Source of the DNA: Bacteroidota bacterium
GTDB taxonomy: Bacteria > Bacteroidota > Bacteroidia > Flavobacteriales > Flavobacteriaceae
Assembly (NCBI GenBank): GCA_043728355.1
Contig: JAYTMQ010000055.1
Location: 16,937 to 80,936 of the forward strand
Length of the DNA stretch: 64,000 nucleotides
Direction of reading: 5' to 3'
The translations under genes were made by a program, and so were the position numbers. Of the stretch, positions 1 to 64,000 are shown one piece after another. The stretch's first letter is position 1; every line of letters begins with the position of its first letter. The notes under the pieces are model-generated. The model searched no databases. It saw nothing but the letters and a program-made list of their open reading frames with translations, and was not told the origin of the DNA.

Positions 1-1
1 G

Positions 2-517
2 AATTCCGTCTTTATTTAATAAATCAGAAAATTCTTTTACAAGCAAGTCTGGTTCTAAAATATGATGCAAAAGTGCATTGCAAGTTATCAAATCGAATTT
101 TTTATTCTCTTTTAATAATTCTTGATAACCGTTTTTATTTGAGTAAAAATTAAATTTCTGATTATCTAGAAACTTTTTCTTGCATTGATTTATCATACTT
201 TCAGATAAATCATAACAATAAATTTTTGAAATTATGTTTTCTAGATTTTTGTTATTTGAAATTTGCTCCGATGCAAAACCTGTACCGCAACCAAAATCAA
301 GATACACTAAGTCGGTTTTATTTTTAAAATTTTCAAAAAGAAAATCTGATGCTAAACGCCAATATTTTTCACCTTTTTTTATACTTAAATGTTTCTCGTC
401 GTAAGTTGCTGATTCAAAATCATGATATATATTGCTAACAATTGAAATAAATTCCTCAGTTGAAGATTTTAATTTAAATTGTTTTAAATAATTATCGATT
501 TTATTAATTGTACTCAT
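2..517 (-). CDS. Class I SAM-dependent methyltransferase, 3' end truncated by the window edge (not in the ORF track)
   Basis: Manual translation from the ATG at 517 gives MSTINKIDNYLKQF...VYLDFGCGTGFASE...CYDLSESMI...FDLITCNALLHHILEP...LLNKDGI, with motif I (DxGCGTG) and post-II motifs. The frame is open to the window edge. Confidence 0.85.
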   Translation of the reverse strand, partial: MSTINKIDNYLKQFKLKSSTEEFISIVSNIYHDFESATYDEKHLSIKKGEKYWRLASDFLFENFKNKTDLVYLDFGCGTGFASEQISNNKNLENIISKIYCYDLSESMINQCKKKFLDNQKFNFYSNKNGYQELLKENKKFDLITCNALLHHILEPDLLVKEFSDLLNKDGI

Positions 518-661
518 TAATACTATTTAATTTTAATTTTATTTAAAAATATTAAATAAAATGTTTGTGTAATCTATTCTAAAAACAACAAATTATTTTT
601 TTTTAAAAAAATTATATTTAACTAAAAAGTTGTTTCTTTTAATTCATTGTAATTTATAAAA

Positions 662-2059
662 TTAACAAATTGAAATAATCTCTTTTGCTAAATTTATACT
701 ATTTTCTTCTAATGGATAATTAACTATTTTTTGCATCCACAAATTTCTATCTTTTGCTATTTTTTTTGGATTTTCTAATGTTTCAAATATTTTTGAAACA
801 AAATCCTTTTTAGAATTGATCCAACCGACTGCATCGATATTTTTCATGCTTTGAAAATGTTGAAATTCGTAAATATCTTTTACTTTAAACTCAGAATTTT
901 CGATAGGATCATAATTCAAATAAAGACATGGTTTGTCGAAAACTGCAAAATCATGAGCCATTGTGCTGCCTAAGTTTATCACTAAATCAGAATGTTTTAC
1001 TGTGTTTATCAATAAAAAAATGTCATTGTAAGTTGGGTAAATCGACCCAATTTCATCAATTTTCCAATCGGGTGAAATTGAATGTACAAAACTATTATAA
1101 TTTTGTAAAATTGCATCAAATCTATTGGTTTTATCGACAGGACTATTTCTAAATATAATTTGTGGTCTATCTAACTCGTTAATTTTACTAAGTTCTTCGC
1201 ACAAATCTTGAAAATAATTGTGTTCATAAGGCGATGATAAATCATTGGCAGAAAAACAAATTGTTTTTTTATGTATGTCAAGTCCAAATTTTTTAAAGAA
1301 AATTTCTTTTTCAATATAAAATTTCTCCTTAAAATAAAATTCAAATTGTAGTGTACCAACAACTTTTATTTGCTGTAATCTAATTTCAGGATACAACAAT
1401 TTTAATTCCTCTTTCATTAAATCTGACCAAACAAAATAATTATCATATCTAGAAATCAATCTTGCTTTTGGAATATTGTCCCAAGAAAAAATTACGGTTG
1501 CTGTTTTTATTTTTAGATTTTTTGCAACAGCAGCTACTAAAGAACTTGATATAGTTCTTGGATGCAAATTTAGAATTAAATCTGGGTCAAAACTCTTTAA
1601 ATCATTGGTTACAATTTTAATTTGCTTGCTTTTAGAAATTTCTTTTTCATAAATACAATCTGCAATTGACAACAATTTATTGGACTTTGAAAATAAAAAA
1701 CCTAAAATTTCTGCAAGTCGATAAAGTAAAATTTGTTTCCAATTGCTGCTTTTTCTATTCCAAAAAGCCATTATAGAATCGTTTTTTAAAACTTTTTTAT
1801 TCGATAATAATCTTGCATAAGCAATGCTTTCGCGTAAAATTCTTGCTTTTGAATTTTCAATAAATCGAGGAATTTTTTTTATAGATTTTATGTTTTTTTG
1901 AATTTCTAAAACAGCTAATAATGCCTGATTCGAAATATCGTGATAAATCATTACCTCAGCATTATTTTTTAACAATTCATCAATAAAACTAGAATACAAA
2001 TAATTTCTAATTGACAGAGAATCTGGTACAAATAATAAAATTTTTTTGGAATTATTCAT
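662..2059 (-). CDS. GT-B fold glycosyltransferase (UDP-glycosyltransferase/TagF-like); candidate nonulosonic-acid transferase
   Basis: Motifs SWDN.PK, DLVINLGSTMAHDFAVFDKP. Lies downstream of neuBCA. Start taken at MNNSKK. Confidence 0.6.
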   Translation of the reverse strand: MNNSKKILLFVPDSLSIRNYLYSSFIDELLKNNAEVMIYHDISNQALLAVLEIQKNIKSIKKIPRFIENSKARILRESIAYARLLSNKKVLKNDSIMAFWNRKSSNWKQILLYRLAEILGFLFSKSNKLLSIADCIYEKEISKSKQIKIVTNDLKSFDPDLILNLHPRTISSSLVAAVAKNLKIKTATVIFSWDNIPKARLISRYDNYFVWSDLMKEELKLLYPEIRLQQIKVVGTLQFEFYFKEKFYIEKEIFFKKFGLDIHKKTICFSANDLSSPYEHNYFQDLCEELSKINELDRPQIIFRNSPVDKTNRFDAILQNYNSFVHSISPDWKIDEIGSIYPTYNDIFLLINTVKHSDLVINLGSTMAHDFAVFDKPCLYLNYDPIENSEFKVKDIYEFQHFQSMKNIDAVGWINSKKDFVSKIFETLENPKKIAKDRNLWMQKIVNYPLEENSINLAKEIISIC

Positions 2060-2216
2060 TTTTATATACAATTATTTTAAAAAATAATTGAATTATTTGT
2101 CTCTAAATTGTTTTTGATGATTCAATTGCCAAATGTCGTTATATTCTAACGATTTAAGAAATAATTATATTGAATTTTATAATCTAAAACTGATGATGAA
2201 TTTTTAAAATATTTTT

Positions 2217-3068
2217 TTAGTCATAATTAGAATAATTTACGCTACCAATTCTACCATGATCAGAATAAGAACGATGCACTACAAACTCTTTGTCTAAAGG
2301 TTCTTCTGATAAAAAAGTAATGTCACAAAAATAATTTTCTTCGACAGGATTTAATCGCCAAGGCACAACATTTTTATGGTCTAATACCCAATCATTTTTT
2401 TCTAAATCTCTTGTTTTTAGATCGTTCCAAGAAGTTATATAGTCCATCCAGTTGTATCCTAATTGCCAAGATTGGCTTTCAAGTTTATTTAAATCATTTA
2501 TGCAAACAACCCTCAAGCCGCCAACTTTTTCTTGACTCACTGCTTTTGAACCATCATTAAGAACAATTCCTTTAATTGTTGGTTGTCTAAAATAATGTGA
2601 CTCTTTAGAAATTAAATTGTCAACTTCAACAATAATAGTTTCACAAACTTTTTCGGTATTAATATTTGATATTGAAGGATTAATTTTTACATATCGAACT
2701 AAATCATAATACCTTATCCAACGCATATTTTTATACAAGCCTAATCCAGCTTCGTTTGCAGCCGTAGCTGCTAAAGGATAATAATTTCTTGCTAATGCGT
2801 ATAATTTAGCTAAAATTCCCTTTCCTCGACATTCTTCGTCAAGAAAAACATTAATTATCCAAGCTATTCCTCCACCAAAATTGGCTCCAACGTGACCAAC
2901 AATATTTCCTAATTCATTAATACAAATTAATGATCTTCCGAAATTTGCATCGCCATATTGCCAAATCCAAAATTCTTTATTTTGCAGTGGATGGTTATTT
3001 CTATATACTCGAGAAAAGAATTCAAATAATTTATCCCAATCATCAATAGTTGCCTCTCTTGTTATCAT
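2217..3068 (-). CDS. GNAT family N-acyltransferase
   Basis: MITREAT N-terminus; acetyl-CoA motif A VFLDEECRGKGI; ANEAGLGLY. Confidence 0.75.
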   Translation of the reverse strand: MITREATIDDWDKLFEFFSRVYRNNHPLQNKEFWIWQYGDANFGRSLICINELGNIVGHVGANFGGGIAWIINVFLDEECRGKGILAKLYALARNYYPLAATAANEAGLGLYKNMRWIRYYDLVRYVKINPSISNINTEKVCETIIVEVDNLISKESHYFRQPTIKGIVLNDGSKAVSQEKVGGLRVVCINDLNKLESQSWQLGYNWMDYITSWNDLKTRDLEKNDWVLDHKNVVPWRLNPVEENYFCDITFLSEEPLDKEFVVHRSYSDHGRIGSVNYSNYD

Positions 3069-3985
3069 GATTTTTTGTAATTTTTCCCACCTAGTAAATC
3101 ATTACAATCAAAACGATTTAGTAATAATAAATTATTTTCAGATGTATTAATTCCTCTAGTAGTTGTAAAACCAAACTTATATCCTACTTCTTTTGCAGTT
3201 TTTGCTACTTCGATGGTGCAAGATTCAGGAGTTCCATAAGGATAGGCAACCATTTCTATTTTAGTTTTAGTAAGATATTCAAAAAACAGTTTTGAATTTT
3301 GAAGTTCAAATTTCATTTCATTTTCATTTAATAATCCAATCGGAAAATGATTGTGCGTATGACTTCCTAAATATCCTTTTTGTGCTAAATTAATGATTTC
3401 ATTTTCATTCATATACAATTCGCTTAAAACTTCACTTTCATTAAAATATTTTTTAAAAATTGTATTAATTATTTCTTCTTGAATGGTAAAATTAATTTTA
3501 AAATTTAATAAATATTTCAAACATGCACTTTCTTTATCATCATAGATATAATTAGTTTGTGCTTTAGCCACATCTTCTTCAGATAATTGAAAATAATTTT
3601 TCTCTTTTGAAAGTCTAGTTAGAAAATCTGAAGTAGAAATTATAGAACGAAGTAAATGTATTTTATGAACAGTACTTAACTTTTTATCTTGAAAATTTCT
3701 AGAATTAGCAAAAAAAATTGCTGGGATATTCAAATCATCTAAAATTGGAACAGCAAATTTATATTGTTCTTTCAATCCATCATCAAAAGTTATAAAAAAG
3801 AAATTTTCATTGGAATTTAGAATCTCACTGTAATTACTAATTAAATCTTGAGGTTTAATAAAATCTCCATCGTTTTTAAATAATAACAGCTGATTTTTGA
3901 ATTGCGCTGGAATTACTCCAAAAATACTTGGATATTTTGTATTGAAATTTTTTCTGATATAATGATAGTTTACAATTGTAAGCAT
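3065..3985 (-). CDS. Polysaccharide deacetylase (CE4/NodB-like)
   Basis: Motifs YHY, ITFDDG, GSHTHNH, AYPYG, RFD. Confidence 0.85.
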   Translation of the reverse strand: MLTIVNYHYIRKNFNTKYPSIFGVIPAQFKNQLLLFKNDGDFIKPQDLISNYSEILNSNENFFFITFDDGLKEQYKFAVPILDDLNIPAIFFANSRNFQDKKLSTVHKIHLLRSIISTSDFLTRLSKEKNYFQLSEEDVAKAQTNYIYDDKESACLKYLLNFKINFTIQEEIINTIFKKYFNESEVLSELYMNENEIINLAQKGYLGSHTHNHFPIGLLNENEMKFELQNSKLFFEYLTKTKIEMVAYPYGTPESCTIEVAKTAKEVGYKFGFTTTRGINTSENNLLLLNRFDCNDLLGGKNYKKS

Positions 3986-4026
3986 ATTTTTTAAGTAATT
4001 ACATTGATAATGTATTTTTTTTCAAA

Positions 4027-5736
4027 TTATTTATTCATTAACGAAACCATATTAACCCATTGCCATATATAAAAGCTATTGTCTTGTTTGCCCTTTAAAT
4101 ATTCGTTCCAAATTTCGTAAATTTTGGCTTTATTCACAAAATCATTTTTAGCGAAGATTTCAATTTGACTGAAAATATAATCTTTGAGTTCATTAGCAAT
4201 CCACTCTCTTTGTGGAGTTTGTAATGCTCTTTTGGGTGCCAATGCAATGTTAGAACCAAGATGATGTTTTAGTAATTCTCTCAATAAAAATTTGGTTTGT
4301 CCATTTTGCAACTTATTGCTTTCGGGTTGAGCAAATGCCAATTCAACCAATCTATAATCAAGAAATGGTTCTCGCAATTCGGTGCTATATTTCATACTTA
4401 TTCGGTCATTAAAGCGCAAAGCTCTTGGGATTTTTGTATAAAACAAATCTCGATATTGAAGATTTTGCAAATTATTATTAAATGGTTTTGAATATTCTTC
4501 AATTTTTGCTAATGATTTAAAATCAAATTCTAAAATTTCTGGCTTTACAGGACTAGTTGTAATTCCTTGAATTATTGCATTTGAATTATTATGATAATAA
4601 TCGTATCCAGCCCAAGCTTCGTCCATGCCTTGACCATCTAATAAAACTTTGACACCTTTTTTACTAGCTTCTTTAAAAAGTAAACTATAAGCCAAAGTTG
4701 GAAAACCACCAAAAGGTTCGTCTTGAATAGCAGCAATTTCTTCTATTAAATTTGGAATTTGCTCGACATTAAATTTTACTTCATTCAAATTAAAAGAAGT
4801 TTTTTGCATAATCTGCCTTACCCATTGTGTTTCATCATAATTTTCATTTCCACTAAAAAAAGTGAATCCTTCTATTGATTCTGAACTTTTTAAGTATTGT
4901 TGAACTAAAATTATCAATATTGAAGAGTCTAATCCGCCACTAACATTTAAACCGATTGGTACATCTGATCGAAAGCGTAATTTTATAGCATCTTGTAATA
5001 AATTAAAATAGTCTTCTTTTAAATTATTACTGGTTTCATTTTCTGTTTTATGAATGTTTCCAACGAAATCATACCAATTAACTGTTTTAATATCATCGAA
5101 ACCATTTTTTAAATTAATCTCTAAATAATGTGAAGCTGGCAGTTGAAAAATATTTTTCCAAAAAGTTTCATTTGGTAAACCATAAGATGCATGCACCAAA
5201 TAATTTGCCCAAACTTTAGTGTTTCGTTTTTTTTCTATATGTGCAGCCCACAAAGTTTTTATTTCGCTTGCAAAATAAAATTGCCCTTCTTTTATGCTAT
5301 AATAAAATGGTTTTACGCCAAAACGATCTCTTGCTGCAAATAAAACTTGATTTTTTTTGTCCCATATCGCAAAAGAAAACATTCCATTTAATTTGTTTAA
5401 TATTTTTTTGCCCCATTTTTTGAAACCAGCTAGAATTACCTCAGTATCTGAATTTGTTTTAAAATTATATTCTTTTTTAAGTATATTTTTTAATTCTAAA
5501 TAATTATAAATTTCACCATTAAAAACTATTACATATTGGTCACACTCACTATGCATTGGCTGATTGGCCATTTCAGACAAATCAATTATACTAAGTCTAT
5601 TGTGTCCTAAAACTAAATTTTGATTTATCCAAAAATCAGTTGCGTCAGGACCGCGATGTTGTTGTGCTTGCAACATCTTTAAAAGACATTCTTCGTTTTG
5701 ATAATTATTTCCTAGAATTCCAGCAATGCCACACAT
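4027..5736 (-). CDS. asnB: Asparagine synthase (glutamine-hydrolysing) family amidotransferase, polysaccharide-associated
   Basis: N-terminal MCGIAG, HRGPD, GHNRLSIIDL, FNGEIYN, SGGLDSS, ELREPFLD. Confidence 0.9.
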   Translation of the reverse strand: MCGIAGILGNNYQNEECLLKMLQAQQHRGPDATDFWINQNLVLGHNRLSIIDLSEMANQPMHSECDQYVIVFNGEIYNYLELKNILKKEYNFKTNSDTEVILAGFKKWGKKILNKLNGMFSFAIWDKKNQVLFAARDRFGVKPFYYSIKEGQFYFASEIKTLWAAHIEKKRNTKVWANYLVHASYGLPNETFWKNIFQLPASHYLEINLKNGFDDIKTVNWYDFVGNIHKTENETSNNLKEDYFNLLQDAIKLRFRSDVPIGLNVSGGLDSSILIILVQQYLKSSESIEGFTFFSGNENYDETQWVRQIMQKTSFNLNEVKFNVEQIPNLIEEIAAIQDEPFGGFPTLAYSLLFKEASKKGVKVLLDGQGMDEAWAGYDYYHNNSNAIIQGITTSPVKPEILEFDFKSLAKIEEYSKPFNNNLQNLQYRDLFYTKIPRALRFNDRISMKYSTELREPFLDYRLVELAFAQPESNKLQNGQTKFLLRELLKHHLGSNIALAPKRALQTPQREWIANELKDYIFSQIEIFAKNDFVNKAKIYEIWNEYLKGKQDNSFYIWQWVNMVSLMNK

Positions 5737-6437
5737 TATATGTAAGGTAAAATTTTAGTTAATTTTTCTTCGGCTTTATTCCAGTCATTTTGTGTGTCAA
5801 TATTGGCGTAAAAATCAGGATTACTTTCAATATAACTTAGGGTTTCTCCAAAAAAAGAGCCTTTTTTAATGACCTCAACTTTTGATATATATATTGATCC
5901 ATCTCTAAAAAAAGCATTTGGTAAATCTTGTCGTCTTTTTATTATTTCTTTTTCTCCAGTTGCAATTAATAATGTATCATTTTGATTTGATTCAAATGTC
6001 CAATGCGGATTGTATTCTTGAGGTACTTCTAAAACACTTATTAGCGCATCAGTATTTTTTTCTATAAACATTTCTATCGCTTTATCTATAAATCCTAATT
6101 CTCTAAAAGGACTTGTTGGTTGAAGCAAACAAATGGCATCAAAAAAATGACCTTTATTTTCAAAAAAAGATATTGCGTGTTGCACAACTTCAATACTTGA
6201 TGTTGTGTCCAATGCTAAATTTTCTGGTCTAATAAATGGTACTTCAAGACCCAGTGTATTTGCAACTGATATAATTTCTGCATCTTCGCTAGATAAAATA
6301 ATTTTATCTAATAAAACACTTTTCTGAGCACTTTGAAAACTATAATACAACAAAGAATTCTCTCCTAAAAACTTTATGTTTTTTTTGGAAATGCCTTTTG
6401 ATCCACCGCGAGCTGGAATTATACCTAAAATTTTCAT
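5736..6437 (-). CDS. neuA: Acylneuraminate cytidylyltransferase (CMP-nonulosonate synthetase)
   Basis: IIPARGGSKGISKKN, LLQPTSPFR, DGSIY, IDT..D. Confidence 0.92.
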   Translation of the reverse strand: MKILGIIPARGGSKGISKKNIKFLGENSLLYYSFQSAQKSVLLDKIILSSEDAEIISVANTLGLEVPFIRPENLALDTTSSIEVVQHAISFFENKGHFFDAICLLQPTSPFRELGFIDKAIEMFIEKNTDALISVLEVPQEYNPHWTFESNQNDTLLIATGEKEIIKRRQDLPNAFFRDGSIYISKVEVIKKGSFFGETLSYIESNPDFYANIDTQNDWNKAEEKLTKILPYI

Positions 6438-6685
6438 TATTCTTTAATTTATAACCATTAAATAATTGGTTCTGTCACGAATTGTGTGGATTAAATTTTT
6501 AATCACAAATTTATACAAATTATTAGCGGTAAAAAATCAATAACACAAATTCTAATTTACTATAACGCTATTTATACAATTAAAATGGCATGTGTTTTCT
6601 TGGAAAATTAGTGTCTTGACCAAAAAGACGAAATGGCTAATTTATTTCCAATAAACTAATAAATCGAGTTGACTTATGGTTATAC

Positions 6686-7843
6686 TTAATAATTTATTAT
6701 TTTATGGAATTGCAAAGGAACTTCGCTTAATAAATCTGAAACAATCTTGCCCGAATTCCCTTTTCCATAAATACTTTCACTTTTAGGTTTTGATTTAACT
6801 ACTTGCATTTTTATTGCATTTACTATTTCATTAAAATCATAATCAATATCTATTACATTATTGGCTCTTTCTCTTCTGTTTTGTCGTGAACCAATATTTA
6901 CTACAGAAACACCCAAAAAGGAACATTCTCGAATACCAACACTAGAATTTCCTACTAAACATTTACTGTTTTGTAATAATTCTAAAAAGTCTTGACCTTC
7001 CATATTTTTAAAAAAATGCACATTTTTTAAAGTATGATTTTCTCTAAACGCCCTGATTCCAGATGAAGTTCCATCTGCGCCAGCATCAACATTTGGCCAG
7101 AACCACAAGGTTGGCATATTAATTTCTTTTATTGCTTGAAGTGTAAGTTCGATGTGTTTTCTAGAATCATCGTATTCTGTAGTAACTGGATGTTGCATTA
7201 CAACTAAATAACCATTTTTTAAATCTGGTTCAGAACCTACACCACCATATTTTTGATAAGGATTAAATGTTAGCTTTGTGCTGTTTTTAACTTTCAAAGC
7301 CAAGTCAATTGAAGGACAACCTGTGTTGAATACAAAATCTGGATTTTCGCCCAATTTTATTACACGATCTTTGGCATCTTTAGAAGCAACAAAATGATAA
7401 TCTGCGAGTTTAGTAATTGCATGTCGTACTTTTTCGTCAATATTTCCAGTGACTTCTCCGCCTTGAATGTGTGCCAAAGGAATATTCATGTAAGATGCTG
7501 CAATTGCGGTAGCCATAGTCTCAAATCTATCGGCGACTGTAACTACTATATCTGGTTTCAAATTATCAAAAACTGATGAAATTTCTAAAATTCCAATTCC
7601 AGTAGTTTTAGCTGCGGCTGTAAGATTTTCGCCTTCTAACACATTAAATACTTTTGCTGCAATTTTAAAACCATCTTTTTCAATATAATTTACTGCGGAA
7701 CCATATCGATCTAATAAAGCAGAAGAAGCCACAATCAGTTGCAATTCTAAATTGGCATTTTCAAGGATTGCTTGTAAAACTGTTTTAACTCGACTATAAG
7801 ATGGTCTAGCTGTTACTACAACCGCAATTTTTCTTTTATACAT
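6686..7843 (-). CDS. neuC: UDP-GlcNAc 2-epimerase (hydrolysing)
   Basis: DRFE, HIQGGE, IDEKVRHAITKLA, QHPVT, GNSSVGIRE, NIGSRQ; adjacent to neuB. Confidence 0.9.
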   Translation of the reverse strand: MYKRKIAVVVTARPSYSRVKTVLQAILENANLELQLIVASSALLDRYGSAVNYIEKDGFKIAAKVFNVLEGENLTAAAKTTGIGILEISSVFDNLKPDIVVTVADRFETMATAIAASYMNIPLAHIQGGEVTGNIDEKVRHAITKLADYHFVASKDAKDRVIKLGENPDFVFNTGCPSIDLALKVKNSTKLTFNPYQKYGGVGSEPDLKNGYLVVMQHPVTTEYDDSRKHIELTLQAIKEINMPTLWFWPNVDAGADGTSSGIRAFRENHTLKNVHFFKNMEGQDFLELLQNSKCLVGNSSVGIRECSFLGVSVVNIGSRQNRRERANNVIDIDYDFNEIVNAIKMQVVKSKPKSESIYGKGNSGKIVSDLLSEVPLQFHKIINY

Positions 7844-7845
7844 GA

Positions 7846-8853
7846 TTAGTTAATGTCATTTTGATTTAAAAAATCCCATTGATTCATTTTTTTTACTAAC
7901 GATTTTCCAATTACTTGTTGAAAATTTATAGCATCAATTCCAAAACCTTTTGGTTTTTTGGCTTCTAAATCATCGAATGTAATAATATGATTTTTATTCA
8001 AATTTTTATTTATACACAATGATTTTTCAAATATAGCTTTTAAAATTGAAAATGATTGATTATCATTTTTGTCAATTGGATTTTCTAATGATTTACTTAT
8101 GTTATTAACTGATTCTACTAAATAAGAAATTTCTGCAATTGTCAAAGATGAATTTGCATCTGGACCAAACATTTTTCTATCGAAGACTGCATGAAACTCT
8201 AAAATTTCTGCACCTAATGTTACAGCAGCAATATTAGTTGCAACTTTTGCCGAATGATCAGAAAAACCAACAGTTACGCCATAACGTTGTTTGATTTCTT
8301 GAATTACATTCAGTCCATATTCTTCTGGTTTTGTTGGGTATGAAGTTGTGCATTGCAGAATTGAAAAATTCGCATTTTTTTGTTTTAAAAAAGTAACGGT
8401 CGCATCTAATTCTTGAAAACTGCTCATTCCTGAAGAAAGAATAATCGGTTTTTTAGTATTTGCTATTTTTTCTAATAATAAAAAATTAGAAACTTCTCCA
8501 GAGCCGATTTTGTAATAATCTAATCCAATTTCTTCTAGCCAATCGACAGCTTTATTACTAAATGGTGAACAAATAAAATCTAAATTAACATCATCACAAT
8601 GTTTTTTTATTGCTTTCCATTGTTCAAGGCTAAAACTAATTCTTTCCCAATAATTGTATCTTGTATCATCTTCATAAGAAAATTTGATTCTAAAAGGTTC
8701 GTGAATGCTACTTTCGGCTTCGGCAATGTGCATTTGAAATTTTATAGCTTGCACACCAGTCGAAGCTATTGCATCAATATAGGAATGAACCAAACCCAAA
8801 CTTCCGTCGTGGGCTTGACCAATTTCTGCTATTAAATAGGTTTTATTATCCAT
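7846..8853 (-). CDS. neuB: N-acetylneuraminate/nonulosonate synthase with C-terminal SAF/AFP domain
   Basis: IAEIGQAHDG, IKFQ, KIGSGE, LSSGMS, CTTSYP, GFSDHS, KKPKGFGI. Confidence 0.92.
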   Translation of the reverse strand: MDNKTYLIAEIGQAHDGSLGLVHSYIDAIASTGVQAIKFQMHIAEAESSIHEPFRIKFSYEDDTRYNYWERISFSLEQWKAIKKHCDDVNLDFICSPFSNKAVDWLEEIGLDYYKIGSGEVSNFLLLEKIANTKKPIILSSGMSSFQELDATVTFLKQKNANFSILQCTTSYPTKPEEYGLNVIQEIKQRYGVTVGFSDHSAKVATNIAAVTLGAEILEFHAVFDRKMFGPDANSSLTIAEISYLVESVNNISKSLENPIDKNDNQSFSILKAIFEKSLCINKNLNKNHIITFDDLEAKKPKGFGIDAINFQQVIGKSLVKKMNQWDFLNQNDIN

Positions 8854-8878
8854 AAATAATCATCTTGATTTTTTATTA

Positions 8879-9970
8879 TTAATGAAAACAATTTTTAGCA
8901 TTTTCAATTATTGTGTTCATTTCTTGGTTCCAATTTTTAGTTGTAAAAACATTATTTATAAATTCAAATGGCTTTGTGTTATTATCTAAAAAATCTTGAA
9001 TAGAAGTAATCCATTCTGATACAAAATTTGGGTTTTCTATCAAAACGCCCCATTTTCCAGAATTTAAAACCTCTGGAACACCGCCCATTTTTGAAGCGAT
9101 ACAATAACAACCACAATGCAAAGCTTCTGTTAAACTCATAGGAAAACCTTCTTGACACAAAGTTGGAAACAAGTAAACATCGGCTATTTGATAATATTTA
9201 GGTAAATCATTATTAGGGATTTTCCCAAGAAATCGAACGCCTTCTTGAGGCATTCTTGGTTCACAGCCAATAATTAACAAAATTGTATTTGGATTGTTTT
9301 TATGAATTGTTTGCCAAGCTTCTAAAATGATATGTAATCCTTTTTTTGGTCGATCTTGCGAACACCAAATCATAATTTTTTTATCGTTGAAGCCTAAACT
9401 ATTTTTAAATTCTAATTTTTCAGAATTGCTGATTTTAAAAAATTTTTTAGAATCTATACCGTTGTTTAAAATAGAAATTTTAGGTGTTATTACATTACAA
9501 TTTAATTTCATAAAATCATATGATAATTGCGTTAATAAAATTAACTCATCTATTTTCTCATAAAAATTATTTGAATTATTAACATTATCAATTGGCATAA
9601 ATCCATGATAGAAAAATTGAATATAAAACTGATTTCGTAATTTATTTTTTATTAAAAATTGATTTATATGTTTGGCTAAACCTGTATTATCAATAATTTG
9701 GATTATGTATTTTTTGTCTTTTTTAATTATTCTACTAAATGCTGTTTGATAAGCTAAAAAATTATTTTTTGTGATTTTAGATTTAATTTTAGAAAATAAA
9801 TTATTTTCAACAAAAATATATTGTATGTTCGAATAAAATTCTTCAGGTTTTTCACAAATTAAAAAATCAATTTGATGATTTTGAGATAAATAATTATCAT
9901 AAAGAGTTGACCAACTTCCGATTTTGGAGTAGGGTAATGGTATTTGTGAAAATAAAATAATTTCTGGCAT
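8879..9970 (-). CDS. Glycosyltransferase family 4
   Basis: NGID, KKG, FPTLCQEGFPMSLTEAL (ExF...EA motif). Confidence 0.88.
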   Translation of the reverse strand: MPEIILFSQIPLPYSKIGSWSTLYDNYLSQNHQIDFLICEKPEEFYSNIQYIFVENNLFSKIKSKITKNNFLAYQTAFSRIIKKDKKYIIQIIDNTGLAKHINQFLIKNKLRNQFYIQFFYHGFMPIDNVNNSNNFYEKIDELILLTQLSYDFMKLNCNVITPKISILNNGIDSKKFFKISNSEKLEFKNSLGFNDKKIMIWCSQDRPKKGLHIILEAWQTIHKNNPNTILLIIGCEPRMPQEGVRFLGKIPNNDLPKYYQIADVYLFPTLCQEGFPMSLTEALHCGCYCIASKMGGVPEVLNSGKWGVLIENPNFVSEWITSIQDFLDNNTKPFEFINNVFTTKNWNQEMNTIIENAKNCFH

Positions 9971-9975
9971 TAAAT

Positions 9976-10920
9976 TTAAATTTTAAAAAGTTTCTCGCCC
10001 TTTTTGGATATAAAATATATTGGAACTGAAATAAACAAAATTTTTATAACTTTAAATTTATTTTCTAAGATAAAAAAATTTTTGAACAAAAAACTCAAAA
10101 TATTTTGGAATAATTGCAGATTTTTATTTTTCAAGGTTAATCTTAATGCGAAAAAAATATCTTTCAATAAATGTAATTCGTATTCTTTATTTAACAACTT
10201 TTTTGGCTTTAAAAACTCATAAATATATATCCTTGATTTATAAATAGAGTATGTTTTGGCTATTGAATTTATTTTACCAATTCTTATTTCGTGGCTTCTC
10301 ACTAAAAAAGTGGTTTGTAAATCAATGTTATATTTACATCCATTTATAATTTGAACTATATGAAATAGCCATTCCTCTGAACTTATTAAATCTTCTAAAA
10401 AAGGTTTTTGCATTTTAATCGATGATTTTTTCCAAAAAACCGATCCAATTGCCCATAAAACGTCATTTTTAATCATAGCCAAAATAATATCGTCAGCAAT
10501 TATATTTTTTGCCCAATAACCTTTTAAAATTTCTTGCCTATCAATAAAAATTTCAGCATTGGTTATTGAAATATCAATTTCGTTTGTACTAAAATGTTTT
10601 AAATGAGTTTCTATATGATTTGGCAAAACTATATCATCACTATCAACGAAATTTATAAATTCTCCTTTAGATTTTTCAAAACCAATATTTCTGCAAGCAC
10701 TAACGCCTTTTTGCTTATTAATTGGTCTTTCAAAATATTGAAATCTCGAGTCTTTTTTAATAATATTTTGAATAATTTCTTTGGTATTATCATTTGATCC
10801 ATCATCAATTATTAAACATTCCCAATTTTGGTAACTTTGATTAATGATGCTTTGGAGTGTTTCTAAAATTAAATAAGCTCTGTTAAAAGTAGGAATAATT
10901 ATTGAAACAAGTTGGTTCAT
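9976..10920 (-). CDS. Glycosyltransferase family 2
   Basis: VSIIIPTFNR, IIDDGS.D, FVDSDD. Confidence 0.9.
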   Translation of the reverse strand: MNQLVSIIIPTFNRAYLILETLQSIINQSYQNWECLIIDDGSNDNTKEIIQNIIKKDSRFQYFERPINKQKGVSACRNIGFEKSKGEFINFVDSDDIVLPNHIETHLKHFSTNEIDISITNAEIFIDRQEILKGYWAKNIIADDIILAMIKNDVLWAIGSVFWKKSSIKMQKPFLEDLISSEEWLFHIVQIINGCKYNIDLQTTFLVRSHEIRIGKINSIAKTYSIYKSRIYIYEFLKPKKLLNKEYELHLLKDIFFALRLTLKNKNLQLFQNILSFLFKNFFILENKFKVIKILFISVPIYFISKKGEKLFKI

Positions 10921-10927
10921 TTCTTAT

Positions 10928-11824
10928 TTATTTAAATTTGTTAAAAACACTTTTAGCTATGGATTTATAAAAATTTAACAAACCATAAAAATTAATTATT
11001 TTCAAATATATCATATTTATCCTTAAAAAAATATTTATATTTTTTTTGTTATTGATAAATCTTGTGTCCAATTTATCAAAAATGATTTTCATTTGCGAAC
11101 TTGAAAATTCATTAATTCTATTTAAAATTAAATATTCATAAAATTGGAAAGTAGCACTTTCCTTTAAATCAATATTTGTTTTTTGACCAGAAATACTTTC
11201 ATTACTTATTCTTATTTTCAAAAAAGCTTCATTGATTGAAAAAACATTACCAAAATCAGAAAATTCTAAAACTGCTAAAACATCTGAATACCAAGCTAGT
11301 GGAAAATTTTTAAATTTTATTTCTTCAACAACCTTTGAATTAAATATATATTCACTTAATGAGCTTCTTGATTTTCGGAATAAGAAATCTGAAGATTTTT
11401 CTATATTTGGATGGTCGTAAATTTCGGAAATATTCTCGCCAAATTCATTAATTCTATAAGATGCAAATCTTATTACATTTATATTTTTATTTAAAATATT
11501 ATTAAGGTTTTTATAAAAACTCTCAACAACATTTTCTGACAAAACATCATCGTCGCCCAAAATCATTGACCAAGCCTCATTTTTAGTCATTGTCAAACAC
11601 CTGTGCCATTGTTTTACTAGCGAAATGCTTCCTAAATTAGATTCAAATTTTTGATATTCAAAATCAAATTTTCCATTGTATTTGATTAATAATTCTCTAG
11701 GATTTTCATGACTTGCATCGTTGCCAATGTAAACTTTAAATCGCTTATCAGTTTGAATCGCAATTGATTTTAAAGTTTCTTCAAAGTACTTTAATTTATA
11801 AAATGGAATAATTATAGCAAGCAT
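10928..11824 (-). CDS. Glycosyltransferase family 2
   Basis: IIIPFYK, GNDAS, ILGDDD. Confidence 0.85.
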   Translation of the reverse strand: MLAIIIPFYKLKYFEETLKSIAIQTDKRFKVYIGNDASHENPRELLIKYNGKFDFEYQKFESNLGSISLVKQWHRCLTMTKNEAWSMILGDDDVLSENVVESFYKNLNNILNKNINVIRFASYRINEFGENISEIYDHPNIEKSSDFLFRKSRSSLSEYIFNSKVVEEIKFKNFPLAWYSDVLAVLEFSDFGNVFSINEAFLKIRISNESISGQKTNIDLKESATFQFYEYLILNRINEFSSSQMKIIFDKLDTRFINNKKNINIFLRINMIYLKIINFYGLLNFYKSIAKSVFNKFK

Positions 11825-12878
11825 TTTGAATTATTTGAATTATTTTTTTTGTAAAATTAATACTTTTTAACTTTAATGCATTTTTTTCAATTAAATGCCA
11901 TGAAAAATAGGCAAAAACTATAGATATTGTTATTGATAATAACATTAATTGAATTGGGTTACAATTAAAATAATACATTATTGTTTGCTGTATTGGAAAA
12001 CCATATATATAAATTCCATAGGATAAATCGCCTATTTTTTCTGAAATGTTATTAATATATTTAGTAGATTGTAATCCGAAACCAATAATAATTATTGAAA
12101 AAGTTAAAACTCTAATTAAAAATACATCTTTTAAAAATAATTCGCTTAAAATTAAGATTATTATTGAGATGAAAACCAACATTCTATGGTGTTTGAATTC
12201 GCTAAAATTAAAGAGTGCTAAAATAGTTCCAGCCAAAAAAAATGCTCCAAGTTCATATAAATATTTAGATTCTAATTGATAAAAATTAAATGCGAAATTT
12301 GATTTAAAAAAACAAAAATTCATAGTAAATAAAACAAAAATTAAAATAGTTAAGATTTTAAGAACCATTTTATTTGATTTTACAAAAAACAATATTGAAA
12401 GTAAAATATACATTGTAAATTCATAACAAATTGTCCAAAGTGAACCATTGATTGCTGAACCGTATATATTTTTATCGAAAACACCTTGAATGCTATATTG
12501 CAATCTGTATAACATTATATTTTTAAAAAAATAAGAATATACTTGTTTGTTTTGGAGATATTTTATTGGACTTTCATATATAATTGGAGCTAAGAGCAAT
12601 GTTAAAAACAATAGAAATATAAGTGCTGGAAATAATCTTAAAAATCTTTTCCAATAAAAATCAATTAAACTTTTGCTCCTTATTAAACTTTGAAAAATAA
12701 GATAACCACTTATTATAAAAAAACCTTTTACCCCTATATAAGAAAATGAAAAATGACCATTAGTTAATTGAGATAAAATATCATTTTCTTCAAATCCTGA
12801 TAATGGATATGAATGTGTTATTAATACAAAAATCGCAAAAATCAATCGTAAAAAATCGAAATTGTTTTTAAAATTCAT
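11796..12878 (-). CDS. Membrane O-acyltransferase (acyltransferase family 3, OafA-like)
   Basis: FDFLRL, FFIISGYLI, KRFLRLFP, SLWTICYE, LSYGIYIY, SWHLIEK; multiple TM helices. Confidence 0.9.
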   Translation of the reverse strand: MNFKNNFDFLRLIFAIFVLITHSYPLSGFEENDILSQLTNGHFSFSYIGVKGFFIISGYLIFQSLIRSKSLIDFYWKRFLRLFPALIFLLFLTLLLAPIIYESPIKYLQNKQVYSYFFKNIMLYRLQYSIQGVFDKNIYGSAINGSLWTICYEFTMYILLSILFFVKSNKMVLKILTILIFVLFTMNFCFFKSNFAFNFYQLESKYLYELGAFFLAGTILALFNFSEFKHHRMLVFISIIILILSELFLKDVFLIRVLTFSIIIIGFGLQSTKYINNISEKIGDLSYGIYIYGFPIQQTIMYYFNCNPIQLMLLSITISIVFAYFSWHLIEKNALKLKSINFTKKIIQIIQNACYNYSIL

Positions 12879-13792
12879 TTTATAAATCTATTATATATTT
12901 TCATAAAAATTAAGTTTGGCTTTGTCTTGTTTTCAAGCAAAAAATTTAAGCATCTAAAAAACAAATGATTAGAAACAAAACTGTTTTTGAACTGATTATT
13001 TAAGTTATTTTCAAAAGAAGAAATCGCATTAGAATGTCTTTCGAAAATTATTTTTTTTATTTTTTCATCGTTAAAATAACTTATTAAACAAGTAAGTAGT
13101 TTTAAATTAGTTCGAGCAAGATGCAGGCTGCTTTTAGCAGAGAAAACTCCTACTCCATATCGATAAACACACATATTTTCTTTAAGATATTTTATTTTTC
13201 CATGTTGTGCCAACAGCAAATATAGAAAGAAATCACCTATTGGAGTTTGCTCAAATTCAAATGGAAATTCTTTAATAATATTTCTAAATACTACAGATGG
13301 AGTGTGAATGTAATTACCAAATTGAGCAAGTGTTTCGATGTTTTCATGATTTTCTGGCACTTTTGTTATAAAATCTTCTTTAATATTTCCATCTAAATCA
13401 AGAATTTTTACTTTATGGAAAATTAAAACATAATCCAGATTTCTTTCCAAAAAATCGACTTGTTTCTGCAATTTTAATTTATCTATCCAATAATCGTCAC
13501 CTTCGCAAAGCGCAATATATTTACCAGTTGCATTTTTTAAAGCAAAAATAAAATTGGGCATCATTCCCAAATTTTTTTCATGGTTAAAATATTTTATCCA
13601 ATTGGCTTTTGGATGTGTCTTTAAAATATCTTGAATTACAATATCTGTTTTATCTGGCGAACAATCGTTAGCAAGTATTAATTCTATTTCGAAATCGCAT
13701 TCTTGCATAAAAACACCTTCTATAGCCTGTCGAATGTAGTTTTCGTGACCATAAGTTATCATTACAACGCTTACAATTGGTTTTATTTGCAT
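12875..13792 (-). CDS. Glycosyltransferase family 2
   Basis: VSVVMITYGHE, NDCSPD, IALCEGDDYW, KLQKQV. Start taken at MQIKP. Confidence 0.9.
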   Translation of the reverse strand: MQIKPIVSVVMITYGHENYIRQAIEGVFMQECDFEIELILANDCSPDKTDIVIQDILKTHPKANWIKYFNHEKNLGMMPNFIFALKNATGKYIALCEGDDYWIDKLKLQKQVDFLERNLDYVLIFHKVKILDLDGNIKEDFITKVPENHENIETLAQFGNYIHTPSVVFRNIIKEFPFEFEQTPIGDFFLYLLLAQHGKIKYLKENMCVYRYGVGVFSAKSSLHLARTNLKLLTCLISYFNDEKIKKIIFERHSNAISSFENNLNNQFKNSFVSNHLFFRCLNFLLENKTKPNLIFMKIYNRFIK

Positions 13793-13794
13793 TA

Positions 13795-14442
13795 TTAGAA
13801 TTCTAGTTTTGGCAATTCTTTTTTGATTAAAGCTGGAGTTCCAACAACCAAACAATTGTCAGGAACATCTTTTGTTACTACTGATCCTGCACCTACAATG
13901 ACATTTTTACCGATTGTTACATCTGGCAAAATTGTACTATTTGATCCTATTTGCGAAAAAGAACCAATTTTAGATCTACCTAAAATTATTGCTTGTGGTG
14001 ATATTTCTACAAAATCTCCAATAATGCAATCATGGGTTATTATTGAGTTGTAATAAACTATACCGCCTTTTCCGATTGTTGTGCTATTAGAAAAAATTGC
14101 TCCTTTTAATATGTTTGTTCCTTGACCAATATTTACATCATAATTTCCTAAAAAGGCAGTTTTACTGATTGTTGATGTTAAAATTCCTCCTAATAATGTA
14201 AATTTATCACTCATTATTTTTCTCAAAACTGGGTTTCCAATGCCAATTGTAAACTTATTATCGACTTCTTGAAAATATTTTTGTGCTTGTTCAATATTTC
14301 TCAATACTGGAAATTTATTGAATAAAACCTCAGGAATGTCATTATTTACATCATCATAAAAAACTAAATTTTTTGTTTGATCTAATTGATGTAGCACTTC
14401 TAAAACTTCTTTTGCAAATCCTTTGGCACCAACTATTAACAT
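13795..14442 (-). CDS. NeuD/PglD/VioB-family hexapeptide-repeat sugar N/O-acetyltransferase
   Basis: MLIVGAKGFAKE, GIGNP, HDC, left-handed beta-helix repeats, GAGSVVTKDVP. Confidence 0.85.
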   Translation of the reverse strand: MLIVGAKGFAKEVLEVLHQLDQTKNLVFYDDVNNDIPEVLFNKFPVLRNIEQAQKYFQEVDNKFTIGIGNPVLRKIMSDKFTLLGGILTSTISKTAFLGNYDVNIGQGTNILKGAIFSNSTTIGKGGIVYYNSIITHDCIIGDFVEISPQAIILGRSKIGSFSQIGSNSTILPDVTIGKNVIVGAGSVVTKDVPDNCLVVGTPALIKKELPKLEF

Positions 14443-15512
14443 ATTGCTTGATTGATTATTGAAACAATTTTTTCTAATTCTGATTTTTTTAAACCAACAT
14501 ATAAAGGTAAACATAAAATTCTCGATGCAATACTTTCTGAAATTGGCATTTTTTGACCAAATGTATAATCTATTGTATTTAATGAAGGATAAAAATAGCG
14601 TCTCGGAAAAATTTGGTTTTGATTTAATATTTCTTGAACCTTCAATAATATTTCTTCCGATTCTAAAATTATTGGATAATAACTATAATTCCAATTGGTG
14701 TTTTCTCTTATTTTGATGCTTTTTAATTTAGAAAAATCTAAATTTTTATTATAAAACTCAACAACTTTTTTTCTTTCGGTTATTATTAATTTCATGCTTG
14801 GCAAAACAGATAAACCCATAGCTGCTTGCAATTCGGATATCTTAGCATTAATTCCTAATCCATGAAAAGCAAGTGGCCCGTTATGACCAAAATTGTGGCT
14901 GTAAAAAAGTTGGTGTTGTAATTCTGGATTTTTCGCAAACATTGCACCGCCTTCGCCTGTGTGAAATAATTTGGTTGCATGAAAACTGCAAGTGCTTATA
15001 TCTCCATATTCAAAAATTGATTTTTCGTTATAAGTCACTCCAAACGAATGTGCTGCATCATAAATAACTTTAAGATTATGTTTTTTTGCTATAAGTTCAA
15101 TAACCTCAACATTACAAGGATTTCCAAAAACGTGTGTTGCTAAAATTGCAGTTGTTTTGTTGGTTATTGCAGCTTCGATTTTTGTTTCGTCGATTGTTAA
15201 ATATTCTGGATGAATATCTACAAAAATAGGTGTGCAATGTTCCCAAACAATTGATGATGTTGTTGCTACATAACTGAATGGTGTTGTAATTATTTCGCCT
15301 TGTTTGCCTAACAATTTCAATGCAATTTGAATTGGAATTGTGCCGTTATTGGTTATTAATATGTGATTTACATTTAGATATTTTTTTAATTTAGATTCTA
15401 ATTCTAGCAATAATTCGCCACGATTTGTGAGCCATTGGTTGTCCCAAATTCTCTTGATTTGTTTATGGTATTCCTCAATTTCAGGAAAAAATGTTTTGGT
15501 TACGTTAATCAT
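14436..15512 (-). CDS. DegT/DnrJ/EryC1/StrS aminotransferase, VioA-like (dTDP-4-amino-4,6-dideoxyglucose)
   Basis: MINVTK, LTN.G, THVFGNPC, YDAAH, SFHATKLFHTGEGG, RRYFYP. Confidence 0.85.
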   Translation of the reverse strand: MINVTKTFFPEIEEYHKQIKRIWDNQWLTNRGELLLELESKLKKYLNVNHILITNNGTIPIQIALKLLGKQGEIITTPFSYVATTSSIVWEHCTPIFVDIHPEYLTIDETKIEAAITNKTTAILATHVFGNPCNVEVIELIAKKHNLKVIYDAAHSFGVTYNEKSIFEYGDISTCSFHATKLFHTGEGGAMFAKNPELQHQLFYSHNFGHNGPLAFHGLGINAKISELQAAMGLSVLPSMKLIITERKKVVEFYNKNLDFSKLKSIKIRENTNWNYSYYPIILESEEILLKVQEILNQNQIFPRRYFYPSLNTIDYTFGQKMPISESIASRILCLPLYVGLKKSELEKIVSIINQAIC

Positions 15513-16735
15513 TTACTATTGATAATTTCATTTTCTAACAACTCTATTCTAGGTTTCATTTGCATTTGGTTAGAATAAACCTCAACAAATTTTAATCTTC
15601 CATTTTCTGATATATTATATAATTTTTCAGGATTATTTATCAAATTTAAGATTTCTATTTCGATTTTATTGGCATTATTTTCAATTATAACAATTTCTTT
15701 ATAATTATCAAATATATTATTCTGGTTTAATTGATCTGACAACAATGCAGCAACTCCGTTTAAAACAGCTTCTACAACTGTACCAAGTGGAAAACCATCA
15801 AAAGCTCCTTTTTTAAGGTAAAATGGTTTGTTTGGCGAAACTATTATGTCTATACTTTTAAAAATTTGATTGAGATTGTCAAAATTCTTATAACCATAAA
15901 ATTTTATATTATTATTTAAATTTGAAACATCAATATCGTTTTGATCAAATCCGCCAATTACATGAAATCTTACAAAATCAAATTTCTGGTTTAACAAATG
16001 AGCTAATTCTATAAAAACATCGTACCCTTTATCTATTCCTTTAGGCATGTATTTGGCTGCGCAAAAACAAATGTCTAATGTTGGTTTATTAATTAAATAG
16101 CTTAGCTTTTTAGATAAATCTTTTTTTAATGAAACTTGCGGTACTACTCCACCAAAGATAAAATTTATTTTATCTGATGTACAAAATTTATTTTTAATTA
16201 AATAATCAAAAGTAAATTGTTGGGTTACAATCACTTTTCTAAATTGTGGTGATTCTAATACCTTTTTTAATTTGAAATTGCATGCTTCATCATCTACCTG
16301 AAAACCTCCACCTGGATATAATGTAAAAACAAAAGGTATTTTATGTTTTTCTAACCAAATTATGTTGTTGTAAATGTTGTTTATAAAAATGCAATAAAAA
16401 AGTTTGGTATTGATGTTTATAAATCTGGATTTTTTAAATAATTTGTTTTTTAAATCTGGAAATTTAATTTTAAAATTTTCAATATCTTCTTTAAATTGGG
16501 TTTCAGGAGAATTTACAATTCTATATGCTGCACCAGTTGATATGATTTTTGATTTTTCGAAATGTAATAAAAGTTGTGAATATTCTTCTTGTCGAAATCC
16601 AGAAATTGGATTTGGGAAAATATCATCAAAAATTAATAAGTCATTTTTTTTTATACCTTTAAAAAAATAAACTTTTGTTTTTAATAAATAATTAAATATT
16701 TTTGATGTGTTTTTATTTAAAAGTTTATGAATCAT
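15509..16735 (-). CDS. Glycosyltransferase (GT4-like, GT-B)
   Basis: KGYD, FDGFPLGTVVEA. Confidence 0.75.
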   Translation of the reverse strand: MIHKLLNKNTSKIFNYLLKTKVYFFKGIKKNDLLIFDDIFPNPISGFRQEEYSQLLLHFEKSKIISTGAAYRIVNSPETQFKEDIENFKIKFPDLKNKLFKKSRFININTKLFYCIFINNIYNNIIWLEKHKIPFVFTLYPGGGFQVDDEACNFKLKKVLESPQFRKVIVTQQFTFDYLIKNKFCTSDKINFIFGGVVPQVSLKKDLSKKLSYLINKPTLDICFCAAKYMPKGIDKGYDVFIELAHLLNQKFDFVRFHVIGGFDQNDIDVSNLNNNIKFYGYKNFDNLNQIFKSIDIIVSPNKPFYLKKGAFDGFPLGTVVEAVLNGVAALLSDQLNQNNIFDNYKEIVIIENNANKIEIEILNLINNPEKLYNISENGRLKFVEVYSNQMQMKPRIELLENEIINSK

Positions 16736-18002
16736 AATCTTTGATTAGGTTATTGCTCCAATCGAAATAGGGTCTCATTGCACCGTTCCAGTTTCCGAAA
16801 TAATCGCCTCTTTTGCTTCCTAATTCATTAAACTCGATAGAAACAATTTTGTCTAATTGTGCTAATAATTGAAAATTGTTACCTACTAATAACACTGTAA
16901 AAAAATATTTTCCGGTATTAAAAGTATTTTTATCAAGTTTGCAAATACTTTTATAAATTCCTTTTTTCAAAGGTTTTCTGTCTAAATTTGGAGTCGCAAT
17001 CAAATAGGTGTCGTTGCTGTCATAAATAGAAACTGAAATATTTAGAAAATTATTGTCTTGAAAATTTTCAAAAACAACTTCTAGAAACATATCATTTTCT
17101 ATAAAATTATTATTGTCGGTCGAAAATATTTTTATTGACTTAATTTTTGCGCTCTCGTTTCCTGGACAATTATTTTTATCCCAAACTTTTGATGATTCGA
17201 TTTCAGAAAAGCTATCATTATATAAATTAATTACATCATCAATATTGCCTGAATGTTTAATCATTCCATTTTCTAAAACAATTCCTGTATTGCATAATGA
17301 TTTGACAGCCGTCATATTGTGACTTACAAAAAGTACTGTTCTGCCTTCGCCTTTAGAAATATCTCCCATTTTGCCAAGACATTTTTTCTGAAATTCGGCG
17401 TCACCAACTGCTAAAACCTCATCTACAATTAATATTTCTGACTCTAAGTGTGCTGCTACTGCAAATGCTAACCTTACGTACATTCCTGAAGAATAGCGTT
17501 TTACAGGCGTGTCTATATAACGTTCTACACCCGAAAAATCTATAATTTCGTCTAGTTTTCGGGAAATTTCTTTTTTGCGCATTCCTAGTATTGCTCCGTT
17601 CAAAAAAATGTTTTCTCGTCCTGACAATTCTGGATGAAAACCAGTACCAACTTCAAGCAAACTGGCTATTCGTCCTTTTACTTTAATAGAACCAGTGGTT
17701 GGACTAGTTACTCTCGATAATAATTTTAGTAGAGTACTTTTTCCAGCACCGTTTTTGCCAATTATTCCGACTGCATTACCCTGATTGATTTCGAAATTTA
17801 TATCTTTTAACGACCAAACTATATCACTTGTGCCTTTAGTCGCTCTGTCATTAGCTTCGCCAATTCTTAAAAACGGGTCTTCTTTTCCCATTATTTTAGT
17901 TGCCCAAAAACGTTCTAAATCTCTCGAAATTGTTCCTGTACCAATTTGACCAATTTGGTATGCTTTTGATAAATCGTCAACTTTTATAATAATAGTATTC
18001 AT
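16725..18002 (-). CDS. wzt: Polysaccharide ABC transporter ATP-binding protein with C-terminal carbohydrate-binding domain (Wzt_C)
   Basis: GKNGAGKST, YSSGMYVRLAFAVA, IVDEVLAVGD, VSH, plus a C-terminal extension of about 170 aa. Confidence 0.93.
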   Translation of the reverse strand: MNTIIIKVDDLSKAYQIGQIGTGTISRDLERFWATKIMGKEDPFLRIGEANDRATKGTSDIVWSLKDINFEINQGNAVGIIGKNGAGKSTLLKLLSRVTSPTTGSIKVKGRIASLLEVGTGFHPELSGRENIFLNGAILGMRKKEISRKLDEIIDFSGVERYIDTPVKRYSSGMYVRLAFAVAAHLESEILIVDEVLAVGDAEFQKKCLGKMGDISKGEGRTVLFVSHNMTAVKSLCNTGIVLENGMIKHSGNIDDVINLYNDSFSEIESSKVWDKNNCPGNESAKIKSIKIFSTDNNNFIENDMFLEVVFENFQDNNFLNISVSIYDSNDTYLIATPNLDRKPLKKGIYKSICKLDKNTFNTGKYFFTVLLVGNNFQLLAQLDKIVSIEFNELGSKRGDYFGNWNGAMRPYFDWSNNLIKDYDS

Positions 18003-18003
18003 T

Positions 18004-18879
18004 TTATATGGTATCTACGAAATTTTTCTCGGTTTTGTTAAAAATTATTATTCCAAAAAACAAAATTATTATTGTAACAATTGCAGAATACAAAATACTA
18101 GAAAACGAAAATTCGCCTTTGCCCAAAAATGCATGTCTAAATGCTTCGATAATTCCAGTCATTGGGTTGAGTTCGATGAATTTAGCCATTGCTGGAAATT
18201 TTAATTTAGCTTCGCTTAATGGATAAATTACTGTCGTTCCATACATTAATAATTGTACACCAAAAGTTACAAGAAAAGTTAAATCTTTATATTTTGTTGT
18301 AACAGCTGTAATAATTAATCCTAGTCCTAATCCTAACAATGCCATTAAAATAATTAGTATTGGCAATATAAAAATTGCATTTGTAACTTGAAAATCTGTT
18401 CCTGCTATTGGAAAAAAATAGTAATAGCACATCATAAAAATTAGCAGCAATAATTGTACGCCAAACCTTACTAGATTGCTGACAACTATGCTTAGTGGCA
18501 TAATCAATCTAGGGAAATATACTTTGCCAAAAATATTGGCATTGTCTTTAAAAACGGTACTTGTTTTGGTTAAACAATCCGAAAAATAATTCCAAGATGT
18601 GATGCCTGTCAAATAAAAAAGTTGTTGTGGTAAACCGTCTGTACTTATTCCGGCAAGTTTACCGAAAACGAAAGTAAATACTATTGTTGTAAAAATTGGT
18701 TGAATAAAAAACCAAATTGGACCAAGTATTGTTTGTTTGTAAAAACTTACAAAATCACGTTTTACAAACATCAATAGCAAGTCTCGATACCGCCATAAAT
18801 CTCTAAATTTGAGGTCAAATAATGATGTATGACCTTTTATAATCAAATCCCAATCTTCGGATTGTTCAGTAGTATTCAT
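18004..18879 (-). CDS. wzm: Polysaccharide ABC transporter permease
   Basis: RD...YKQTILG..W...QP, KVYFPRL, YKD, NP; six TM segments; adjacent to wzt. Confidence 0.93.
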   Translation of the reverse strand: MNTTEQSEDWDLIIKGHTSLFDLKFRDLWRYRDLLLMFVKRDFVSFYKQTILGPIWFFIQPIFTTIVFTFVFGKLAGISTDGLPQQLFYLTGITSWNYFSDCLTKTSTVFKDNANIFGKVYFPRLIMPLSIVVSNLVRFGVQLLLLIFMMCYYYFFPIAGTDFQVTNAIFILPILIILMALLGLGLGLIITAVTTKYKDLTFLVTFGVQLLMYGTTVIYPLSEAKLKFPAMAKFIELNPMTGIIEAFRHAFLGKGEFSFSSILYSAIVTIIILFFGIIIFNKTEKNFVDTI

Positions 18880-18915
18880 TTATATAAAATTAACTAGAAA
18901 ATTGCAAATAAAAAA

Positions 18916-18923
18916 CAAATATA
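18916..18923 (-). promoter_or_regulatory. Bacteroidota -7 promoter element (TATATTTG) for the wzm operon
   Basis: Matches TAnnTTTG 36 bp upstream of the wzm ATG. Confidence 0.55.
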
Positions 18924-18959
18924 ATAGTTTTTAGACGTTTTAAATTTTAAATTTATAAC

Positions 18960-18967
18960 TAAATTTG
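18960..18967 (+). promoter_or_regulatory. Bacteroidota -7 element (TAAATTTG) for the divergent PHP phosphatase gene
   Basis: TAnnTTTG match upstream of 19048. Confidence 0.45.
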
Positions 18968-19047
18968 TACTTAAACTCAGATTAAGTAGTAGTAATCTAT
19001 AACAAACGAATTCTTAATCGTAGTCTGGGTTAATTTAAAAAATTCAA

Positions 19048-19785
19048 ATGTTTTCATTTTTAAATAGCAAACCTGGATTAAAAGATTTAATTCCAGATAA
19101 TTATATCGATATCCACTCACACTTGTTGCCGGGAATTGACGATGGCTCTAAAAATCTAGACGAAACTATTAATTTAGTTTCGCAAATGATTAGTATGGGA
19201 TTTAGTCAATTTACTACAACGCCACACGTAATTAAAAATGTTTGGAATAACTCTAAAAATGATATTCAAGATTTAGAAAAAAAAACAATTCTAGATTTAA
19301 AGAAAATTAATATTGATAATTCGTTTTGTGCTGCTGCAGAATATATGATGGACGTTGATTTTGTAAATTTATTTAATTCAGAAAAATTATTGACACTTAA
19401 AAACAATTATGTTTTAGTTGAAATGTCATATCTTAATCCGCCAATACAGTTATTCGATATAATTTTTGATTTGCAAATTGCAGGATATATTCCAGTTTTG
19501 GCTCATCCAGAAAGATATTCTTTTTATCATAACACCTTTGATGTTTATGATAAACTAAAAAAAGCTGGTTGTTTGTTTCAATTAAACCTTCTTTCGACAG
19601 TTGGATATTACGGTCCAGAAGTTGCAAAAATTGCTGATGTATTATTAGGAAAAAATTTAATGGATTTTGTTGGTTCAGACATTCATCATCAAAATCATAT
19701 TAATAGTTTTCAAAATAAAATAAAAATAAAAAACACAAATGCTTTATCAGAAGCAATCGAAAAAAATCAATTTTTTAGGATTTAA
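19048..19785 (+). CDS. CpsB/CapC-family PHP tyrosine phosphatase (capsule regulation)
   Basis: DIHSHLLPGIDDG, TTPH, AAEY, LAHPERY, GSDIHH. Confidence 0.92.
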   Translation: MFSFLNSKPGLKDLIPDNYIDIHSHLLPGIDDGSKNLDETINLVSQMISMGFSQFTTTPHVIKNVWNNSKNDIQDLEKKTILDLKKINIDNSFCAAAEYMMDVDFVNLFNSEKLLTLKNNYVLVEMSYLNPPIQLFDIIFDLQIAGYIPVLAHPERYSFYHNTFDVYDKLKKAGCLFQLNLLSTVGYYGPEVAKIADVLLGKNLMDFVGSDIHHQNHINSFQNKIKIKNTNALSEAIEKNQFFRI

Positions 19786-22150
19786 AAATTTTATTCCAAA
19801 ACATTTTCAAAATAGATTCTTTTTTGTTTTGATTGCCATATCCGTAAGTGTAACCATAAGTATAGCCATATCCGTAACGTTTTTTCCAAGAAGAATCATT
19901 TAATAAAATTGACATATTAGGCAATTTTTTTTCTTGATAAAAAGTTTCTGCTGTTTCTAACAATCTTTTGTCTAAAAAGTTGGCTCTTGTAACATATATA
20001 AAAGCATCGGCATTTTTAGAAATAAGCAACGTATCTGTTACGAGACTAACTGGAGCTGTATCGACAACTATATAATCAAATTTTGTTTTTAATTCATCAA
20101 ACAATAAATTAACTTTTTTATTCATAAGAATTTCAACTGGATTTGGCGGAATAGTTCCGGCTGGCAAAACATATAGATTTTCAAAATCCTTTATTTTTAT
20201 AATGTAATCATTTATATTTTGTTCTTGTTTAGACAAATAATTCACTATTCCGGTTGGTGGCAAATCAAAATATTTATCGATTTGCGGATTTCGAATGTCT
20301 AATCCAATTAATAATACTTTTTTGTCAGATATTGCCATTGTACTTGCCAAGTTTACAGCCATAAATGTTTTGCCTTCTTTAGGAATAGTCGAGGTTAGAA
20401 AAATTGTTTTTGCTTTTTCGGGTGAAACATTACTTAAGAAAAATTCTAAATTTGTTCTTACAATTCGTATCGCTTCTGCTGTGCTAGATCGATCAGTAGA
20501 ATTAATTATTAAGTTGCTACTTTCGGATTTTGGAACATCGCCAATAAATGGTATCGAGGTTAACGACTCTATATCTTGACGGGTTTTTAATTTTGTGTCG
20601 AGTAATTTAATTAACAAAATGACACCTATTGGAATTATAAAACCTAAACCAAAAGCAATTAAATATATAATTTTTTTGTTAGGAGATACTGGAGTGCTAG
20701 AGAAAAGTGCTCCGTCAATAACTTTTGCATTTGGCGATGTTACCGCCATTGTAATTGCAGATTCTTCTCTTTTTTGCAACAAATATAAATAAAGACTTTC
20801 TTTAATTCTTTGTTGTCTTTCAATGATTCTTAATTCTCTAGAATGAGTTGGAATTAAAGCAATCTTGTTGTCTATATTACTAAGTTGTCTTTGCGCATCG
20901 ACTTTTCTAATGTTTAGATTTGTTTTAATTCTGGTTAAACTTTGCTTAATTGCAATTATCAAATCACTTGCTTTTTGATCTAAATTTTCGAGAAAAGAAC
21001 TTTTTTTGGTACCTTCTTTTATAACTCGATTTCTAGATAGAATAAGGTCATTGTATTCCGATATTAATTTGCCAGCACCACTCTCTGATTGAATAACATT
21101 AGAAGGTAATAAATCGCCATAATTAGAAGTTTTTACATATTCTAACAAGGTGTTGTTTATTTTTAATTCTGTATCAGTTTCGATAATAAATTTTTCTAAT
21201 TCGATTGAATTTTGAAGAAAAATATTTGATTCTGACTTTATATCTGTTACTTTATTAGTTTTTTTAAAACCTTCTTCACCTTCTTCAACATTGCCTAACT
21301 CTGTAGCTATTAATTTTATTCTATTTTCTATAAAGTCTATTGTTTTTCTAGATATATAGTTTTTATCCTCTATCGCATCTTCATTGTAAACTGCAATTAC
21401 TTCATTCAAGAAGTCTTGAGCTTTTTCTTTTATAGGATCATTCAAGTTTAATTCTAAAATACTTGTGTTTTTACCAAGTCCAATAATGTTAATTTTTGAT
21501 TTATAACCCAAAGTTACATCTAGAACTTTTGCAACTCTGACATTAATTGTCATATCGGTCAATGCTTTTTTGCTAGATTTTTTATAAACTACTAATTTGC
21601 TATTTGTAAGATTTATGATTGTGCCAAATTGATATTTACCAATTAATTTTTTACTAAAATCTAATAATTCGAAATTATTATTTAAAATGTTTTCTACATA
21701 ATAAGAATCATAATTGTTATAAAAACTGTCGTTTGTAGCTTCAAAAACACATTTAATTTGACAATCTTTATAATGCTCGATAGATTTCACTCGTCCTTCG
21801 GTAAAATAAGTTACATTAAAAGCAAGTTTTTTTATAACTTTTTCGACTAATGTTCTTGACTTCAAAATTTCTACTTCATTTTCTACATTACTTTTTACAG
21901 AAGACAGACCTAAGTCTGAAAAAGCACTTAATTCAGATTGAATACCACCACGTCTGTCGTCACGAACTAAAACAGTTGCTGATGCGCTGTACAATGGAAC
22001 AGAATAACGAAGATAAACAAATGCTATTGCCAATGCAAAAAATATACTTAGAACAATCCATTTCCAATGTATTAAAAATGCATCTAATTGTTCTTGAACG
22101 TTTAAATTTTGTTCTTTCTTCTCAGGAGATAATGATTGATATTGTTCCAT
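19775..22150 (-). CDS. wzc: Polysaccharide co-polymerase / BY-kinase
   Basis: Two TM helices, Walker A PKEGKT, DIRNP, VVDTAP, C-terminal Tyr cluster YGYGYTYGYTYGYG. Confidence 0.92.
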   Translation of the reverse strand: MEQYQSLSPEKKEQNLNVQEQLDAFLIHWKWIVLSIFFALAIAFVYLRYSVPLYSASATVLVRDDRRGGIQSELSAFSDLGLSSVKSNVENEVEILKSRTLVEKVIKKLAFNVTYFTEGRVKSIEHYKDCQIKCVFEATNDSFYNNYDSYYVENILNNNFELLDFSKKLIGKYQFGTIINLTNSKLVVYKKSSKKALTDMTINVRVAKVLDVTLGYKSKINIIGLGKNTSILELNLNDPIKEKAQDFLNEVIAVYNEDAIEDKNYISRKTIDFIENRIKLIATELGNVEEGEEGFKKTNKVTDIKSESNIFLQNSIELEKFIIETDTELKINNTLLEYVKTSNYGDLLPSNVIQSESGAGKLISEYNDLILSRNRVIKEGTKKSSFLENLDQKASDLIIAIKQSLTRIKTNLNIRKVDAQRQLSNIDNKIALIPTHSRELRIIERQQRIKESLYLYLLQKREESAITMAVTSPNAKVIDGALFSSTPVSPNKKIIYLIAFGLGFIIPIGVILLIKLLDTKLKTRQDIESLTSIPFIGDVPKSESSNLIINSTDRSSTAEAIRIVRTNLEFFLSNVSPEKAKTIFLTSTIPKEGKTFMAVNLASTMAISDKKVLLIGLDIRNPQIDKYFDLPPTGIVNYLSKQEQNINDYIIKIKDFENLYVLPAGTIPPNPVEILMNKKVNLLFDELKTKFDYIVVDTAPVSLVTDTLLISKNADAFIYVTRANFLDKRLLETAETFYQEKKLPNMSILLNDSSWKKRYGYGYTYGYTYGYGNQNKKESILKMFWNKIFKS

Positions 22151-22920
22151 TAATTTTTATTAATTATAAAAAAAGAAATAGTTAGAACAATGGATAATAT
22201 TGAAAGATACAATCCGGTTGACGCTCCAATTTTAGCACCGTTTACTTTTGTTTTATTTGGCTCAACATAAACCAAATCGTTTTGTTTCAAATAATAAAAG
22301 TCAGATTTCAAAAAATCAGAATTTGTAATATCTATTCTATTATATGACTTTTTTCCGTTTTCTTCTCTAATTATCAAAATATTATCACGTTTGCCATACA
22401 ATGTTAAATCGCCAGCTTGACTAATTGCTTCTAGCAAAGTTATTCTTTCGCTACTTACTTGAATTGAGCCTGATTTACCAACTTCTCCGAGCATTGTAAC
22501 TTTATAATTAACTATATTTAGATTTACCACAGGGTTTTTGAAATATTCAGAAATTTTTGTTACTAATAATTTGTTGGCAGCAGATTTTGTTAAACCGCCA
22601 AGTTGAACTTTTCCTAATACTGGAAAGTCGATATATCCGAGATGGTCTATTAAATAATTTTTTATAGATGATTGTTGACTTGAAGAAGATACTGTTTGAA
22701 GTTGTGGCAAATTAAATTGTAATGTTAATTCTGGATTTTCTGATGCAACAACAATACTCAACAAATCATTTGGTTCTAAAACAGGTTCGAAACTAGTTGA
22801 AAAAATTGGTTTTTGAGAATCTAAATCTGACATGTAAACAATTTGTTTTCTTGGCACACAAGATGTAAAGAAAAATAAAACGAATATAGATGTAATAATA
22901 TTTAAAAAAGTAAACTTCAT
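22150..22920 (-). CDS. wza: Polysaccharide export outer-membrane lipoprotein
   Basis: Lipobox FTSC, GYIDFPVLG, TLLEAISQAGD, D.VYVEPN. Confidence 0.9.
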   Translation of the reverse strand: MKFTFLNIITSIFVLFFFTSCVPRKQIVYMSDLDSQKPIFSTSFEPVLEPNDLLSIVVASENPELTLQFNLPQLQTVSSSSQQSSIKNYLIDHLGYIDFPVLGKVQLGGLTKSAANKLLVTKISEYFKNPVVNLNIVNYKVTMLGEVGKSGSIQVSSERITLLEAISQAGDLTLYGKRDNILIIREENGKKSYNRIDITNSDFLKSDFYYLKQNDLVYVEPNKTKVNGAKIGASTGLYLSILSIVLTISFFIINKN

Positions 22921-22939
22921 TTTGTTATTTTGTAATTTG

Positions 22940-22947
22940 CAAATGTA
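22940..22947 (-). promoter_or_regulatory. -7 element (TACATTTG) upstream of wza
   Basis: TAnnTTTG match 19 bp upstream of the ATG. Confidence 0.5.
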
Positions 22948-22971
22948 CTAAATTCATAATGACTTTTTAAA

Positions 22972-24924
22972 TCAATTGTCATTATCTAAATCTTCATAAA
23001 TAGAATTCTTACTAATAAATTCTGGTACAATACTTTTCATTTTAGAAACTATTTCGGCATTGGATATTTTTTTGGAGTTGATATTCAAATATAAAATAGT
23101 TTCGTTTATTATATCAAAATCTTCAAATACATCTTGGGCTATTAGAATTTTTTCGTTGTAAGTTGGCAATGTTTTAGAAGAATCTGTTAATAATTCTTCA
23201 TATAATTTTTCGCCTGGACGCAAACCGATAATTTCTATTTTTATTTCTTTATCAGGAATTTTACCTGCTAGTTTTATCATTTTATTAGCCAAATCTAAAA
23301 TCTTTACAGGTTCGCCCATATCAAATATATAGATTTCGCCACCATTTCCCATTGTTCCAGCTTCTAGTACCAACTGACAAGCTTCTGGAATAGTCATAAA
23401 ATATCTAATAATTTCAGGATGAGTGATTGTTAATGGTCCACCGTCTTGTATTTGTTTTGTAAAAAGCGGCACAATTGAACCATTAGAACCCAAAACATTG
23501 CCAAATCTTGTGGTGATAAATTTGGTACAATTATCAAAATTTTCATTTTTGATTTTAAAATACAATGATTGAACATATTTTTCGGCAATTCTCTTACTTG
23601 CACCCATCACATTACTCGGGTTTACAGCTTTGTCGGTCGAAATCATTACAAATCTATCTACCTTATATTTTTGAGATAAATCTGAAAGGTTTTTTGTGCC
23701 AACTATATTTGTATAAACGGCTTGAATTGGGTTTTCTTCTACTATTGGAACGTGTTTGTAAGCAGCTGCATGATAAACAATATCTGGTTGAAAAGTCTTG
23801 AAAATATTTTCAAGTGAATCAAAATCTCTAATATCTGCCAAAACATTTCTAATTTTTATATTTGAATTAGCATTTTTTAATTCTAATCTTAAATTATGCA
23901 AAGGTGTTTCTGCTTGGTCTAAAATAATAATTTTTTTTGGTTGAAACAAAAAAACCTGTCTTGTTATTTCACTTCCAATAGAACCTGCAGCACCTGTTAT
24001 CAAAATTGTTTTGCCTTTTAATTGATTTGATATTTTGTCTTTATCTAATTCTATAGGTTTTCGATTTAATAAATCTTCAATTTGAAAATTGGTAACTTTT
24101 TTAGAAATTAGTTTACTATCTGTCCAATTTGTAATTACTGGCACAGTAAAAACCTTAATTTCGTTTTCTAGACATTCTTCAACAATATCAATTCTTTCTG
24201 ATTTTGTTAAATCTTTTTCAGCTATAATTAAATCATTCGAATTGAATGATTTTAGTATCGATGGTAACGATTTATTGTGATTTATTATTGGTAGATTTAA
24301 AATTCTTTTTGATGTATTATCAGTTTTTTGCTTGTCAATAAAGCCTACTAATTTGAATCTTGCAGGATTTTCGGTTTTTAACGCATTAGCTACAGAAATT
24401 GCATTAGCATCTGAACCATATATTACTGTATTTAATAAATCTAGATTATTTAGATTCAAAGCATAAATTTCGAATAAATATTTGACTAAAATTCTAAACA
24501 AAAAAAGCAATAAAAAAGAAACTACATAACCAACAAATAAACTGGTTGATAGATATATTTTTTGGTCATAATAAAAATAATAAACATAATTAAAAAACAG
24601 TAAAAACATAAAAGAACAAGATGTAGAAAACAATAATTTAACACCATCAATAAAAGTAGAATGTCTAATTATTCCAGAATATGTTCTAAAAAAAACAAAA
24701 AACAATCCATTAACAAATAAAATTATTGCTAACCTTGCAGCTACATTTAAATGGTTATAAAAAGTTACTGTTAAGCCACTTATAATAAAAAAGGTAATTA
24801 AACTTGACAATAAAACAATAAATAAATCAATCATAAAAATTATCCATCGGGGTAAATAACCCAAATTTATAATTTTTTTTGTCAAAAAATTATTCATTAA
24901 AAATTGTGAAATTTTTCTTTGCAT
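22972..24924 (-). CDS. Membrane-bound UDP-GlcNAc 4,6-dehydratase (CapD/PglF/WbpM family)
   Basis: Four N-terminal TMs, TGAAGSIGSE, HAAAYKHVP, STDKAVNP, RFGNVLGSNGS, GLRPGEKLYEEL. Confidence 0.92.
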   Translation of the reverse strand: MQRKISQFLMNNFLTKKIINLGYLPRWIIFMIDLFIVLLSSLITFFIISGLTVTFYNHLNVAARLAIILFVNGLFFVFFRTYSGIIRHSTFIDGVKLLFSTSCSFMFLLFFNYVYYFYYDQKIYLSTSLFVGYVVSFLLLFLFRILVKYLFEIYALNLNNLDLLNTVIYGSDANAISVANALKTENPARFKLVGFIDKQKTDNTSKRILNLPIINHNKSLPSILKSFNSNDLIIAEKDLTKSERIDIVEECLENEIKVFTVPVITNWTDSKLISKKVTNFQIEDLLNRKPIELDKDKISNQLKGKTILITGAAGSIGSEITRQVFLFQPKKIIILDQAETPLHNLRLELKNANSNIKIRNVLADIRDFDSLENIFKTFQPDIVYHAAAYKHVPIVEENPIQAVYTNIVGTKNLSDLSQKYKVDRFVMISTDKAVNPSNVMGASKRIAEKYVQSLYFKIKNENFDNCTKFITTRFGNVLGSNGSIVPLFTKQIQDGGPLTITHPEIIRYFMTIPEACQLVLEAGTMGNGGEIYIFDMGEPVKILDLANKMIKLAGKIPDKEIKIEIIGLRPGEKLYEELLTDSSKTLPTYNEKILIAQDVFEDFDIINETILYLNINSKKISNAEIVSKMKSIVPEFISKNSIYEDLDNDN

Positions 24925-24940
24925 TTGTTAATTATTAAAG

Positions 24941-24948
24941 CAAATATA
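24941..24948 (-). promoter_or_regulatory. -7 element (TATATTTG) upstream of the CapD-like gene
   Basis: TAnnTTTG match 16 bp upstream of the ATG. Confidence 0.5.
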
Positions 24949-25005
24949 AGTTTTAAATTAACTCTAAATGTTAAATTATTTGAATAGAGAACTTTAAGTT
25001 AAATA

Positions 25006-26145
25006 TTATTTAAAAAAAACGTCGAAAACACTAATTATTCTCAATTTTTCTAAATCAGTTAAATTAGAACCTGATGGCAAACACAAGCCGTTTTTAAATA
25101 AATTTTCGCAAATATTTATACCATAAAAAGGGTATTTTTCGAAAACTGGTTGCAAATGCATCGGTTTCCATAATGGTCGAGATTCAATGTTCTCTTTTTC
25201 GAGTTCCAATCGCAAATCTTCGCGGTTTTTTCCATTGAATTTTTCTGGATTTACAATGATTGCAGATAACCAATAATTAGAAAAATAATCTTGATTTGGT
25301 TCGCAAAAAACATCTATTCCGTTAATTTCTTGAAAATAATCGACATAAAAATGGTGCATTTTTCTTCTAGCTTCTACTCTATTTTCTATAACTTGCATTT
25401 GTCCACGACCAATTCCAGCACAAACATTGCTTAGTCTATAATTATATCCAATTTCTGAATGTTGATAATGTGGTGCATTGTCTCTAGCTTGTGTAGCTAA
25501 AAAAATTGCTTTTTCTTTTAATTCTTTAGTTTTGGTTACAATTGCACCACCGCTTGATGTTGTAATAATTTTGTTTCCGTTGAAAGATAAAACGCCTATT
25601 TCTCCAAAAGTGCCACATTTCCTTCCTTTATATAAACTTCCTAATGCTTCTGCGCTGTCTTCTAAAACCGGGATTTCATATTTTCTAGAAATTTCTAAAA
25701 TTTCATCAACTTTAAAAGGCATTCCATATAAATGAACTGCAATTATCACTTTTGGCTTTTTTCCTTTTGCTATTCGATCAATTATTGCGTTTTCTAATGC
25801 AATCGGACAAATATTCCAAGTTTCTGGTTCGCTATCAATAAAAATTGGTGTTGCTCCTTGATAAATAATTGGATTTGCAGTTGCCGAAAACGTAAAACTT
25901 TGACATAAAACTTCGTCTCCAGCTTTTACATTTAATAAAATTAATCCTAAATGAATGGCTGCAGTTCCAGAACTCAAAGCAGCAATATGGCAATTTTCAG
26001 ATAGAAAAGATTCTAAATCTTGTTCAAAACCTGTAACATTTGGTCCAAGTGGCGCAACCCAATTAGTCTCAAATGCTTCGTTTACAAACTGTTGCTCATT
26101 TCCGCCCATGTGTGGTGACGAAAGCCAAATTTTTTGATTGTTCAT
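25006..26145 (-). CDS. PglE/EpsN-like UDP-4-keto-sugar aminotransferase (DegT family)
   Basis: WLSSPHM, APLGP, SSGTAAIHL, EDSAEALG, SFNGNKIITTSSGG, GYNYR, SRPLWKPMH, CLPSG. Confidence 0.9.
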   Translation of the reverse strand: MNNQKIWLSSPHMGGNEQQFVNEAFETNWVAPLGPNVTGFEQDLESFLSENCHIAALSSGTAAIHLGLILLNVKAGDEVLCQSFTFSATANPIIYQGATPIFIDSEPETWNICPIALENAIIDRIAKGKKPKVIIAVHLYGMPFKVDEILEISRKYEIPVLEDSAEALGSLYKGRKCGTFGEIGVLSFNGNKIITTSSGGAIVTKTKELKEKAIFLATQARDNAPHYQHSEIGYNYRLSNVCAGIGRGQMQVIENRVEARRKMHHFYVDYFQEINGIDVFCEPNQDYFSNYWLSAIIVNPEKFNGKNREDLRLELEKENIESRPLWKPMHLQPVFEKYPFYGINICENLFKNGLCLPSGSNLTDLEKLRIISVFDVFFK

Positions 26146-26178
26146 TTTAAAAATATTATATTTTATTATTCAAAATGT

Positions 26179-27318
26179 TTATAGGATTTTATTTGACCAA
26201 AGGCGCTCTAAAAAAATTTTCCATGGCAATACGGTTACATTTCCTATAATTCTTTCAAGAGGATCGTTGCTTACAATTATTAATTTTTTTACTGAATATT
26301 CTTCTGCAAAACTTTTTAATCCTTTTAAATGTCTTGATTGAACATTATTAGTTGCTTTAATTTCGAGAGCAACTTCGTGGTCGCCTAAAATAAAATCGAC
26401 TTCAATTTGTGAGGTTGTTCGCCAATACGAAATTGCATATTCTTGCCCAGAATAATTACTGTGAGCATACAATTCTTGATAAATAAAATGTTCGAAAGCA
26501 TTTCCAAATGCTTCACTTCCAAATTCTATTTTTCCTCTTTTTAACAAATAATTTGCAATTCCGACATCAAAATAATAAAATTTTGGGGCAACAATAACTT
26601 TTCGTTTTGGTTTCTTTTGAAACGAAGGTACAAATCTACCAATTAATGTGTCCTCTAAAATCTGAAAATAATCTTTAATCGTAGTTGCGCTAACGCCACA
26701 ATCAGATGCAACGTTGGTGTAATTAACCATTTCGCCATTCGAAAAAGCGGCGGCATCTAAAAATTTAGTAAAAGCATTTATATTCCTGATTTTGGCTTCT
26801 GCAATAATTTCGTCTCTCAAATAATTGCCAATATAAGCTGAAATTAATTTTTTTGGATTTTCTGATAAATAATGTCTTGGCAACAAACCATTATTCAAAG
26901 CTTTTAACAAATCGAAATCTGGAATTTCTGATTGAATTAGCGGATACAATTCATAGCGAAGTGCACGACCACCAAGCAAGTTTGTTCCTGATCTAATAAT
27001 TTTTCTTGGACTTGAACCACTCAGTATAAAACGGTTTTTATTATTAACAATCAACCAATGAATTTCATCTAACAATGATGGAATTTTTTGTATTTCGTCG
27101 ACAATAACAACAGTTTCTTGAGCGATTGCTAAAACGGCTTCTCTAAATTGATGCGGATTTTTTTGATAACGTTCAAAAACATCAGACTTTAATAAATCAA
27201 AAAACAAAGCATTTGGAAAAAGTTCTTTTAACAATGTACTTTTTCCAGTTTGCCGAGCTCCCCATAAAAAAAGACTTTCATTTCCTGAATCTATTAATAT
27301 TTGTTTTCTATTAAACAT
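26179..27318 (-). CDS. AAA_14-type ATPase with wHTH and DUF4143 (PD-(D/E)xK-like) C-terminus; ATPase-1
   Basis: Walker A GARQTGKS, Walker B VIVDEIQ, SGSS, HTH NYTNVASDCGVSATTIKDY, KFYYFDVG, EVDF...ALEIK. Confidence 0.88.
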   Translation of the reverse strand: MFNRKQILIDSGNESLFLWGARQTGKSTLLKELFPNALFFDLLKSDVFERYQKNPHQFREAVLAIAQETVVIVDEIQKIPSLLDEIHWLIVNNKNRFILSGSSPRKIIRSGTNLLGGRALRYELYPLIQSEIPDFDLLKALNNGLLPRHYLSENPKKLISAYIGNYLRDEIIAEAKIRNINAFTKFLDAAAFSNGEMVNYTNVASDCGVSATTIKDYFQILEDTLIGRFVPSFQKKPKRKVIVAPKFYYFDVGIANYLLKRGKIEFGSEAFGNAFEHFIYQELYAHSNYSGQEYAISYWRTTSQIEVDFILGDHEVALEIKATNNVQSRHLKGLKSFAEEYSVKKLIIVSNDPLERIIGNVTVLPWKIFLERLWSNKIL

Positions 27319-27382
27319 TTTTAAATAAATTATTATAAATCAATACTTTATGAATTTTAAAAATATAAAAATTCAAACTTGT

Positions 27383-27475
27383 ACTTGAGATTTTAATGTT
27401 AATTGAAAGTATAACTTGAGATTATAATAAAATTACAAAGTACTACTTGACATTATTATAAAATTATACAAGTAC
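27383..27475. repeat. Three degenerate tandem repeats, 31-bp period, upstream of ATPase-1
   Basis: ACTTGA recurs at 27383, 27414 and 27445. Units: ACTTGAGATTTTAATGTTAATTGAAAGT, ACTTGAGATTATAATAAAATTACAAAGT, ACTTGACATTATTATAAAATTATACAAGT. Confidence 0.8.
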
Positions 27476-27482
27476 AAATATA
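27475..27482 (-). promoter_or_regulatory. -7 element (TATATTTG) for ATPase-1, abutting the repeat array
   Basis: caaatata on the + strand is TAnnTTTG on the - strand. Confidence 0.5.
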
Positions 27483-27511
27483 TTAAAAATTAATAAAAAT
27501 AATCTAAATAA

Positions 27512-28057
27512 TTATCTAAAAATTGTTTTAAAAATTATTTTTAAATCTAGCAGTAAAGATTGATTGTAATAATATTCCAAGTTCATTTTTACTTTATCGG
27601 GAAAAATAATAGTATCGTTATATTGCAATTGATTTTGTTGATGAGACAAAATTTCGTCTTCATTTGCATATTTAATCGATGCCAATGAGGTTAAACCAGG
27701 TTTTAGATTTAGTATTTTTTTATTTTCGCCTTCTAGTTTATCATAATAACCAGCAATGTCTGGTCTTGGCCCAACAAAACTCATATCGCCAACTAGAATA
27801 TTTACAAACTGTGGCAACTCGTCAATTTTGTTTTTTCTGATAAACTTTCCGAATTTAGAAATAAAATCAGAATTGTTTTGAATGGATTTTAACTTAAAAA
27901 TTTTAAATTTTTTCCCAAATTGTCCAATTCTTTCTTGGTTAAAAAGTCCATTTGATTTGGTATCAATTGAGGCTACTATCCAAAATAAAAAAATAAATAT
28001 TCCCAAAAAAAGTAAAGCTAAAATAGAAAAAGAAAGGTCAAAAAGTCGTTTTGTCAT
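27512..28057 (-). CDS. Monotopic phosphoglycosyl transferase (bacterial sugar transferase, PglC-like)
   Basis: KRLFD, QERIG, KIDELPQFVNILVGDMSFVGPRP, KPGLT. Confidence 0.9.
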   Translation of the reverse strand: MTKRLFDLSFSILALLFLGIFIFLFWIVASIDTKSNGLFNQERIGQFGKKFKIFKLKSIQNNSDFISKFGKFIRKNKIDELPQFVNILVGDMSFVGPRPDIAGYYDKLEGENKKILNLKPGLTSLASIKYANEDEILSHQQNQLQYNDTIIFPDKVKMNLEYYYNQSLLLDLKIIFKTIFR

Positions 28058-28076
28058 TATTAGAATTTCAATTTAT

Positions 28077-28718
28077 TTATGAAATAAAAATCAGAATTTC
28101 ATAAAGATTAGCTATTGTATTGTTTGGTAAATATAACAATTCTAAATCAAAATTTTGTTGATGAATATTTCGCCCATTGTCTAACAAACAAATTGTTTGC
28201 CAACCCAATCGATTTGGAGCAACAAAATCTTTGTGAGTATTATCAGCAATATAAAAATATTTTTGTGTTTGAAACTGATGAAAAATTTCAAAATTATTTA
28301 AATTTGGTTTTTCTGAACCAAACTCTTCTGAAATGATTATCAAATCGAATAAATTTTCGATATCTAAAGCTTTCAATTTGTTGCGTTGTGTTACAGAAAA
28401 TCCATCGGAAATAAGTCCTAATTTATAACCTTTTTGTTTTAAATCAATCAGCAACTGTCGATTTTTGGATTTTGAATCAAAATTCGGAAAATGATTTCTG
28501 TAAATATTTTTCAAATCTTGAATTGCAAAATTAGAATATTTTATTTGAATTTTTTCGAAAACATTTTGTTTGCCACAATACCAATCTAACATTTGATTGT
28601 AAAGATTTGAATTATTTGAATCTACAAAATTTGCTATTTCTTGAAAAGCCGATTTCAAAAAATCTATTTCTTTGACAATTGTATCATCTAAATCAAAAAC
28701 AATAGTGCAATCATTCAT
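28077..28718 (-). CDS. HAD-family hydrolase
   Basis: VFDLDDT, ISDG, EKP, IADN..KDF..PN..GW. Confidence 0.88.
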   Translation of the reverse strand: MNDCTIVFDLDDTIVKEIDFLKSAFQEIANFVDSNNSNLYNQMLDWYCGKQNVFEKIQIKYSNFAIQDLKNIYRNHFPNFDSKSKNRQLLIDLKQKGYKLGLISDGFSVTQRNKLKALDIENLFDLIIISEEFGSEKPNLNNFEIFHQFQTQKYFYIADNTHKDFVAPNRLGWQTICLLDNGRNIHQQNFDLELLYLPNNTIANLYEILIFIS

Positions 28719-28721
28719 TGT

Positions 28722-29690
28722 TTATAGTTTAAAATTGCGAACCAAAACTTCGTCATCATAGCGCAACATCATTAAGTTTTTCTCCCAGTCTTGAAAAATT
28801 TCAATTGGTTGATTTAGCAAATATTCTTCAATAATCCATTTTACAAAATTGGCTCCAGCCAAATAACTCAACGGAAATCCACCGCCAAATCTAGGATTTA
28901 TTTCTATTCCATAAATATTATTTGTATTGTTGTTTACAAAAATTTGCAAAGTAATACACCCTCTAAATCCTGCTACAAATTGTAATTTATTCCAGATTTC
29001 ATCGTTAAATTTTTCTAATTTTGTGATGGCTTTATTAACTTCTCCATCACGAATTTCGAGTCTTTGCCTTGGCACCAAACATTTCAACTTGCTGTTTTTG
29101 TCATAATACATATCGATTGTAAATTCGGTGTGTTTAGAATGATCTAGATATTCAAGAAACATTAATTTTTCGTTTTCTAAATGATAATCAGTTAATTGCT
29201 CATTTTTAAAAATCGTGTAATTATCAACACTTCTACTGCCGTCAATTGGTTTTATGTAAATTGGAAATTCGTAATTGGTTTTATCAAATTCTTTGGCACA
29301 ATTAATATTGTATTTCTCAAAAAAATCGTGTGTTAATCGTTTATTTCTGAAAACTTCTATGGTTTCAAAATCAGAAATTACTACTTCTATATTGTTATTT
29401 TTAAATAATTGAATATTTTTAGACAAAACCAAAAGCTCTGTATCGATTGTCGGAATTAGGATTTTAATTTTGTTTTCAATACAAATTTCTATTAAACTTA
29501 GAACATAATTAGCATCCGTAACGCGGCAAATGCTAAAAAAACCATCAGAAATATTGCATGCCGAAGATAATTCTGGATTAAAATCGGTTGTAAAAACTTT
29601 TGCATCAATAAAAATTTTCTTCAATTCTATTTTGAAAAATTTGATTAAAGAAACGCGCCTTCCTGCCGATGTTATTAGGATGTTATTCAT
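28722..29690 (-). CDS. ATP-grasp domain protein (carbamoyl-phosphate-synthase-like, polysaccharide-associated)
   Basis: ILITSAGRR, LIPTIDTEL, IKPIDGSRS, EYL..EFTID, EINPRFGGG, MMLRYD. Confidence 0.85.
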   Translation of the reverse strand: MNNILITSAGRRVSLIKFFKIELKKIFIDAKVFTTDFNPELSSACNISDGFFSICRVTDANYVLSLIEICIENKIKILIPTIDTELLVLSKNIQLFKNNNIEVVISDFETIEVFRNKRLTHDFFEKYNINCAKEFDKTNYEFPIYIKPIDGSRSVDNYTIFKNEQLTDYHLENEKLMFLEYLDHSKHTEFTIDMYYDKNSKLKCLVPRQRLEIRDGEVNKAITKLEKFNDEIWNKLQFVAGFRGCITLQIFVNNNTNNIYGIEINPRFGGGFPLSYLAGANFVKWIIEEYLLNQPIEIFQDWEKNLMMLRYDDEVLVRNFKL

Positions 29691-29724
29691 TTTTTTTATT
29701 TATTCTATTTCTAATTTTTATTTA

Positions 29725-30327
29725 TTAAGACTCATCAAATCTGGGCATTGTAGAATGTCCATCAGCAGAAATTTCAGAAGTTTTGAATAATTTCAAGACG
29801 GTTAAAAAAAATATTTTGATGTCTAAAAGAAAATTTATGTTTTGTACATACCAAACATCAAGTTCGAATTTTTGATTCCAATCTATCGTATTTCTTCCAT
29901 TTACTTGTGCCCAACCAGTTATGCCTGGTTTAACATCGTGTCTTTTTAATTGAATTTCTGTATAAAAATCTAGGTAAGAAACCAATAATGGTCGTGGTCC
30001 AATAAGACTCATATCGCCAATAATTACATTCAAAAGTTGCGGAATTTCATCAAGCGATGTTTTGCGAACAAATTTTCCGATTTTGGTTAACCTGATTTCA
30101 TCAGGTAATAAATTGCTGTTTGCATCTTTTTTATCATTCATAGTTTTGAACTTAATTATTTTAAAAATTTTGCCGTTCAAACCAGGTCGATACTGAAAAA
30201 AATATGGTTTTCCATTATTTGCAAAACTTAATAATATTGTTACCAATACAAAAATCGGCAACAATATTATTATTGCAGTTAACGAAAATAAAAAATCTAA
30301 AATTGGTTTTATTAATGATTTGTACAT
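29725..30327 (-). CDS. Monotopic phosphoglycosyl transferase (PglC/EpsL-like)
   Basis: QYRPG, KFKTM, RLTKIG, SLDEIPQL, GPRPLL, KPGITGWAQVNGRN. Confidence 0.92.
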   Translation of the reverse strand: MYKSLIKPILDFLFSLTAIIILLPIFVLVTILLSFANNGKPYFFQYRPGLNGKIFKIIKFKTMNDKKDANSNLLPDEIRLTKIGKFVRKTSLDEIPQLLNVIIGDMSLIGPRPLLVSYLDFYTEIQLKRHDVKPGITGWAQVNGRNTIDWNQKFELDVWYVQNINFLLDIKIFFLTVLKLFKTSEISADGHSTMPRFDES

Positions 30328-30330
30328 TTT

Positions 30331-31452
30331 TCAAAAAATAAAATCTAAATAATTGTCTTTATGAATGACTTGAAATTTAGAATTTGGATAGTTATCTAAA
30401 AAAGCTTTGGGCGTTTTTACTTTAGCATTTGGATTCCATTTGAATTCAAATGTAGTAATTTGCTCATTTTCCTCCTCGATATAATCAATTTCTTTTTGTT
30501 CTTTGGTTCTCCAAAACCAAAAATTGCAATATTTAGCATTATAATTCAGGTATTTCATTCTTTCGGATATCAAAAAATTTTCCCATAAAGCACCGATGTC
30601 TGTTCTATTTTCTATTTGATTAAAACTAGATATTAATGCATTACGAATTCCGTTGTCGTAAAAATATATTTTTTTACTGTTTTTAAGTTCGTTTCTCATA
30701 TTTCTGCTCAACGAACTTAATTTAAAAACTACAAATGTTTGTTCTAGAACCGTTATATATTTTTCGACTGTTTTAGAATCTAGACCACACAAATTACCCA
30801 ACTCATTATAAGATACTTGCGAGCCAACTTGAAAAGCCAATGCTTGCAATAATTTGACCAATTTTTCGGGCTTTTTTATCTGCTCAAGCATTAAGACATC
30901 TTTATATAGGTAACTATCAGATAGCAATTTAAGGATTTCTTTTTCTGAACCTTGATTATTGATTACATCAGGATAGTAACCATAAATCAATCGATGCGGC
31001 AAAAGTCGTTGCTCTTCTAACAAACCATGATGATTGACCATTTCGGCAAACGAAATCGGAAACATTTTGTATTCCCATTTTCGACCAGTTAGAGGTTCAT
31101 TTAAACTATTTGCCAATTCAAATGCAGAACTTCCAGTTGCAATTAACTGAACTTCTGGTATAGAATCTGTAATTAATTTCAACCTCAAACCAATGTTTTG
31201 TATTCTTTGTGCTTCGTCAATAATGATAATTTTTTTTTGACCTATTATTGCTTTGAATCTATCGGCAGAGATTGTTGCAAATAGGTTTTGAATATCAATT
31301 TCGTCACCATTCATCCAAAGAATATCTTCTTTATTAGCAAACAAACTGTTGAGCAAAGTTGTCTTGCCAACTTGTCTGGATCCTAACAAAATGATAGCTT
31401 TTTTCTTGAAAAGTTTAAGTTTTAAAGTTTTTTCTAATATTCGATTTACCAT
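30331..31452 (-). CDS. AAA_14-type ATPase with wHTH and DUF4143 C-terminus; ATPase-2
   Basis: GSRQVGKT, IIIDEAQ, TGSS, LTGR, GYYP, HTH SYNELGNLCGLDSKTVEKY, KIYFYDNG, EIDY...FEFKW. Confidence 0.88.
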   Translation of the reverse strand: MVNRILEKTLKLKLFKKKAIILLGSRQVGKTTLLNSLFANKEDILWMNGDEIDIQNLFATISADRFKAIIGQKKIIIIDEAQRIQNIGLRLKLITDSIPEVQLIATGSSAFELANSLNEPLTGRKWEYKMFPISFAEMVNHHGLLEEQRLLPHRLIYGYYPDVINNQGSEKEILKLLSDSYLYKDVLMLEQIKKPEKLVKLLQALAFQVGSQVSYNELGNLCGLDSKTVEKYITVLEQTFVVFKLSSLSRNMRNELKNSKKIYFYDNGIRNALISSFNQIENRTDIGALWENFLISERMKYLNYNAKYCNFWFWRTKEQKEIDYIEEENEQITTFEFKWNPNAKVKTPKAFLDNYPNSKFQVIHKDNYLDFIF

Positions 31453-31470
31453 AATTCAACGTTTATTGTA

Positions 31471-31478
31471 CAAATATA
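31471..31478 (-). promoter_or_regulatory. -7 element (TATATTTG) for ATPase-2
   Basis: TAnnTTTG 18 bp upstream of the ATG, immediately next to the repeat array. Confidence 0.6.
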
Positions 31479-31479
31479 T

Positions 31480-31602
31480 AACTTTTTTGGATTTGATTCC
31501 CTAAAAGTAGCAACTTTTTTGGATTTGATTCCCTAAAAGTTGTAACTTTTTTGGATTTGATTCCTTAAAAGTAGCAACTTTTTTGGATTTGATTCCGTAA
31601 AA
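31480..31602. repeat. About 3.8 near-perfect 32-bp tandem repeats (AACTTTTTTGGATTTGATTCCCTAAAAGTAGC) upstream of ATPase-2
   Basis: Units start at 31480, 31512, 31544 and 31576 (partial), differ at 1-2 positions, and have no spacers. Confidence 0.95.
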
Positions 31603-31608
31603 TCAAAC

Positions 31609-32751
31609 TTAAAGCTTATAATATTCTTCTAATAAAGCATTCCAAACCAAACTTTGTTCGAATCGTTGAAGAACATTTTCTTTAGAATTAGAAGACAACT
31701 TCAATACTAACTCTTTGTCGTTTAAAAACAATTGCATTGCTTCATAAAGAGCAGATTCATTTTGAGATTCAATAATAATTCCATTAAAATCGTCTTGAAT
31801 GATTTCATTACAACCATTAATATTGGTCACAATACTTGGCAAATTCATTGCACCAGCTTGTAACACTACATTAGGAAAACCTTCGCGATAACTTGGAAAA
31901 ACGAGCGCATTTGCAACAGCAAAATAAGGACGAACATCGTCTTGAAAACCAACAGAAATTATTGACTGATTTTTATTTAAAATTTCATAAGTTTCTGGAA
32001 GTAATGGATCTAAATCATTTTCGAAATTGCCAACTAAAAGCAATTTAGTGTTTGAATTTTCTTTTTTTAAATTATCAAAAGCTTTTACTAACTCATTGAT
32101 TCCTTTATCTGTAACTAATCGTCCAACGTAAATAAAAACAAAATCATTTTCAGAAATATTGAGATTTTGTTTTAGCATATTTTTATCAATTTCAGAAAAC
32201 AAATCAGGATTAAAATAATTTAAATCGATTCCGTTAATGTTTCCATTGGCAATAATTTTAAGTGGTTTGCTGGTGATTTTGAAATTGATTAAATCATTTT
32301 TCACACCATTTCCTTCGGGGAAAATATGTGTTGCGAATCGGCATAGAAGTCTGTCCATAAAAATAAAAAAACTTTTAGAAAAACCAGTTTTAGTTTGAAA
32401 AATCAAACCAGTAAAAGTGTGGATTCTAATTGGAACTCGAGCAAAAAATCCAGCAATCATTGACAATAAACCAGCTTTAGGAGTAATAGAATGAATAATA
32501 TATGGTTTTTCTGTTTTAAGAATTTTATATAATTTAAATAAAGAAATTAAATCTTGAATTGGATTAATATGTCTTTTAAAAGCTATATCAATTGTTTTTA
32601 CTTTTTCACGACTAAACACTTTATCCAAATGACTGTCTTGACCAGAAACGGCAATAACTTCGAAATTTTTATTCAAAAAAGCCAATTGACCTTTGAGCAA
32701 AATATCTAAAGACGAAGAAACAGTAGCGGTTCTGATTAGTTTTTTTTTCAA
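31609..32751 (-). CDS. Glycosyltransferase family 4 (CapM/PglA-like)
   Basis: HSITPKAGL, HTFTG, GRLVTDKG, FPSYREGFPNVVLQA. Confidence 0.9.
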   Translation of the reverse strand: MKKKLIRTATVSSSLDILLKGQLAFLNKNFEVIAVSGQDSHLDKVFSREKVKTIDIAFKRHINPIQDLISLFKLYKILKTEKPYIIHSITPKAGLLSMIAGFFARVPIRIHTFTGLIFQTKTGFSKSFFIFMDRLLCRFATHIFPEGNGVKNDLINFKITSKPLKIIANGNINGIDLNYFNPDLFSEIDKNMLKQNLNISENDFVFIYVGRLVTDKGINELVKAFDNLKKENSNTKLLLVGNFENDLDPLLPETYEILNKNQSIISVGFQDDVRPYFAVANALVFPSYREGFPNVVLQAGAMNLPSIVTNINGCNEIIQDDFNGIIIESQNESALYEAMQLFLNDKELVLKLSSNSKENVLQRFEQSLVWNALLEEYYKL

Positions 32752-32754
32752 TTT

Positions 32755-33876
32755 TTATTTTTGTTTATTAAACAAATCTATGTAATAATTTTGTAACCAT
32801 TTGCCATTTTCAATTACATTAAAACCAGCATTTGCAATAATTTTATCTGTAACATTTTTTTGATGTGGAAATTTATTCAAAATAAATTCAGCCCAGTATT
32901 TTGCAGATTTTTCGAGATTTAAAAACGAAACTAATCCTGGAACAATTGCAACTTCTAACGGCACACCTGTTGATGTAATGCATTTTAATCCAGCAGCTTG
33001 AGCCTCGATTAATGATACTGGCAAACCCTCATAATGAGATGGAAAAATAAAAAAATCCATAGCTTGCAAAATATCATTTACATCATTTCGTAAACCTAGA
33101 AAAACAACCTTATCTGTTAGATTAAAATCTTTGATTTTTTGTTCAATATGATGTTTTAATTCGCCCTCACCTACTAAAAAAAGTTTGCAATTTGAATTAA
33201 TTAATAAAATTTCTTTGAAAATTTCAATTAAAAAAAAATGATTTTTTGATGCCGAAAACCTACCAACATTTATAAAATTAATTGTGTTTTGACAAGATAA
33301 TTCAACTCGTTTTTGAGAGTCTAATTGTTCATCAAATTTAAATTTATTCGAATCTATTGCGTTATTCAAAACTATAAAATTAGTATTTTTTCCAAACATC
33401 CATTCGCCTGCAGATTGGCTACAACCTATAAAATTTGTAGCAATTTTTGCAAATTTTAATTTTAAAAAATTGCCAACTAATACTTTTATAGAAAATTCAT
33501 TAACCATCGAAACATGACTATGAATAATTCTAATTGGAATATTGGCTTTTTTAGATGCTTTTATAGGGAAATACCCAAAAGCATTATTATGTACATGAAC
33601 AATTTTATGATAATTATGGTTTAGAAAAAACCTTTTTAATGAACGATTGTATGCAAAAAAACCATTGATTGTTAGTGGTAAAACACGATAAATTTTTCCG
33701 CCTAGTTCTAAAATTTCTTTTTCAAAATGACCTTCTTCAGAACGATGTACTAGAAAGTCAAATTGAACTTTACTTCTATCAATATTTCTATAATAATTCA
33801 TTAACATAGTTTCTAATCCACCTATATTCATCGAGGTTACTATTTGAAGAATTCGAATTGGTTGATTTTGCATCAT
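32755..33876 (-). CDS. Glycosyltransferase family 4 (EpsF-like)
   Basis: GGLETMLMNYYR, IHSH, GRF...KN, FPSHYEGLPVSLIEAQA. Confidence 0.9.
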   Translation of the reverse strand: MMQNQPIRILQIVTSMNIGGLETMLMNYYRNIDRSKVQFDFLVHRSEEGHFEKEILELGGKIYRVLPLTINGFFAYNRSLKRFFLNHNYHKIVHVHNNAFGYFPIKASKKANIPIRIIHSHVSMVNEFSIKVLVGNFLKLKFAKIATNFIGCSQSAGEWMFGKNTNFIVLNNAIDSNKFKFDEQLDSQKRVELSCQNTINFINVGRFSASKNHFFLIEIFKEILLINSNCKLFLVGEGELKHHIEQKIKDFNLTDKVVFLGLRNDVNDILQAMDFFIFPSHYEGLPVSLIEAQAAGLKCITSTGVPLEVAIVPGLVSFLNLEKSAKYWAEFILNKFPHQKNVTDKIIANAGFNVIENGKWLQNYYIDLFNKQK

Positions 33877-34598
33877 TTTATTTTTTTAGTAAAATTTGTA
33901 TAATTTTCAGATCCGATAATCGGAACGAGCAATTTTAATCTAAAAAATCTAATGATTTTAGTTTTGAAAGAAATCCAAGACAAACTATGGTGGTGTATTG
34001 CGTAGGTATTATTTGTAATATTATATTTCCCTGAAACGAGACTTCGAGCATGAAAAAAATCGTCTTGATAAACAAAAATACCATCTGATAATTCTTGATT
34101 TTTATTGATTAATTCGAAACCAAATTTTATCAATACATCTTGCATCCAATAATTATTTGTCACATTATTTATAGTACCATTTTTTTTAATAAATTCCATT
34201 TTATCATAAACTTCTAAAAGTTCCGAAAAATACTTACTTTCCTTTTTAGCAGCCATAAATGCTGTTAAAAACCCATTTTCATCAGTGCCAAGAACCACAT
34301 TTTTTTCGAGTATTTCGTCAAGATTTTTAACAATTTCTATATCGATATCAAGATAAATTCCGCCATATTTTTTAAGAATATAAACTCTTGCATAATCAGA
34401 TACAAATGCAAATTTATTAAGTTGATAAGCTTGTTTAGAAAAAGCTGAAACATTTATATCAAAATTATTTTCGTTCCAAAACTTTATTTCATATTCTGGC
34501 AAAACCTTTTTCCAACTGGCAATACACTGTTTAGCTATTTTGGGCATTTCGCCGTCTCCAAACCAACAATAATGAATTATTTTTGGAATCATTGACAA
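33873..34598 (-). CDS. DXD-motif glycosyltransferase (GT32/OCH1-like)
   Basis: IPKIIHYCWFG, AFVSDYAR, GGIYLDID, YAIHH...W. Confidence 0.9.
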   Translation of the reverse strand: MSMIPKIIHYCWFGDGEMPKIAKQCIASWKKVLPEYEIKFWNENNFDINVSAFSKQAYQLNKFAFVSDYARVYILKKYGGIYLDIDIEIVKNLDEILEKNVVLGTDENGFLTAFMAAKKESKYFSELLEVYDKMEFIKKNGTINNVTNNYWMQDVLIKFGFELINKNQELSDGIFVYQDDFFHARSLVSGKYNITNNTYAIHHHSLSWISFKTKIIRFFRLKLLVPIIGSENYTNFTKKIK

Positions 34599-35704
34599 TT
34601 AGTTTTTATGAATCTAATGATTTTTTGATTCGCATCTCCATTTCCGTAAGGATTATGGAGCTTAGACATTTCTAAATAAAATGATTTATCTTCAATAAGA
34701 TTTATTACAGAATTTAGAATTTTTTTGATATCCGACCCAACCATTTTTACTGTTCCGACATCTACAGCTTCTGGTCGCTCAGTAGTTTCTCGCAATACTA
34801 AAACAGGAATTCCTAAAGTCGGCGCTTCTTCTTGAATGCCACCAGAATCTGTTAAAATCAAATATGATTTTTTCATAATCCAAACAAAACTTGGATAATC
34901 TAAAGGATTAATAAGTTTAATATTTGCAATATTTGATAAGTAATGTCTTGCTGGTGCATTTATATTTGGATTTAAATGTAATGGAAAAATTATTTGAACA
35001 TTTGGTATTTTAGAAATTAAAATTAATGATTTACAAATATTTTCGAAAGAATTCCCAAAATTTTCTCTTCGATGGCTGGTAACCAAAATAATTTTTTTTG
35101 AAAAATCTATAACCTTTTTTAAGTTTTCGATTGCAGCATTTGTATAGTTATTTTCTAATTTATTTAATGTCCAAAGCAAAGAATCTATTACAGTATTGCC
35201 AGTAATTAAAACATTTTTTGGGTTAATGTTTTCGTTTAATAAATTTTGTTGTGCTAATAATGTTGGTGCAAAATGAAAATCGGCAATTTTGCTAGTTATT
35301 TGTCGGTTAAATTCCTCAGGAAAAGGGTTTTTTAAATTAAATGTTCTTAATCCAGCCTCAACATGTGCAACTTTTATTTTGCGATGAAATGAAGCCCAAG
35401 CAACAATACTTGATGTAGTTGTGTCGCCGTGAACAAAAACCAAATCTGGATTTACATCTGTCAAAACATTATCAATAGCATTAAATATATTGGCACTTAT
35501 TTGGTTTAATGATTGATTTTGTTTCATTAAATTCAAATCAAATTCTGGTTTTATTTCAAAAAAATCTAGAACTTGATCAAGCATTTCTCGATGTTGAGCA
35601 GTAACACAAACAAAGACTTCGAAACCTTGTTTTTTTAGTTCTATTACCAATGTACACATTTTGATAGCTTCTGGTCTAGTTCCAAAACAAACTAATAATT
35701 TCAT
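34589..35704 (-). CDS. wecB: UDP-GlcNAc 2-epimerase (non-hydrolysing)
   Basis: FGTRPEAIKM, QHREML, VHGDT, HVEAGLR, HRREN, TDSGGIQEEA, TERPE. Confidence 0.93.
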   Translation of the reverse strand: MKLLVCFGTRPEAIKMCTLVIELKKQGFEVFVCVTAQHREMLDQVLDFFEIKPEFDLNLMKQNQSLNQISANIFNAIDNVLTDVNPDLVFVHGDTTTSSIVAWASFHRKIKVAHVEAGLRTFNLKNPFPEEFNRQITSKIADFHFAPTLLAQQNLLNENINPKNVLITGNTVIDSLLWTLNKLENNYTNAAIENLKKVIDFSKKIILVTSHRRENFGNSFENICKSLILISKIPNVQIIFPLHLNPNINAPARHYLSNIANIKLINPLDYPSFVWIMKKSYLILTDSGGIQEEAPTLGIPVLVLRETTERPEAVDVGTVKMVGSDIKKILNSVINLIEDKSFYLEMSKLHNPYGNGDANQKIIRFIKTNCQ

Positions 35705-35722
35705 TGAATAGTATTTATTTAA

Positions 35723-36604
35723 TTATTTTTTTGTTTTAAATTTTATATAAAAATACAAAAGTAATCCAAAAGGAATTGCCAAAAATGTTAATAATTTAAG
35801 GGAAGCTTCTTTTAAAAAATTTGGGTTTTTTGCAAAAATGCTACTAGAAACATAATGAATAGATAGTTTGAATTTTTCATAAAAACTTGTTGCAAATTTG
35901 ATATTTACAATCCTTATAAATGCAAATCCTTTAGGATTATTTTTATATTGATTTAACATATTTAGCGTTGAGCCGCTTTCTAGATACTCTACAACAACAA
36001 GTGGTTTATTGAGTACAAATAGTTTATAATCTTGGTCTATTAACAAATATTTATATCCTAAAGAAACATATTTTTCGCCTTCGAATATAGGATATTCTGG
36101 ATATTTATTAATAATTTCTGTTCTATAAACTACTTTTTTATCTCCTGTTCCTCCGTTTTTATAAAAACCACTTAATGTAGTTTCTGATAAATTATCTTTA
36201 AATTTTGTTCCAATAATTTTAAATTCTTTGTCAACATCTAAACCTATAATTCCAGCATAATTGTATTTATTAAGAATAGAATTCCAACATTCTAAAATAT
36301 TTTTTACAGCATCGATAGTCATAAAATCGTCTGAATCAATGCACGTATTTAATTCTGTTTTAATATTTTTATAAGCTGTATTGTGTGCACCATGCATGCC
36401 CTGATTTTGCTGAAAAATATATTTAATAACAATTTTATTTTCATTAATCCAAGAATCAATTAAATTTTTAGATTCGTCTGAAGAACCGTCATCGATAATT
36501 AACCATTCGAAGTCTTGACAAGTTTGATTGACTAAACTTTCATAAAGATTTTGAATACAAAAGGCTCTGTTAAAAGTAGGTGTAAAAACGGTTAATGTTT
36601 TCAT
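35723..36604 (-). CDS. Glycosyltransferase family 2
   Basis: VFTPTFNRA, IIDDGS, CIDSDD. Confidence 0.9.
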   Translation of the reverse strand: MKTLTVFTPTFNRAFCIQNLYESLVNQTCQDFEWLIIDDGSSDESKNLIDSWINENKIVIKYIFQQNQGMHGAHNTAYKNIKTELNTCIDSDDFMTIDAVKNILECWNSILNKYNYAGIIGLDVDKEFKIIGTKFKDNLSETTLSGFYKNGGTGDKKVVYRTEIINKYPEYPIFEGEKYVSLGYKYLLIDQDYKLFVLNKPLVVVEYLESGSTLNMLNQYKNNPKGFAFIRIVNIKFATSFYEKFKLSIHYVSSSIFAKNPNFLKEASLKLLTFLAIPFGLLLYFYIKFKTKK

Positions 36605-36607
36605 GAT

Positions 36608-37702
36608 TTATCCTAAAATGAAATTTAAAAGAAAAGAAAAGAAACAATAAACCAACAAAATCAAACCTATAACTTGATGTTGATTGTTATAAAACTTGAC
36701 CTTTAATAATGGATAAATAATAATTAAACCCATCATAAACCAAGATAAATAGGCAAATCTATTAGAAAAATTGGCTCTAATTACCAATACCCAAAAAGCA
36801 TTTGCAGTCAAATAAATATTGACAAATTGACTGTATAACAAATCATTAAACTTTTTTTTGTAGATAAAAAACCAAGCAGCATAGACAGCACTTGCACTAT
36901 AGATTAAAAAGTCCCATCTGAATCCAACTTTTAAAACTACATTTTCAGAATCTTCATCAAATTCGCCAAGATAACCTTGTATATCTTCTTTTTGACCTAA
37001 TCCTAAATTAAGAAAAAATCCTTCTAAAACGTTTCCTAAAACCAATGATATAGGAATAACCATTAACCAAATAATAAAATAAGTTTTATTGTTTTTATAA
37101 AAAATAGTTAAAATATATGCCAATACAGGAATATATAATGACTGATGGGTTAAAACCGCAACTGTCAATAAAATTATTTTGAAGACTATTCTTTTTTGGC
37201 AAATTGCTAATAAAAAAATTGATGTTGCAAATCCATTTCTTATACCATTTGTACCATAAGCCCAAAATGAAAAAGATGCCAAAAAAATTAAAAAAGAATA
37301 AAACCAATACTCCTTGAAAAGTTTTTTAGAAATTATAAATAATGGATAAATATATAGAAAAGAGCAAAAGAAAAAGAAAATATTTGCGTTAGTAAATTGT
37401 GCGAAAAAATACATTAAGTATTCAAAAAGTATATCTTTTTTGAAGGTTGGAATTACACCACTTTTAAATTCTTGGAATTGTTTAGCATACGATCCCATGT
37501 CGCCAAATTGATAGCTAATTGGTCGAAAACCCATATAAAACAAGACAACAAAAAATAAAAACAGCCCTAACAAATTAGTGCTATTAATATTTGATTGAGA
37601 ATTTAATTTATCTCCAAAACCCTTAATAAAAACGATGGTAACTACAAAAAATATAAATATGTGGTATATTTGATTATAATATTCTAAAGGAACTAAACTC
37701 AT
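36608..37702 (-). CDS. EpsG-family polysaccharide polymerase (Wzy)
   Basis: About 10 TM segments; GFR...GD...Y, NGIRNG.A, H.S, NRFAY; located among the glycosyltransferases. Confidence 0.8.
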   Translation of the reverse strand: MSLVPLEYYNQIYHIFIFFVVTIVFIKGFGDKLNSQSNINSTNLLGLFLFFVVLFYMGFRPISYQFGDMGSYAKQFQEFKSGVIPTFKKDILFEYLMYFFAQFTNANIFFFFCSFLYIYPLFIISKKLFKEYWFYSFLIFLASFSFWAYGTNGIRNGFATSIFLLAICQKRIVFKIILLTVAVLTHQSLYIPVLAYILTIFYKNNKTYFIIWLMVIPISLVLGNVLEGFFLNLGLGQKEDIQGYLGEFDEDSENVVLKVGFRWDFLIYSASAVYAAWFFIYKKKFNDLLYSQFVNIYLTANAFWVLVIRANFSNRFAYLSWFMMGLIIIYPLLKVKFYNNQHQVIGLILLVYCFFSFLLNFILG

Positions 37703-37784
37703 TTATTTTTTGTTTAATAATTCTAAAATTATTATAATTTTCAAAAATAAACAATAATATTATCTATTATCACAAATTTTAAAA

Positions 37785-38918
37785 TTATCTATTAGATTGT
37801 GCCTTTTTCAGAACTTCTTGAAATAAATTGTTCCAAATTGTCATTATTTTTGATTTATTAAACCGATTGACATTTACCGAAGAATTTTGACTCATTTTAA
37901 TCAATAAATCCTTATTTGTCAGTAAAAAAGAAAGTTTTTCTGCAAATAAAATTCTGTTTTTATCTTCTATCAAAAAACCGTCAACTTCGTTATTAATAAT
38001 GTTTCTTGGTCCGTTTGGACAATCATAACTAATAATTGGCAAGCCACAAATTTGAGCTTCAAGCAAAACCATCGGGAAACATTCTGTTTGAGAAGTCATT
38101 GCATAAACTTTGGATTTTTGCATTTCTAATTTAATATTTTTTGTAGCTTCAAAAATCAAAAAACTATTTTCGATTTGTAATTCTGAGACTATTTTTTTTA
38201 GATTTATGATTATATATGCATCTCCGTCTCCAAAAATTTTAATTTTCCAATCAGGAAAATTTAGGTGAATTTTTTTCCAAATAAAAGCCAATTCTTCAAA
38301 TTGTTTTGCAGGTACAATTCTACCAGCAGCAATAATTGTGTTTTCTTTTTCTATATTATTTTCGACAACAAAGTCTGTAAAATTATTGATTTCGAAAGTG
38401 TTTGCTCTAGGAAAATACTTCTTTTCATCTTTGTTTAATAATACTAACGAATTGTATTTATTAAACACATCAATTAATTTATTATTGAACCACACTTTAA
38501 ACCCTTTTCCTTGATTCGCACATTTAGAAACAATTATTCCAGACGAATGCAGTTCTTTGATCTTTGGAATTTTTTTATCAATAAATGGCAAAAAATATTG
38601 GTCTGGTGTAAAACTAATTGATATAATAATATCTGGTTTAATTCTAGTAATTGCTGACTTTAATTTAAAAAAATGCTTTACAATTTTTATAATATTTTTT
38701 GGATTATAATAACTTTTTCCTGACAAATAGTTAATCCTTAAATCATTAAAAATTATTTTTTTATTTAGATTGTAAACAAAATTTTGATCTTTTTGTTCAA
38801 AAGTTAACAAATAGACTTCATGACCATAATCTTGTACCAATGCATTCATTTTTTGGGATAAAATCCTTTCAATTCCTCCATGAACATAAAGTTGATTGGT
38901 ACAATATAAAATTCTCAT
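37785..38918 (-). CDS. Glycosyltransferase family 4
   Basis: GGIER, AAGR, TSQTECFPMVLLEA, YDCPNGP. Confidence 0.9.
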   Translation of the reverse strand: MRILYCTNQLYVHGGIERILSQKMNALVQDYGHEVYLLTFEQKDQNFVYNLNKKIIFNDLRINYLSGKSYYNPKNIIKIVKHFFKLKSAITRIKPDIIISISFTPDQYFLPFIDKKIPKIKELHSSGIIVSKCANQGKGFKVWFNNKLIDVFNKYNSLVLLNKDEKKYFPRANTFEINNFTDFVVENNIEKENTIIAAGRIVPAKQFEELAFIWKKIHLNFPDWKIKIFGDGDAYIIINLKKIVSELQIENSFLIFEATKNIKLEMQKSKVYAMTSQTECFPMVLLEAQICGLPIISYDCPNGPRNIINNEVDGFLIEDKNRILFAEKLSFLLTNKDLLIKMSQNSSVNVNRFNKSKIMTIWNNLFQEVLKKAQSNR

Positions 38919-40009
38919 TTCACTAAGTTTTTAAATAAATCATCCCAAGATTTCATAATTATTTCTGGCAAAAAACGCTTCACATTTTGTTTGCTTTTTT
39001 CTCCAAATTGTATTCTTGAATTTTCATTTTCAATTAAAAAATTTATTTTTTTTGCAAATTCTTCAATATTATTATTTTCTACTAGAAAACCATCAATTCC
39101 ATTTAGAATAATGTCTTTTGGCCCACAAGGACAATCAAATGAAACCGTTGGCAAACCACAAGCCATAGCCTCGATTATTACCATTCCGAAACCTTCGTAT
39201 CTTGATGAAAGTGCAAAAATAGAAGCTTCTAGAAACTTAGATTCTATGTTTTTTTCAGCTGGAAAAAAGCATACAGAATCATCAATATTTAATTCTTTTT
39301 TTAATTGATTTAGTTTGTGTTTTTCGTCAATTGTTCCATAAATTTTTAATTTCCAATCAGGATTTGTCTTGTTTACAATCTGCCAACTTTTTAATAATCT
39401 ATCATACCCTTTTTGATAAGATTGTTTGCCAACAGCAATTACGGTTTTGTTTTTTAAAGTTGATGACTCTAAAGGGTAAAAAGTTAGTGGGTTGGCAATA
39501 ACTTCTATGTTTTTTAATTTCCATTCTTGGATATTACCTTTAGTTAAAACAATAAATTTCGTGAAAAATTTACCTAGAAAATTCATTAATAAAAAAGAAA
39601 ATTTAATTTTCAATTTCTGCAATTGATTATCATTTTCGTTTATTGAAATATTTTTAGAAACATGCCTTTCGTAAACAATTGGGCAAGTTTTTTTGAGAAA
39701 TATTGGTAAAAAAAAAGCTTTTAGTCCATCATCGCAAACAATTATAACATCAGGTTTTATTTTAATAATTATCCTATTTAATCCAGAAATATATTTATAA
39801 AAATATTTAATAAAATTACCGAAAACAGCAATATCATGATAATTAATTTTATCAGAAAAATCAAAAAAAAGTGTTTTTTTGTATTGATTTAATGTTGCAA
39901 TATGCACTTCATAACCAAAATTATCAGCCAAATAACTAGCTTTAATAGACAAAACCCTTTCGAGTCCGCCAGCGCCACAAATTTGATTGGTTATGTATAA
40001 AATTTTCAT
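38915..40009 (-). CDS. Glycosyltransferase family 4
   Basis: GGLER, QKGYD, SSRYEGFGMVIIEAM, FDCPCGP. Confidence 0.9.
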   Translation of the reverse strand: MKILYITNQICGAGGLERVLSIKASYLADNFGYEVHIATLNQYKKTLFFDFSDKINYHDIAVFGNFIKYFYKYISGLNRIIIKIKPDVIIVCDDGLKAFFLPIFLKKTCPIVYERHVSKNISINENDNQLQKLKIKFSFLLMNFLGKFFTKFIVLTKGNIQEWKLKNIEVIANPLTFYPLESSTLKNKTVIAVGKQSYQKGYDRLLKSWQIVNKTNPDWKLKIYGTIDEKHKLNQLKKELNIDDSVCFFPAEKNIESKFLEASIFALSSRYEGFGMVIIEAMACGLPTVSFDCPCGPKDIILNGIDGFLVENNNIEEFAKKINFLIENENSRIQFGEKSKQNVKRFLPEIIMKSWDDLFKNLVK

Positions 40010-40545
40010 TAAATAATTGATTTTTGGATTTGTAAATTATCCATAAAAACCATCGTGGCGTCAGGAATATTCCCTTTTATAATACAACCTGCACCAATAA
40101 CACAATTGCGACCAATAGTTGTGTTTCTTAAAACAACTACGTTGCTTGCCAACCAAGTTCCTGAACCAATACTTATTTCACCAACATTATATTCCGATGA
40201 ACTTACACCATTTTTAGAATCAAATTTGTGATCATTATCAAAAATACAAACATTTGGACCAAAGTTACAATTGTCTCCAATTGTGATTTTTGACTTAGAA
40301 CTTATTGAGCAATTTTGATTTATAAAAACTTTTTCGCCAATAATAATTTCTCCATTATTAGTTGCTATTATTGAACAATTTCTAGAAAAATCTAGATTTC
40401 GACCCAATGTTATTTTGCCATTTTGAAACAAATCAATTTTTACTGAAGGGTGAATTCTTTGAATTATTGAAGATTTAAAATTTTTATTAAATAAATTCAA
40501 TAGTCCAAACCTGATTCCATTATAAATTATTAAAAAATATAGCAT
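40009..40545 (-). CDS. Hexapeptide-repeat O-acetyltransferase
   Basis: Left-handed beta-helix repeats IGDNCNFGPNVCI, DH, IGRNCVIGAG. Confidence 0.85.
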   Translation of the reverse strand: MLYFLIIYNGIRFGLLNLFNKNFKSSIIQRIHPSVKIDLFQNGKITLGRNLDFSRNCSIIATNNGEIIIGEKVFINQNCSISSKSKITIGDNCNFGPNVCIFDNDHKFDSKNGVSSSEYNVGEISIGSGTWLASNVVVLRNTTIGRNCVIGAGCIIKGNIPDATMVFMDNLQIQKSII

Positions 40546-40554
40546 TTGGGTTGA

Positions 40555-41658
40555 CTATTTTAAGGCGTTTAAAAGAAAATCTTTAGATATTTTAATTTTA
40601 TTAGAAATTAAAATATTTATAGTTTTATAATCAAAATTATTAGTTTCAATGTCTGTTTTTTGATTTTCGTTAATTAATAAATGACTAATATTCAAGTTTT
40701 CTAATAAATCTCGCATTCTGGTATTGATTTTTTCTGAACGATTAAAAACCAAAAACTTTTTATTAAAAATTAAAGAAAATGCTACTGCATGAAATGAGTT
40801 TGATAAAACAAATTTAGCGTTAAAAATTAAACTTAAAAAATCATTTGGAGCTGAAAAGACATATTTTTTATCAGTATAATTAATATTTTGGTTGACAGAA
40901 TAAATTTTTAAATTATGTTTTTTAGCCAAATACAAAGCTGTTTTTTTGATTTCTAAATTATTATCAAAATCATAAACAAAAATAAAATTTTGGTTTATTG
41001 TTTGTACAAAATTATTTTTCCAAAAATCTGCATCTAATAAAAAAACTGGATCTAGAACTTGAATTGCATTTGTGATCCCTAATTTTTCAAGAATTGTCAA
41101 TCCCGAAGTTTCTCTAACAGATACATTATTGATTCTGCTGACTTTATCAAATACAAAATCATTAATATTTTCTCCAAATTCATCTATGGCAAAACTTGCA
41201 GCATAAGCAATTTTAATCTTATTAGTAGGAACAAAATCTAAATAAAAAGCTGGATCTTTTCCGTTTTCAAAAAAAGAATTCCATATTTGATCGCTACCTG
41301 TAATATAAAAATCTGCTTCTGGTAAGTTAGATTTTAATTCTAAATTATTGTGAAACTTTTTTGGCAATATATCTAAATATTTCTTTTCGAAAGCATCAAA
41401 ATTAGTTTTTCTTTTTCTTTCTATTAATCTTACAGGTAATTTTAATGTCAAATAAATAAGTTGTAAAAAAATATTTTTTTGAAATTTATTATTTGAAATT
41501 GCCCATAAGTTGTAGTGATTACTTAAATAACTTGGTTTATAATTTATTGTTTTTGCATCAAAATTCAATGATTTTAAATATTCTAACATTGCCAATTGTT
41601 GCAAAGTTGCACCATGATTATATACATTATGGCAGGTTATTGTTAAAATTTTTTTCAT
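40555..41658 (-). CDS. Polysaccharide pyruvyl transferase family protein
   Basis: NHGA.LQ, TGSDQIWN, YAASF, SVRE, DPVFLL, SNSFHA. Confidence 0.88.
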   Translation of the reverse strand: MKKILTITCHNVYNHGATLQQLAMLEYLKSLNFDAKTINYKPSYLSNHYNLWAISNNKFQKNIFLQLIYLTLKLPVRLIERKRKTNFDAFEKKYLDILPKKFHNNLELKSNLPEADFYITGSDQIWNSFFENGKDPAFYLDFVPTNKIKIAYAASFAIDEFGENINDFVFDKVSRINNVSVRETSGLTILEKLGITNAIQVLDPVFLLDADFWKNNFVQTINQNFIFVYDFDNNLEIKKTALYLAKKHNLKIYSVNQNINYTDKKYVFSAPNDFLSLIFNAKFVLSNSFHAVAFSLIFNKKFLVFNRSEKINTRMRDLLENLNISHLLINENQKTDIETNNFDYKTINILISNKIKISKDFLLNALK

Positions 41659-41671
41659 TTCACAGTAAAAG

Positions 41672-42814
41672 TTAGGATTCTATTAATTGATACAAACTTT
41701 TCATTGTTCTTTCTTTTTCAGAATTATCAGGTTTTTTTAAGTTATTGATAATTTTGTTTTTCAAATCAGGATTGTTAATGTATTTTTCAATTTTTGAAGC
41801 TATATCAATTGAATTCATTTCGCAAATTAAACCCGAAAAATCATCTTTTAGAATGTGCTTTACAGTCGGAAAATTAGTGCATACTATTGGTTTTTCTATT
41901 ATTTTGGCTTCTAAAACAGTCAATCCTAATCCTTCGAAAATAGATGTTTGAACATAAATATCGCAAGATTTCATATATCCAAAAGGATTTTCGTCAAAAC
42001 CCAATAAATAAAAATTATTTTGCAGTTTGAATTTAGTAATTAACGCTTCTAGTTTTGGTCTCAAAACACCTTCTCCGACAATAAACCAATTTATATCATA
42101 ACCTTTTCTAACCAAAATATCACACGCTTCAATTGCCAAGTCAAGACCTTTTTGATGTGTTAATCTGCAAACTGTTACGATTTTAATTTTATTTGAATCT
42201 GGTAATTTTTTTCCAACTTTACTTAAACTTAAAACTGATGTCACATCAGTAATGTCGTAAATAACTTGTGTGTCAAATTTTTGACCAATCAAATTCATTT
42301 CATTAATAAAAATTGATTCGCATTGACCAGAAACAGAAATTATTTTATCGAATTTTTTATAAAAACCAATATCAAAACTAGGTTTGTAACCCGCAATTTT
42401 ATAATCAATATTTAAATAAGCAATTTTTTTGAAAGATTTAGTTTTAGTTGCTACAAAATAAGTCGCAAAACCTTGATTTGAAGCAAAAATGGTATCGTAA
42501 AATTTATTGTGATTTGGGATACTTTTTCCAAAAACCCTCCAAAAAACTTGAGCAGGATGAAATTTTTTGTCGATTTTTAAAACCTTTAATTGAATTCTAT
42601 TTAATAAAAGTTTAAAAAACCCAGTATCTTTTAAAGGTTTAAAAAAAATTACATTTACTTCTTTAGGCAAAAACTTCTGAAATTCAGAATCTTCAACAAT
42701 CATTAATAAATCGACATTATATTTAGAATAATCAAAATTTTGGAGAATTGCCAAAAGACTTTTTTCGGAACCGCCACAATTCAAAGATTCGATTACAAAT
42801 AAAACATCTTTCAT
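41672..42814 (-). CDS. Glycosyltransferase family 4
   Basis: GGSEKSL, RLTHQKG, QTSIFEGLGLTVLEA. Confidence 0.88.
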   Translation of the reverse strand: MKDVLFVIESLNCGGSEKSLLAILQNFDYSKYNVDLLMIVEDSEFQKFLPKEVNVIFFKPLKDTGFFKLLLNRIQLKVLKIDKKFHPAQVFWRVFGKSIPNHNKFYDTIFASNQGFATYFVATKTKSFKKIAYLNIDYKIAGYKPSFDIGFYKKFDKIISVSGQCESIFINEMNLIGQKFDTQVIYDITDVTSVLSLSKVGKKLPDSNKIKIVTVCRLTHQKGLDLAIEACDILVRKGYDINWFIVGEGVLRPKLEALITKFKLQNNFYLLGFDENPFGYMKSCDIYVQTSIFEGLGLTVLEAKIIEKPIVCTNFPTVKHILKDDFSGLICEMNSIDIASKIEKYINNPDLKNKIINNLKKPDNSEKERTMKSLYQLIES

Positions 42815-42846
42815 TTATGATTGATAAAGGTTTTATAAAGATATTA

Positions 42847-43812
42847 TTATCTTATATAATTTCTAAATAGTTTGTAAAAATAGAATAAATATACATTAAA
42901 ATTATATATTTTTTTTTCAAGTGAAACAATTTCTCTTTCACTTTCAAAAGGCTGAATTTTAGGAATTATTTTTTTGACCTTTTTTAAATATTCGATTTTC
43001 GAATTTAAACTTAAATTAGATTTTATCAAAAAACTAAAAAATTGATTTAGGTTGTTGTATATTTTATTTTCAATATCTATTAATCCAAAATAATTGATTT
43101 TTTTTAGATTCTGAAAATAATCCAGAATAAAAATTGATGATTTAATCCTTTTTTCATAAACATTACTATTTATTAAAGAATTGGGTCTAATTCTATAATT
43201 AACGACAATTAAATCAATTTTTTTAATTTTATTTACATAACAAAAGCAATCCCAGTTGAATTTTTCGTCTTCAGAAAAAGTTTCTTCGTTAAATATTATT
43301 TTGTTGGTTTTTAGAAATGATTTTTTATAAATATACAACCAAACTGGAATTAAAACCCTTTCATTTTTTTTGATAAAGTCAATTCCGTTTGTCGTTTCAA
43401 TGTTTTTTTCGCCATATAAAGCAGATGCGAATTTTTTGGTTTTTTGATAATAAAACTGAAATGAAAACTCTAGCATTTCTATATCAAAATTATTTAAGTT
43501 TTCTAAAATTGTATTAATTGTATTATCAATAATCCAATCGTCGCCATCTATAAACCAAACAAATTCTCCTTTTGCGATTTCTAAACCAAGGTTTCTCGCA
43601 AATCCTTGACCACGATTTGATTGATTTATAAGTAGTATGTTTTGGTGTTTTTTAACATATTCTTCACAAATAGATTTACAATTATCGGTCGAACCGTCGT
43701 TAATTAGAATTATTTCGACTTCTTTATTATCGATTTGATTAACGATACTATCTATACATTCAGCTAAATAAGCTTCGATGTTATATATTGGAATAATTAT
43801 AGATAGTTTCAT
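42847..43812 (-). CDS. Glycosyltransferase family 2
   Basis: SIIIPIYN, INDGSTD, ARN.G, FIDGDD, SED. Confidence 0.9.
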   Translation of the reverse strand: MKLSIIIPIYNIEAYLAECIDSIVNQIDNKEVEIILINDGSTDNCKSICEEYVKKHQNILLINQSNRGQGFARNLGLEIAKGEFVWFIDGDDWIIDNTINTILENLNNFDIEMLEFSFQFYYQKTKKFASALYGEKNIETTNGIDFIKKNERVLIPVWLYIYKKSFLKTNKIIFNEETFSEDEKFNWDCFCYVNKIKKIDLIVVNYRIRPNSLINSNVYEKRIKSSIFILDYFQNLKKINYFGLIDIENKIYNNLNQFFSFLIKSNLSLNSKIEYLKKVKKIIPKIQPFESEREIVSLEKKIYNFNVYLFYFYKLFRNYIR

Positions 43813-43830
43813 TTTTCTGAAAATTGAAAA

Positions 43831-44769
43831 TTATTTTTTGAATAAAAATAATGACAAATAGGCTTTTGCAAATTTTATTTTAGCTGAAAAATGGCTTTGA
43901 CTTAGAAATCTTTTAAGAAATTCTATTTGAGATTTGTCAATTTTTTGCTTGCTTGTTTTTAATATAAGTATTTCAATAGCAGTATCCAAAAACAAATTGT
44001 CTTTTAAATTAGCAATGTTTTTGGTTCTTGATTCTGGAATTAATTTAAGAATTTCATTAATATTTTCGTAAGAATTTAATTTTTTATAGTAACTTGATTT
44101 TAATGAAAAAATACCACCTTCGTGAATTCTATACACTCCTGAACTAAAATTCATAAAAATACCTAAACCATTTGTAAGCAATAACGAATACAAAGTATTG
44201 TCTTTTGAATGATTAAATTTGTTCAATTCTTCAATATCTAATGCACTTTTTTTAAAAACAGCAGTTAATGTCAATGTGCAATAAGGATTAAAAATGTTAT
44301 CAAAGTTAATAGTATATAATTCTGGCAATTTTTTAGAAAAATTATTTTGAGTTAAAACATTTTTCTTGTCATTTAGATTTAAATAATCAGTCCAAGAAAC
44401 AACATAATCTTCATTTTTTTCAAGAAAATTTACCTGTTTTTGAAGTTTTGATTTATCAGTCCAATAATCATCTCCTTCGCAAAGTGCAATGTATTTTAAA
44501 TTGCACTGACTTAAAGCAAAAATAAAATTAGACATCATTCCTAAATTATTTTTATGACTAAAATATTTAATATTATTACCTTTCGGATGGTTTTCAATAA
44601 TCTGATTAACAACGATATCTGTATTATCTGGTGAGCAATCATTAGAAATAATTAACTCAAAATCAAAATCGGTTTCTTGCATTAAAACACTTAGAATTGC
44701 CTGAGAAATGTATTTTTCGTGACCAAATGTTATCATTACAACCGATAAAATAACATTGTTTTTTTTCAT
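43831..44769 (-). CDS. Glycosyltransferase family 2
   Basis: LSVVMITFGHE, NDCSPD, IALCEGDDYW, KLQKQV. Confidence 0.9.
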   Translation of the reverse strand: MKKNNVILSVVMITFGHEKYISQAILSVLMQETDFDFELIISNDCSPDNTDIVVNQIIENHPKGNNIKYFSHKNNLGMMSNFIFALSQCNLKYIALCEGDDYWTDKSKLQKQVNFLEKNEDYVVSWTDYLNLNDKKNVLTQNNFSKKLPELYTINFDNIFNPYCTLTLTAVFKKSALDIEELNKFNHSKDNTLYSLLLTNGLGIFMNFSSGVYRIHEGGIFSLKSSYYKKLNSYENINEILKLIPESRTKNIANLKDNLFLDTAIEILILKTSKQKIDKSQIEFLKRFLSQSHFSAKIKFAKAYLSLFLFKK

Positions 44770-44787
44770 AATTAAATCTCTGAAAAC

Positions 44788-45834
44788 CTAATTGTATTGT
44801 TTGTCGTAATATTTGGCATATTCGCCAGAAGTTACATTGTTTAGCCAAGTTTCATTGTTTAAAAACCAATCAATTGTTAGTTGTAAACCTTGTTCGAAAG
44901 TAACAGATGGCGACCAACCTAGTTCTTTATTAATTTTTGAAGCATCAATAGCATATCGCAAATCATGACCTGGACGGTCTTTTACATAAGTTATTAATTC
45001 GGCTGATTTCCCTGCATTTCTGCCCAATTTTTCATCCATAATAGTACAAAGCAATTTGACTAAATCGATGTTTTGCCATTCATTGAATCCGCCAATATTA
45101 TAGGTTTCGTGGTTTCTGCCTTCATGAAAAACTAGGTCGATTGCTACTGCGTGGTCTTCAACAAAAAGCCAATCGCGAGTATATTTTCCGTCGCCATAAA
45201 CTGGTAAAGACTTGTTATTAATAATGTTATTGATAAAGAGTGGAATTAATTTTTCAGGAAAATGATTAGGTCCATAATTGTTAGAGCAATTGGTTATTAC
45301 ATAAGGCAAACCATAGGTTTCGCCATAAGCACGAACAAAATGATCCGAACTTGCTTTTGATGCTGAATAAGGAGAATTTGGGTCATAGGCAGTAGTTTCT
45401 GTAAACAAACCCTCAGCTCCAAGTGAGCCATAAACCTCATCAGTCGAAACATGATAAAACCGTTTTCCTTCGAAATCATTTTTCCAAGAATTTTTGGCTG
45501 CATTTAACAAATTCATTGTTCCAATAACATTTGTACGGACAAATGATAATGGATCGGTTATGGATCGATCTACATGAGATTCGGCTGCAAGATGCACAAC
45601 TCCGTCAAATTGATGTTCTGCAAACAAATTATTTATAAAAGTTTCGTCCACAATATCAGCTTTCACGAAAGTATAATTCGGCAGTTTTTCTATATCTGAA
45701 ATATTTTCGAGATTTCCAGCGTAGGTCAAAACATCTAAATTAAAAATATGATAATTCGGATATTTATTCACAAATCTTCTGACAACATGAGAACCAATAA
45801 ATCCAGCTCCACCAGTGATTAATATTTTTTTCAT
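44788..45834 (-). CDS. rfbB: dTDP-glucose 4,6-dehydratase
   Basis: TGGAGFIGS, LTYAGNL, HLAAESHVDRSI, STDEVYG, PYSASKA, DRPGHDLRY. Confidence 0.96.
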   Translation of the reverse strand: MKKILITGGAGFIGSHVVRRFVNKYPNYHIFNLDVLTYAGNLENISDIEKLPNYTFVKADIVDETFINNLFAEHQFDGVVHLAAESHVDRSITDPLSFVRTNVIGTMNLLNAAKNSWKNDFEGKRFYHVSTDEVYGSLGAEGLFTETTAYDPNSPYSASKASSDHFVRAYGETYGLPYVITNCSNNYGPNHFPEKLIPLFINNIINNKSLPVYGDGKYTRDWLFVEDHAVAIDLVFHEGRNHETYNIGGFNEWQNIDLVKLLCTIMDEKLGRNAGKSAELITYVKDRPGHDLRYAIDASKINKELGWSPSVTFEQGLQLTIDWFLNNETWLNNVTSGEYAKYYDKQYN

Positions 45835-45844
45835 TTTTAAATTT

Positions 45845-47122
45845 TTATAGACTTTTATCAGCTTTTTCTTTTAAAATTCCTTTTACGTCGTAAATAACCG
45901 AATTTTCAGTTTTTAGATTATCAAAATCTAAATCAAGAAATTGTTTGTGAGCAACTCCCAAAACTATAGCATCAAATTTTTGATTAGGCAATTTAGTCAA
46001 ATTTTCTAAATTATATTCTTTTTTTACCTCAAGAGGATTTGCCCAAGGATCAAATAATGTTACATTAATTCCATAATCAGCAATGCTTTTTACAACATCT
46101 ACTATTTTGGTATTGCGAACATCAGGACAATTTTCTTTGAAAGTAATTCCAAGCATTAATAGATTTGCACCTTTAATAGCAATTTCATTTTTAATCATTA
46201 ATTTGACAACTTGACTCGCAACATATTCGCCCATACTATCATTCAAGCGTCTTCCAGCAAGAATAATTTCGGGATTATAACCAACTTCTTGAGCTTTTTG
46301 TGCTAAATAATATGGATCGACGCCAATGCAATGTCCACCTACTAAACCTGGCTTGAAAGGTAGAAAATTCCATTTTGTACCAGCAGCTTCAAGAACAGCG
46401 TGCGTATCAATTTCAAGTAAATTAAATATTTTAGCTAATTCGTTTACAAATGCAATATTAATATCACGCTGTGAATTTTCGATAACTTTAGCAGCTTCGG
46501 CTACTTTTATTGAAGGTGCCAAATGCGTTCCAGCAGTTATTATTGACTTGTATAAATCGTTGACTTTAGTTCCGATTTCTGGAGTAGAACCAGCAGTAAC
46601 TTTCAAGATTTTATCGACTGTATGTTCTTTATCTCCTGGGTTTATGCGTTCTGGCGAATATCCAGCAAAAAAATCTTGATTGAATTTTAATCCACTAATT
46701 TTTTCAAGAATTGGCACACATTCATCTTCTGTCACTCCAGGATAGACTGTCGACTCATAAATCACAATATCATTAATTTTTAAAACATTAGCAACAGTTT
46801 CGCTAGCTTTAAATAAAGGTGTTAAATCGGCTTTTTTGTTTTCATCAACTGGAGTTGGAACAGTAACAATATAGTAATTACAATCTTTTATGTCGTTACT
46901 ATTATTGGTGCAAAAAAGTCCATTTTCTGCAGAAGATTCTAATTTTAAAACTGATTTCAATAAATCATTAGAAATTTCTAAAGTATTATCAAAACCTGAA
47001 TTTAATTCTAAGATTCTATTTTGATTAATGTCAAATCCTACTACATTATATTTTGTGGCAAAAAGTCTTGCCAATGGCAAACCAACATATCCTAGACCAA
47101 TAATTGCAATTTTTATTTTCAT
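45845..47122 (-). CDS. UDP-N-acetylhexosamine 6-dehydrogenase (TviB/WbpO-like)
   Basis: GLGYVGLP, VPTP, YESTVYPG, SPERINPG, GGHCIGVDP, FKENCPD.RN. Confidence 0.9.
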   Translation of the reverse strand: MKIKIAIIGLGYVGLPLARLFATKYNVVGFDINQNRILELNSGFDNTLEISNDLLKSVLKLESSAENGLFCTNNSNDIKDCNYYIVTVPTPVDENKKADLTPLFKASETVANVLKINDIVIYESTVYPGVTEDECVPILEKISGLKFNQDFFAGYSPERINPGDKEHTVDKILKVTAGSTPEIGTKVNDLYKSIITAGTHLAPSIKVAEAAKVIENSQRDINIAFVNELAKIFNLLEIDTHAVLEAAGTKWNFLPFKPGLVGGHCIGVDPYYLAQKAQEVGYNPEIILAGRRLNDSMGEYVASQVVKLMIKNEIAIKGANLLMLGITFKENCPDVRNTKIVDVVKSIADYGINVTLFDPWANPLEVKKEYNLENLTKLPNQKFDAIVLGVAHKQFLDLDFDNLKTENSVIYDVKGILKEKADKSL

Positions 47123-47131
47123 TCGATAAAA

Positions 47132-48523
47132 TTAAGAACCAATACCTTGGTATATAAAACCGATTTTTTCTAACTTTTTTCTGTCCAATAAGTTTCTCCC
47201 ATCAAATACAAATGCTGGTTTTTGCATATTGTCATAAATGTATTGCCAATCATAAGTTTTAAATTCTTCCCATTCTGTCAAAATCGCAATTGCATGTGCG
47301 TTTTTACAAGCATCAAGAGCATTTTCATAACTTTGAACGTGCATTTTATTCGATTCAGATGTTCTTGATTCGAGATAATCCAAATCAGCTAATACTTTTT
47401 TCTCAGAAACTTTTGGATCAAAAACTGCTATATTGGCTTGCTCGTTTATTAAATCATCGGCTATATAAATAGCAGCAGATTCTCTGGTATCATTGGTGTC
47501 TTTCTTGAAAGCCCAACCTAGAAATGCGATTTTTTTTCCAGAAACTGTGTTGTATAATGTTTGAACTATATTTTTAGAAAACCTTCTTTTTTGATGGTCA
47601 TTCATAATAATGACTTGTTCCCAATAATCGGCAACTTCGTTCAAACCGAAAGATTTGCAGATATATACAAGATTCAAAATGTCTTTTTGAAAACAAGATC
47701 CACCAAAACCAACAGATGCTTTCAAGAATTTAGAACCAATTCGGCTGTCCATTCCAATTGCTTTGGCAACTTCGTTTACATCGGCACCAGTTTTTTCGCA
47801 AAGTTCAGAAAGTGCATTTATTGATGATACTCTTTGAGCTAAATAGGCATTTGCTGTTAATTTAGACAATTCTGACGACCAAAGATTGGTTGTTAATATA
47901 TTTTCTTTATTGACCCAATTGGCATAAACTTCGACTAATGAGTTGATGGCAGATAATCCTCCTGGAGTTTGCTCGCCACCAATTAAAACACGGTCTGGAT
48001 TTAATAAATCATCGACAGCTGTTCCTTCGGCTAGAAATTCTGGATTTGATAAAATCTGAAATTGAACACCATTTCCAGTATTATCCAAAATGCTTTTAAT
48101 AGCTTCGGCAGTTCGAACTGGCAAAGTTGATTTTTCGACAACAATTTTATCTGTTTTAGAGACTGCAGCTATTTGTCTAGCGCAAAGTTCGATATATTTT
48201 AAATCGGCAGCCATTCCTTTTCCAGAGCCATACGTTTTGGTTGGTGTATTTACTGATATAAATATAACTTGTGCTTCGTCGATTGCTTTTTCAACATTTG
48301 TAGAAAAAAATAAATTTCTACCTCTGGCTTCTGCGACAATTTCGGATAAACCTGGTTCATAAATCGGAATATTATCAACATTTTCGTCGTTCCAAGCTGC
48401 TATTCGTTCGACATTCAAATCAACAACTGTAACTTGAATGTGTGGACATTTCTGAGCAATAATGGACATTGTTGGACCACCAACATAACCAGCTCCGATG
48501 CAACATATTTTTGTAATCTTCAT
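47132..48523 (-). CDS. ugd: UDP-glucose 6-dehydrogenase
   Basis: [39 protein letters not shown]. Confidence 0.95.
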
Positions 48524-48574
48524 CTTTTTATTTAAATTCTTTTTTGCAAAAGTGCAAATATTTTATTAAAAACA

Positions 48575-49558
48575 CTATTTTAAGTTATCCCAATACCATT
48601 TGATTGCTTGTTTCAAACCAGATTGCATTGAAAATTTTGGATTATAATTTAATAATTCTTTTGCTTTATCGATACTTGCTAAAGAATGTGGAATATCACC
48701 TGATCTTTTTTCTGCGTAAATAACTGGAATTTCGGCAATTTTTGAATCAAATTCAGATAAATATAATTTTAGACATTTAACTAAATCATTTAAAGTATTT
48801 CTATCTCCAAATGCTGTGTTGTATACTGTGTTAATTGCTTTTGGATTTTTAGTCAACATTGCTAACTCATTCATCTCAAGAACATTGTCTATGTATGTAA
48901 AATCTCTTGAAAAATTGCCATCGCCATTAATTGTTGGACTTTCATGGCTCATTAATTGTGATACAAATTTAGGAATCACGGCTGCATAAGCACCATTTGG
49001 ATCTTGTTTGCGTCCAAAAACATTAAAATATCTCAATCCAACTGTTTCTAAACCATAATTTTTGCTAAAAATATCAGCATATAATTCGTTGACATATTTA
49101 GTTATAGCATAAGGAGAAAGCGGTTTTCCTATTAAATTTTCGGTTTTGGGCAAACTTTCTAAATCGCCATAAGTACTTGAGCTTGCTGCATAAATAAACC
49201 TTCTGACTTTGGCGTCTCGACTTGCAGTAATCATATTCAAAAATCCAGAAACATTGACTTCATTAGTAGTTATTGGATCGTTAATTGATCTTGGAACCGA
49301 ACCTAACGCAGCTTGATGAAAAACATAATCAATATTCTGAACTGCATTTTTGCAAGTTTCGAAATCTCGAATATCTCCTTGATATAATTTGAAATTTTCG
49401 TTTTCTAAAAATTCTAAAATATTGTGATGATGGCCAGTCGAAAAATTATCTAGACAAACAACTTTATAATTTTTATTCAAAAAATATTCGCATAAATTAG
49501 AACCAATGAAACCTGCTCCACCAGTTACTAAAATTGAAATATCTGCATTTGATTTCAT
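48575..49558 (-). CDS. UDP-GlcNAc(A) 4-epimerase (WbpP/TviC-like SDR)
   Basis: TGGAGFIGSNL, HQAALGSVPRSI, YAASSSTYGD, PYAITKYVNE, LRYFNVFG.RQDP.GAYAAVIP. Confidence 0.9.
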   Translation of the reverse strand: MKSNADISILVTGGAGFIGSNLCEYFLNKNYKVVCLDNFSTGHHHNILEFLENENFKLYQGDIRDFETCKNAVQNIDYVFHQAALGSVPRSINDPITTNEVNVSGFLNMITASRDAKVRRFIYAASSSTYGDLESLPKTENLIGKPLSPYAITKYVNELYADIFSKNYGLETVGLRYFNVFGRKQDPNGAYAAVIPKFVSQLMSHESPTINGDGNFSRDFTYIDNVLEMNELAMLTKNPKAINTVYNTAFGDRNTLNDLVKCLKLYLSEFDSKIAEIPVIYAEKRSGDIPHSLASIDKAKELLNYNPKFSMQSGLKQAIKWYWDNLK

Positions 49559-49561
49559 TTT

Positions 49562-52024
49562 TTATTTTGATATTTTTTTTCTAATTATTCCATAATATTT
49601 TGACAAAATACTGCTCGGTTTATCGTCTTCGTGGTATCCATTAGAATAAGTTCCATAACCATAATCAAAACCATATCCATAGGCGTAACCATATTTTGCT
49701 TTATTTTCGAAGCCATTAAAAACGATACTGATATTATTCAATTCGCCACGTTTTTCGCGATTATTCAATAGTGTTATCATATCTTTTTTGGTGTAATTCT
49801 GACGAATTATATACAAAGTTACATCACAGTATTGTGCCAATTCAAGTGCATCGGCAACTAATCCAACTGGCGGAGTATCTAGAATTATATAATCATAGTT
49901 TTGTTTTAATTCTTTTATTAATTCGCCCATTGCCTCACTCATAATTAGCTCTGAAGGATTGGGTGGAATTGGTCCTGAAGAAATAAAATCTAAATACGGA
50001 ATTTGAGTTTTTTGCACAATTTCTGATAAACTTTTTTGTCCTATCAAATAATTTACTGCTCCAATATCATTTTTTACATTAAAATCTTCAAAAATCTTTG
50101 GTTTTCTTAAATCTAAACCTACAATTATTGTTTTTTTCTCACTTAAAGCAAATACGGTTGCAATATTTATAGAACAAAAAGATTTTCCTTCTCCTGAAAT
50201 TGTTGATGTCAACATCAAAGTTTTTGTACCATCAACGTTATTTTTCTTGTAAATAAATTGTAAAGAAGATCGAATTGCTCTAAAAGATTCTGATAAAGCC
50301 GATTTTGGTTTGTCATAAACCGCTAAGTTTGATTTTGTATTGTTTTTACCTATTACCCCTATTAAAGGTATGTTAGTCAAACGGCTTATATCCTCGACAT
50401 TTTGTACCGAATTATTTATGAAGAGTATTATAAAAATTAATAATAACGGAATAAGAATTCCTGCAAAAAAGGCAATTACATAATTGACATTTGTTTTTTG
50501 TCCAATAAGTCCACCGCCAATATCTTTGGCTTTATCTAGAAAACGGATATCTGATAAATTAGCTGCTTTTACTACTTCTGCCTCACTTTTTTTGGCTAAA
50601 AAATTACTGTAAATATTATCACTTAATGAATATTTTCTTTGTATTCTTGACAACTCTTGTTTATCCTGAGGTAATCTACTTATGTTAGATTCTGCTTCGT
50701 TTATTTTGCTATTAATCAAATTCAAATCATAGTTCATTGAATTTCTTAATGAATTAATATTTTCTAACAAAACATTTTTGATGGCATTCATTTCATTATC
50801 AAAATCTTCGAATAATTTTTCGTTTTTGACAGAATATGCCATTTGCGAACGAGCAATTGAAAGTGAGATTAGCTTTGAAACATTTGTTACAATATTTGGA
50901 TCGTCAATTCCGGCTACGATTGGAGCTGGTAATCTAGAAAAATCATCATTGTTTTTTAAATACGATTTTAATGAATTACAATAAACAATTTTACGCTCGA
51001 TTGCGTCTTTAGTTTCGTCAAATTTTTCTAATTGAGAATTAAAATTACTTCCACCTTGCTCTATTGCAATAATATTTTTACCTTGTTGAAAAGATTCTAA
51101 ATCATCATTAGATGCTTTTAATTGTTTCTCGGTTTCAATTAAAGTGCTATCTATAAATTTTATTGTATTTGTAGCAAATAAATTTTTTTTATCGAGTTCG
51201 TTTTTAATTAAAATATTAACTGTTGAATTCAGATAATCAACCATTCTTGGTTTATTTGTTCCCTCTAATCCAAGGGTTATTATTGAGCTACTTGAAGCAT
51301 CGGTAGAAATTTTTACGCCTCGATATTTAGATACTGTTCCGTCAAAATCTTTTAATTTTACAATATATTCTTCTCCAATGTAATTCTCTGGAAATGGGGT
51401 CAAATTTAATTTCCAATTTAAATAAGGTAATTGAACTTGTTGACCAATTCTAAAACTTTTAAAACATTTTTTTTCTTTAATAACTGTTTTTTCAAATTTG
51501 TTTTTAGAATAATTAAAAATCGAATTCGAACCTTCTTCAAAATTAATTTCAATTGAATATTCGGTTGCATTTAAAAATTTAATTTTAATATTCTTACCTA
51601 AAATTTGACCTTGAGTTTTGTCTAAATTTACTGTAAATGGTGTTTCTCCATAAACATCGATTTCAAAATATTTTCCTTGTTTTAAATATTCGATATAAAA
51701 TTGCATTTTATCAACAACTATCTCGGTATGTGTTCTTGATTTAAGCTTCATTATAATATTTTGAACTTGGTCAGAAGCACCGCCCCAATTAAAAACCAAA
51801 CTTGTATTGGCTGTAAAAAATGGATTGTTTTCTTCTTTTAGAGACAAAACAGAATTGATTTCATATATTTTTTGCTTGCGAATATTGATTTGATAGGCTA
51901 TTGTAAAAGCAATAATCAAACTCAAAACAAACATTTTCCAATAACTAGCTGTTTTTATCAAAAAGCCTTTAAGATCGAAAGTGTTTTGAGTTTCAAAAAA
52001 AGAAAAATCTTTGGTGTCGAGCAT
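49562..52024 (-). CDS. wzc: Second polysaccharide co-polymerase / BY-kinase
   Basis: SGEGKS, DLRKP, ILDTPP, Tyr cluster YGYAYGYGFDYGYGTY. Confidence 0.92.
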   Translation of the reverse strand: MLDTKDFSFFETQNTFDLKGFLIKTASYWKMFVLSLIIAFTIAYQINIRKQKIYEINSVLSLKEENNPFFTANTSLVFNWGGASDQVQNIIMKLKSRTHTEIVVDKMQFYIEYLKQGKYFEIDVYGETPFTVNLDKTQGQILGKNIKIKFLNATEYSIEINFEEGSNSIFNYSKNKFEKTVIKEKKCFKSFRIGQQVQLPYLNWKLNLTPFPENYIGEEYIVKLKDFDGTVSKYRGVKISTDASSSSIITLGLEGTNKPRMVDYLNSTVNILIKNELDKKNLFATNTIKFIDSTLIETEKQLKASNDDLESFQQGKNIIAIEQGGSNFNSQLEKFDETKDAIERKIVYCNSLKSYLKNNDDFSRLPAPIVAGIDDPNIVTNVSKLISLSIARSQMAYSVKNEKLFEDFDNEMNAIKNVLLENINSLRNSMNYDLNLINSKINEAESNISRLPQDKQELSRIQRKYSLSDNIYSNFLAKKSEAEVVKAANLSDIRFLDKAKDIGGGLIGQKTNVNYVIAFFAGILIPLLLIFIILFINNSVQNVEDISRLTNIPLIGVIGKNNTKSNLAVYDKPKSALSESFRAIRSSLQFIYKKNNVDGTKTLMLTSTISGEGKSFCSINIATVFALSEKKTIIVGLDLRKPKIFEDFNVKNDIGAVNYLIGQKSLSEIVQKTQIPYLDFISSGPIPPNPSELIMSEAMGELIKELKQNYDYIILDTPPVGLVADALELAQYCDVTLYIIRQNYTKKDMITLLNNREKRGELNNISIVFNGFENKAKYGYAYGYGFDYGYGTYSNGYHEDDKPSSILSKYYGIIRKKISK

Positions 52025-52036
52025 TTTCGAGTTATA

Positions 52037-52822
52037 TTATTTTTTTAGAAGTAAAAATGTTGTCGTGATTAGTGACAAAACAGTAATTATTGTTGTAAGT
52101 GATTCAATTCCGGTTTTGCCTGTTCCCCAAGTTTTTTGTTTGAGTGGTTTTACATAAATATAATCATTGGGCTGCAAATAATAATATGGAGATTTTGTAG
52201 CATTTATATCTGTTAAATCAATAGAATGAATTTCTGTACCTTGAGGAAATTGTCTAATTATTTGAACATCTTTTCTATTACCAGTTATAGTTATATCGCC
52301 AGAATTGGCGATTGCTTCTAGCAAATTTACTTTTTCTTGATATAAAGTTTTTGTTCCTGTCGCTCCAACTTCTCCGTTTATTGTATAGCGAAAACCCGCT
52401 AATTTTACATTTACAAAAAGGTTAGATTCTTTATTGAAATATTCTTTAAGTAATTTTTCTTCAATTTTTAAACGTATTTCATCGGCAGTAAATCCTAAAA
52501 CATTCATTTCGCCCAAAACAGGAATTCTAATATTGCCGTGGTCATCTATCGTAAAACCATCATAATACAAACCTTGTTCAGAATTTTGAGCAACTCCACC
52601 ATTAGAAATTGCAAAAATCTGACTTAATTTTGGATCCAAAGTCTTTATCGAAATGCTCAAAACATCATTAGTTTGCATTCGATATGGTTTTATGTTTACC
52701 AAATTAACATTTGAGCTTGTATCAGAATTGTTTTTATTTTGCAAATATATCAAGTCTTTGGTAGGCACACAAGATGACAATAATATCGCAAATAATAAAA
52801 AGTATATAGAAAGTTTGTTCAT
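52037..52822 (-). CDS. wza: Second polysaccharide export lipoprotein
   Basis: Lipobox LSSC, GNIRIPVLG, LLEAIANSGD, PNDYIYVKP. Confidence 0.9.
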   Translation of the reverse strand: MNKLSIYFLLFAILLSSCVPTKDLIYLQNKNNSDTSSNVNLVNIKPYRMQTNDVLSISIKTLDPKLSQIFAISNGGVAQNSEQGLYYDGFTIDDHGNIRIPVLGEMNVLGFTADEIRLKIEEKLLKEYFNKESNLFVNVKLAGFRYTINGEVGATGTKTLYQEKVNLLEAIANSGDITITGNRKDVQIIRQFPQGTEIHSIDLTDINATKSPYYYLQPNDYIYVKPLKQKTWGTGKTGIESLTTIITVLSLITTTFLLLKK

Positions 52823-52843
52823 CTCTAGTTATATTTTAGCAAA

Positions 52844-52851
52844 CAAATATA
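52844..52851 (-). promoter_or_regulatory. -7 element (TATATTTG) at the head of the capsule operon
   Basis: TAnnTTTG 21 bp upstream of the wza ATG. Confidence 0.55.
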
Positions 52852-52894
52852 GGTTTTTCATTTATATTTTAAAACTTATGAAAAAATTTAATAT

Positions 52895-53515
52895 TTAATT
52901 GTTATTAAATGCATTTTCGAAAGGAACTCTATGCAAAATACTTCGTCCTAGCGTTATTTCATCAGCATATTCTAATTCGTCTCCAACAGAAATTCCTCGA
53001 GCAATTGTCGAAGTTATAATATTGCAATCTTGAATTTGTTTGTAAATGTAAAAATTGGTCGTATCGCCTTCCATTGTTGAGCTCAGGGCAAATATTAATT
53101 CTCGTACATTGCCTAATTTTATTTTATCAACCAACGAAATAATTTTTAACTGACTTGGTCCAACGCCATCAATCGGAGAAATTTTGCCACCCAAAACGTG
53201 ATAAATTCCTCGGAATTGTCCAGTATTTTCAATTGCCATGACATCGCGTATATCTTCTACAACACATATTAATTGATGATCTCGTTTAATATTTGAGCAA
53301 ATTTCGCAAATTTCTACATCAGAAATGTTGTGACAACTCTCGCAAAACTTGACATCTTCTCGCATATTTATTAAAGCCTGACTCAAAAAAACGGTTTGTT
53401 CTTTGGGCTGTTTTAGTAAATGCAAAACTAATCTCAATGCTGTTCGTTTGCCAATTCCAGGCAATTGAGACATTTCATTTACAGCTTTTTCTAATAATTT
53501 AGATGAAAATTCCAT
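52895..53515 (-). CDS. recR: Recombination mediator RecR
   Basis: [14 protein letters not shown]......C.IC zinc finger, Toprim VVED, EGDTT, EYAD. Confidence 0.97.
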
Positions 53516-53693
53516 TTTGCAAAAGTAATTAAAAAGTTTTAAGTAGAAAGATGGATGATGGAAGTTTAAAATTTTTTCAAAATTGTTTTATCTTGTTTCC
53601 TCTTGATTCAATCTTCCTGATTTAATTTTTTTTAACTTAAAACTTCAATCTCCAAACTTTTTTCTATTTTAGCATTCTATTAAAAACAAAAAA

Positions 53694-55226
53694 ATGACTC
53701 CATTTGCAATTCTTTTATTAATTACTATTTATTTCGGATTACTTTTTATGATTTCTTATGTTGTAAGTGGAAAAGATTCTGGTAACGAAGCCTTTTTTAA
53801 AGCCAATAAAAATTCAAAATGGTATTTGGTTGCTTTCGGAATGATTGGAACGGCGCTATCAGGTGTGACTTTTATTTCAGTTCCTGGCGAAGTTGGAAAT
53901 CCTGAAACACAATTCAAATATTTTCAATTTGTAATCGGAAATGCTATTGGATTCATTGTTATTGCAACTGTTCTATTACCGTTGTATTATCGAATGAATT
54001 TAACTTCGATATACAGTTATATTGAGCAAAGATTAGGTACAATTAGTTATAAAACTGCTGCCACAATTTTCTTGATTAGTCGAACAATTGGTTCATCATT
54101 TAGATTGTATTTGGTTGTAATAGTTTTACAACGCTATGTTTTTGATTTTTATAATATTCCGTTTGCATTAACCGTTTTTGCATCGTTGGCATTAATTTTT
54201 GCATATACTTATCGAGGTGGATTAAAAACCATTATTATCACTGATACTTTACAGACATTTTTCTTAGTTACATCCGTTTTTATGACTATTTATTTTATTT
54301 GCAACAGCTTGAATCTAAATGTTATTGATGCATTTGAAACGGTTAAAAACAGCAATTATTCCAAAATATTTTTCTTTGAAGATTATTTAAAAGGAACCTA
54401 TTTTTGGAAACAAATTCTTGGTGGAATGTTCGTAACTATAGCAATGGTAGGACTAGATCAAGATTTAATGCAGAAAAACCTATCTTGCAAAAACATTGGC
54501 GAAGCACAAAAAAATATGTTCACATTTACAGGGATTTTCATTATTATTAATATTTTCTTTTTAAGCGTTGGCGCACTCCTTTATATATACGCCGAAAAAA
54601 ACAACATTTCAATTCCATTAGATTTAGTAACTGGCAAACCAAGAACCGATTTATTATTTCCTGAAATCGCATTCAATCATTTGACATTAATACCAGCGGT
54701 TGTGTTTCTTTTAGGATTAACCGCAGCGACATTTGCCACAACCGATTCGGCTTTGACAGCCTTAACAACCTCTTTTTGTGTAGATTTTCTTGGAATGGAT
54801 AAAAAAGAAAACAATTTCAATGACAATATCAATGACAATTTCAATATCCAAAAAAAAATGGTTCGAACCAGACATTTTGTTCATATTGCATTTTCAGCAC
54901 TTATGTTTTTAGTAATAATTATATTCAATGCTATAAATGATGCATCTGTGGTAAGTATGATTTTCAAGATTGCTTCCTATACTTATGGACCACTGCTAGG
55001 ACTTTACGCTTTTGGATTATTTATGAAAAAACTAACTGTACACGATAAGTTTGTGCCAGTTGTTTGTATTATTTCTCCAGCAATTTGTTTTTTAATTAGC
55101 AAAAATGCTGCGCTAATTTTTGGCGATTATGTTCTTGATGCGGAGTTGATAATAATAAATGGAATAATTACTTTTTTAGGATTGTTGATAATCAGCAAAA
55201 AAGCTGAAAATCAAACCAAATTTTAA
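53694..55226 (+). CDS. Sodium:solute symporter (SSS) family transporter
   Basis: About 13 TMs; SGVTFISVPG, Y.YIEQR.G, GGLKTIIITD.LQ, DQDLMQK, DSAL. Confidence 0.9.
   Translation: MTPFAILLLITIYFGLLFMISYVVSGKDSGNEAFFKANKNSKWYLVAFGMIGTALSGVTFISVPGEVGNPETQFKYFQFVIGNAIGFIVIATVLLPLYYRMNLTSIYSYIEQRLGTISYKTAATIFLISRTIGSSFRLYLVVIVLQRYVFDFYNIPFALTVFASLALIFAYTYRGGLKTIIITDTLQTFFLVTSVFMTIYFICNSLNLNVIDAFETVKNSNYSKIFFFEDYLKGTYFWKQILGGMFVTIAMVGLDQDLMQKNLSCKNIGEAQKNMFTFTGIFIIINIFFLSVGALLYIYAEKNNISIPLDLVTGKPRTDLLFPEIAFNHLTLIPAVVFLLGLTAATFATTDSALTALTTSFCVDFLGMDKKENNFNDNINDNFNIQKKMVRTRHFVHIAFSALMFLVIIIFNAINDASVVSMIFKIASYTYGPLLGLYAFGLFMKKLTVHDKFVPVVCIISPAICFLISKNAALIFGDYVLDAELIIINGIITFLGLLIISKKAENQTKF
54812..54847 (+). 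repeat. Six CAATnn hexamers in frame within the SSS gene
   Basis: caattt caatga caatat caatga caattt caatat, encoding NFNDNINDNFNI. Confidence 0.8.
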
Positions 55227-55263
55227 ACCTTTCCCCAACCCTCTTCAAAGGAGACGTAGAGGA

Positions 55264-55629
55264 TTAATACTGATTCGTTGCCAATAAAACCAAAGTACAA
55301 GCAATTTCAACTTTAATTCCGTTCAACTCTAATAATTGATAAAACTCAGGATTTTCTGTTCCAGGATTAAAAATTACTCGTTTCGGCTGTGCCTCGACTA
55401 TATAATTGTAGTAATCTTTTTGACGATTAGCGTTTAAATATAATGTTACTGTATTTACTTTCGACAACGGAATTGCTTTGGTATAAATTTTAACACCTGC
55501 AACTTCGCCAGTATTTTGACCAATAGCCAAAACAGAGTGACCGTTTTCGATTAATTTAGTAATTGCTTTATACGAATATCTATCTGGTTTTGTCGATGCA
55601 CCAAGCACTAATGTCTTTTTATTTTTCAT
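55264..55629 (-). CDS. CoA-binding protein (YccU-like)
   Basis: VLGAS.KPDRYS, IFNPGTEN, ACTLV. Start taken at MKNKK. Confidence 0.88.
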   Translation of the reverse strand: MKNKKTLVLGASTKPDRYSYKAITKLIENGHSVLAIGQNTGEVAGVKIYTKAIPLSKVNTVTLYLNANRQKDYYNYIVEAQPKRVIFNPGTENPEFYQLLELNGIKVEIACTLVLLATNQY

Positions 55630-55734
55630 AACCGCAAAATTACAAAAAAATATTTGCCGCAAAGGCACAAAACCGCAAAGATTTATTGTTTAATTAAAGT
55701 TTAAAAATATAACTTTGCAGAAAAATACTTCTTA

Positions 55735-56361
55735 ATGGAAATTTTCATCTATCTCTTTTTCGCACTATTTTCGGTTTTGAACCCAATCGGAACCGTTCCA
55801 ATTTTCGTCGGATTGACCCAAGATTATAATGTAAAAGAACGCGCAAATGTTTCACTTTGGACATCAATTGACGTTTTTATTATCTTGATAGTATCGTTTT
55901 TTGTAGGCAAATATGTTTTAGATTTCTTTGGAATAACTATAAATGCCTTGAGAATTTCTGGTGGATTAATCATCGCAACATCAGGATTCACATTACTTAA
56001 CGGAAAATTCAATAAGGAGCGAGGCATCAACAAAAAAGTCGAACAAGACATTCAAGAACGCAACGACATTTCACTCACACCACTCGCCATTCCTATGTTG
56101 GCTGGACCAGGTTCTATCTCACTTTTAATTGCTTATTATCAAGAACATCACGAAACTTCACTCGAAATTTTATCGTCAACTTTGGCAATATTGGCGGTTT
56201 CAATTCTAATTTTTATCATTTTAAGAAGCGCACATTATCTAGCCAAAATTCTTGGTTCTTCAGGAATTGTTGCCATTTCAAGAATTGTTGGTTTTCTGAC
56301 CATAGCCATTGGTGTTCAATACATTATCAGTTCTGTTTTAAGTATTATTCGAGGCATCTAA
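55735..56361 (+). CDS. MarC family membrane protein
   Basis: NPIG..P.F, FFGI, ISGG, PLAIPMLAGPG, RIVG. Confidence 0.92.
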   Translation: MEIFIYLFFALFSVLNPIGTVPIFVGLTQDYNVKERANVSLWTSIDVFIILIVSFFVGKYVLDFFGITINALRISGGLIIATSGFTLLNGKFNKERGINKKVEQDIQERNDISLTPLAIPMLAGPGSISLLIAYYQEHHETSLEILSSTLAILAVSILIFIILRSAHYLAKILGSSGIVAISRIVGFLTIAIGVQYIISSVLSIIRGI

Positions 56362-56370
56362 AATATTTTT

Positions 56371-56485
56371 CAGGAGCCAATCCTGCTTTCATTCCAATCT
56401 TTTTTTCTATTTCTCAATTGCCACGCCTTTAAAGGCGTGGCAATTGAGAAATAGAAAAAAAGGATTTTCCCTTCAATCAGGGCTA
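56371..56485 (+). repeat. Flavo-1-like structured repeat variant with a 64-bp perfect central palindrome (56399-56462)
   Basis: Flanks GCTTTCATTCCAATCTTTTT and AAAAAAGGATTTTCCCTTCAATC match the element at 63373-63471 in opposite orientation. Confidence 0.75.
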
Positions 56486-56609
56486 AAAAAAATCTAGTTT
56501 CAATCGAAAATTCTCATTAATTTTTAGTAATTTTATTAAAATTTAGAATTAATAAATTTTCTAGAATTAAAATCTGTGAAATCTATGTCAAATATTAAAA
56601 TTATCTGAG

Positions 56610-58040
56610 ATGAAAATCCTCCTCACAGGCGCAAATGGATATGTTGGTCGTAGACTTCTACCCGAATTACTCGAACAAGGTCACGAAATAGTTTGTTGCG
56701 TTCGCGATCAATTGCGATTGGGTTTAGACAAACAAACATTAGCTAGAATAACCATTTGGGAAGTCGATTTCTTAAAAGATCCAACACTAGAAAATTATCC
56801 AAAAAATATTGATGTTGCTTATTTTCTAATTCATTCAATGTCAAATTCGACCAAAACATTTGATATTATGGAATCGTTAGCAGCCAATAATTTCAATGTA
56901 TATATGGATAAAATGAAAGTCAATCAAGTCATATATTTGTCTGGAATTGTCAACGACCCAAATTTGTCTAAACACATGCAATCTCGCAGTAATGTCGAAC
57001 AAATTTTATTAAAAGGCAATTACAACACAACCGTTCTTCGAGCAGGAATTATTGTTGGATCAGGAAGTTCATCATTCGAAATTATTCGAGATTTATGCGA
57101 AAAATTACCTATAATGATTACGCCTAAATGGGTTTTAACCAAGTCGCAACCCATTGCAATTCGCGACGTAATTCATTATTTAACAGGAGTTATTAATCGA
57201 GAAGATTGTTACAACCAATCGTTTGATATTGGTGGCCCAAACATAATTACCTATAAACAAATGATGCAATTATATGCCAAAACACGTGGCATAAAACTAT
57301 CAATTTTTACAATCCCAATTTTTACGCCAAAATTATCTTCTTATTGGTTGTATTTTGTTACCTCAACAAGTTACAAACTAGCAGCAAACCTAGTCGATTC
57401 TATGAAAATGGAAGTTGTTTGTGCAGATAATCGTTTACAAAAAATGTTAGAAATTCATCCAATTTCTTATGTTGATGCTATAAAACTAGCTTTCAAAAAA
57501 ATCGAACAAAACCTTGTTATTTCGAGTTGGAAAGACAGTTTGGCAAGCTCTAGGTTCAAAGAAAATTTATCGAGTTACGTTCAAGTTCCTACTTTTGGTT
57601 GTTTGAAAGATGTCAAGAAAATAAAAATATTAAATTCTGCACAAGTTCTTGATAACATTTGGTCAATTGGTGGCGAGAAAGGCTGGTATTATGCAACTTG
57701 GCTTTGGAAATTGCGTGGTTTTTTTGACAAAATTTTTGGTGGCGTCGGAATGCGTCGTGGCCGAACCAGCACAACACACCTTGATAATGGAGATGCACTT
57801 GATTTTTGGCGGGTTTTGTTGGCCAATCGTGACGAAAAACGACTTTTATTATTTGCCGAAATGCGAGTTCCAGGCGAAGCTTGGCTAGAATTTCGAATAG
57901 ATGAGAATAATTTTTTACATCAAATTGCAACTTTTCGCCCACGAGGAATTGCTGGCAGATTGTATTGGTATGCAATGGTTCCGTTTCACTTTTTTATTTT
58001 CGATGGAATGATAAAACGAATTGCTCGAAATAAAAATTGA
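56610..58040 (+). CDS. NAD(P)-binding SDR protein with C-terminal DUF2867 (YbjT-like)
   Basis: TGANGYVG, YFLIHSM, RAGIIVGSGS.SFE, QPIAIRDV, IGGEKGWY, AEMRVPGEAWLEF. Confidence 0.88.
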   Translation: MKILLTGANGYVGRRLLPELLEQGHEIVCCVRDQLRLGLDKQTLARITIWEVDFLKDPTLENYPKNIDVAYFLIHSMSNSTKTFDIMESLAANNFNVYMDKMKVNQVIYLSGIVNDPNLSKHMQSRSNVEQILLKGNYNTTVLRAGIIVGSGSSSFEIIRDLCEKLPIMITPKWVLTKSQPIAIRDVIHYLTGVINREDCYNQSFDIGGPNIITYKQMMQLYAKTRGIKLSIFTIPIFTPKLSSYWLYFVTSTSYKLAANLVDSMKMEVVCADNRLQKMLEIHPISYVDAIKLAFKKIEQNLVISSWKDSLASSRFKENLSSYVQVPTFGCLKDVKKIKILNSAQVLDNIWSIGGEKGWYYATWLWKLRGFFDKIFGGVGMRRGRTSTTHLDNGDALDFWRVLLANRDEKRLLLFAEMRVPGEAWLEFRIDENNFLHQIATFRPRGIAGRLYWYAMVPFHFFIFDGMIKRIARNKN

Positions 58041-58111
58041 ATAAATTTTTTGGTTCTTTCCTGAATATTGTTGATTTTTGAAAATCAATAATTTATAGAA
58101 ACTAAAATTTT

Positions 58112-58187
58112 TTTTGTCATTTCGACGAAGGAGAAATCTCATAACGTGAGCAAAAAATGTGATTTCTCCTTCGTCGAAATGACAAAA
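58112..58187. repeat. REP-like palindrome of the GTCATTTCGAC...GTCGAAATGAC type with 27-bp perfect arms; may terminate the SDR gene
   Basis: TTTTGTCATTTCGACGAAGGAGAAATC at 58112-58138 and its exact reverse complement at 58161-58187. Confidence 0.85.
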
Positions 58188-58258
58188 TACTAACAAATTA
58201 AAAATGTCTAAGTTATTCAGAACACAACCAATTTATCTATTCATTGCATTTATAAAAA

Positions 58259-58432
58259 AATACCTTGCTAAAAGTAGTCAAAAAACATACTTTTAGCAGG
58301 GTATTAATATTTATAAATCAAAAAAAATAAAAATTATTCCTCACTAAATTTATATAAAAAATAGTACTTTTAGCGAAGTATATAAAAATACTTTGCTAAA
58401 TCATATAAAAAAAGTATATTTGTAGTGAAGTA
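58259..58432. repeat. Three related 43-44 bp inverted repeats (TACYTYGCTAAA-N19/20-TTTAGCRARGTA) upstream of ATPase-3
   Basis: Copies at 58261-58303, 58337-58380 and 58389-58432. Confidence 0.85.
58392..58422 (+). promoter_or_regulatory. Complete Bacteroidota promoter TTTG-N19-TATATTTG for ATPase-3, embedded in the third palindrome
   Basis: TTTG at 58392-58395 and TATATTTG at 58415-58422, 19 bp apart. Confidence 0.75.
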
Positions 58433-58445
58433 TAATTTTATAAAA

Positions 58446-59864
58446 ATGGTAGCTCGAGAAAAAGAAAGAAAACAGTTTGACGATTTTGTAAAAGCCAAAG
58501 TATCAGATTTTGTTGTGGTTTATGGACGTCGTCGTGTTGGCAAAACCTATTTAATTCGAGAACATTTCAAACAACAATTTTCATTTTATACTGCAGGTTT
58601 AGCCAACTCGTCTACACAAAAACAATTGGTAAATTTTTATAGCAGTTTACAAGAATACAATACAGAAAATATTGAAATCGAAATTCCTAAAAATTGGTTC
58701 GAAGCTTTTCAATCTTTGCGTAAAATATTGACTAAAAATAAATCTAAAAAGAAAGTCATTTTTATAGATGAATTGCCTTGGTTTGACACCCAAAAATCAT
58801 CTTTTTTATCGGCAATAGAACATTTCTGGAACAGTTGGGCATCTGCCAGAAAAGATATTTTATTGATAACTTGTGGTTCGTCAGCTTCGTGGATGATTAA
58901 CAAATTGATAAACAATACAGGCGGTTTACACGATCGAGTGACTCAAAAAATGAAAATTGTTCCATTCACGCTTTCAGAATGCGAACTTTATTTAAAATGG
59001 AAAAAAATCAATTTTAGTCGCTATCAAATTGTTGAAATGTACAGTGTTTTGGGTGGAATTCCTTATTACTTAAATGGTCTTGAAAAAGGTTTAAGCGTTA
59101 GCCAAAACATCAATAAAATGTGTTTCAACGACGATGGAATGATGGTTAATGAATTCCAAAACTTATATGCATCATTATTCAAAAATTCAGAAACGCACGT
59201 CGAAATTATTACAGCATTGGCAAAAAAATCAAAAGGATTGACTCGAAATGACATTATTTCGACAGCAAAAATTCCAAATGGCGGCGGAACAACAAAAGTT
59301 TTAAACGAATTGGTCGAATGCGGATTTGCACGTCGTTATTATCAATTTGATAAAAAAAATAAAGATTGTATTTATCAATTAACCGATTTTTATTCATTGT
59401 TTTATTTGAAATTCATCAAAGACAATAAAAATGCAGTTAAAGATTTTTGGATAAATGCAATCGATAACCCAATGCGAAGAAGTTGGTCTGGATATGCTTT
59501 TGAACAAGTTTGCTTGATGCATTTGCCAGAAATTAAAACAAAATTAGGCATAAGCGGCATTATGACTTCTGAAGCTTCATGGCGCAGTTCAGATTCAGAA
59601 AACGGCGCACAAATAGATTTATTGATTGATCGTCGTGACCAAGTTATTAATTTATGTGAAATGAAATTTTCTATCAACGAATTTAAAATTGATAAAAAAT
59701 ACGAAATGGAATTGCGGAACAAAATTGGCACTTTTAGAAGCGAAACAAAAACTAGAAAAGCAGTTTTCTTGACAATGATAACCACTTTTGGAGTAAAACA
59801 GAATGAATATTATGGCGATTTGGTTCAAAATGAAATCAATATGAATGATTTATTTAAAAATTGA
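58446..59864 (+). CDS. Archaeal-ATPase-like (ATPase_2) AAA protein with wHTH and PD-(D/E)xK C-terminus; ATPase-3
   Basis: GRRRVGKT, IFIDELPW, CGS, GGIPYYL, HTH LTRNDII..AKIPNGGGTTKVLNEL, FEQVC, QIDLLID...LCEMKFS. The ATG at 58446 is preferred because the GTG at 58425 lies only 2 bp after the -7 box. Confidence 0.88.
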   Translation: MVAREKERKQFDDFVKAKVSDFVVVYGRRRVGKTYLIREHFKQQFSFYTAGLANSSTQKQLVNFYSSLQEYNTENIEIEIPKNWFEAFQSLRKILTKNKSKKKVIFIDELPWFDTQKSSFLSAIEHFWNSWASARKDILLITCGSSASWMINKLINNTGGLHDRVTQKMKIVPFTLSECELYLKWKKINFSRYQIVEMYSVLGGIPYYLNGLEKGLSVSQNINKMCFNDDGMMVNEFQNLYASLFKNSETHVEIITALAKKSKGLTRNDIISTAKIPNGGGTTKVLNELVECGFARRYYQFDKKNKDCIYQLTDFYSLFYLKFIKDNKNAVKDFWINAIDNPMRRSWSGYAFEQVCLMHLPEIKTKLGISGIMTSEASWRSSDSENGAQIDLLIDRRDQVINLCEMKFSINEFKIDKKYEMELRNKIGTFRSETKTRKAVFLTMITTFGVKQNEYYGDLVQNEINMNDLFKN

Positions 59865-59872
59865 TTTGAAAT

Positions 59873-59920
59873 TATACCTTGCTAAATGTGATAAAATATA
59901 GATACATTTAGCAAGGTATA
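59873..59920. repeat. Fourth copy of the ATPase-3 palindrome, immediately after its stop codon (17-bp perfect arms)
   Basis: TATACCTTGCTAAATGT-N14-ACATTTAGCAAGGTATA. Confidence 0.9.
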
Positions 59921-60021
59921 TTTTTTTAATTTTAATCAAAATTAAATTTGATAAAACTATACCTAACAGGTGAGTTGTAAAATTTGATAAGTTTTGCAAA
60001 ATAAACTTTAGCCTACTTTTA

Positions 60022-60203
60022 TGTCCCGTTAGGGACTAAATATTGGTAGTAGAAAATTTATTTTCAATGTTTTCACATTTGTCCCAGAGGGACTATATGT
60101 TGGTATCTAACGCAATGATATTTAATTCAACATAAAGTCCCTACGGGACAAATTTAATTCTTGGAATATTTTATACTACCAATATTAAGTCCCTAACGGG
60201 ACA
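60022..60203. repeat. BIME-like cluster of four GTCCC-N3/4-GGGAC REP units in nested inverted arrangement
   Basis: Outer arms 60022-60051 and 60174-60203 are 29/30 complementary; inner arms at about 60077-60102 and 60128-60153. Confidence 0.85.
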
Positions 60204-60289
60204 AAAAAAGTATAAATAATAATCTTAAAATTAAAAAAAAATTACCAACCTACTTAACAAGTATTTAAAATCTGTTAGTGTTAAATTTA

Positions 60290-61228
60290 CTAATTTCTTG
60301 GCAAGAAAATTTCTGCCATCATACAACGTGCGCTTCCGCCGCCACAAGCTTCAATCGTATCAAGACTTGAACTCAAAATTGTAATGTGCTCTTCAAGTTG
60401 TGCAATTTGTTTTTTGTTCAAACTTTGGTGTGCAGAATTGCTCATTATTAAATAACGTCTTTCGTTTGACCCAACTAATTCGAGCATATTTCCTGCAAAA
60501 TTATTCATTTGATCTTCGGTGATTAAAATGATTTCTTTTTCGTCTGCTTTTAAGCTGTCAATAACCATTTTTCGCTCTTTTTTATCATCGATACAATCGG
60601 CACAAATTACTGCAAAAGTATCGCCAATACACATCATTACGTTGGTGTGATAAATTAGTTTTCGTTCGCCATCGACAGTTTGAAAAGCTTCGAAAATGAT
60701 TGGACTCATATCGAAATCTTCGCAAAATTCTATAAACAATTCTTCGTCAGCACGGGGCGAAAGTGCGCAATAGGCTTTTCCGTTTTCGCGATCTAAAACA
60801 ATGCTTCCAGTTCCTTCGAGATAAAAACCATCTTCTTCGGCCGATGAATAATCCATTATTTCTTCGTTGATTTCGAAACCTTTGGCTTCAAGAATATCCA
60901 AAATATCTTCACGACGTTCTAATCGACGGTTTTCGGCAAACATGGGATACAAAACTACATCACCATTTTCGTGGAAAGAAATCCAATTGTTCGGAAAAAT
61001 AGAATCGGGCGTGCTTGGTTCTAAAGTATCGTCAACTACTGTAACATCAATGCCAACCAATCGCAATTTATTCACGAAAGTGTCAAACTCTTCTTTGGCT
61101 TTGGCATTGACAGTTTCTGATGAAAGTCCGTCAAGCACTTTTTGATAATAGTTATTTACAGCAGTTTGCTCGTTCATTCGAAACGCAACTGGGCGAATCA
61201 TTAGTATGGAATTGGTTGTTTGGTTCAT
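60290..61228 (-). CDS. ctlX: Citrulline utilisation hydrolase / amidinotransferase family
   Basis: MIRPVAF..N.QTAVNN, TPDSIFPNNW, LEGTGS, IYHTNVMM, GGGSARCM. Confidence 0.88.
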   Translation of the reverse strand: MNQTTNSILMIRPVAFRMNEQTAVNNYYQKVLDGLSSETVNAKAKEEFDTFVNKLRLVGIDVTVVDDTLEPSTPDSIFPNNWISFHENGDVVLYPMFAENRRLERREDILDILEAKGFEINEEIMDYSSAEEDGFYLEGTGSIVLDRENGKAYCALSPRADEELFIEFCEDFDMSPIIFEAFQTVDGERKLIYHTNVMMCIGDTFAVICADCIDDKKERKMVIDSLKADEKEIILITEDQMNNFAGNMLELVGSNERRYLIMSNSAHQSLNKKQIAQLEEHITILSSSLDTIEACGGGSARCMMAEIFLPRN

Positions 61229-61315
61229 TTTTTTTTGTTTTTTTTGTTTAAAAAGTTTTAGGTTTCAGGTTTCAAGTTTAATGCGAACTTGAAACATAAA
61301 CTTGAAACAAATTTC

Positions 61316-62230
61316 TTAATCTCTTATCAAAGGCAAAGTCGAACATCTCAACAATCCTTCTTGTTTTGAGATTTCGGAGTATGGAATTTCTTCTACAATA
61401 AAGCCGTTTTCTCGTAACCAATTGTTTAATCTTGTGAAGTTTTTTTCTGAAACAACTACGTTATCATCTATCGAAAAAACGTTCGAATTCATATTATACA
61501 TTTCATCTCTATTGATGTGAAACAGGTTTTCTTTTCCAAAAAGATTTACCAAAAACATATAATCGGCTTCTTCACGGAAACCACTTTTATAAATAATTCC
61601 TTTGTTTTTTCCGACCGGCTGAAAGCAACAATCTAAATGTAAAGCATTGTCTCGGGCTTCGATTTTTGATTTTACAAGGTCGAATTCTTTGACGATTTTA
61701 TTTGGAAATAAATTTTTAATGTATTCTACACCAGCCATATTAGTCCTAGCTGTAATGTAATCTTTGTAATCAGAACCTTTGTATGTTCCAATAAAAATGT
61801 AATCGTTGTGCAACATTACATCGCCACCTTCAATATGAACTTCTTGTGGCGGACGAACAACTTTTGCTGGATTTATTTGGTCAATAATGTACTGAATAGC
61901 ATCGAGTTCGCGCTCACGATCAGGCAAAATATTAGCTCTTATGAACGTATCTTCAATTACAAAACCAATATCTCGAGTAAAAATTTGGTTATAGTTTTCT
62001 ATCATTTCTGGTCGAAAAACTTTGACATCATATTTTAAGAAAATTTTATTAAAGGCATCCATTTCCAGAACCATATCGGCTTCGATTGGATAGGTTCCAG
62101 CCATAATATGTTCTAGTGATTTTGGATCGTAGGCTTCGTCAGCAGTTGGCGTTGGTCCATTATTTATTGCAGAACCAAGAACTACAGCTTTTAATCTTGA
62201 TGTTTCGTTTTTAACGTTTAGTTGTAACAT
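61316..62230 (-). CDS. Arginine deiminase / DDAH (amidinotransferase superfamily) protein
   Basis: ETSRLKAVVLG, QIFTRD, IEGGD, LHLDC, GLLRCSTLPL.R. Start taken at MLQLNV. Confidence 0.85.
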   Translation of the reverse strand: MLQLNVKNETSRLKAVVLGSAINNGPTPTADEAYDPKSLEHIMAGTYPIEADMVLEMDAFNKIFLKYDVKVFRPEMIENYNQIFTRDIGFVIEDTFIRANILPDRERELDAIQYIIDQINPAKVVRPPQEVHIEGGDVMLHNDYIFIGTYKGSDYKDYITARTNMAGVEYIKNLFPNKIVKEFDLVKSKIEARDNALHLDCCFQPVGKNKGIIYKSGFREEADYMFLVNLFGKENLFHINRDEMYNMNSNVFSIDDNVVVSEKNFTRLNNWLRENGFIVEEIPYSEISKQEGLLRCSTLPLIRD

Positions 62231-62296
62231 AAAATGTTTTAGATTTCGATTTGGCAAATGTAAAATTCTTATTTCTAATGAGCAATAAATTACGAG

Positions 62297-63268
62297 TTAA
62301 ACTAAAATCAAATCAATATTCTTTTCTTCAAAGAATGTTTTTACAATTTTTTCTGATTCTGAAAGTAGTTGTTCTAAAGATTTTTGTTCTTTGTTTAATA
62401 TTTTATAAACTTCTGATTCTGATATTTCTTCTGATGAATTATCAGTATTTTCGATTGCTTCTTTTAACACCAAAACACGCAAACCTTCGTCTTTTATTTT
62501 TCCGAGTTCTGCGATAATCCAACTTAATGCAAAAAAATAATTTTTATTGATATCGATTGGTTTTTCGAATTTTAGTGCGGTTGGCAAAATATTAAACTTA
62601 GAATTGATGGTTTCTTGGGTTAAATATTTTTTTAAATAATCAGCAACTTTTCCATTACTTTCAGCATATTTAAAGACGCTATTTAATGCTTGCGTATAGA
62701 TTGACAACCATCGCAAACGACGACGAAGTTCGTGAATATCGTCTTCGACATGATCGAAATCGAATGTTGTTTCGGTCATAAACTCATTAATTTTTTCGAC
62801 AGCCTTGACAAAGAATTTTTTGATTTTTGCAAATTCGTCTTTTTCAGAAAGCCATTTGATATCGTTTAATGTCGATTTTATTTTTTCGATTCGTTTTCCA
62901 TCAAGCCAGTTTTCATTTTCAATAATTTTGTTTAATTCAGCAAGTTTTAATTCTTTTTGCTTGTGTAAATAATCTATAATTTCGGGTTTTATTTTTAGAT
63001 TTGTTGCAAATTCAATCGCATAAGCATTGTAATAATCGACAGCGCCAATTGCATCTTCAACCAATTTTATTTGTTCTTTACGTTTTTCTAAATCTTTGCT
63101 GTCGTACACTTTTTCGTAAACTCTCGCTGTTGCTTCTAGCATAAACATTGGCGTTCTCAAACTGTTTTCGAATAACCAAAGTGCTGGATTTTGTTGATTT
63201 TTTGCTTCATTTAACAAGTTTTCGACTTGGCTTAGATGAAGATTGAATATTTCTTTTCCTGGTTTCAT
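62297..63268 (-). CDS. Hypothetical all-helical protein, CHAD-like
   Basis: VEDAIGAVD, IHELRRRLRWL and ELGKIKD resemble the CHAD H..R...R and LG...D motifs. Confidence 0.55.
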   Translation of the reverse strand: MKPGKEIFNLHLSQVENLLNEAKNQQNPALWLFENSLRTPMFMLEATARVYEKVYDSKDLEKRKEQIKLVEDAIGAVDYYNAYAIEFATNLKIKPEIIDYLHKQKELKLAELNKIIENENWLDGKRIEKIKSTLNDIKWLSEKDEFAKIKKFFVKAVEKINEFMTETTFDFDHVEDDIHELRRRLRWLSIYTQALNSVFKYAESNGKVADYLKKYLTQETINSKFNILPTALKFEKPIDINKNYFFALSWIIAELGKIKDEGLRVLVLKEAIENTDNSSEEISESEVYKILNKEQKSLEQLLSESEKIVKTFFEEKNIDLILV

Positions 63269-63372
63269 TTTTTTGTAATTTTTTGAATTTGAACGCAGAT
63301 GACGCAGATTAGACGGATTTACGCAGATTTTTATAAAATGATTTTTGAATTTGACTCTTGAATTTGACTCTT

Positions 63373-63471
63373 GCGTTAGGGATAGAAGGGAAAATCCTTT
63401 TTTGGCGATTTTTCTTCGCCGAAAAAGATTGGAATGATAGCCCGACCCGCTTTTTCGGCGAGGTAACGCCC
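63373..63471 (-). ncRNA. Flavo-1-like structured RNA/repeat element
   Basis: The minus strand reads GGGCGTTACC...GGGTCGGGCTATCATTCCAATCTTTTT-hairpin-AAAAAAGGATTTTCCCTTCTATCCCTAACGC. It resembles the Flavobacteria Flavo-1 motif from memory (not searched). Confidence 0.6.
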
Positions 63472-63503
63472 AAAAGAAAAACTCCTCGATTAGGAGAAGT
63501 TTT
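63472..63503 (-). terminator. Intrinsic terminator after gltA
   Basis: Minus strand CTCCT-AATCG-AGGAG followed by TTTTTCTTTT. Confidence 0.6.
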
Positions 63504-63510
63504 AAAGAAT

Positions 63511-64000
63511 TTATCGTTTATCGACTGCTTTGAAATCTCTTAGCGGATGACCTGTATAAACTTGTCTTGGGCGACCGATTGGCTCCTTGTTTTCGCGCAT
63601 TTCTTTCCATTGTGCTATCCAACCTGGAAGGCGACCAATTGCGAAAAGTACAGTAAACATATCGGTTGGAATTCCTAATGCTCGGTAAATAATTCCTGAA
63701 TAAAAATCGACATTTGGATATAATTTTCTCGAAACAAAATATTCGTCAACCAAAGCTGATTCTTCTAATTTTTTGGCAATTTGAAGAATTGGATCGTTCA
63801 CTCCTAGTGTTGACAAAACCTCATCGGCTGCTTGTTTTATGATTTTGGCTCTTGGATCGAAATTTTTGTAAACTCGGTGTCCGAATCCCATTAATCGGAA
63901 TTCGTCGTTCTTGTCTTTGGCTTTGGCAAGATATTTTTCGGCATCGCCACCATTTTTCTGAATTTCTTCGAGCATTTCAAGAACGGCTTGATTGGCGCCA
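63511..64000 (-). CDS. gltA: Citrate synthase, 3' part (5' end outside the window)
   Basis: [51 protein letters not shown]. Confidence 0.97.

Follow-up and report, generated by a model that had tools for sequence, protein, structure and literature searches.

Gene-private, phased palindromes at the promoters of candidate-defence ATPase-nuclease genes in a Bacteroidota genome: possible autoregulatory sites

Three genes in a 64-kb stretch of DNA from a Bacteroidota bacterium (the window, 64,000 nucleotides in all) each encode a predicted ATPase-nuclease and each lie beside repeats found at no other gene of the window, which raises the question of what these repeats do and whether the adjacent protein reads them. 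ATPase-1 (26179-27318, minus strand, 379 aa) and ATPase-2 (30331-31452, minus strand, 373 aa) both consist of an N-terminal AAA_14 domain followed by DUF4143, with Pfam scores of 74.5 and 119.1 bits for ATPase-1 and 99.4 and 142.1 bits for ATPase-2 (curated cut-offs, 27 and 28.1). Both are assigned by PADLOC to the candidate defence family PDC-S01, ATPase-1 through profile HMM PDLC04790 (E = 6.6e-59) and ATPase-2 through PDLC04789 (E = 4.3e-170). ATPase-3 (58446-59864, plus strand, 472 aa) is an ATPase_2-family AAA+ protein (PF01637, 68.8 bits; cut-off, 33.2) with a winged helix-turn-helix (wHTH), and the PADLOC model for PDC-S27, PDLC04984, spans its residues 1-470, that is, its full length (E = 8.9e-203). 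The first-pass annotation had proposed that all three genes share an ATPase, a wHTH and a nuclease motif, and this is confirmed by Pfam, by alignments and by AF2 models. Its label of ATPase_2/DUF234 for ATPase-3 holds in its first half only, as Pfam gave no match to DUF234 (PF03008) in residues 231-472 at E values up to 5. The motif D391...E405-x-K407 is nevertheless invariant across 10 ATPase-3 homologues, making it likely that the C-terminus is a diverged PD-(D/E)xK domain.

Alignments of both families retain the Walker A and B, wHTH and D...ExK nuclease motifs. In the DUF4143 alignment, G24, R26, G29, K30, D79 and E80 are invariant and E291, E321 and D323 nearly so; the ExK lies further on in ATPase-1 and ATPase-2 and is missing from 4 of 23 aligned relatives (L012, L013, L014 and L029). 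The AF2 models have a pLDDT of 89 for ATPase-2 and 85.5 for ATPase-3. Foldseek matched the ATPase-2 model to archaeal AAA+ ATPases, Orc1/Cdc6 and STAND proteins, while the best fold matches of the ATPase-3 model were the archaeal ATPases 2qen and 2fna. As in DNA-bound Orc1/Cdc6, the modeled ATPases combine an AAA+ module with a winged helix, and the predicted recognition helix of ATPase-2 begins D225-S-K227-T228.

When the entire window was searched with TRF, the two highest scores belonged to the ATPase-2 and ATPase-1 arrays and all others were 63 or lower, bearing out the earlier claim that other genes of the window have no such array. The ATPase-2 array (31481-31604, minus strand) comprises four imperfect 28-bp palindromes (core GGATT-TG-ATTCC), which start at 31481, 31513, 31545 and 31577 and thus repeat with an exact 32-bp period (TRF 31480-31602, 3.8 copies, score 218). 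A TATATTTG box of the -7 type lies 2 bp from the proximal unit (31471-31478, minus strand; array-to-box distance 1-2 bp). The ATPase-1 array (27383-27477, minus strand) comprises three degenerate ~28-bp units with a period of 31 (TRF, 3.0 copies, score 102; spacings of 31 and 31 in a repeat search). Here the TATATTTG box, of the Bacteroidota -7 type, is 5' of the array (27475-27482, minus strand); it is the sole exact TAnnTTTG nearby, and there is no exact -7 box between the array and the ATG. Because the only exact box lies upstream, the ATPase-1 array may belong to the 5' leader, unlike the ATPase-2 array and those of most relatives.

At ATPase-3, one palindrome occurs three times: upstream of the gene, on its promoter and past its stop codon, with half-sites starting at 58260, 58288, 58365, 58388, 58417, 59874 and 59903. 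The distal palindrome (58260-58304) consists of two 17-bp half-sites that are 94% complementary, as identified by inverted-repeat and genome-wide searches. The proximal half-sites (58365-58433; repeat and genome-wide searches) lie at 58365-58381, 58388-58403 and 58417-58433; the final pair covers the -33 and -7 region, and a TATATTTG box at 58415-58422 falls in the last of them. The downstream palindrome (59874-59919, 95% complementary by inverted-repeat search) begins 10 bp past the stop codon, its half-sites agree with the upstream ones to 1-2 mismatches, and with the T run that follows it looks like a terminator. The arms of the ATPase-3 unit are 28-29 bp apart, and the sites of like orientation, at 58365 and 58417, have a spacing of 52 bp. 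Thus, two proposals of the first-pass annotation survive in part: an array at the gene's own TAnnTTTG promoter is found for ATPase-2 and ATPase-3, while at ATPase-1 the box is upstream of the array, and a common 31-32 bp geometry describes the DUF4143 genes but not ATPase-3, whose arms are separated by 28-29 bp and whose paralogues repeat at 52-55 bp.

The arrays are private to their genes. At up to 5 mismatches, the ATPase-2 unit is present in just these four copies in the 3.03-Mb genome; the ATPase-3 half-site occurs at its own locus only across the same 3.03 Mb, and ATPase-1 units at up to 2 mismatches cluster nowhere else in the genome. A check for unlinked copies across the 3.03 Mb therefore found none. 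The genome encodes about 12 DUF4143 and 6 ATPase_2 paralogues, and most congeners have none or one; the array sequence differs for every paralogue. Repeats of this kind are nonetheless linked to both families: 9 of 14 arrays with a period of 31-33 genome-wide precede DUF4143 paralogues, 6-65 bp upstream, and three of four with a period of 52-55 are upstream of ATPase_2 paralogues. A 12-mer in at least four copies is found upstream of 9/16 paralogues and of 45/925 other genes in this genome.

The same geometry is seen in other genomes. In a set of 114 DUF4143 homologues drawn from some 60 Bacteroidota genomes, upstream arrays accompany 32, with a period of 31-33 in 27 of them and of exactly 32 in 21; the sequences of these arrays are unrelated while the period stays at 31-33 bp, and the remaining homologues have promoter palindromes or 22-bp arrays. 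At least three upstream copies were present for 23/51 family genes versus 2/29 control regions of the same loci (Fisher 3e-4), and the best palindrome arm had a median of 12 bp in family genes versus 7 bp in controls (Mann-Whitney 2e-7), so that the enrichment over other genes and control regions holds in this genome and in others. The arrays adjoin the promoter: in 23 of 27 DUF4143 arrays an exact TAnnTTTG box lies at a median of 13 bp from the array end, downstream of the array, which places these arrays outside the gene's own transcript. In six homologues whose proteins are 49-85% identical, conservation upstream of the gene falls on the GTGAAT half-sites and on TTTG in the -7 box, with the 33-bp register maintained. 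In the ATPase_2 family the palindromes are 45-57 bp long and repeat at 52-55 bp. Palindrome arms of at least 13 bp were found for 31/39 PDC-S27 homologues, with the left end most commonly 56-60 bp from the ATG.

If each protein reads its own array, then array sequence would be expected to follow the recognition helix, and such co-variation is observed. Lys-Thr at the predicted start of the helix tracks a core of the GGAAT...ATTCC type, GGA[AG]T-N2-3-A[TC]TCC, in 22/26 versus 2/88 homologues (Fisher 2e-17), a rule framed with about half of the sequences already known and a relaxed motif set with all of them known; the strict motif, applied to 59 later-fetched loci, was found in only 3/13 versus 0/46. 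On supported branches of a FastTree tree that retained the wHTH columns, 11 independent pairs were available; some 8 of them agree in direction and some 0.2 run against it (median sign-test p = 0.008). The proposal that each protein reads its own array is thus favored by privacy, enrichment, period conservation and helix co-variation, all of them patterns in sequence, while its 31-32 bp geometry does not extend beyond DUF4143.

The explanation that we consider probable is that each protein binds its own array and acts there as the repressor of its promoter, forming a private, autoregulated candidate-defence cassette. Each gene would be a self-contained accessory cassette of the candidate defence families PDC-S01 or PDC-S27, whose product would join an AAA+ ATPase resembling Orc1/Cdc6 or STAND proteins to a wHTH and a PD-(D/E)xK nuclease and would read a gene-private palindrome through its winged helix. 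With palindrome copies whole helical turns apart, at 32 bp (~3 turns) in this DUF4143 lineage and at 52-55 bp (~5 turns) in the ATPase_2 lineage, dimers bound to them would share a face of the double helix, and cooperative binding would be possible, perhaps via the ATPase domains. Occupancy of the gene-proximal copy, which would cover the -33/-7 core promoter, would shut the gene off and hold a potentially toxic nuclease low and buffered. We infer binding, the dimeric or oligomeric state, repression and an anti-phage role from these features; the same geometry also allows activation or a structural role, repression being one outcome. Promoter occlusion in its simple form misfits ATPase-1, where the sole canonical -7 box precedes the array, and autoregulation alone leaves the downstream palindrome copies of PDC-S27 unexplained.

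Three or four phased sites exceed what simple autorepression requires, and this surplus, together with a period strictly conserved across unrelated sequences and the predicted Orc1/Cdc6- and STAND-like fold, would suit a phased array that is a working platform, on which the AAA+ protein assembles as Orc1/Cdc6 does on origin boxes and from which foreign DNA or a phage cue, by release or titration, would lift repression of the gene and set the nuclease free or activate it. The titration switch of the first-pass annotation corresponds to this reading. The outer arms and inner core of the unit also vary separately (L058 versus L057), a hint of bipartite contacts such as Orc1 makes with its origin boxes. 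Many homologues, such as the Bacteroidia-type loci L032-L058, have a single promoter palindrome and lack an array, however, so a platform carrying an oligomer is not universal, and we regard this reading as unlikely. Of similarly low probability is a self-anchored immune sensor, in which an inactive oligomer of the ATPase-nuclease docked on its own promoter array would be released by a phage cue or competing DNA, simultaneously derepressing the gene and arming the nuclease, while helix and array co-evolve against cross-talk between paralogues; if true, it would explain how 12 and 6 copies can be kept in one genome.

The genomic setting bears on a further reading, in which the repeats and palindromes serve mobility or recombination and mark the ends of a selfish single-gene cassette, which the nuclease would move by cutting or pairing them. 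ATPase-1 and ATPase-3 are inserted in otherwise conserved gene junctions: ATPase-1 lies between an aminotransferase gene and a small sugar-transferase gene that directly neighbor each other in at least 10 of 29 genus relatives, and the ATPase-3 insertion is missing from 29 genus relatives. The PDC-S27 palindrome is often on both sides of the gene, as at ATPase-3, in 9/33 relatives by strict match (versus a 2.4% cross-pair rate) and at L065, where an identical 47-bp copy stands before and after the gene; the paralogue numbers, about 12 and 6 here and none or one in most congeners, also fit mobility. Yet the DUF4143 arrays are one-sided and keep to the -7 box, no more than roughly a quarter to 40% of PDC-S27 loci show a downstream copy, and gene, array and upstream neighbor stay put in homologues with 78-85% identical proteins. 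Moreover, the ATPase-3 insertion overshoots the outer palindromes by 218 bp and 365 bp, and no target-site duplication was noticed in an unsystematic look. We therefore judge this reading improbable. As to the surroundings, ATPase-1 and ATPase-2 are located within a polysaccharide (capsule) operon, where the stop codon of ATPase-2 is 3 bp ahead of the ATG of the next gene. The window cassettes are co-oriented in this operon without terminators, so their promoters may also drive the downstream glycan genes.

The least probable reading is that the adjacent protein is not the reader and that the repeats are sites of another regulator, slippage-made promoter UP or curvature elements, or leader RNA hairpins: repeats arise readily in AT-rich intergenic DNA, the ATPase-1 array and many single palindromes would be transcribed because they follow the -7 box and precede the ATG, and the downstream ATPase-3 palindrome resembles an intrinsic terminator, but one shared regulator cannot read arrays that differ in sequence at every paralogue, and the period fixed at 31-33 bp (27/32 arrays), the position upstream of the -7 box and outside the transcript (23/27) and a core motif that follows a residue pair in the recognition helix of the adjacent protein all argue against it.

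Among known families, PDC-S01 (PF13173 + PF13635; COG1373), described as an ATPase fused to a PD-(D/E)xK domain, is reported to be the fourth most common prokaryotic defence candidate and not yet experimentally validated (PMC12988326; PMC3424549), and PDC-S27 is likewise reported to be very common (PMC12988326). ATPase-1 and ATPase-2 share with PDC-S01 both the model match and the AAA_14-DUF4143 architecture; ATPase-3 shares with PDC-S27 (PF01637, usually with DUF234, PF03008; COG1672) the ATPase_2 match and differs in being without Pfam DUF234. In our literature search, descriptions of PDC-S01 were protein-only and mentioned no cognate cis-acting repeat array or autoregulation, and promoter-spanning and downstream PDC-S27 palindromes were not found. 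Neither family has a known mechanism or an experimental entry point. A conserved cis partner, with private palindromes and fixed phasing, and a candidate residue-to-base rule would make an anonymous ATPase-nuclease a testable protein-DNA module, opening binding assays, specificity swaps, reporter assays and structures on defined DNA. Arrays with a 31-33-bp period flag these genes genome-wide with high specificity, and defence screens usually clone such genes without their arrays, so the nuclease may be misregulated in them.

Archaeal Orc1/Cdc6 (e.g. PDB 2qby) combines an AAA+ module with a C-terminal winged helix, as predicted for the ATPases of the window, and likewise has repeated, partly palindromic sites beside its own gene. 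DNA-bound Orc1/Cdc6 ranked among the top Foldseek matches. Foldseek against 2qby, 1fnn and 1w5t gave a probability of 1.0 with low TM scores, 0.29-0.36, which reflect shared architecture only, and unlike Orc1/Cdc6 the ATPases described here carry a C-terminal nuclease domain. A location at a replication origin, as for initiators of this type, does not fit the 12 and 6 paralogues per genome, the polysaccharide-operon position of ATPase-1 and ATPase-2 or the ATPase-1 and ATPase-3 insertions absent in relatives, and the genes show no origin context. The iterons of theta plasmids (RepA of pPS10, pi of R6K, P1 RepA) are tandem, helically phased, replicon-private repeats beside the gene of their binder, with a period of about 22 bp; the Rep proteins are WH1-WH2, and an inverted repeat copy over the promoter serves autorepression. 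Phased direct repeats beside the gene are found here as well, but the proteins are AAA+ ATPase-nucleases rather than WH1-WH2, and their chromosomal operon positions carry no replicon signs, so a plasmid iteron/Rep module was rejected. In restriction-modification systems, C proteins are HTH proteins that act on small palindromic promoter operators and keep nuclease expression safe after horizontal transfer. The palindromic operator set at a nuclease-gene promoter is common to C-boxes and the cassettes described here; the C protein, however, is a separate small regulator with two sites, whereas here a single polypeptide would combine the roles of regulator, motor and nuclease, with as many as four phased sites.

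Tandem Repeats Finder (TRF), run across all 64 kb of the window, placed its two highest-scoring arrays directly 5' of the two DUF4143 genes, ATPase-1 (26179-27318, minus strand) and ATPase-2 (30331-31452, minus strand). The highest score, 218, belongs to the ATPase-2 array (31480-31602; period 32, 3.8 copies, 93% matches), and the second, 102, to the ATPase-1 array (27383-27477; period 31, 3 copies). The remaining window arrays score 63 or less. The repeats described in the first-pass annotation are real and exceptional. The ATPase-2 units are four imperfect palindromes of 28 bp each, spaced exactly 32 bp apart, and a TATATTTG box lies 2 bp from the end of the proximal unit. At the third gene, ATPase-3 (58446-59864, plus strand), 17-bp half-sites are paired into palindromes of ~45 bp. 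The distal palindrome occupies 58260-58304, and another, made up of the half-sites at 58388 and 58417, covers the core promoter; the second of these half-sites contains the -7 box (58415-58422; the Bacteroidota promoter element TAnnTTTG). An additional half-site lies at 58365, and a third palindrome (59874-59919) lies 10 bp 3' of the stop codon. The annotation erred on two points of geometry. The 31-32 bp offset that it gave for ATPase-3 is incorrect, the arms of a unit being 28-29 bp apart, and the ATPase-1 array sits downstream of the sole canonical -7 box (27475-27482), so this array may be transcribed.

A CRISPR-like array is ruled out by the absence of unique spacers, and integron attC sites by the tandem, promoter-side arrangement of the repeats. 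The window also contains a long hairpin with 31-bp arms that are 97% complementary (58112-58187), a dispersed REP-like element found at ~7 genome loci (13 arm matches). In the gap 3' of ATPase-3, four GTCCC-N4-GGGAC hairpin elements form two inverted pairs (60010-60210); there are seven such hairpins in the whole genome, including these four.

The window lies on contig C55 of an assembly of 3.03 Mb, 30% G+C and 180 contigs, and most of it is filled by minus-strand polysaccharide biosynthesis genes. ATPase-1 and ATPase-2 have sugar-transferase, ATP-grasp, HAD, glycosyltransferase and aminotransferase genes as neighbors. Pfam assigns both proteins AAA_14 and DUF4143 domains and places ATPase-3 in the ATPase_2 family. 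With the PADLOC models, ATPase-1 and ATPase-2 match the defense candidate family PDC-S01, and ATPase-3 matches PDC-S27 (E 8.9e-203). In alignments of both families the Walker A and B motifs are invariant, and a D...ExK nuclease motif and a helix-turn-helix segment are present as well. AlphaFold modeled ATPase-2 (pLDDT 89) and ATPase-3 (pLDDT 85.5) with confidence, and the first fold matches of the models are the uncharacterized archaeal AAA+ ATPases 2fna and 2qen, followed by Orc1/Cdc6, RuvB/RFC and STAND proteins. A profile search of solved structures returned AAA+ cores plus 2fna and 2qen, with no DNA complex of either family among them, and an NCBIfam search gave nothing informative. A complex prediction for two copies of ATPase-2 residues 160-373 scored 0.01, a value that speaks neither for nor against a dimer. 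Given the agreement of Pfam, PADLOC, alignments, AlphaFold models and fold matches, the earlier description of these proteins as ATPases with a winged helix and a nuclease motif is right, except that DUF234 was not detected by Pfam in the C-terminal half of ATPase-3, even at E values up to 5.

If the same arrays occurred genome-wide, unlinked to these ATPases, the proposed pairing of gene and array would be refuted; the arrays are instead private in their own genome. The ATPase-2 unit occurs genome-wide at just its four array positions, even when 5 of its 28 positions may mismatch, the ATPase-3 half-site is restricted to its own locus at up to 2 mismatches, and clustering of ATPase-1 units is likewise confined to their own locus. 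This privacy rules out a genome-wide REP element as the identity of the arrays. The genome encodes ~12 DUF4143 and 6 ATPase_2 paralogues, and a distinct repeat set precedes nearly every full-length one. At least four upstream copies of a G+C-containing 12-mer were found for 9/16 paralogues, compared with 45/925 other genes that have 120 bp or more of intergenic DNA. The contrast is sharper in whole-genome TRF: nine of the 14 arrays with a period of 31-33 and a score of at least 60 precede DUF4143 paralogues by 6-65 bp, and a tenth is at a contig end; three of the four arrays with a period of 52-55 lie upstream of ATPase_2 paralogues.

Several other arrays were observed in this genome. One on contig C17 (6545-6627; 33-bp period, 2.5 copies, 90% matches) is followed by an ATG with ~120 bp left to the contig end, and it probably belongs to a further ATPase gene that the assembly truncates. 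A perfect 33-bp-period array on contig C89 (11795-11868; 2.2 copies, 100% matches) has no family gene adjoining and could be a relic, or unrelated. TRF also found 62 tandem arrays that repeat every 21 bp, as well as several of 12-14 bp preceding unrelated genes (on contigs C53, C10 and C178, among others); these are a repeat class different from the ATPase arrays.

The enrichment of upstream repeats extends to homologues in other genomes, for which DUF4143 loci were gathered from the genus, order and phylum. At least three upstream copies of a 12-mer were present for 23/51 family genes and for 2/29 control upstream regions taken from the same loci (Fisher 3e-4), and the median best palindrome arm was 12 bp at family genes versus 7 bp at controls (Mann-Whitney 2e-7), although these p-values are too favorable, given the non-independence of related genomes. 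An upstream array of period 15 or more precedes 32 of 114 non-identical DUF4143 homologues. The sequences of these arrays are unrelated, and the period is 31-33 in 27 of them and exactly 32 in 21. Downstream of the array, 23 of these 27 have an exact TAnnTTTG box, at a median of 13 bp from the array end, which places that end over the -33 region. A different arrangement, either one long palindrome overlying promoter and start site or three palindromes at 22 bp, is seen in further sub-lineages, most of them from another class. For PDC-S27, palindrome arms of at least 13 bp were found in 31/39 homologues, all from one class; the palindromes are typically 45-57 bp long, the commonest distance between their left end and the ATG is 56-60 bp, and in many the -7 box is inside the right arm. 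A copy of the cognate palindrome lies 3' of the stop codon in 9/33 cases by strict match, versus 2.4% of mismatched pairs. At one PDC-S27 locus (L065, G164:C1), ~47 bp including the palindrome is identical 5' and 3' of the gene, which is thus bracketed by direct repeats. At another locus (L111/L113, G053:C41:24857-26699), two DUF4143 genes stand in tandem, one of them with a 32-bp array ~91 bp upstream.

The core of the site co-varies with a residue pair of the predicted recognition helix, which favors recognition of the site by the adjacent protein. In the AF2 model, the ATPase-2 recognition helix begins D225-S-K-T. Among the 114 homologues, a GGA[AG]T-N2-3-A[TC]TCC core within 150 bp upstream was found in 22/26 with Lys-Thr at the two helix-start positions versus 2/88 without (Fisher 2e-17), and the strict GGAAT-N3-ATTCC motif in 12/26 versus 0/88; the rule was formed with about half of the data seen, and the motif was relaxed with all of the data seen. 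For loci fetched after the rule was formed, the strict motif gave 3/13 versus 0/46. The tree shows 13 or more changes of state, and 11 phylogenetically independent pairs, drawn from a FastTree tree that includes the wHTH columns, gave ~8 in the same direction and ~0.2 in the opposite direction (median sign-test p 0.008). Different helix starts go with different cores, DKNT with GTGAAT...ATTCAC and SKNT with TGAC[TG]GAAT. Upstream of six homologues whose proteins are 49-85% identical, conservation falls exactly on the columns of the half-sites and of the -7 TTTG, with the 33-bp register kept. Two related homologues, L058 and L057, have the outer palindrome arms CCTTGCAAA...TTTGCAAGG in common, and the inner GGAATTGAATTCC core is present only in the one with Lys at the helix start (DSKT versus DVRT), a contrast that hints at two separate recognition modules.

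On this sequence evidence, the best-supported reading is that the arrays are self-operators: the winged helix of each protein would bind the phased palindromes of its own gene and repress its own promoter. Once a gene had been horizontally transferred, repression would keep its nuclease at safe levels, and co-evolving specificity would keep the paralogues from cross-talk. The foremost rival is a functional assembly platform, in which the arrays would act as a titration switch.

The three genes are accessory cassettes. Homologues of the aminotransferase and small sugar-transferase genes are adjacent in at least 10/29 congeners (gap -4 to 132 bp), and in the window the ATPase-1 gene and its array (1,366 bp) lie between them; a non-systematic look revealed no target-site duplication at this insertion. 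In at least nine congeners, 40-100 bp separate the genes that flank ATPase-3 in the window, and 0/29 have an ATPase-3 homologue at the matching junction. A role for the repeats as cassette-mobility sites ranks second among the rivals; the outer ATPase-3 palindromes are not the insertion ends, because the inserted stretch holds other hairpin repeats too. Non-cognate or RNA roles of the repeats rank third. A gap of 33 bp (26146-26178) separates the end of ATPase-1 from the polysaccharide gene that follows it, and one of 3 bp (30328-30330) does so for ATPase-2; neither gap contains a terminator, so the private promoters of both genes could drive downstream capsule genes as well. Among the sampled congeners, most have at most one DUF4143 gene and none has a PDC-S27 relative; the ~12 PDC-S01 and 6 PDC-S27 paralogues here, in a 3-Mb, 82%-complete assembly, represent a strong lineage-specific expansion.

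The proteins belong to known, uncharacterized candidate families. The literature searched on DUF4143, AAA_14, COG1373, DUF234 and PDC-S01/S27 covers only domains and abundance, with no description of the arrays, and neither PDC-S01 nor PDC-S27 is named in the main text of the PDC source preprint (10.1101/2024.01.29.577857). The proposed logic is like that of Rep/iteron autoregulation, of restriction-modification controller proteins and of Orc1/Cdc6 on origin boxes, but the ATPase-1, ATPase-2 and ATPase-3 proteins fall outside all three of these families.
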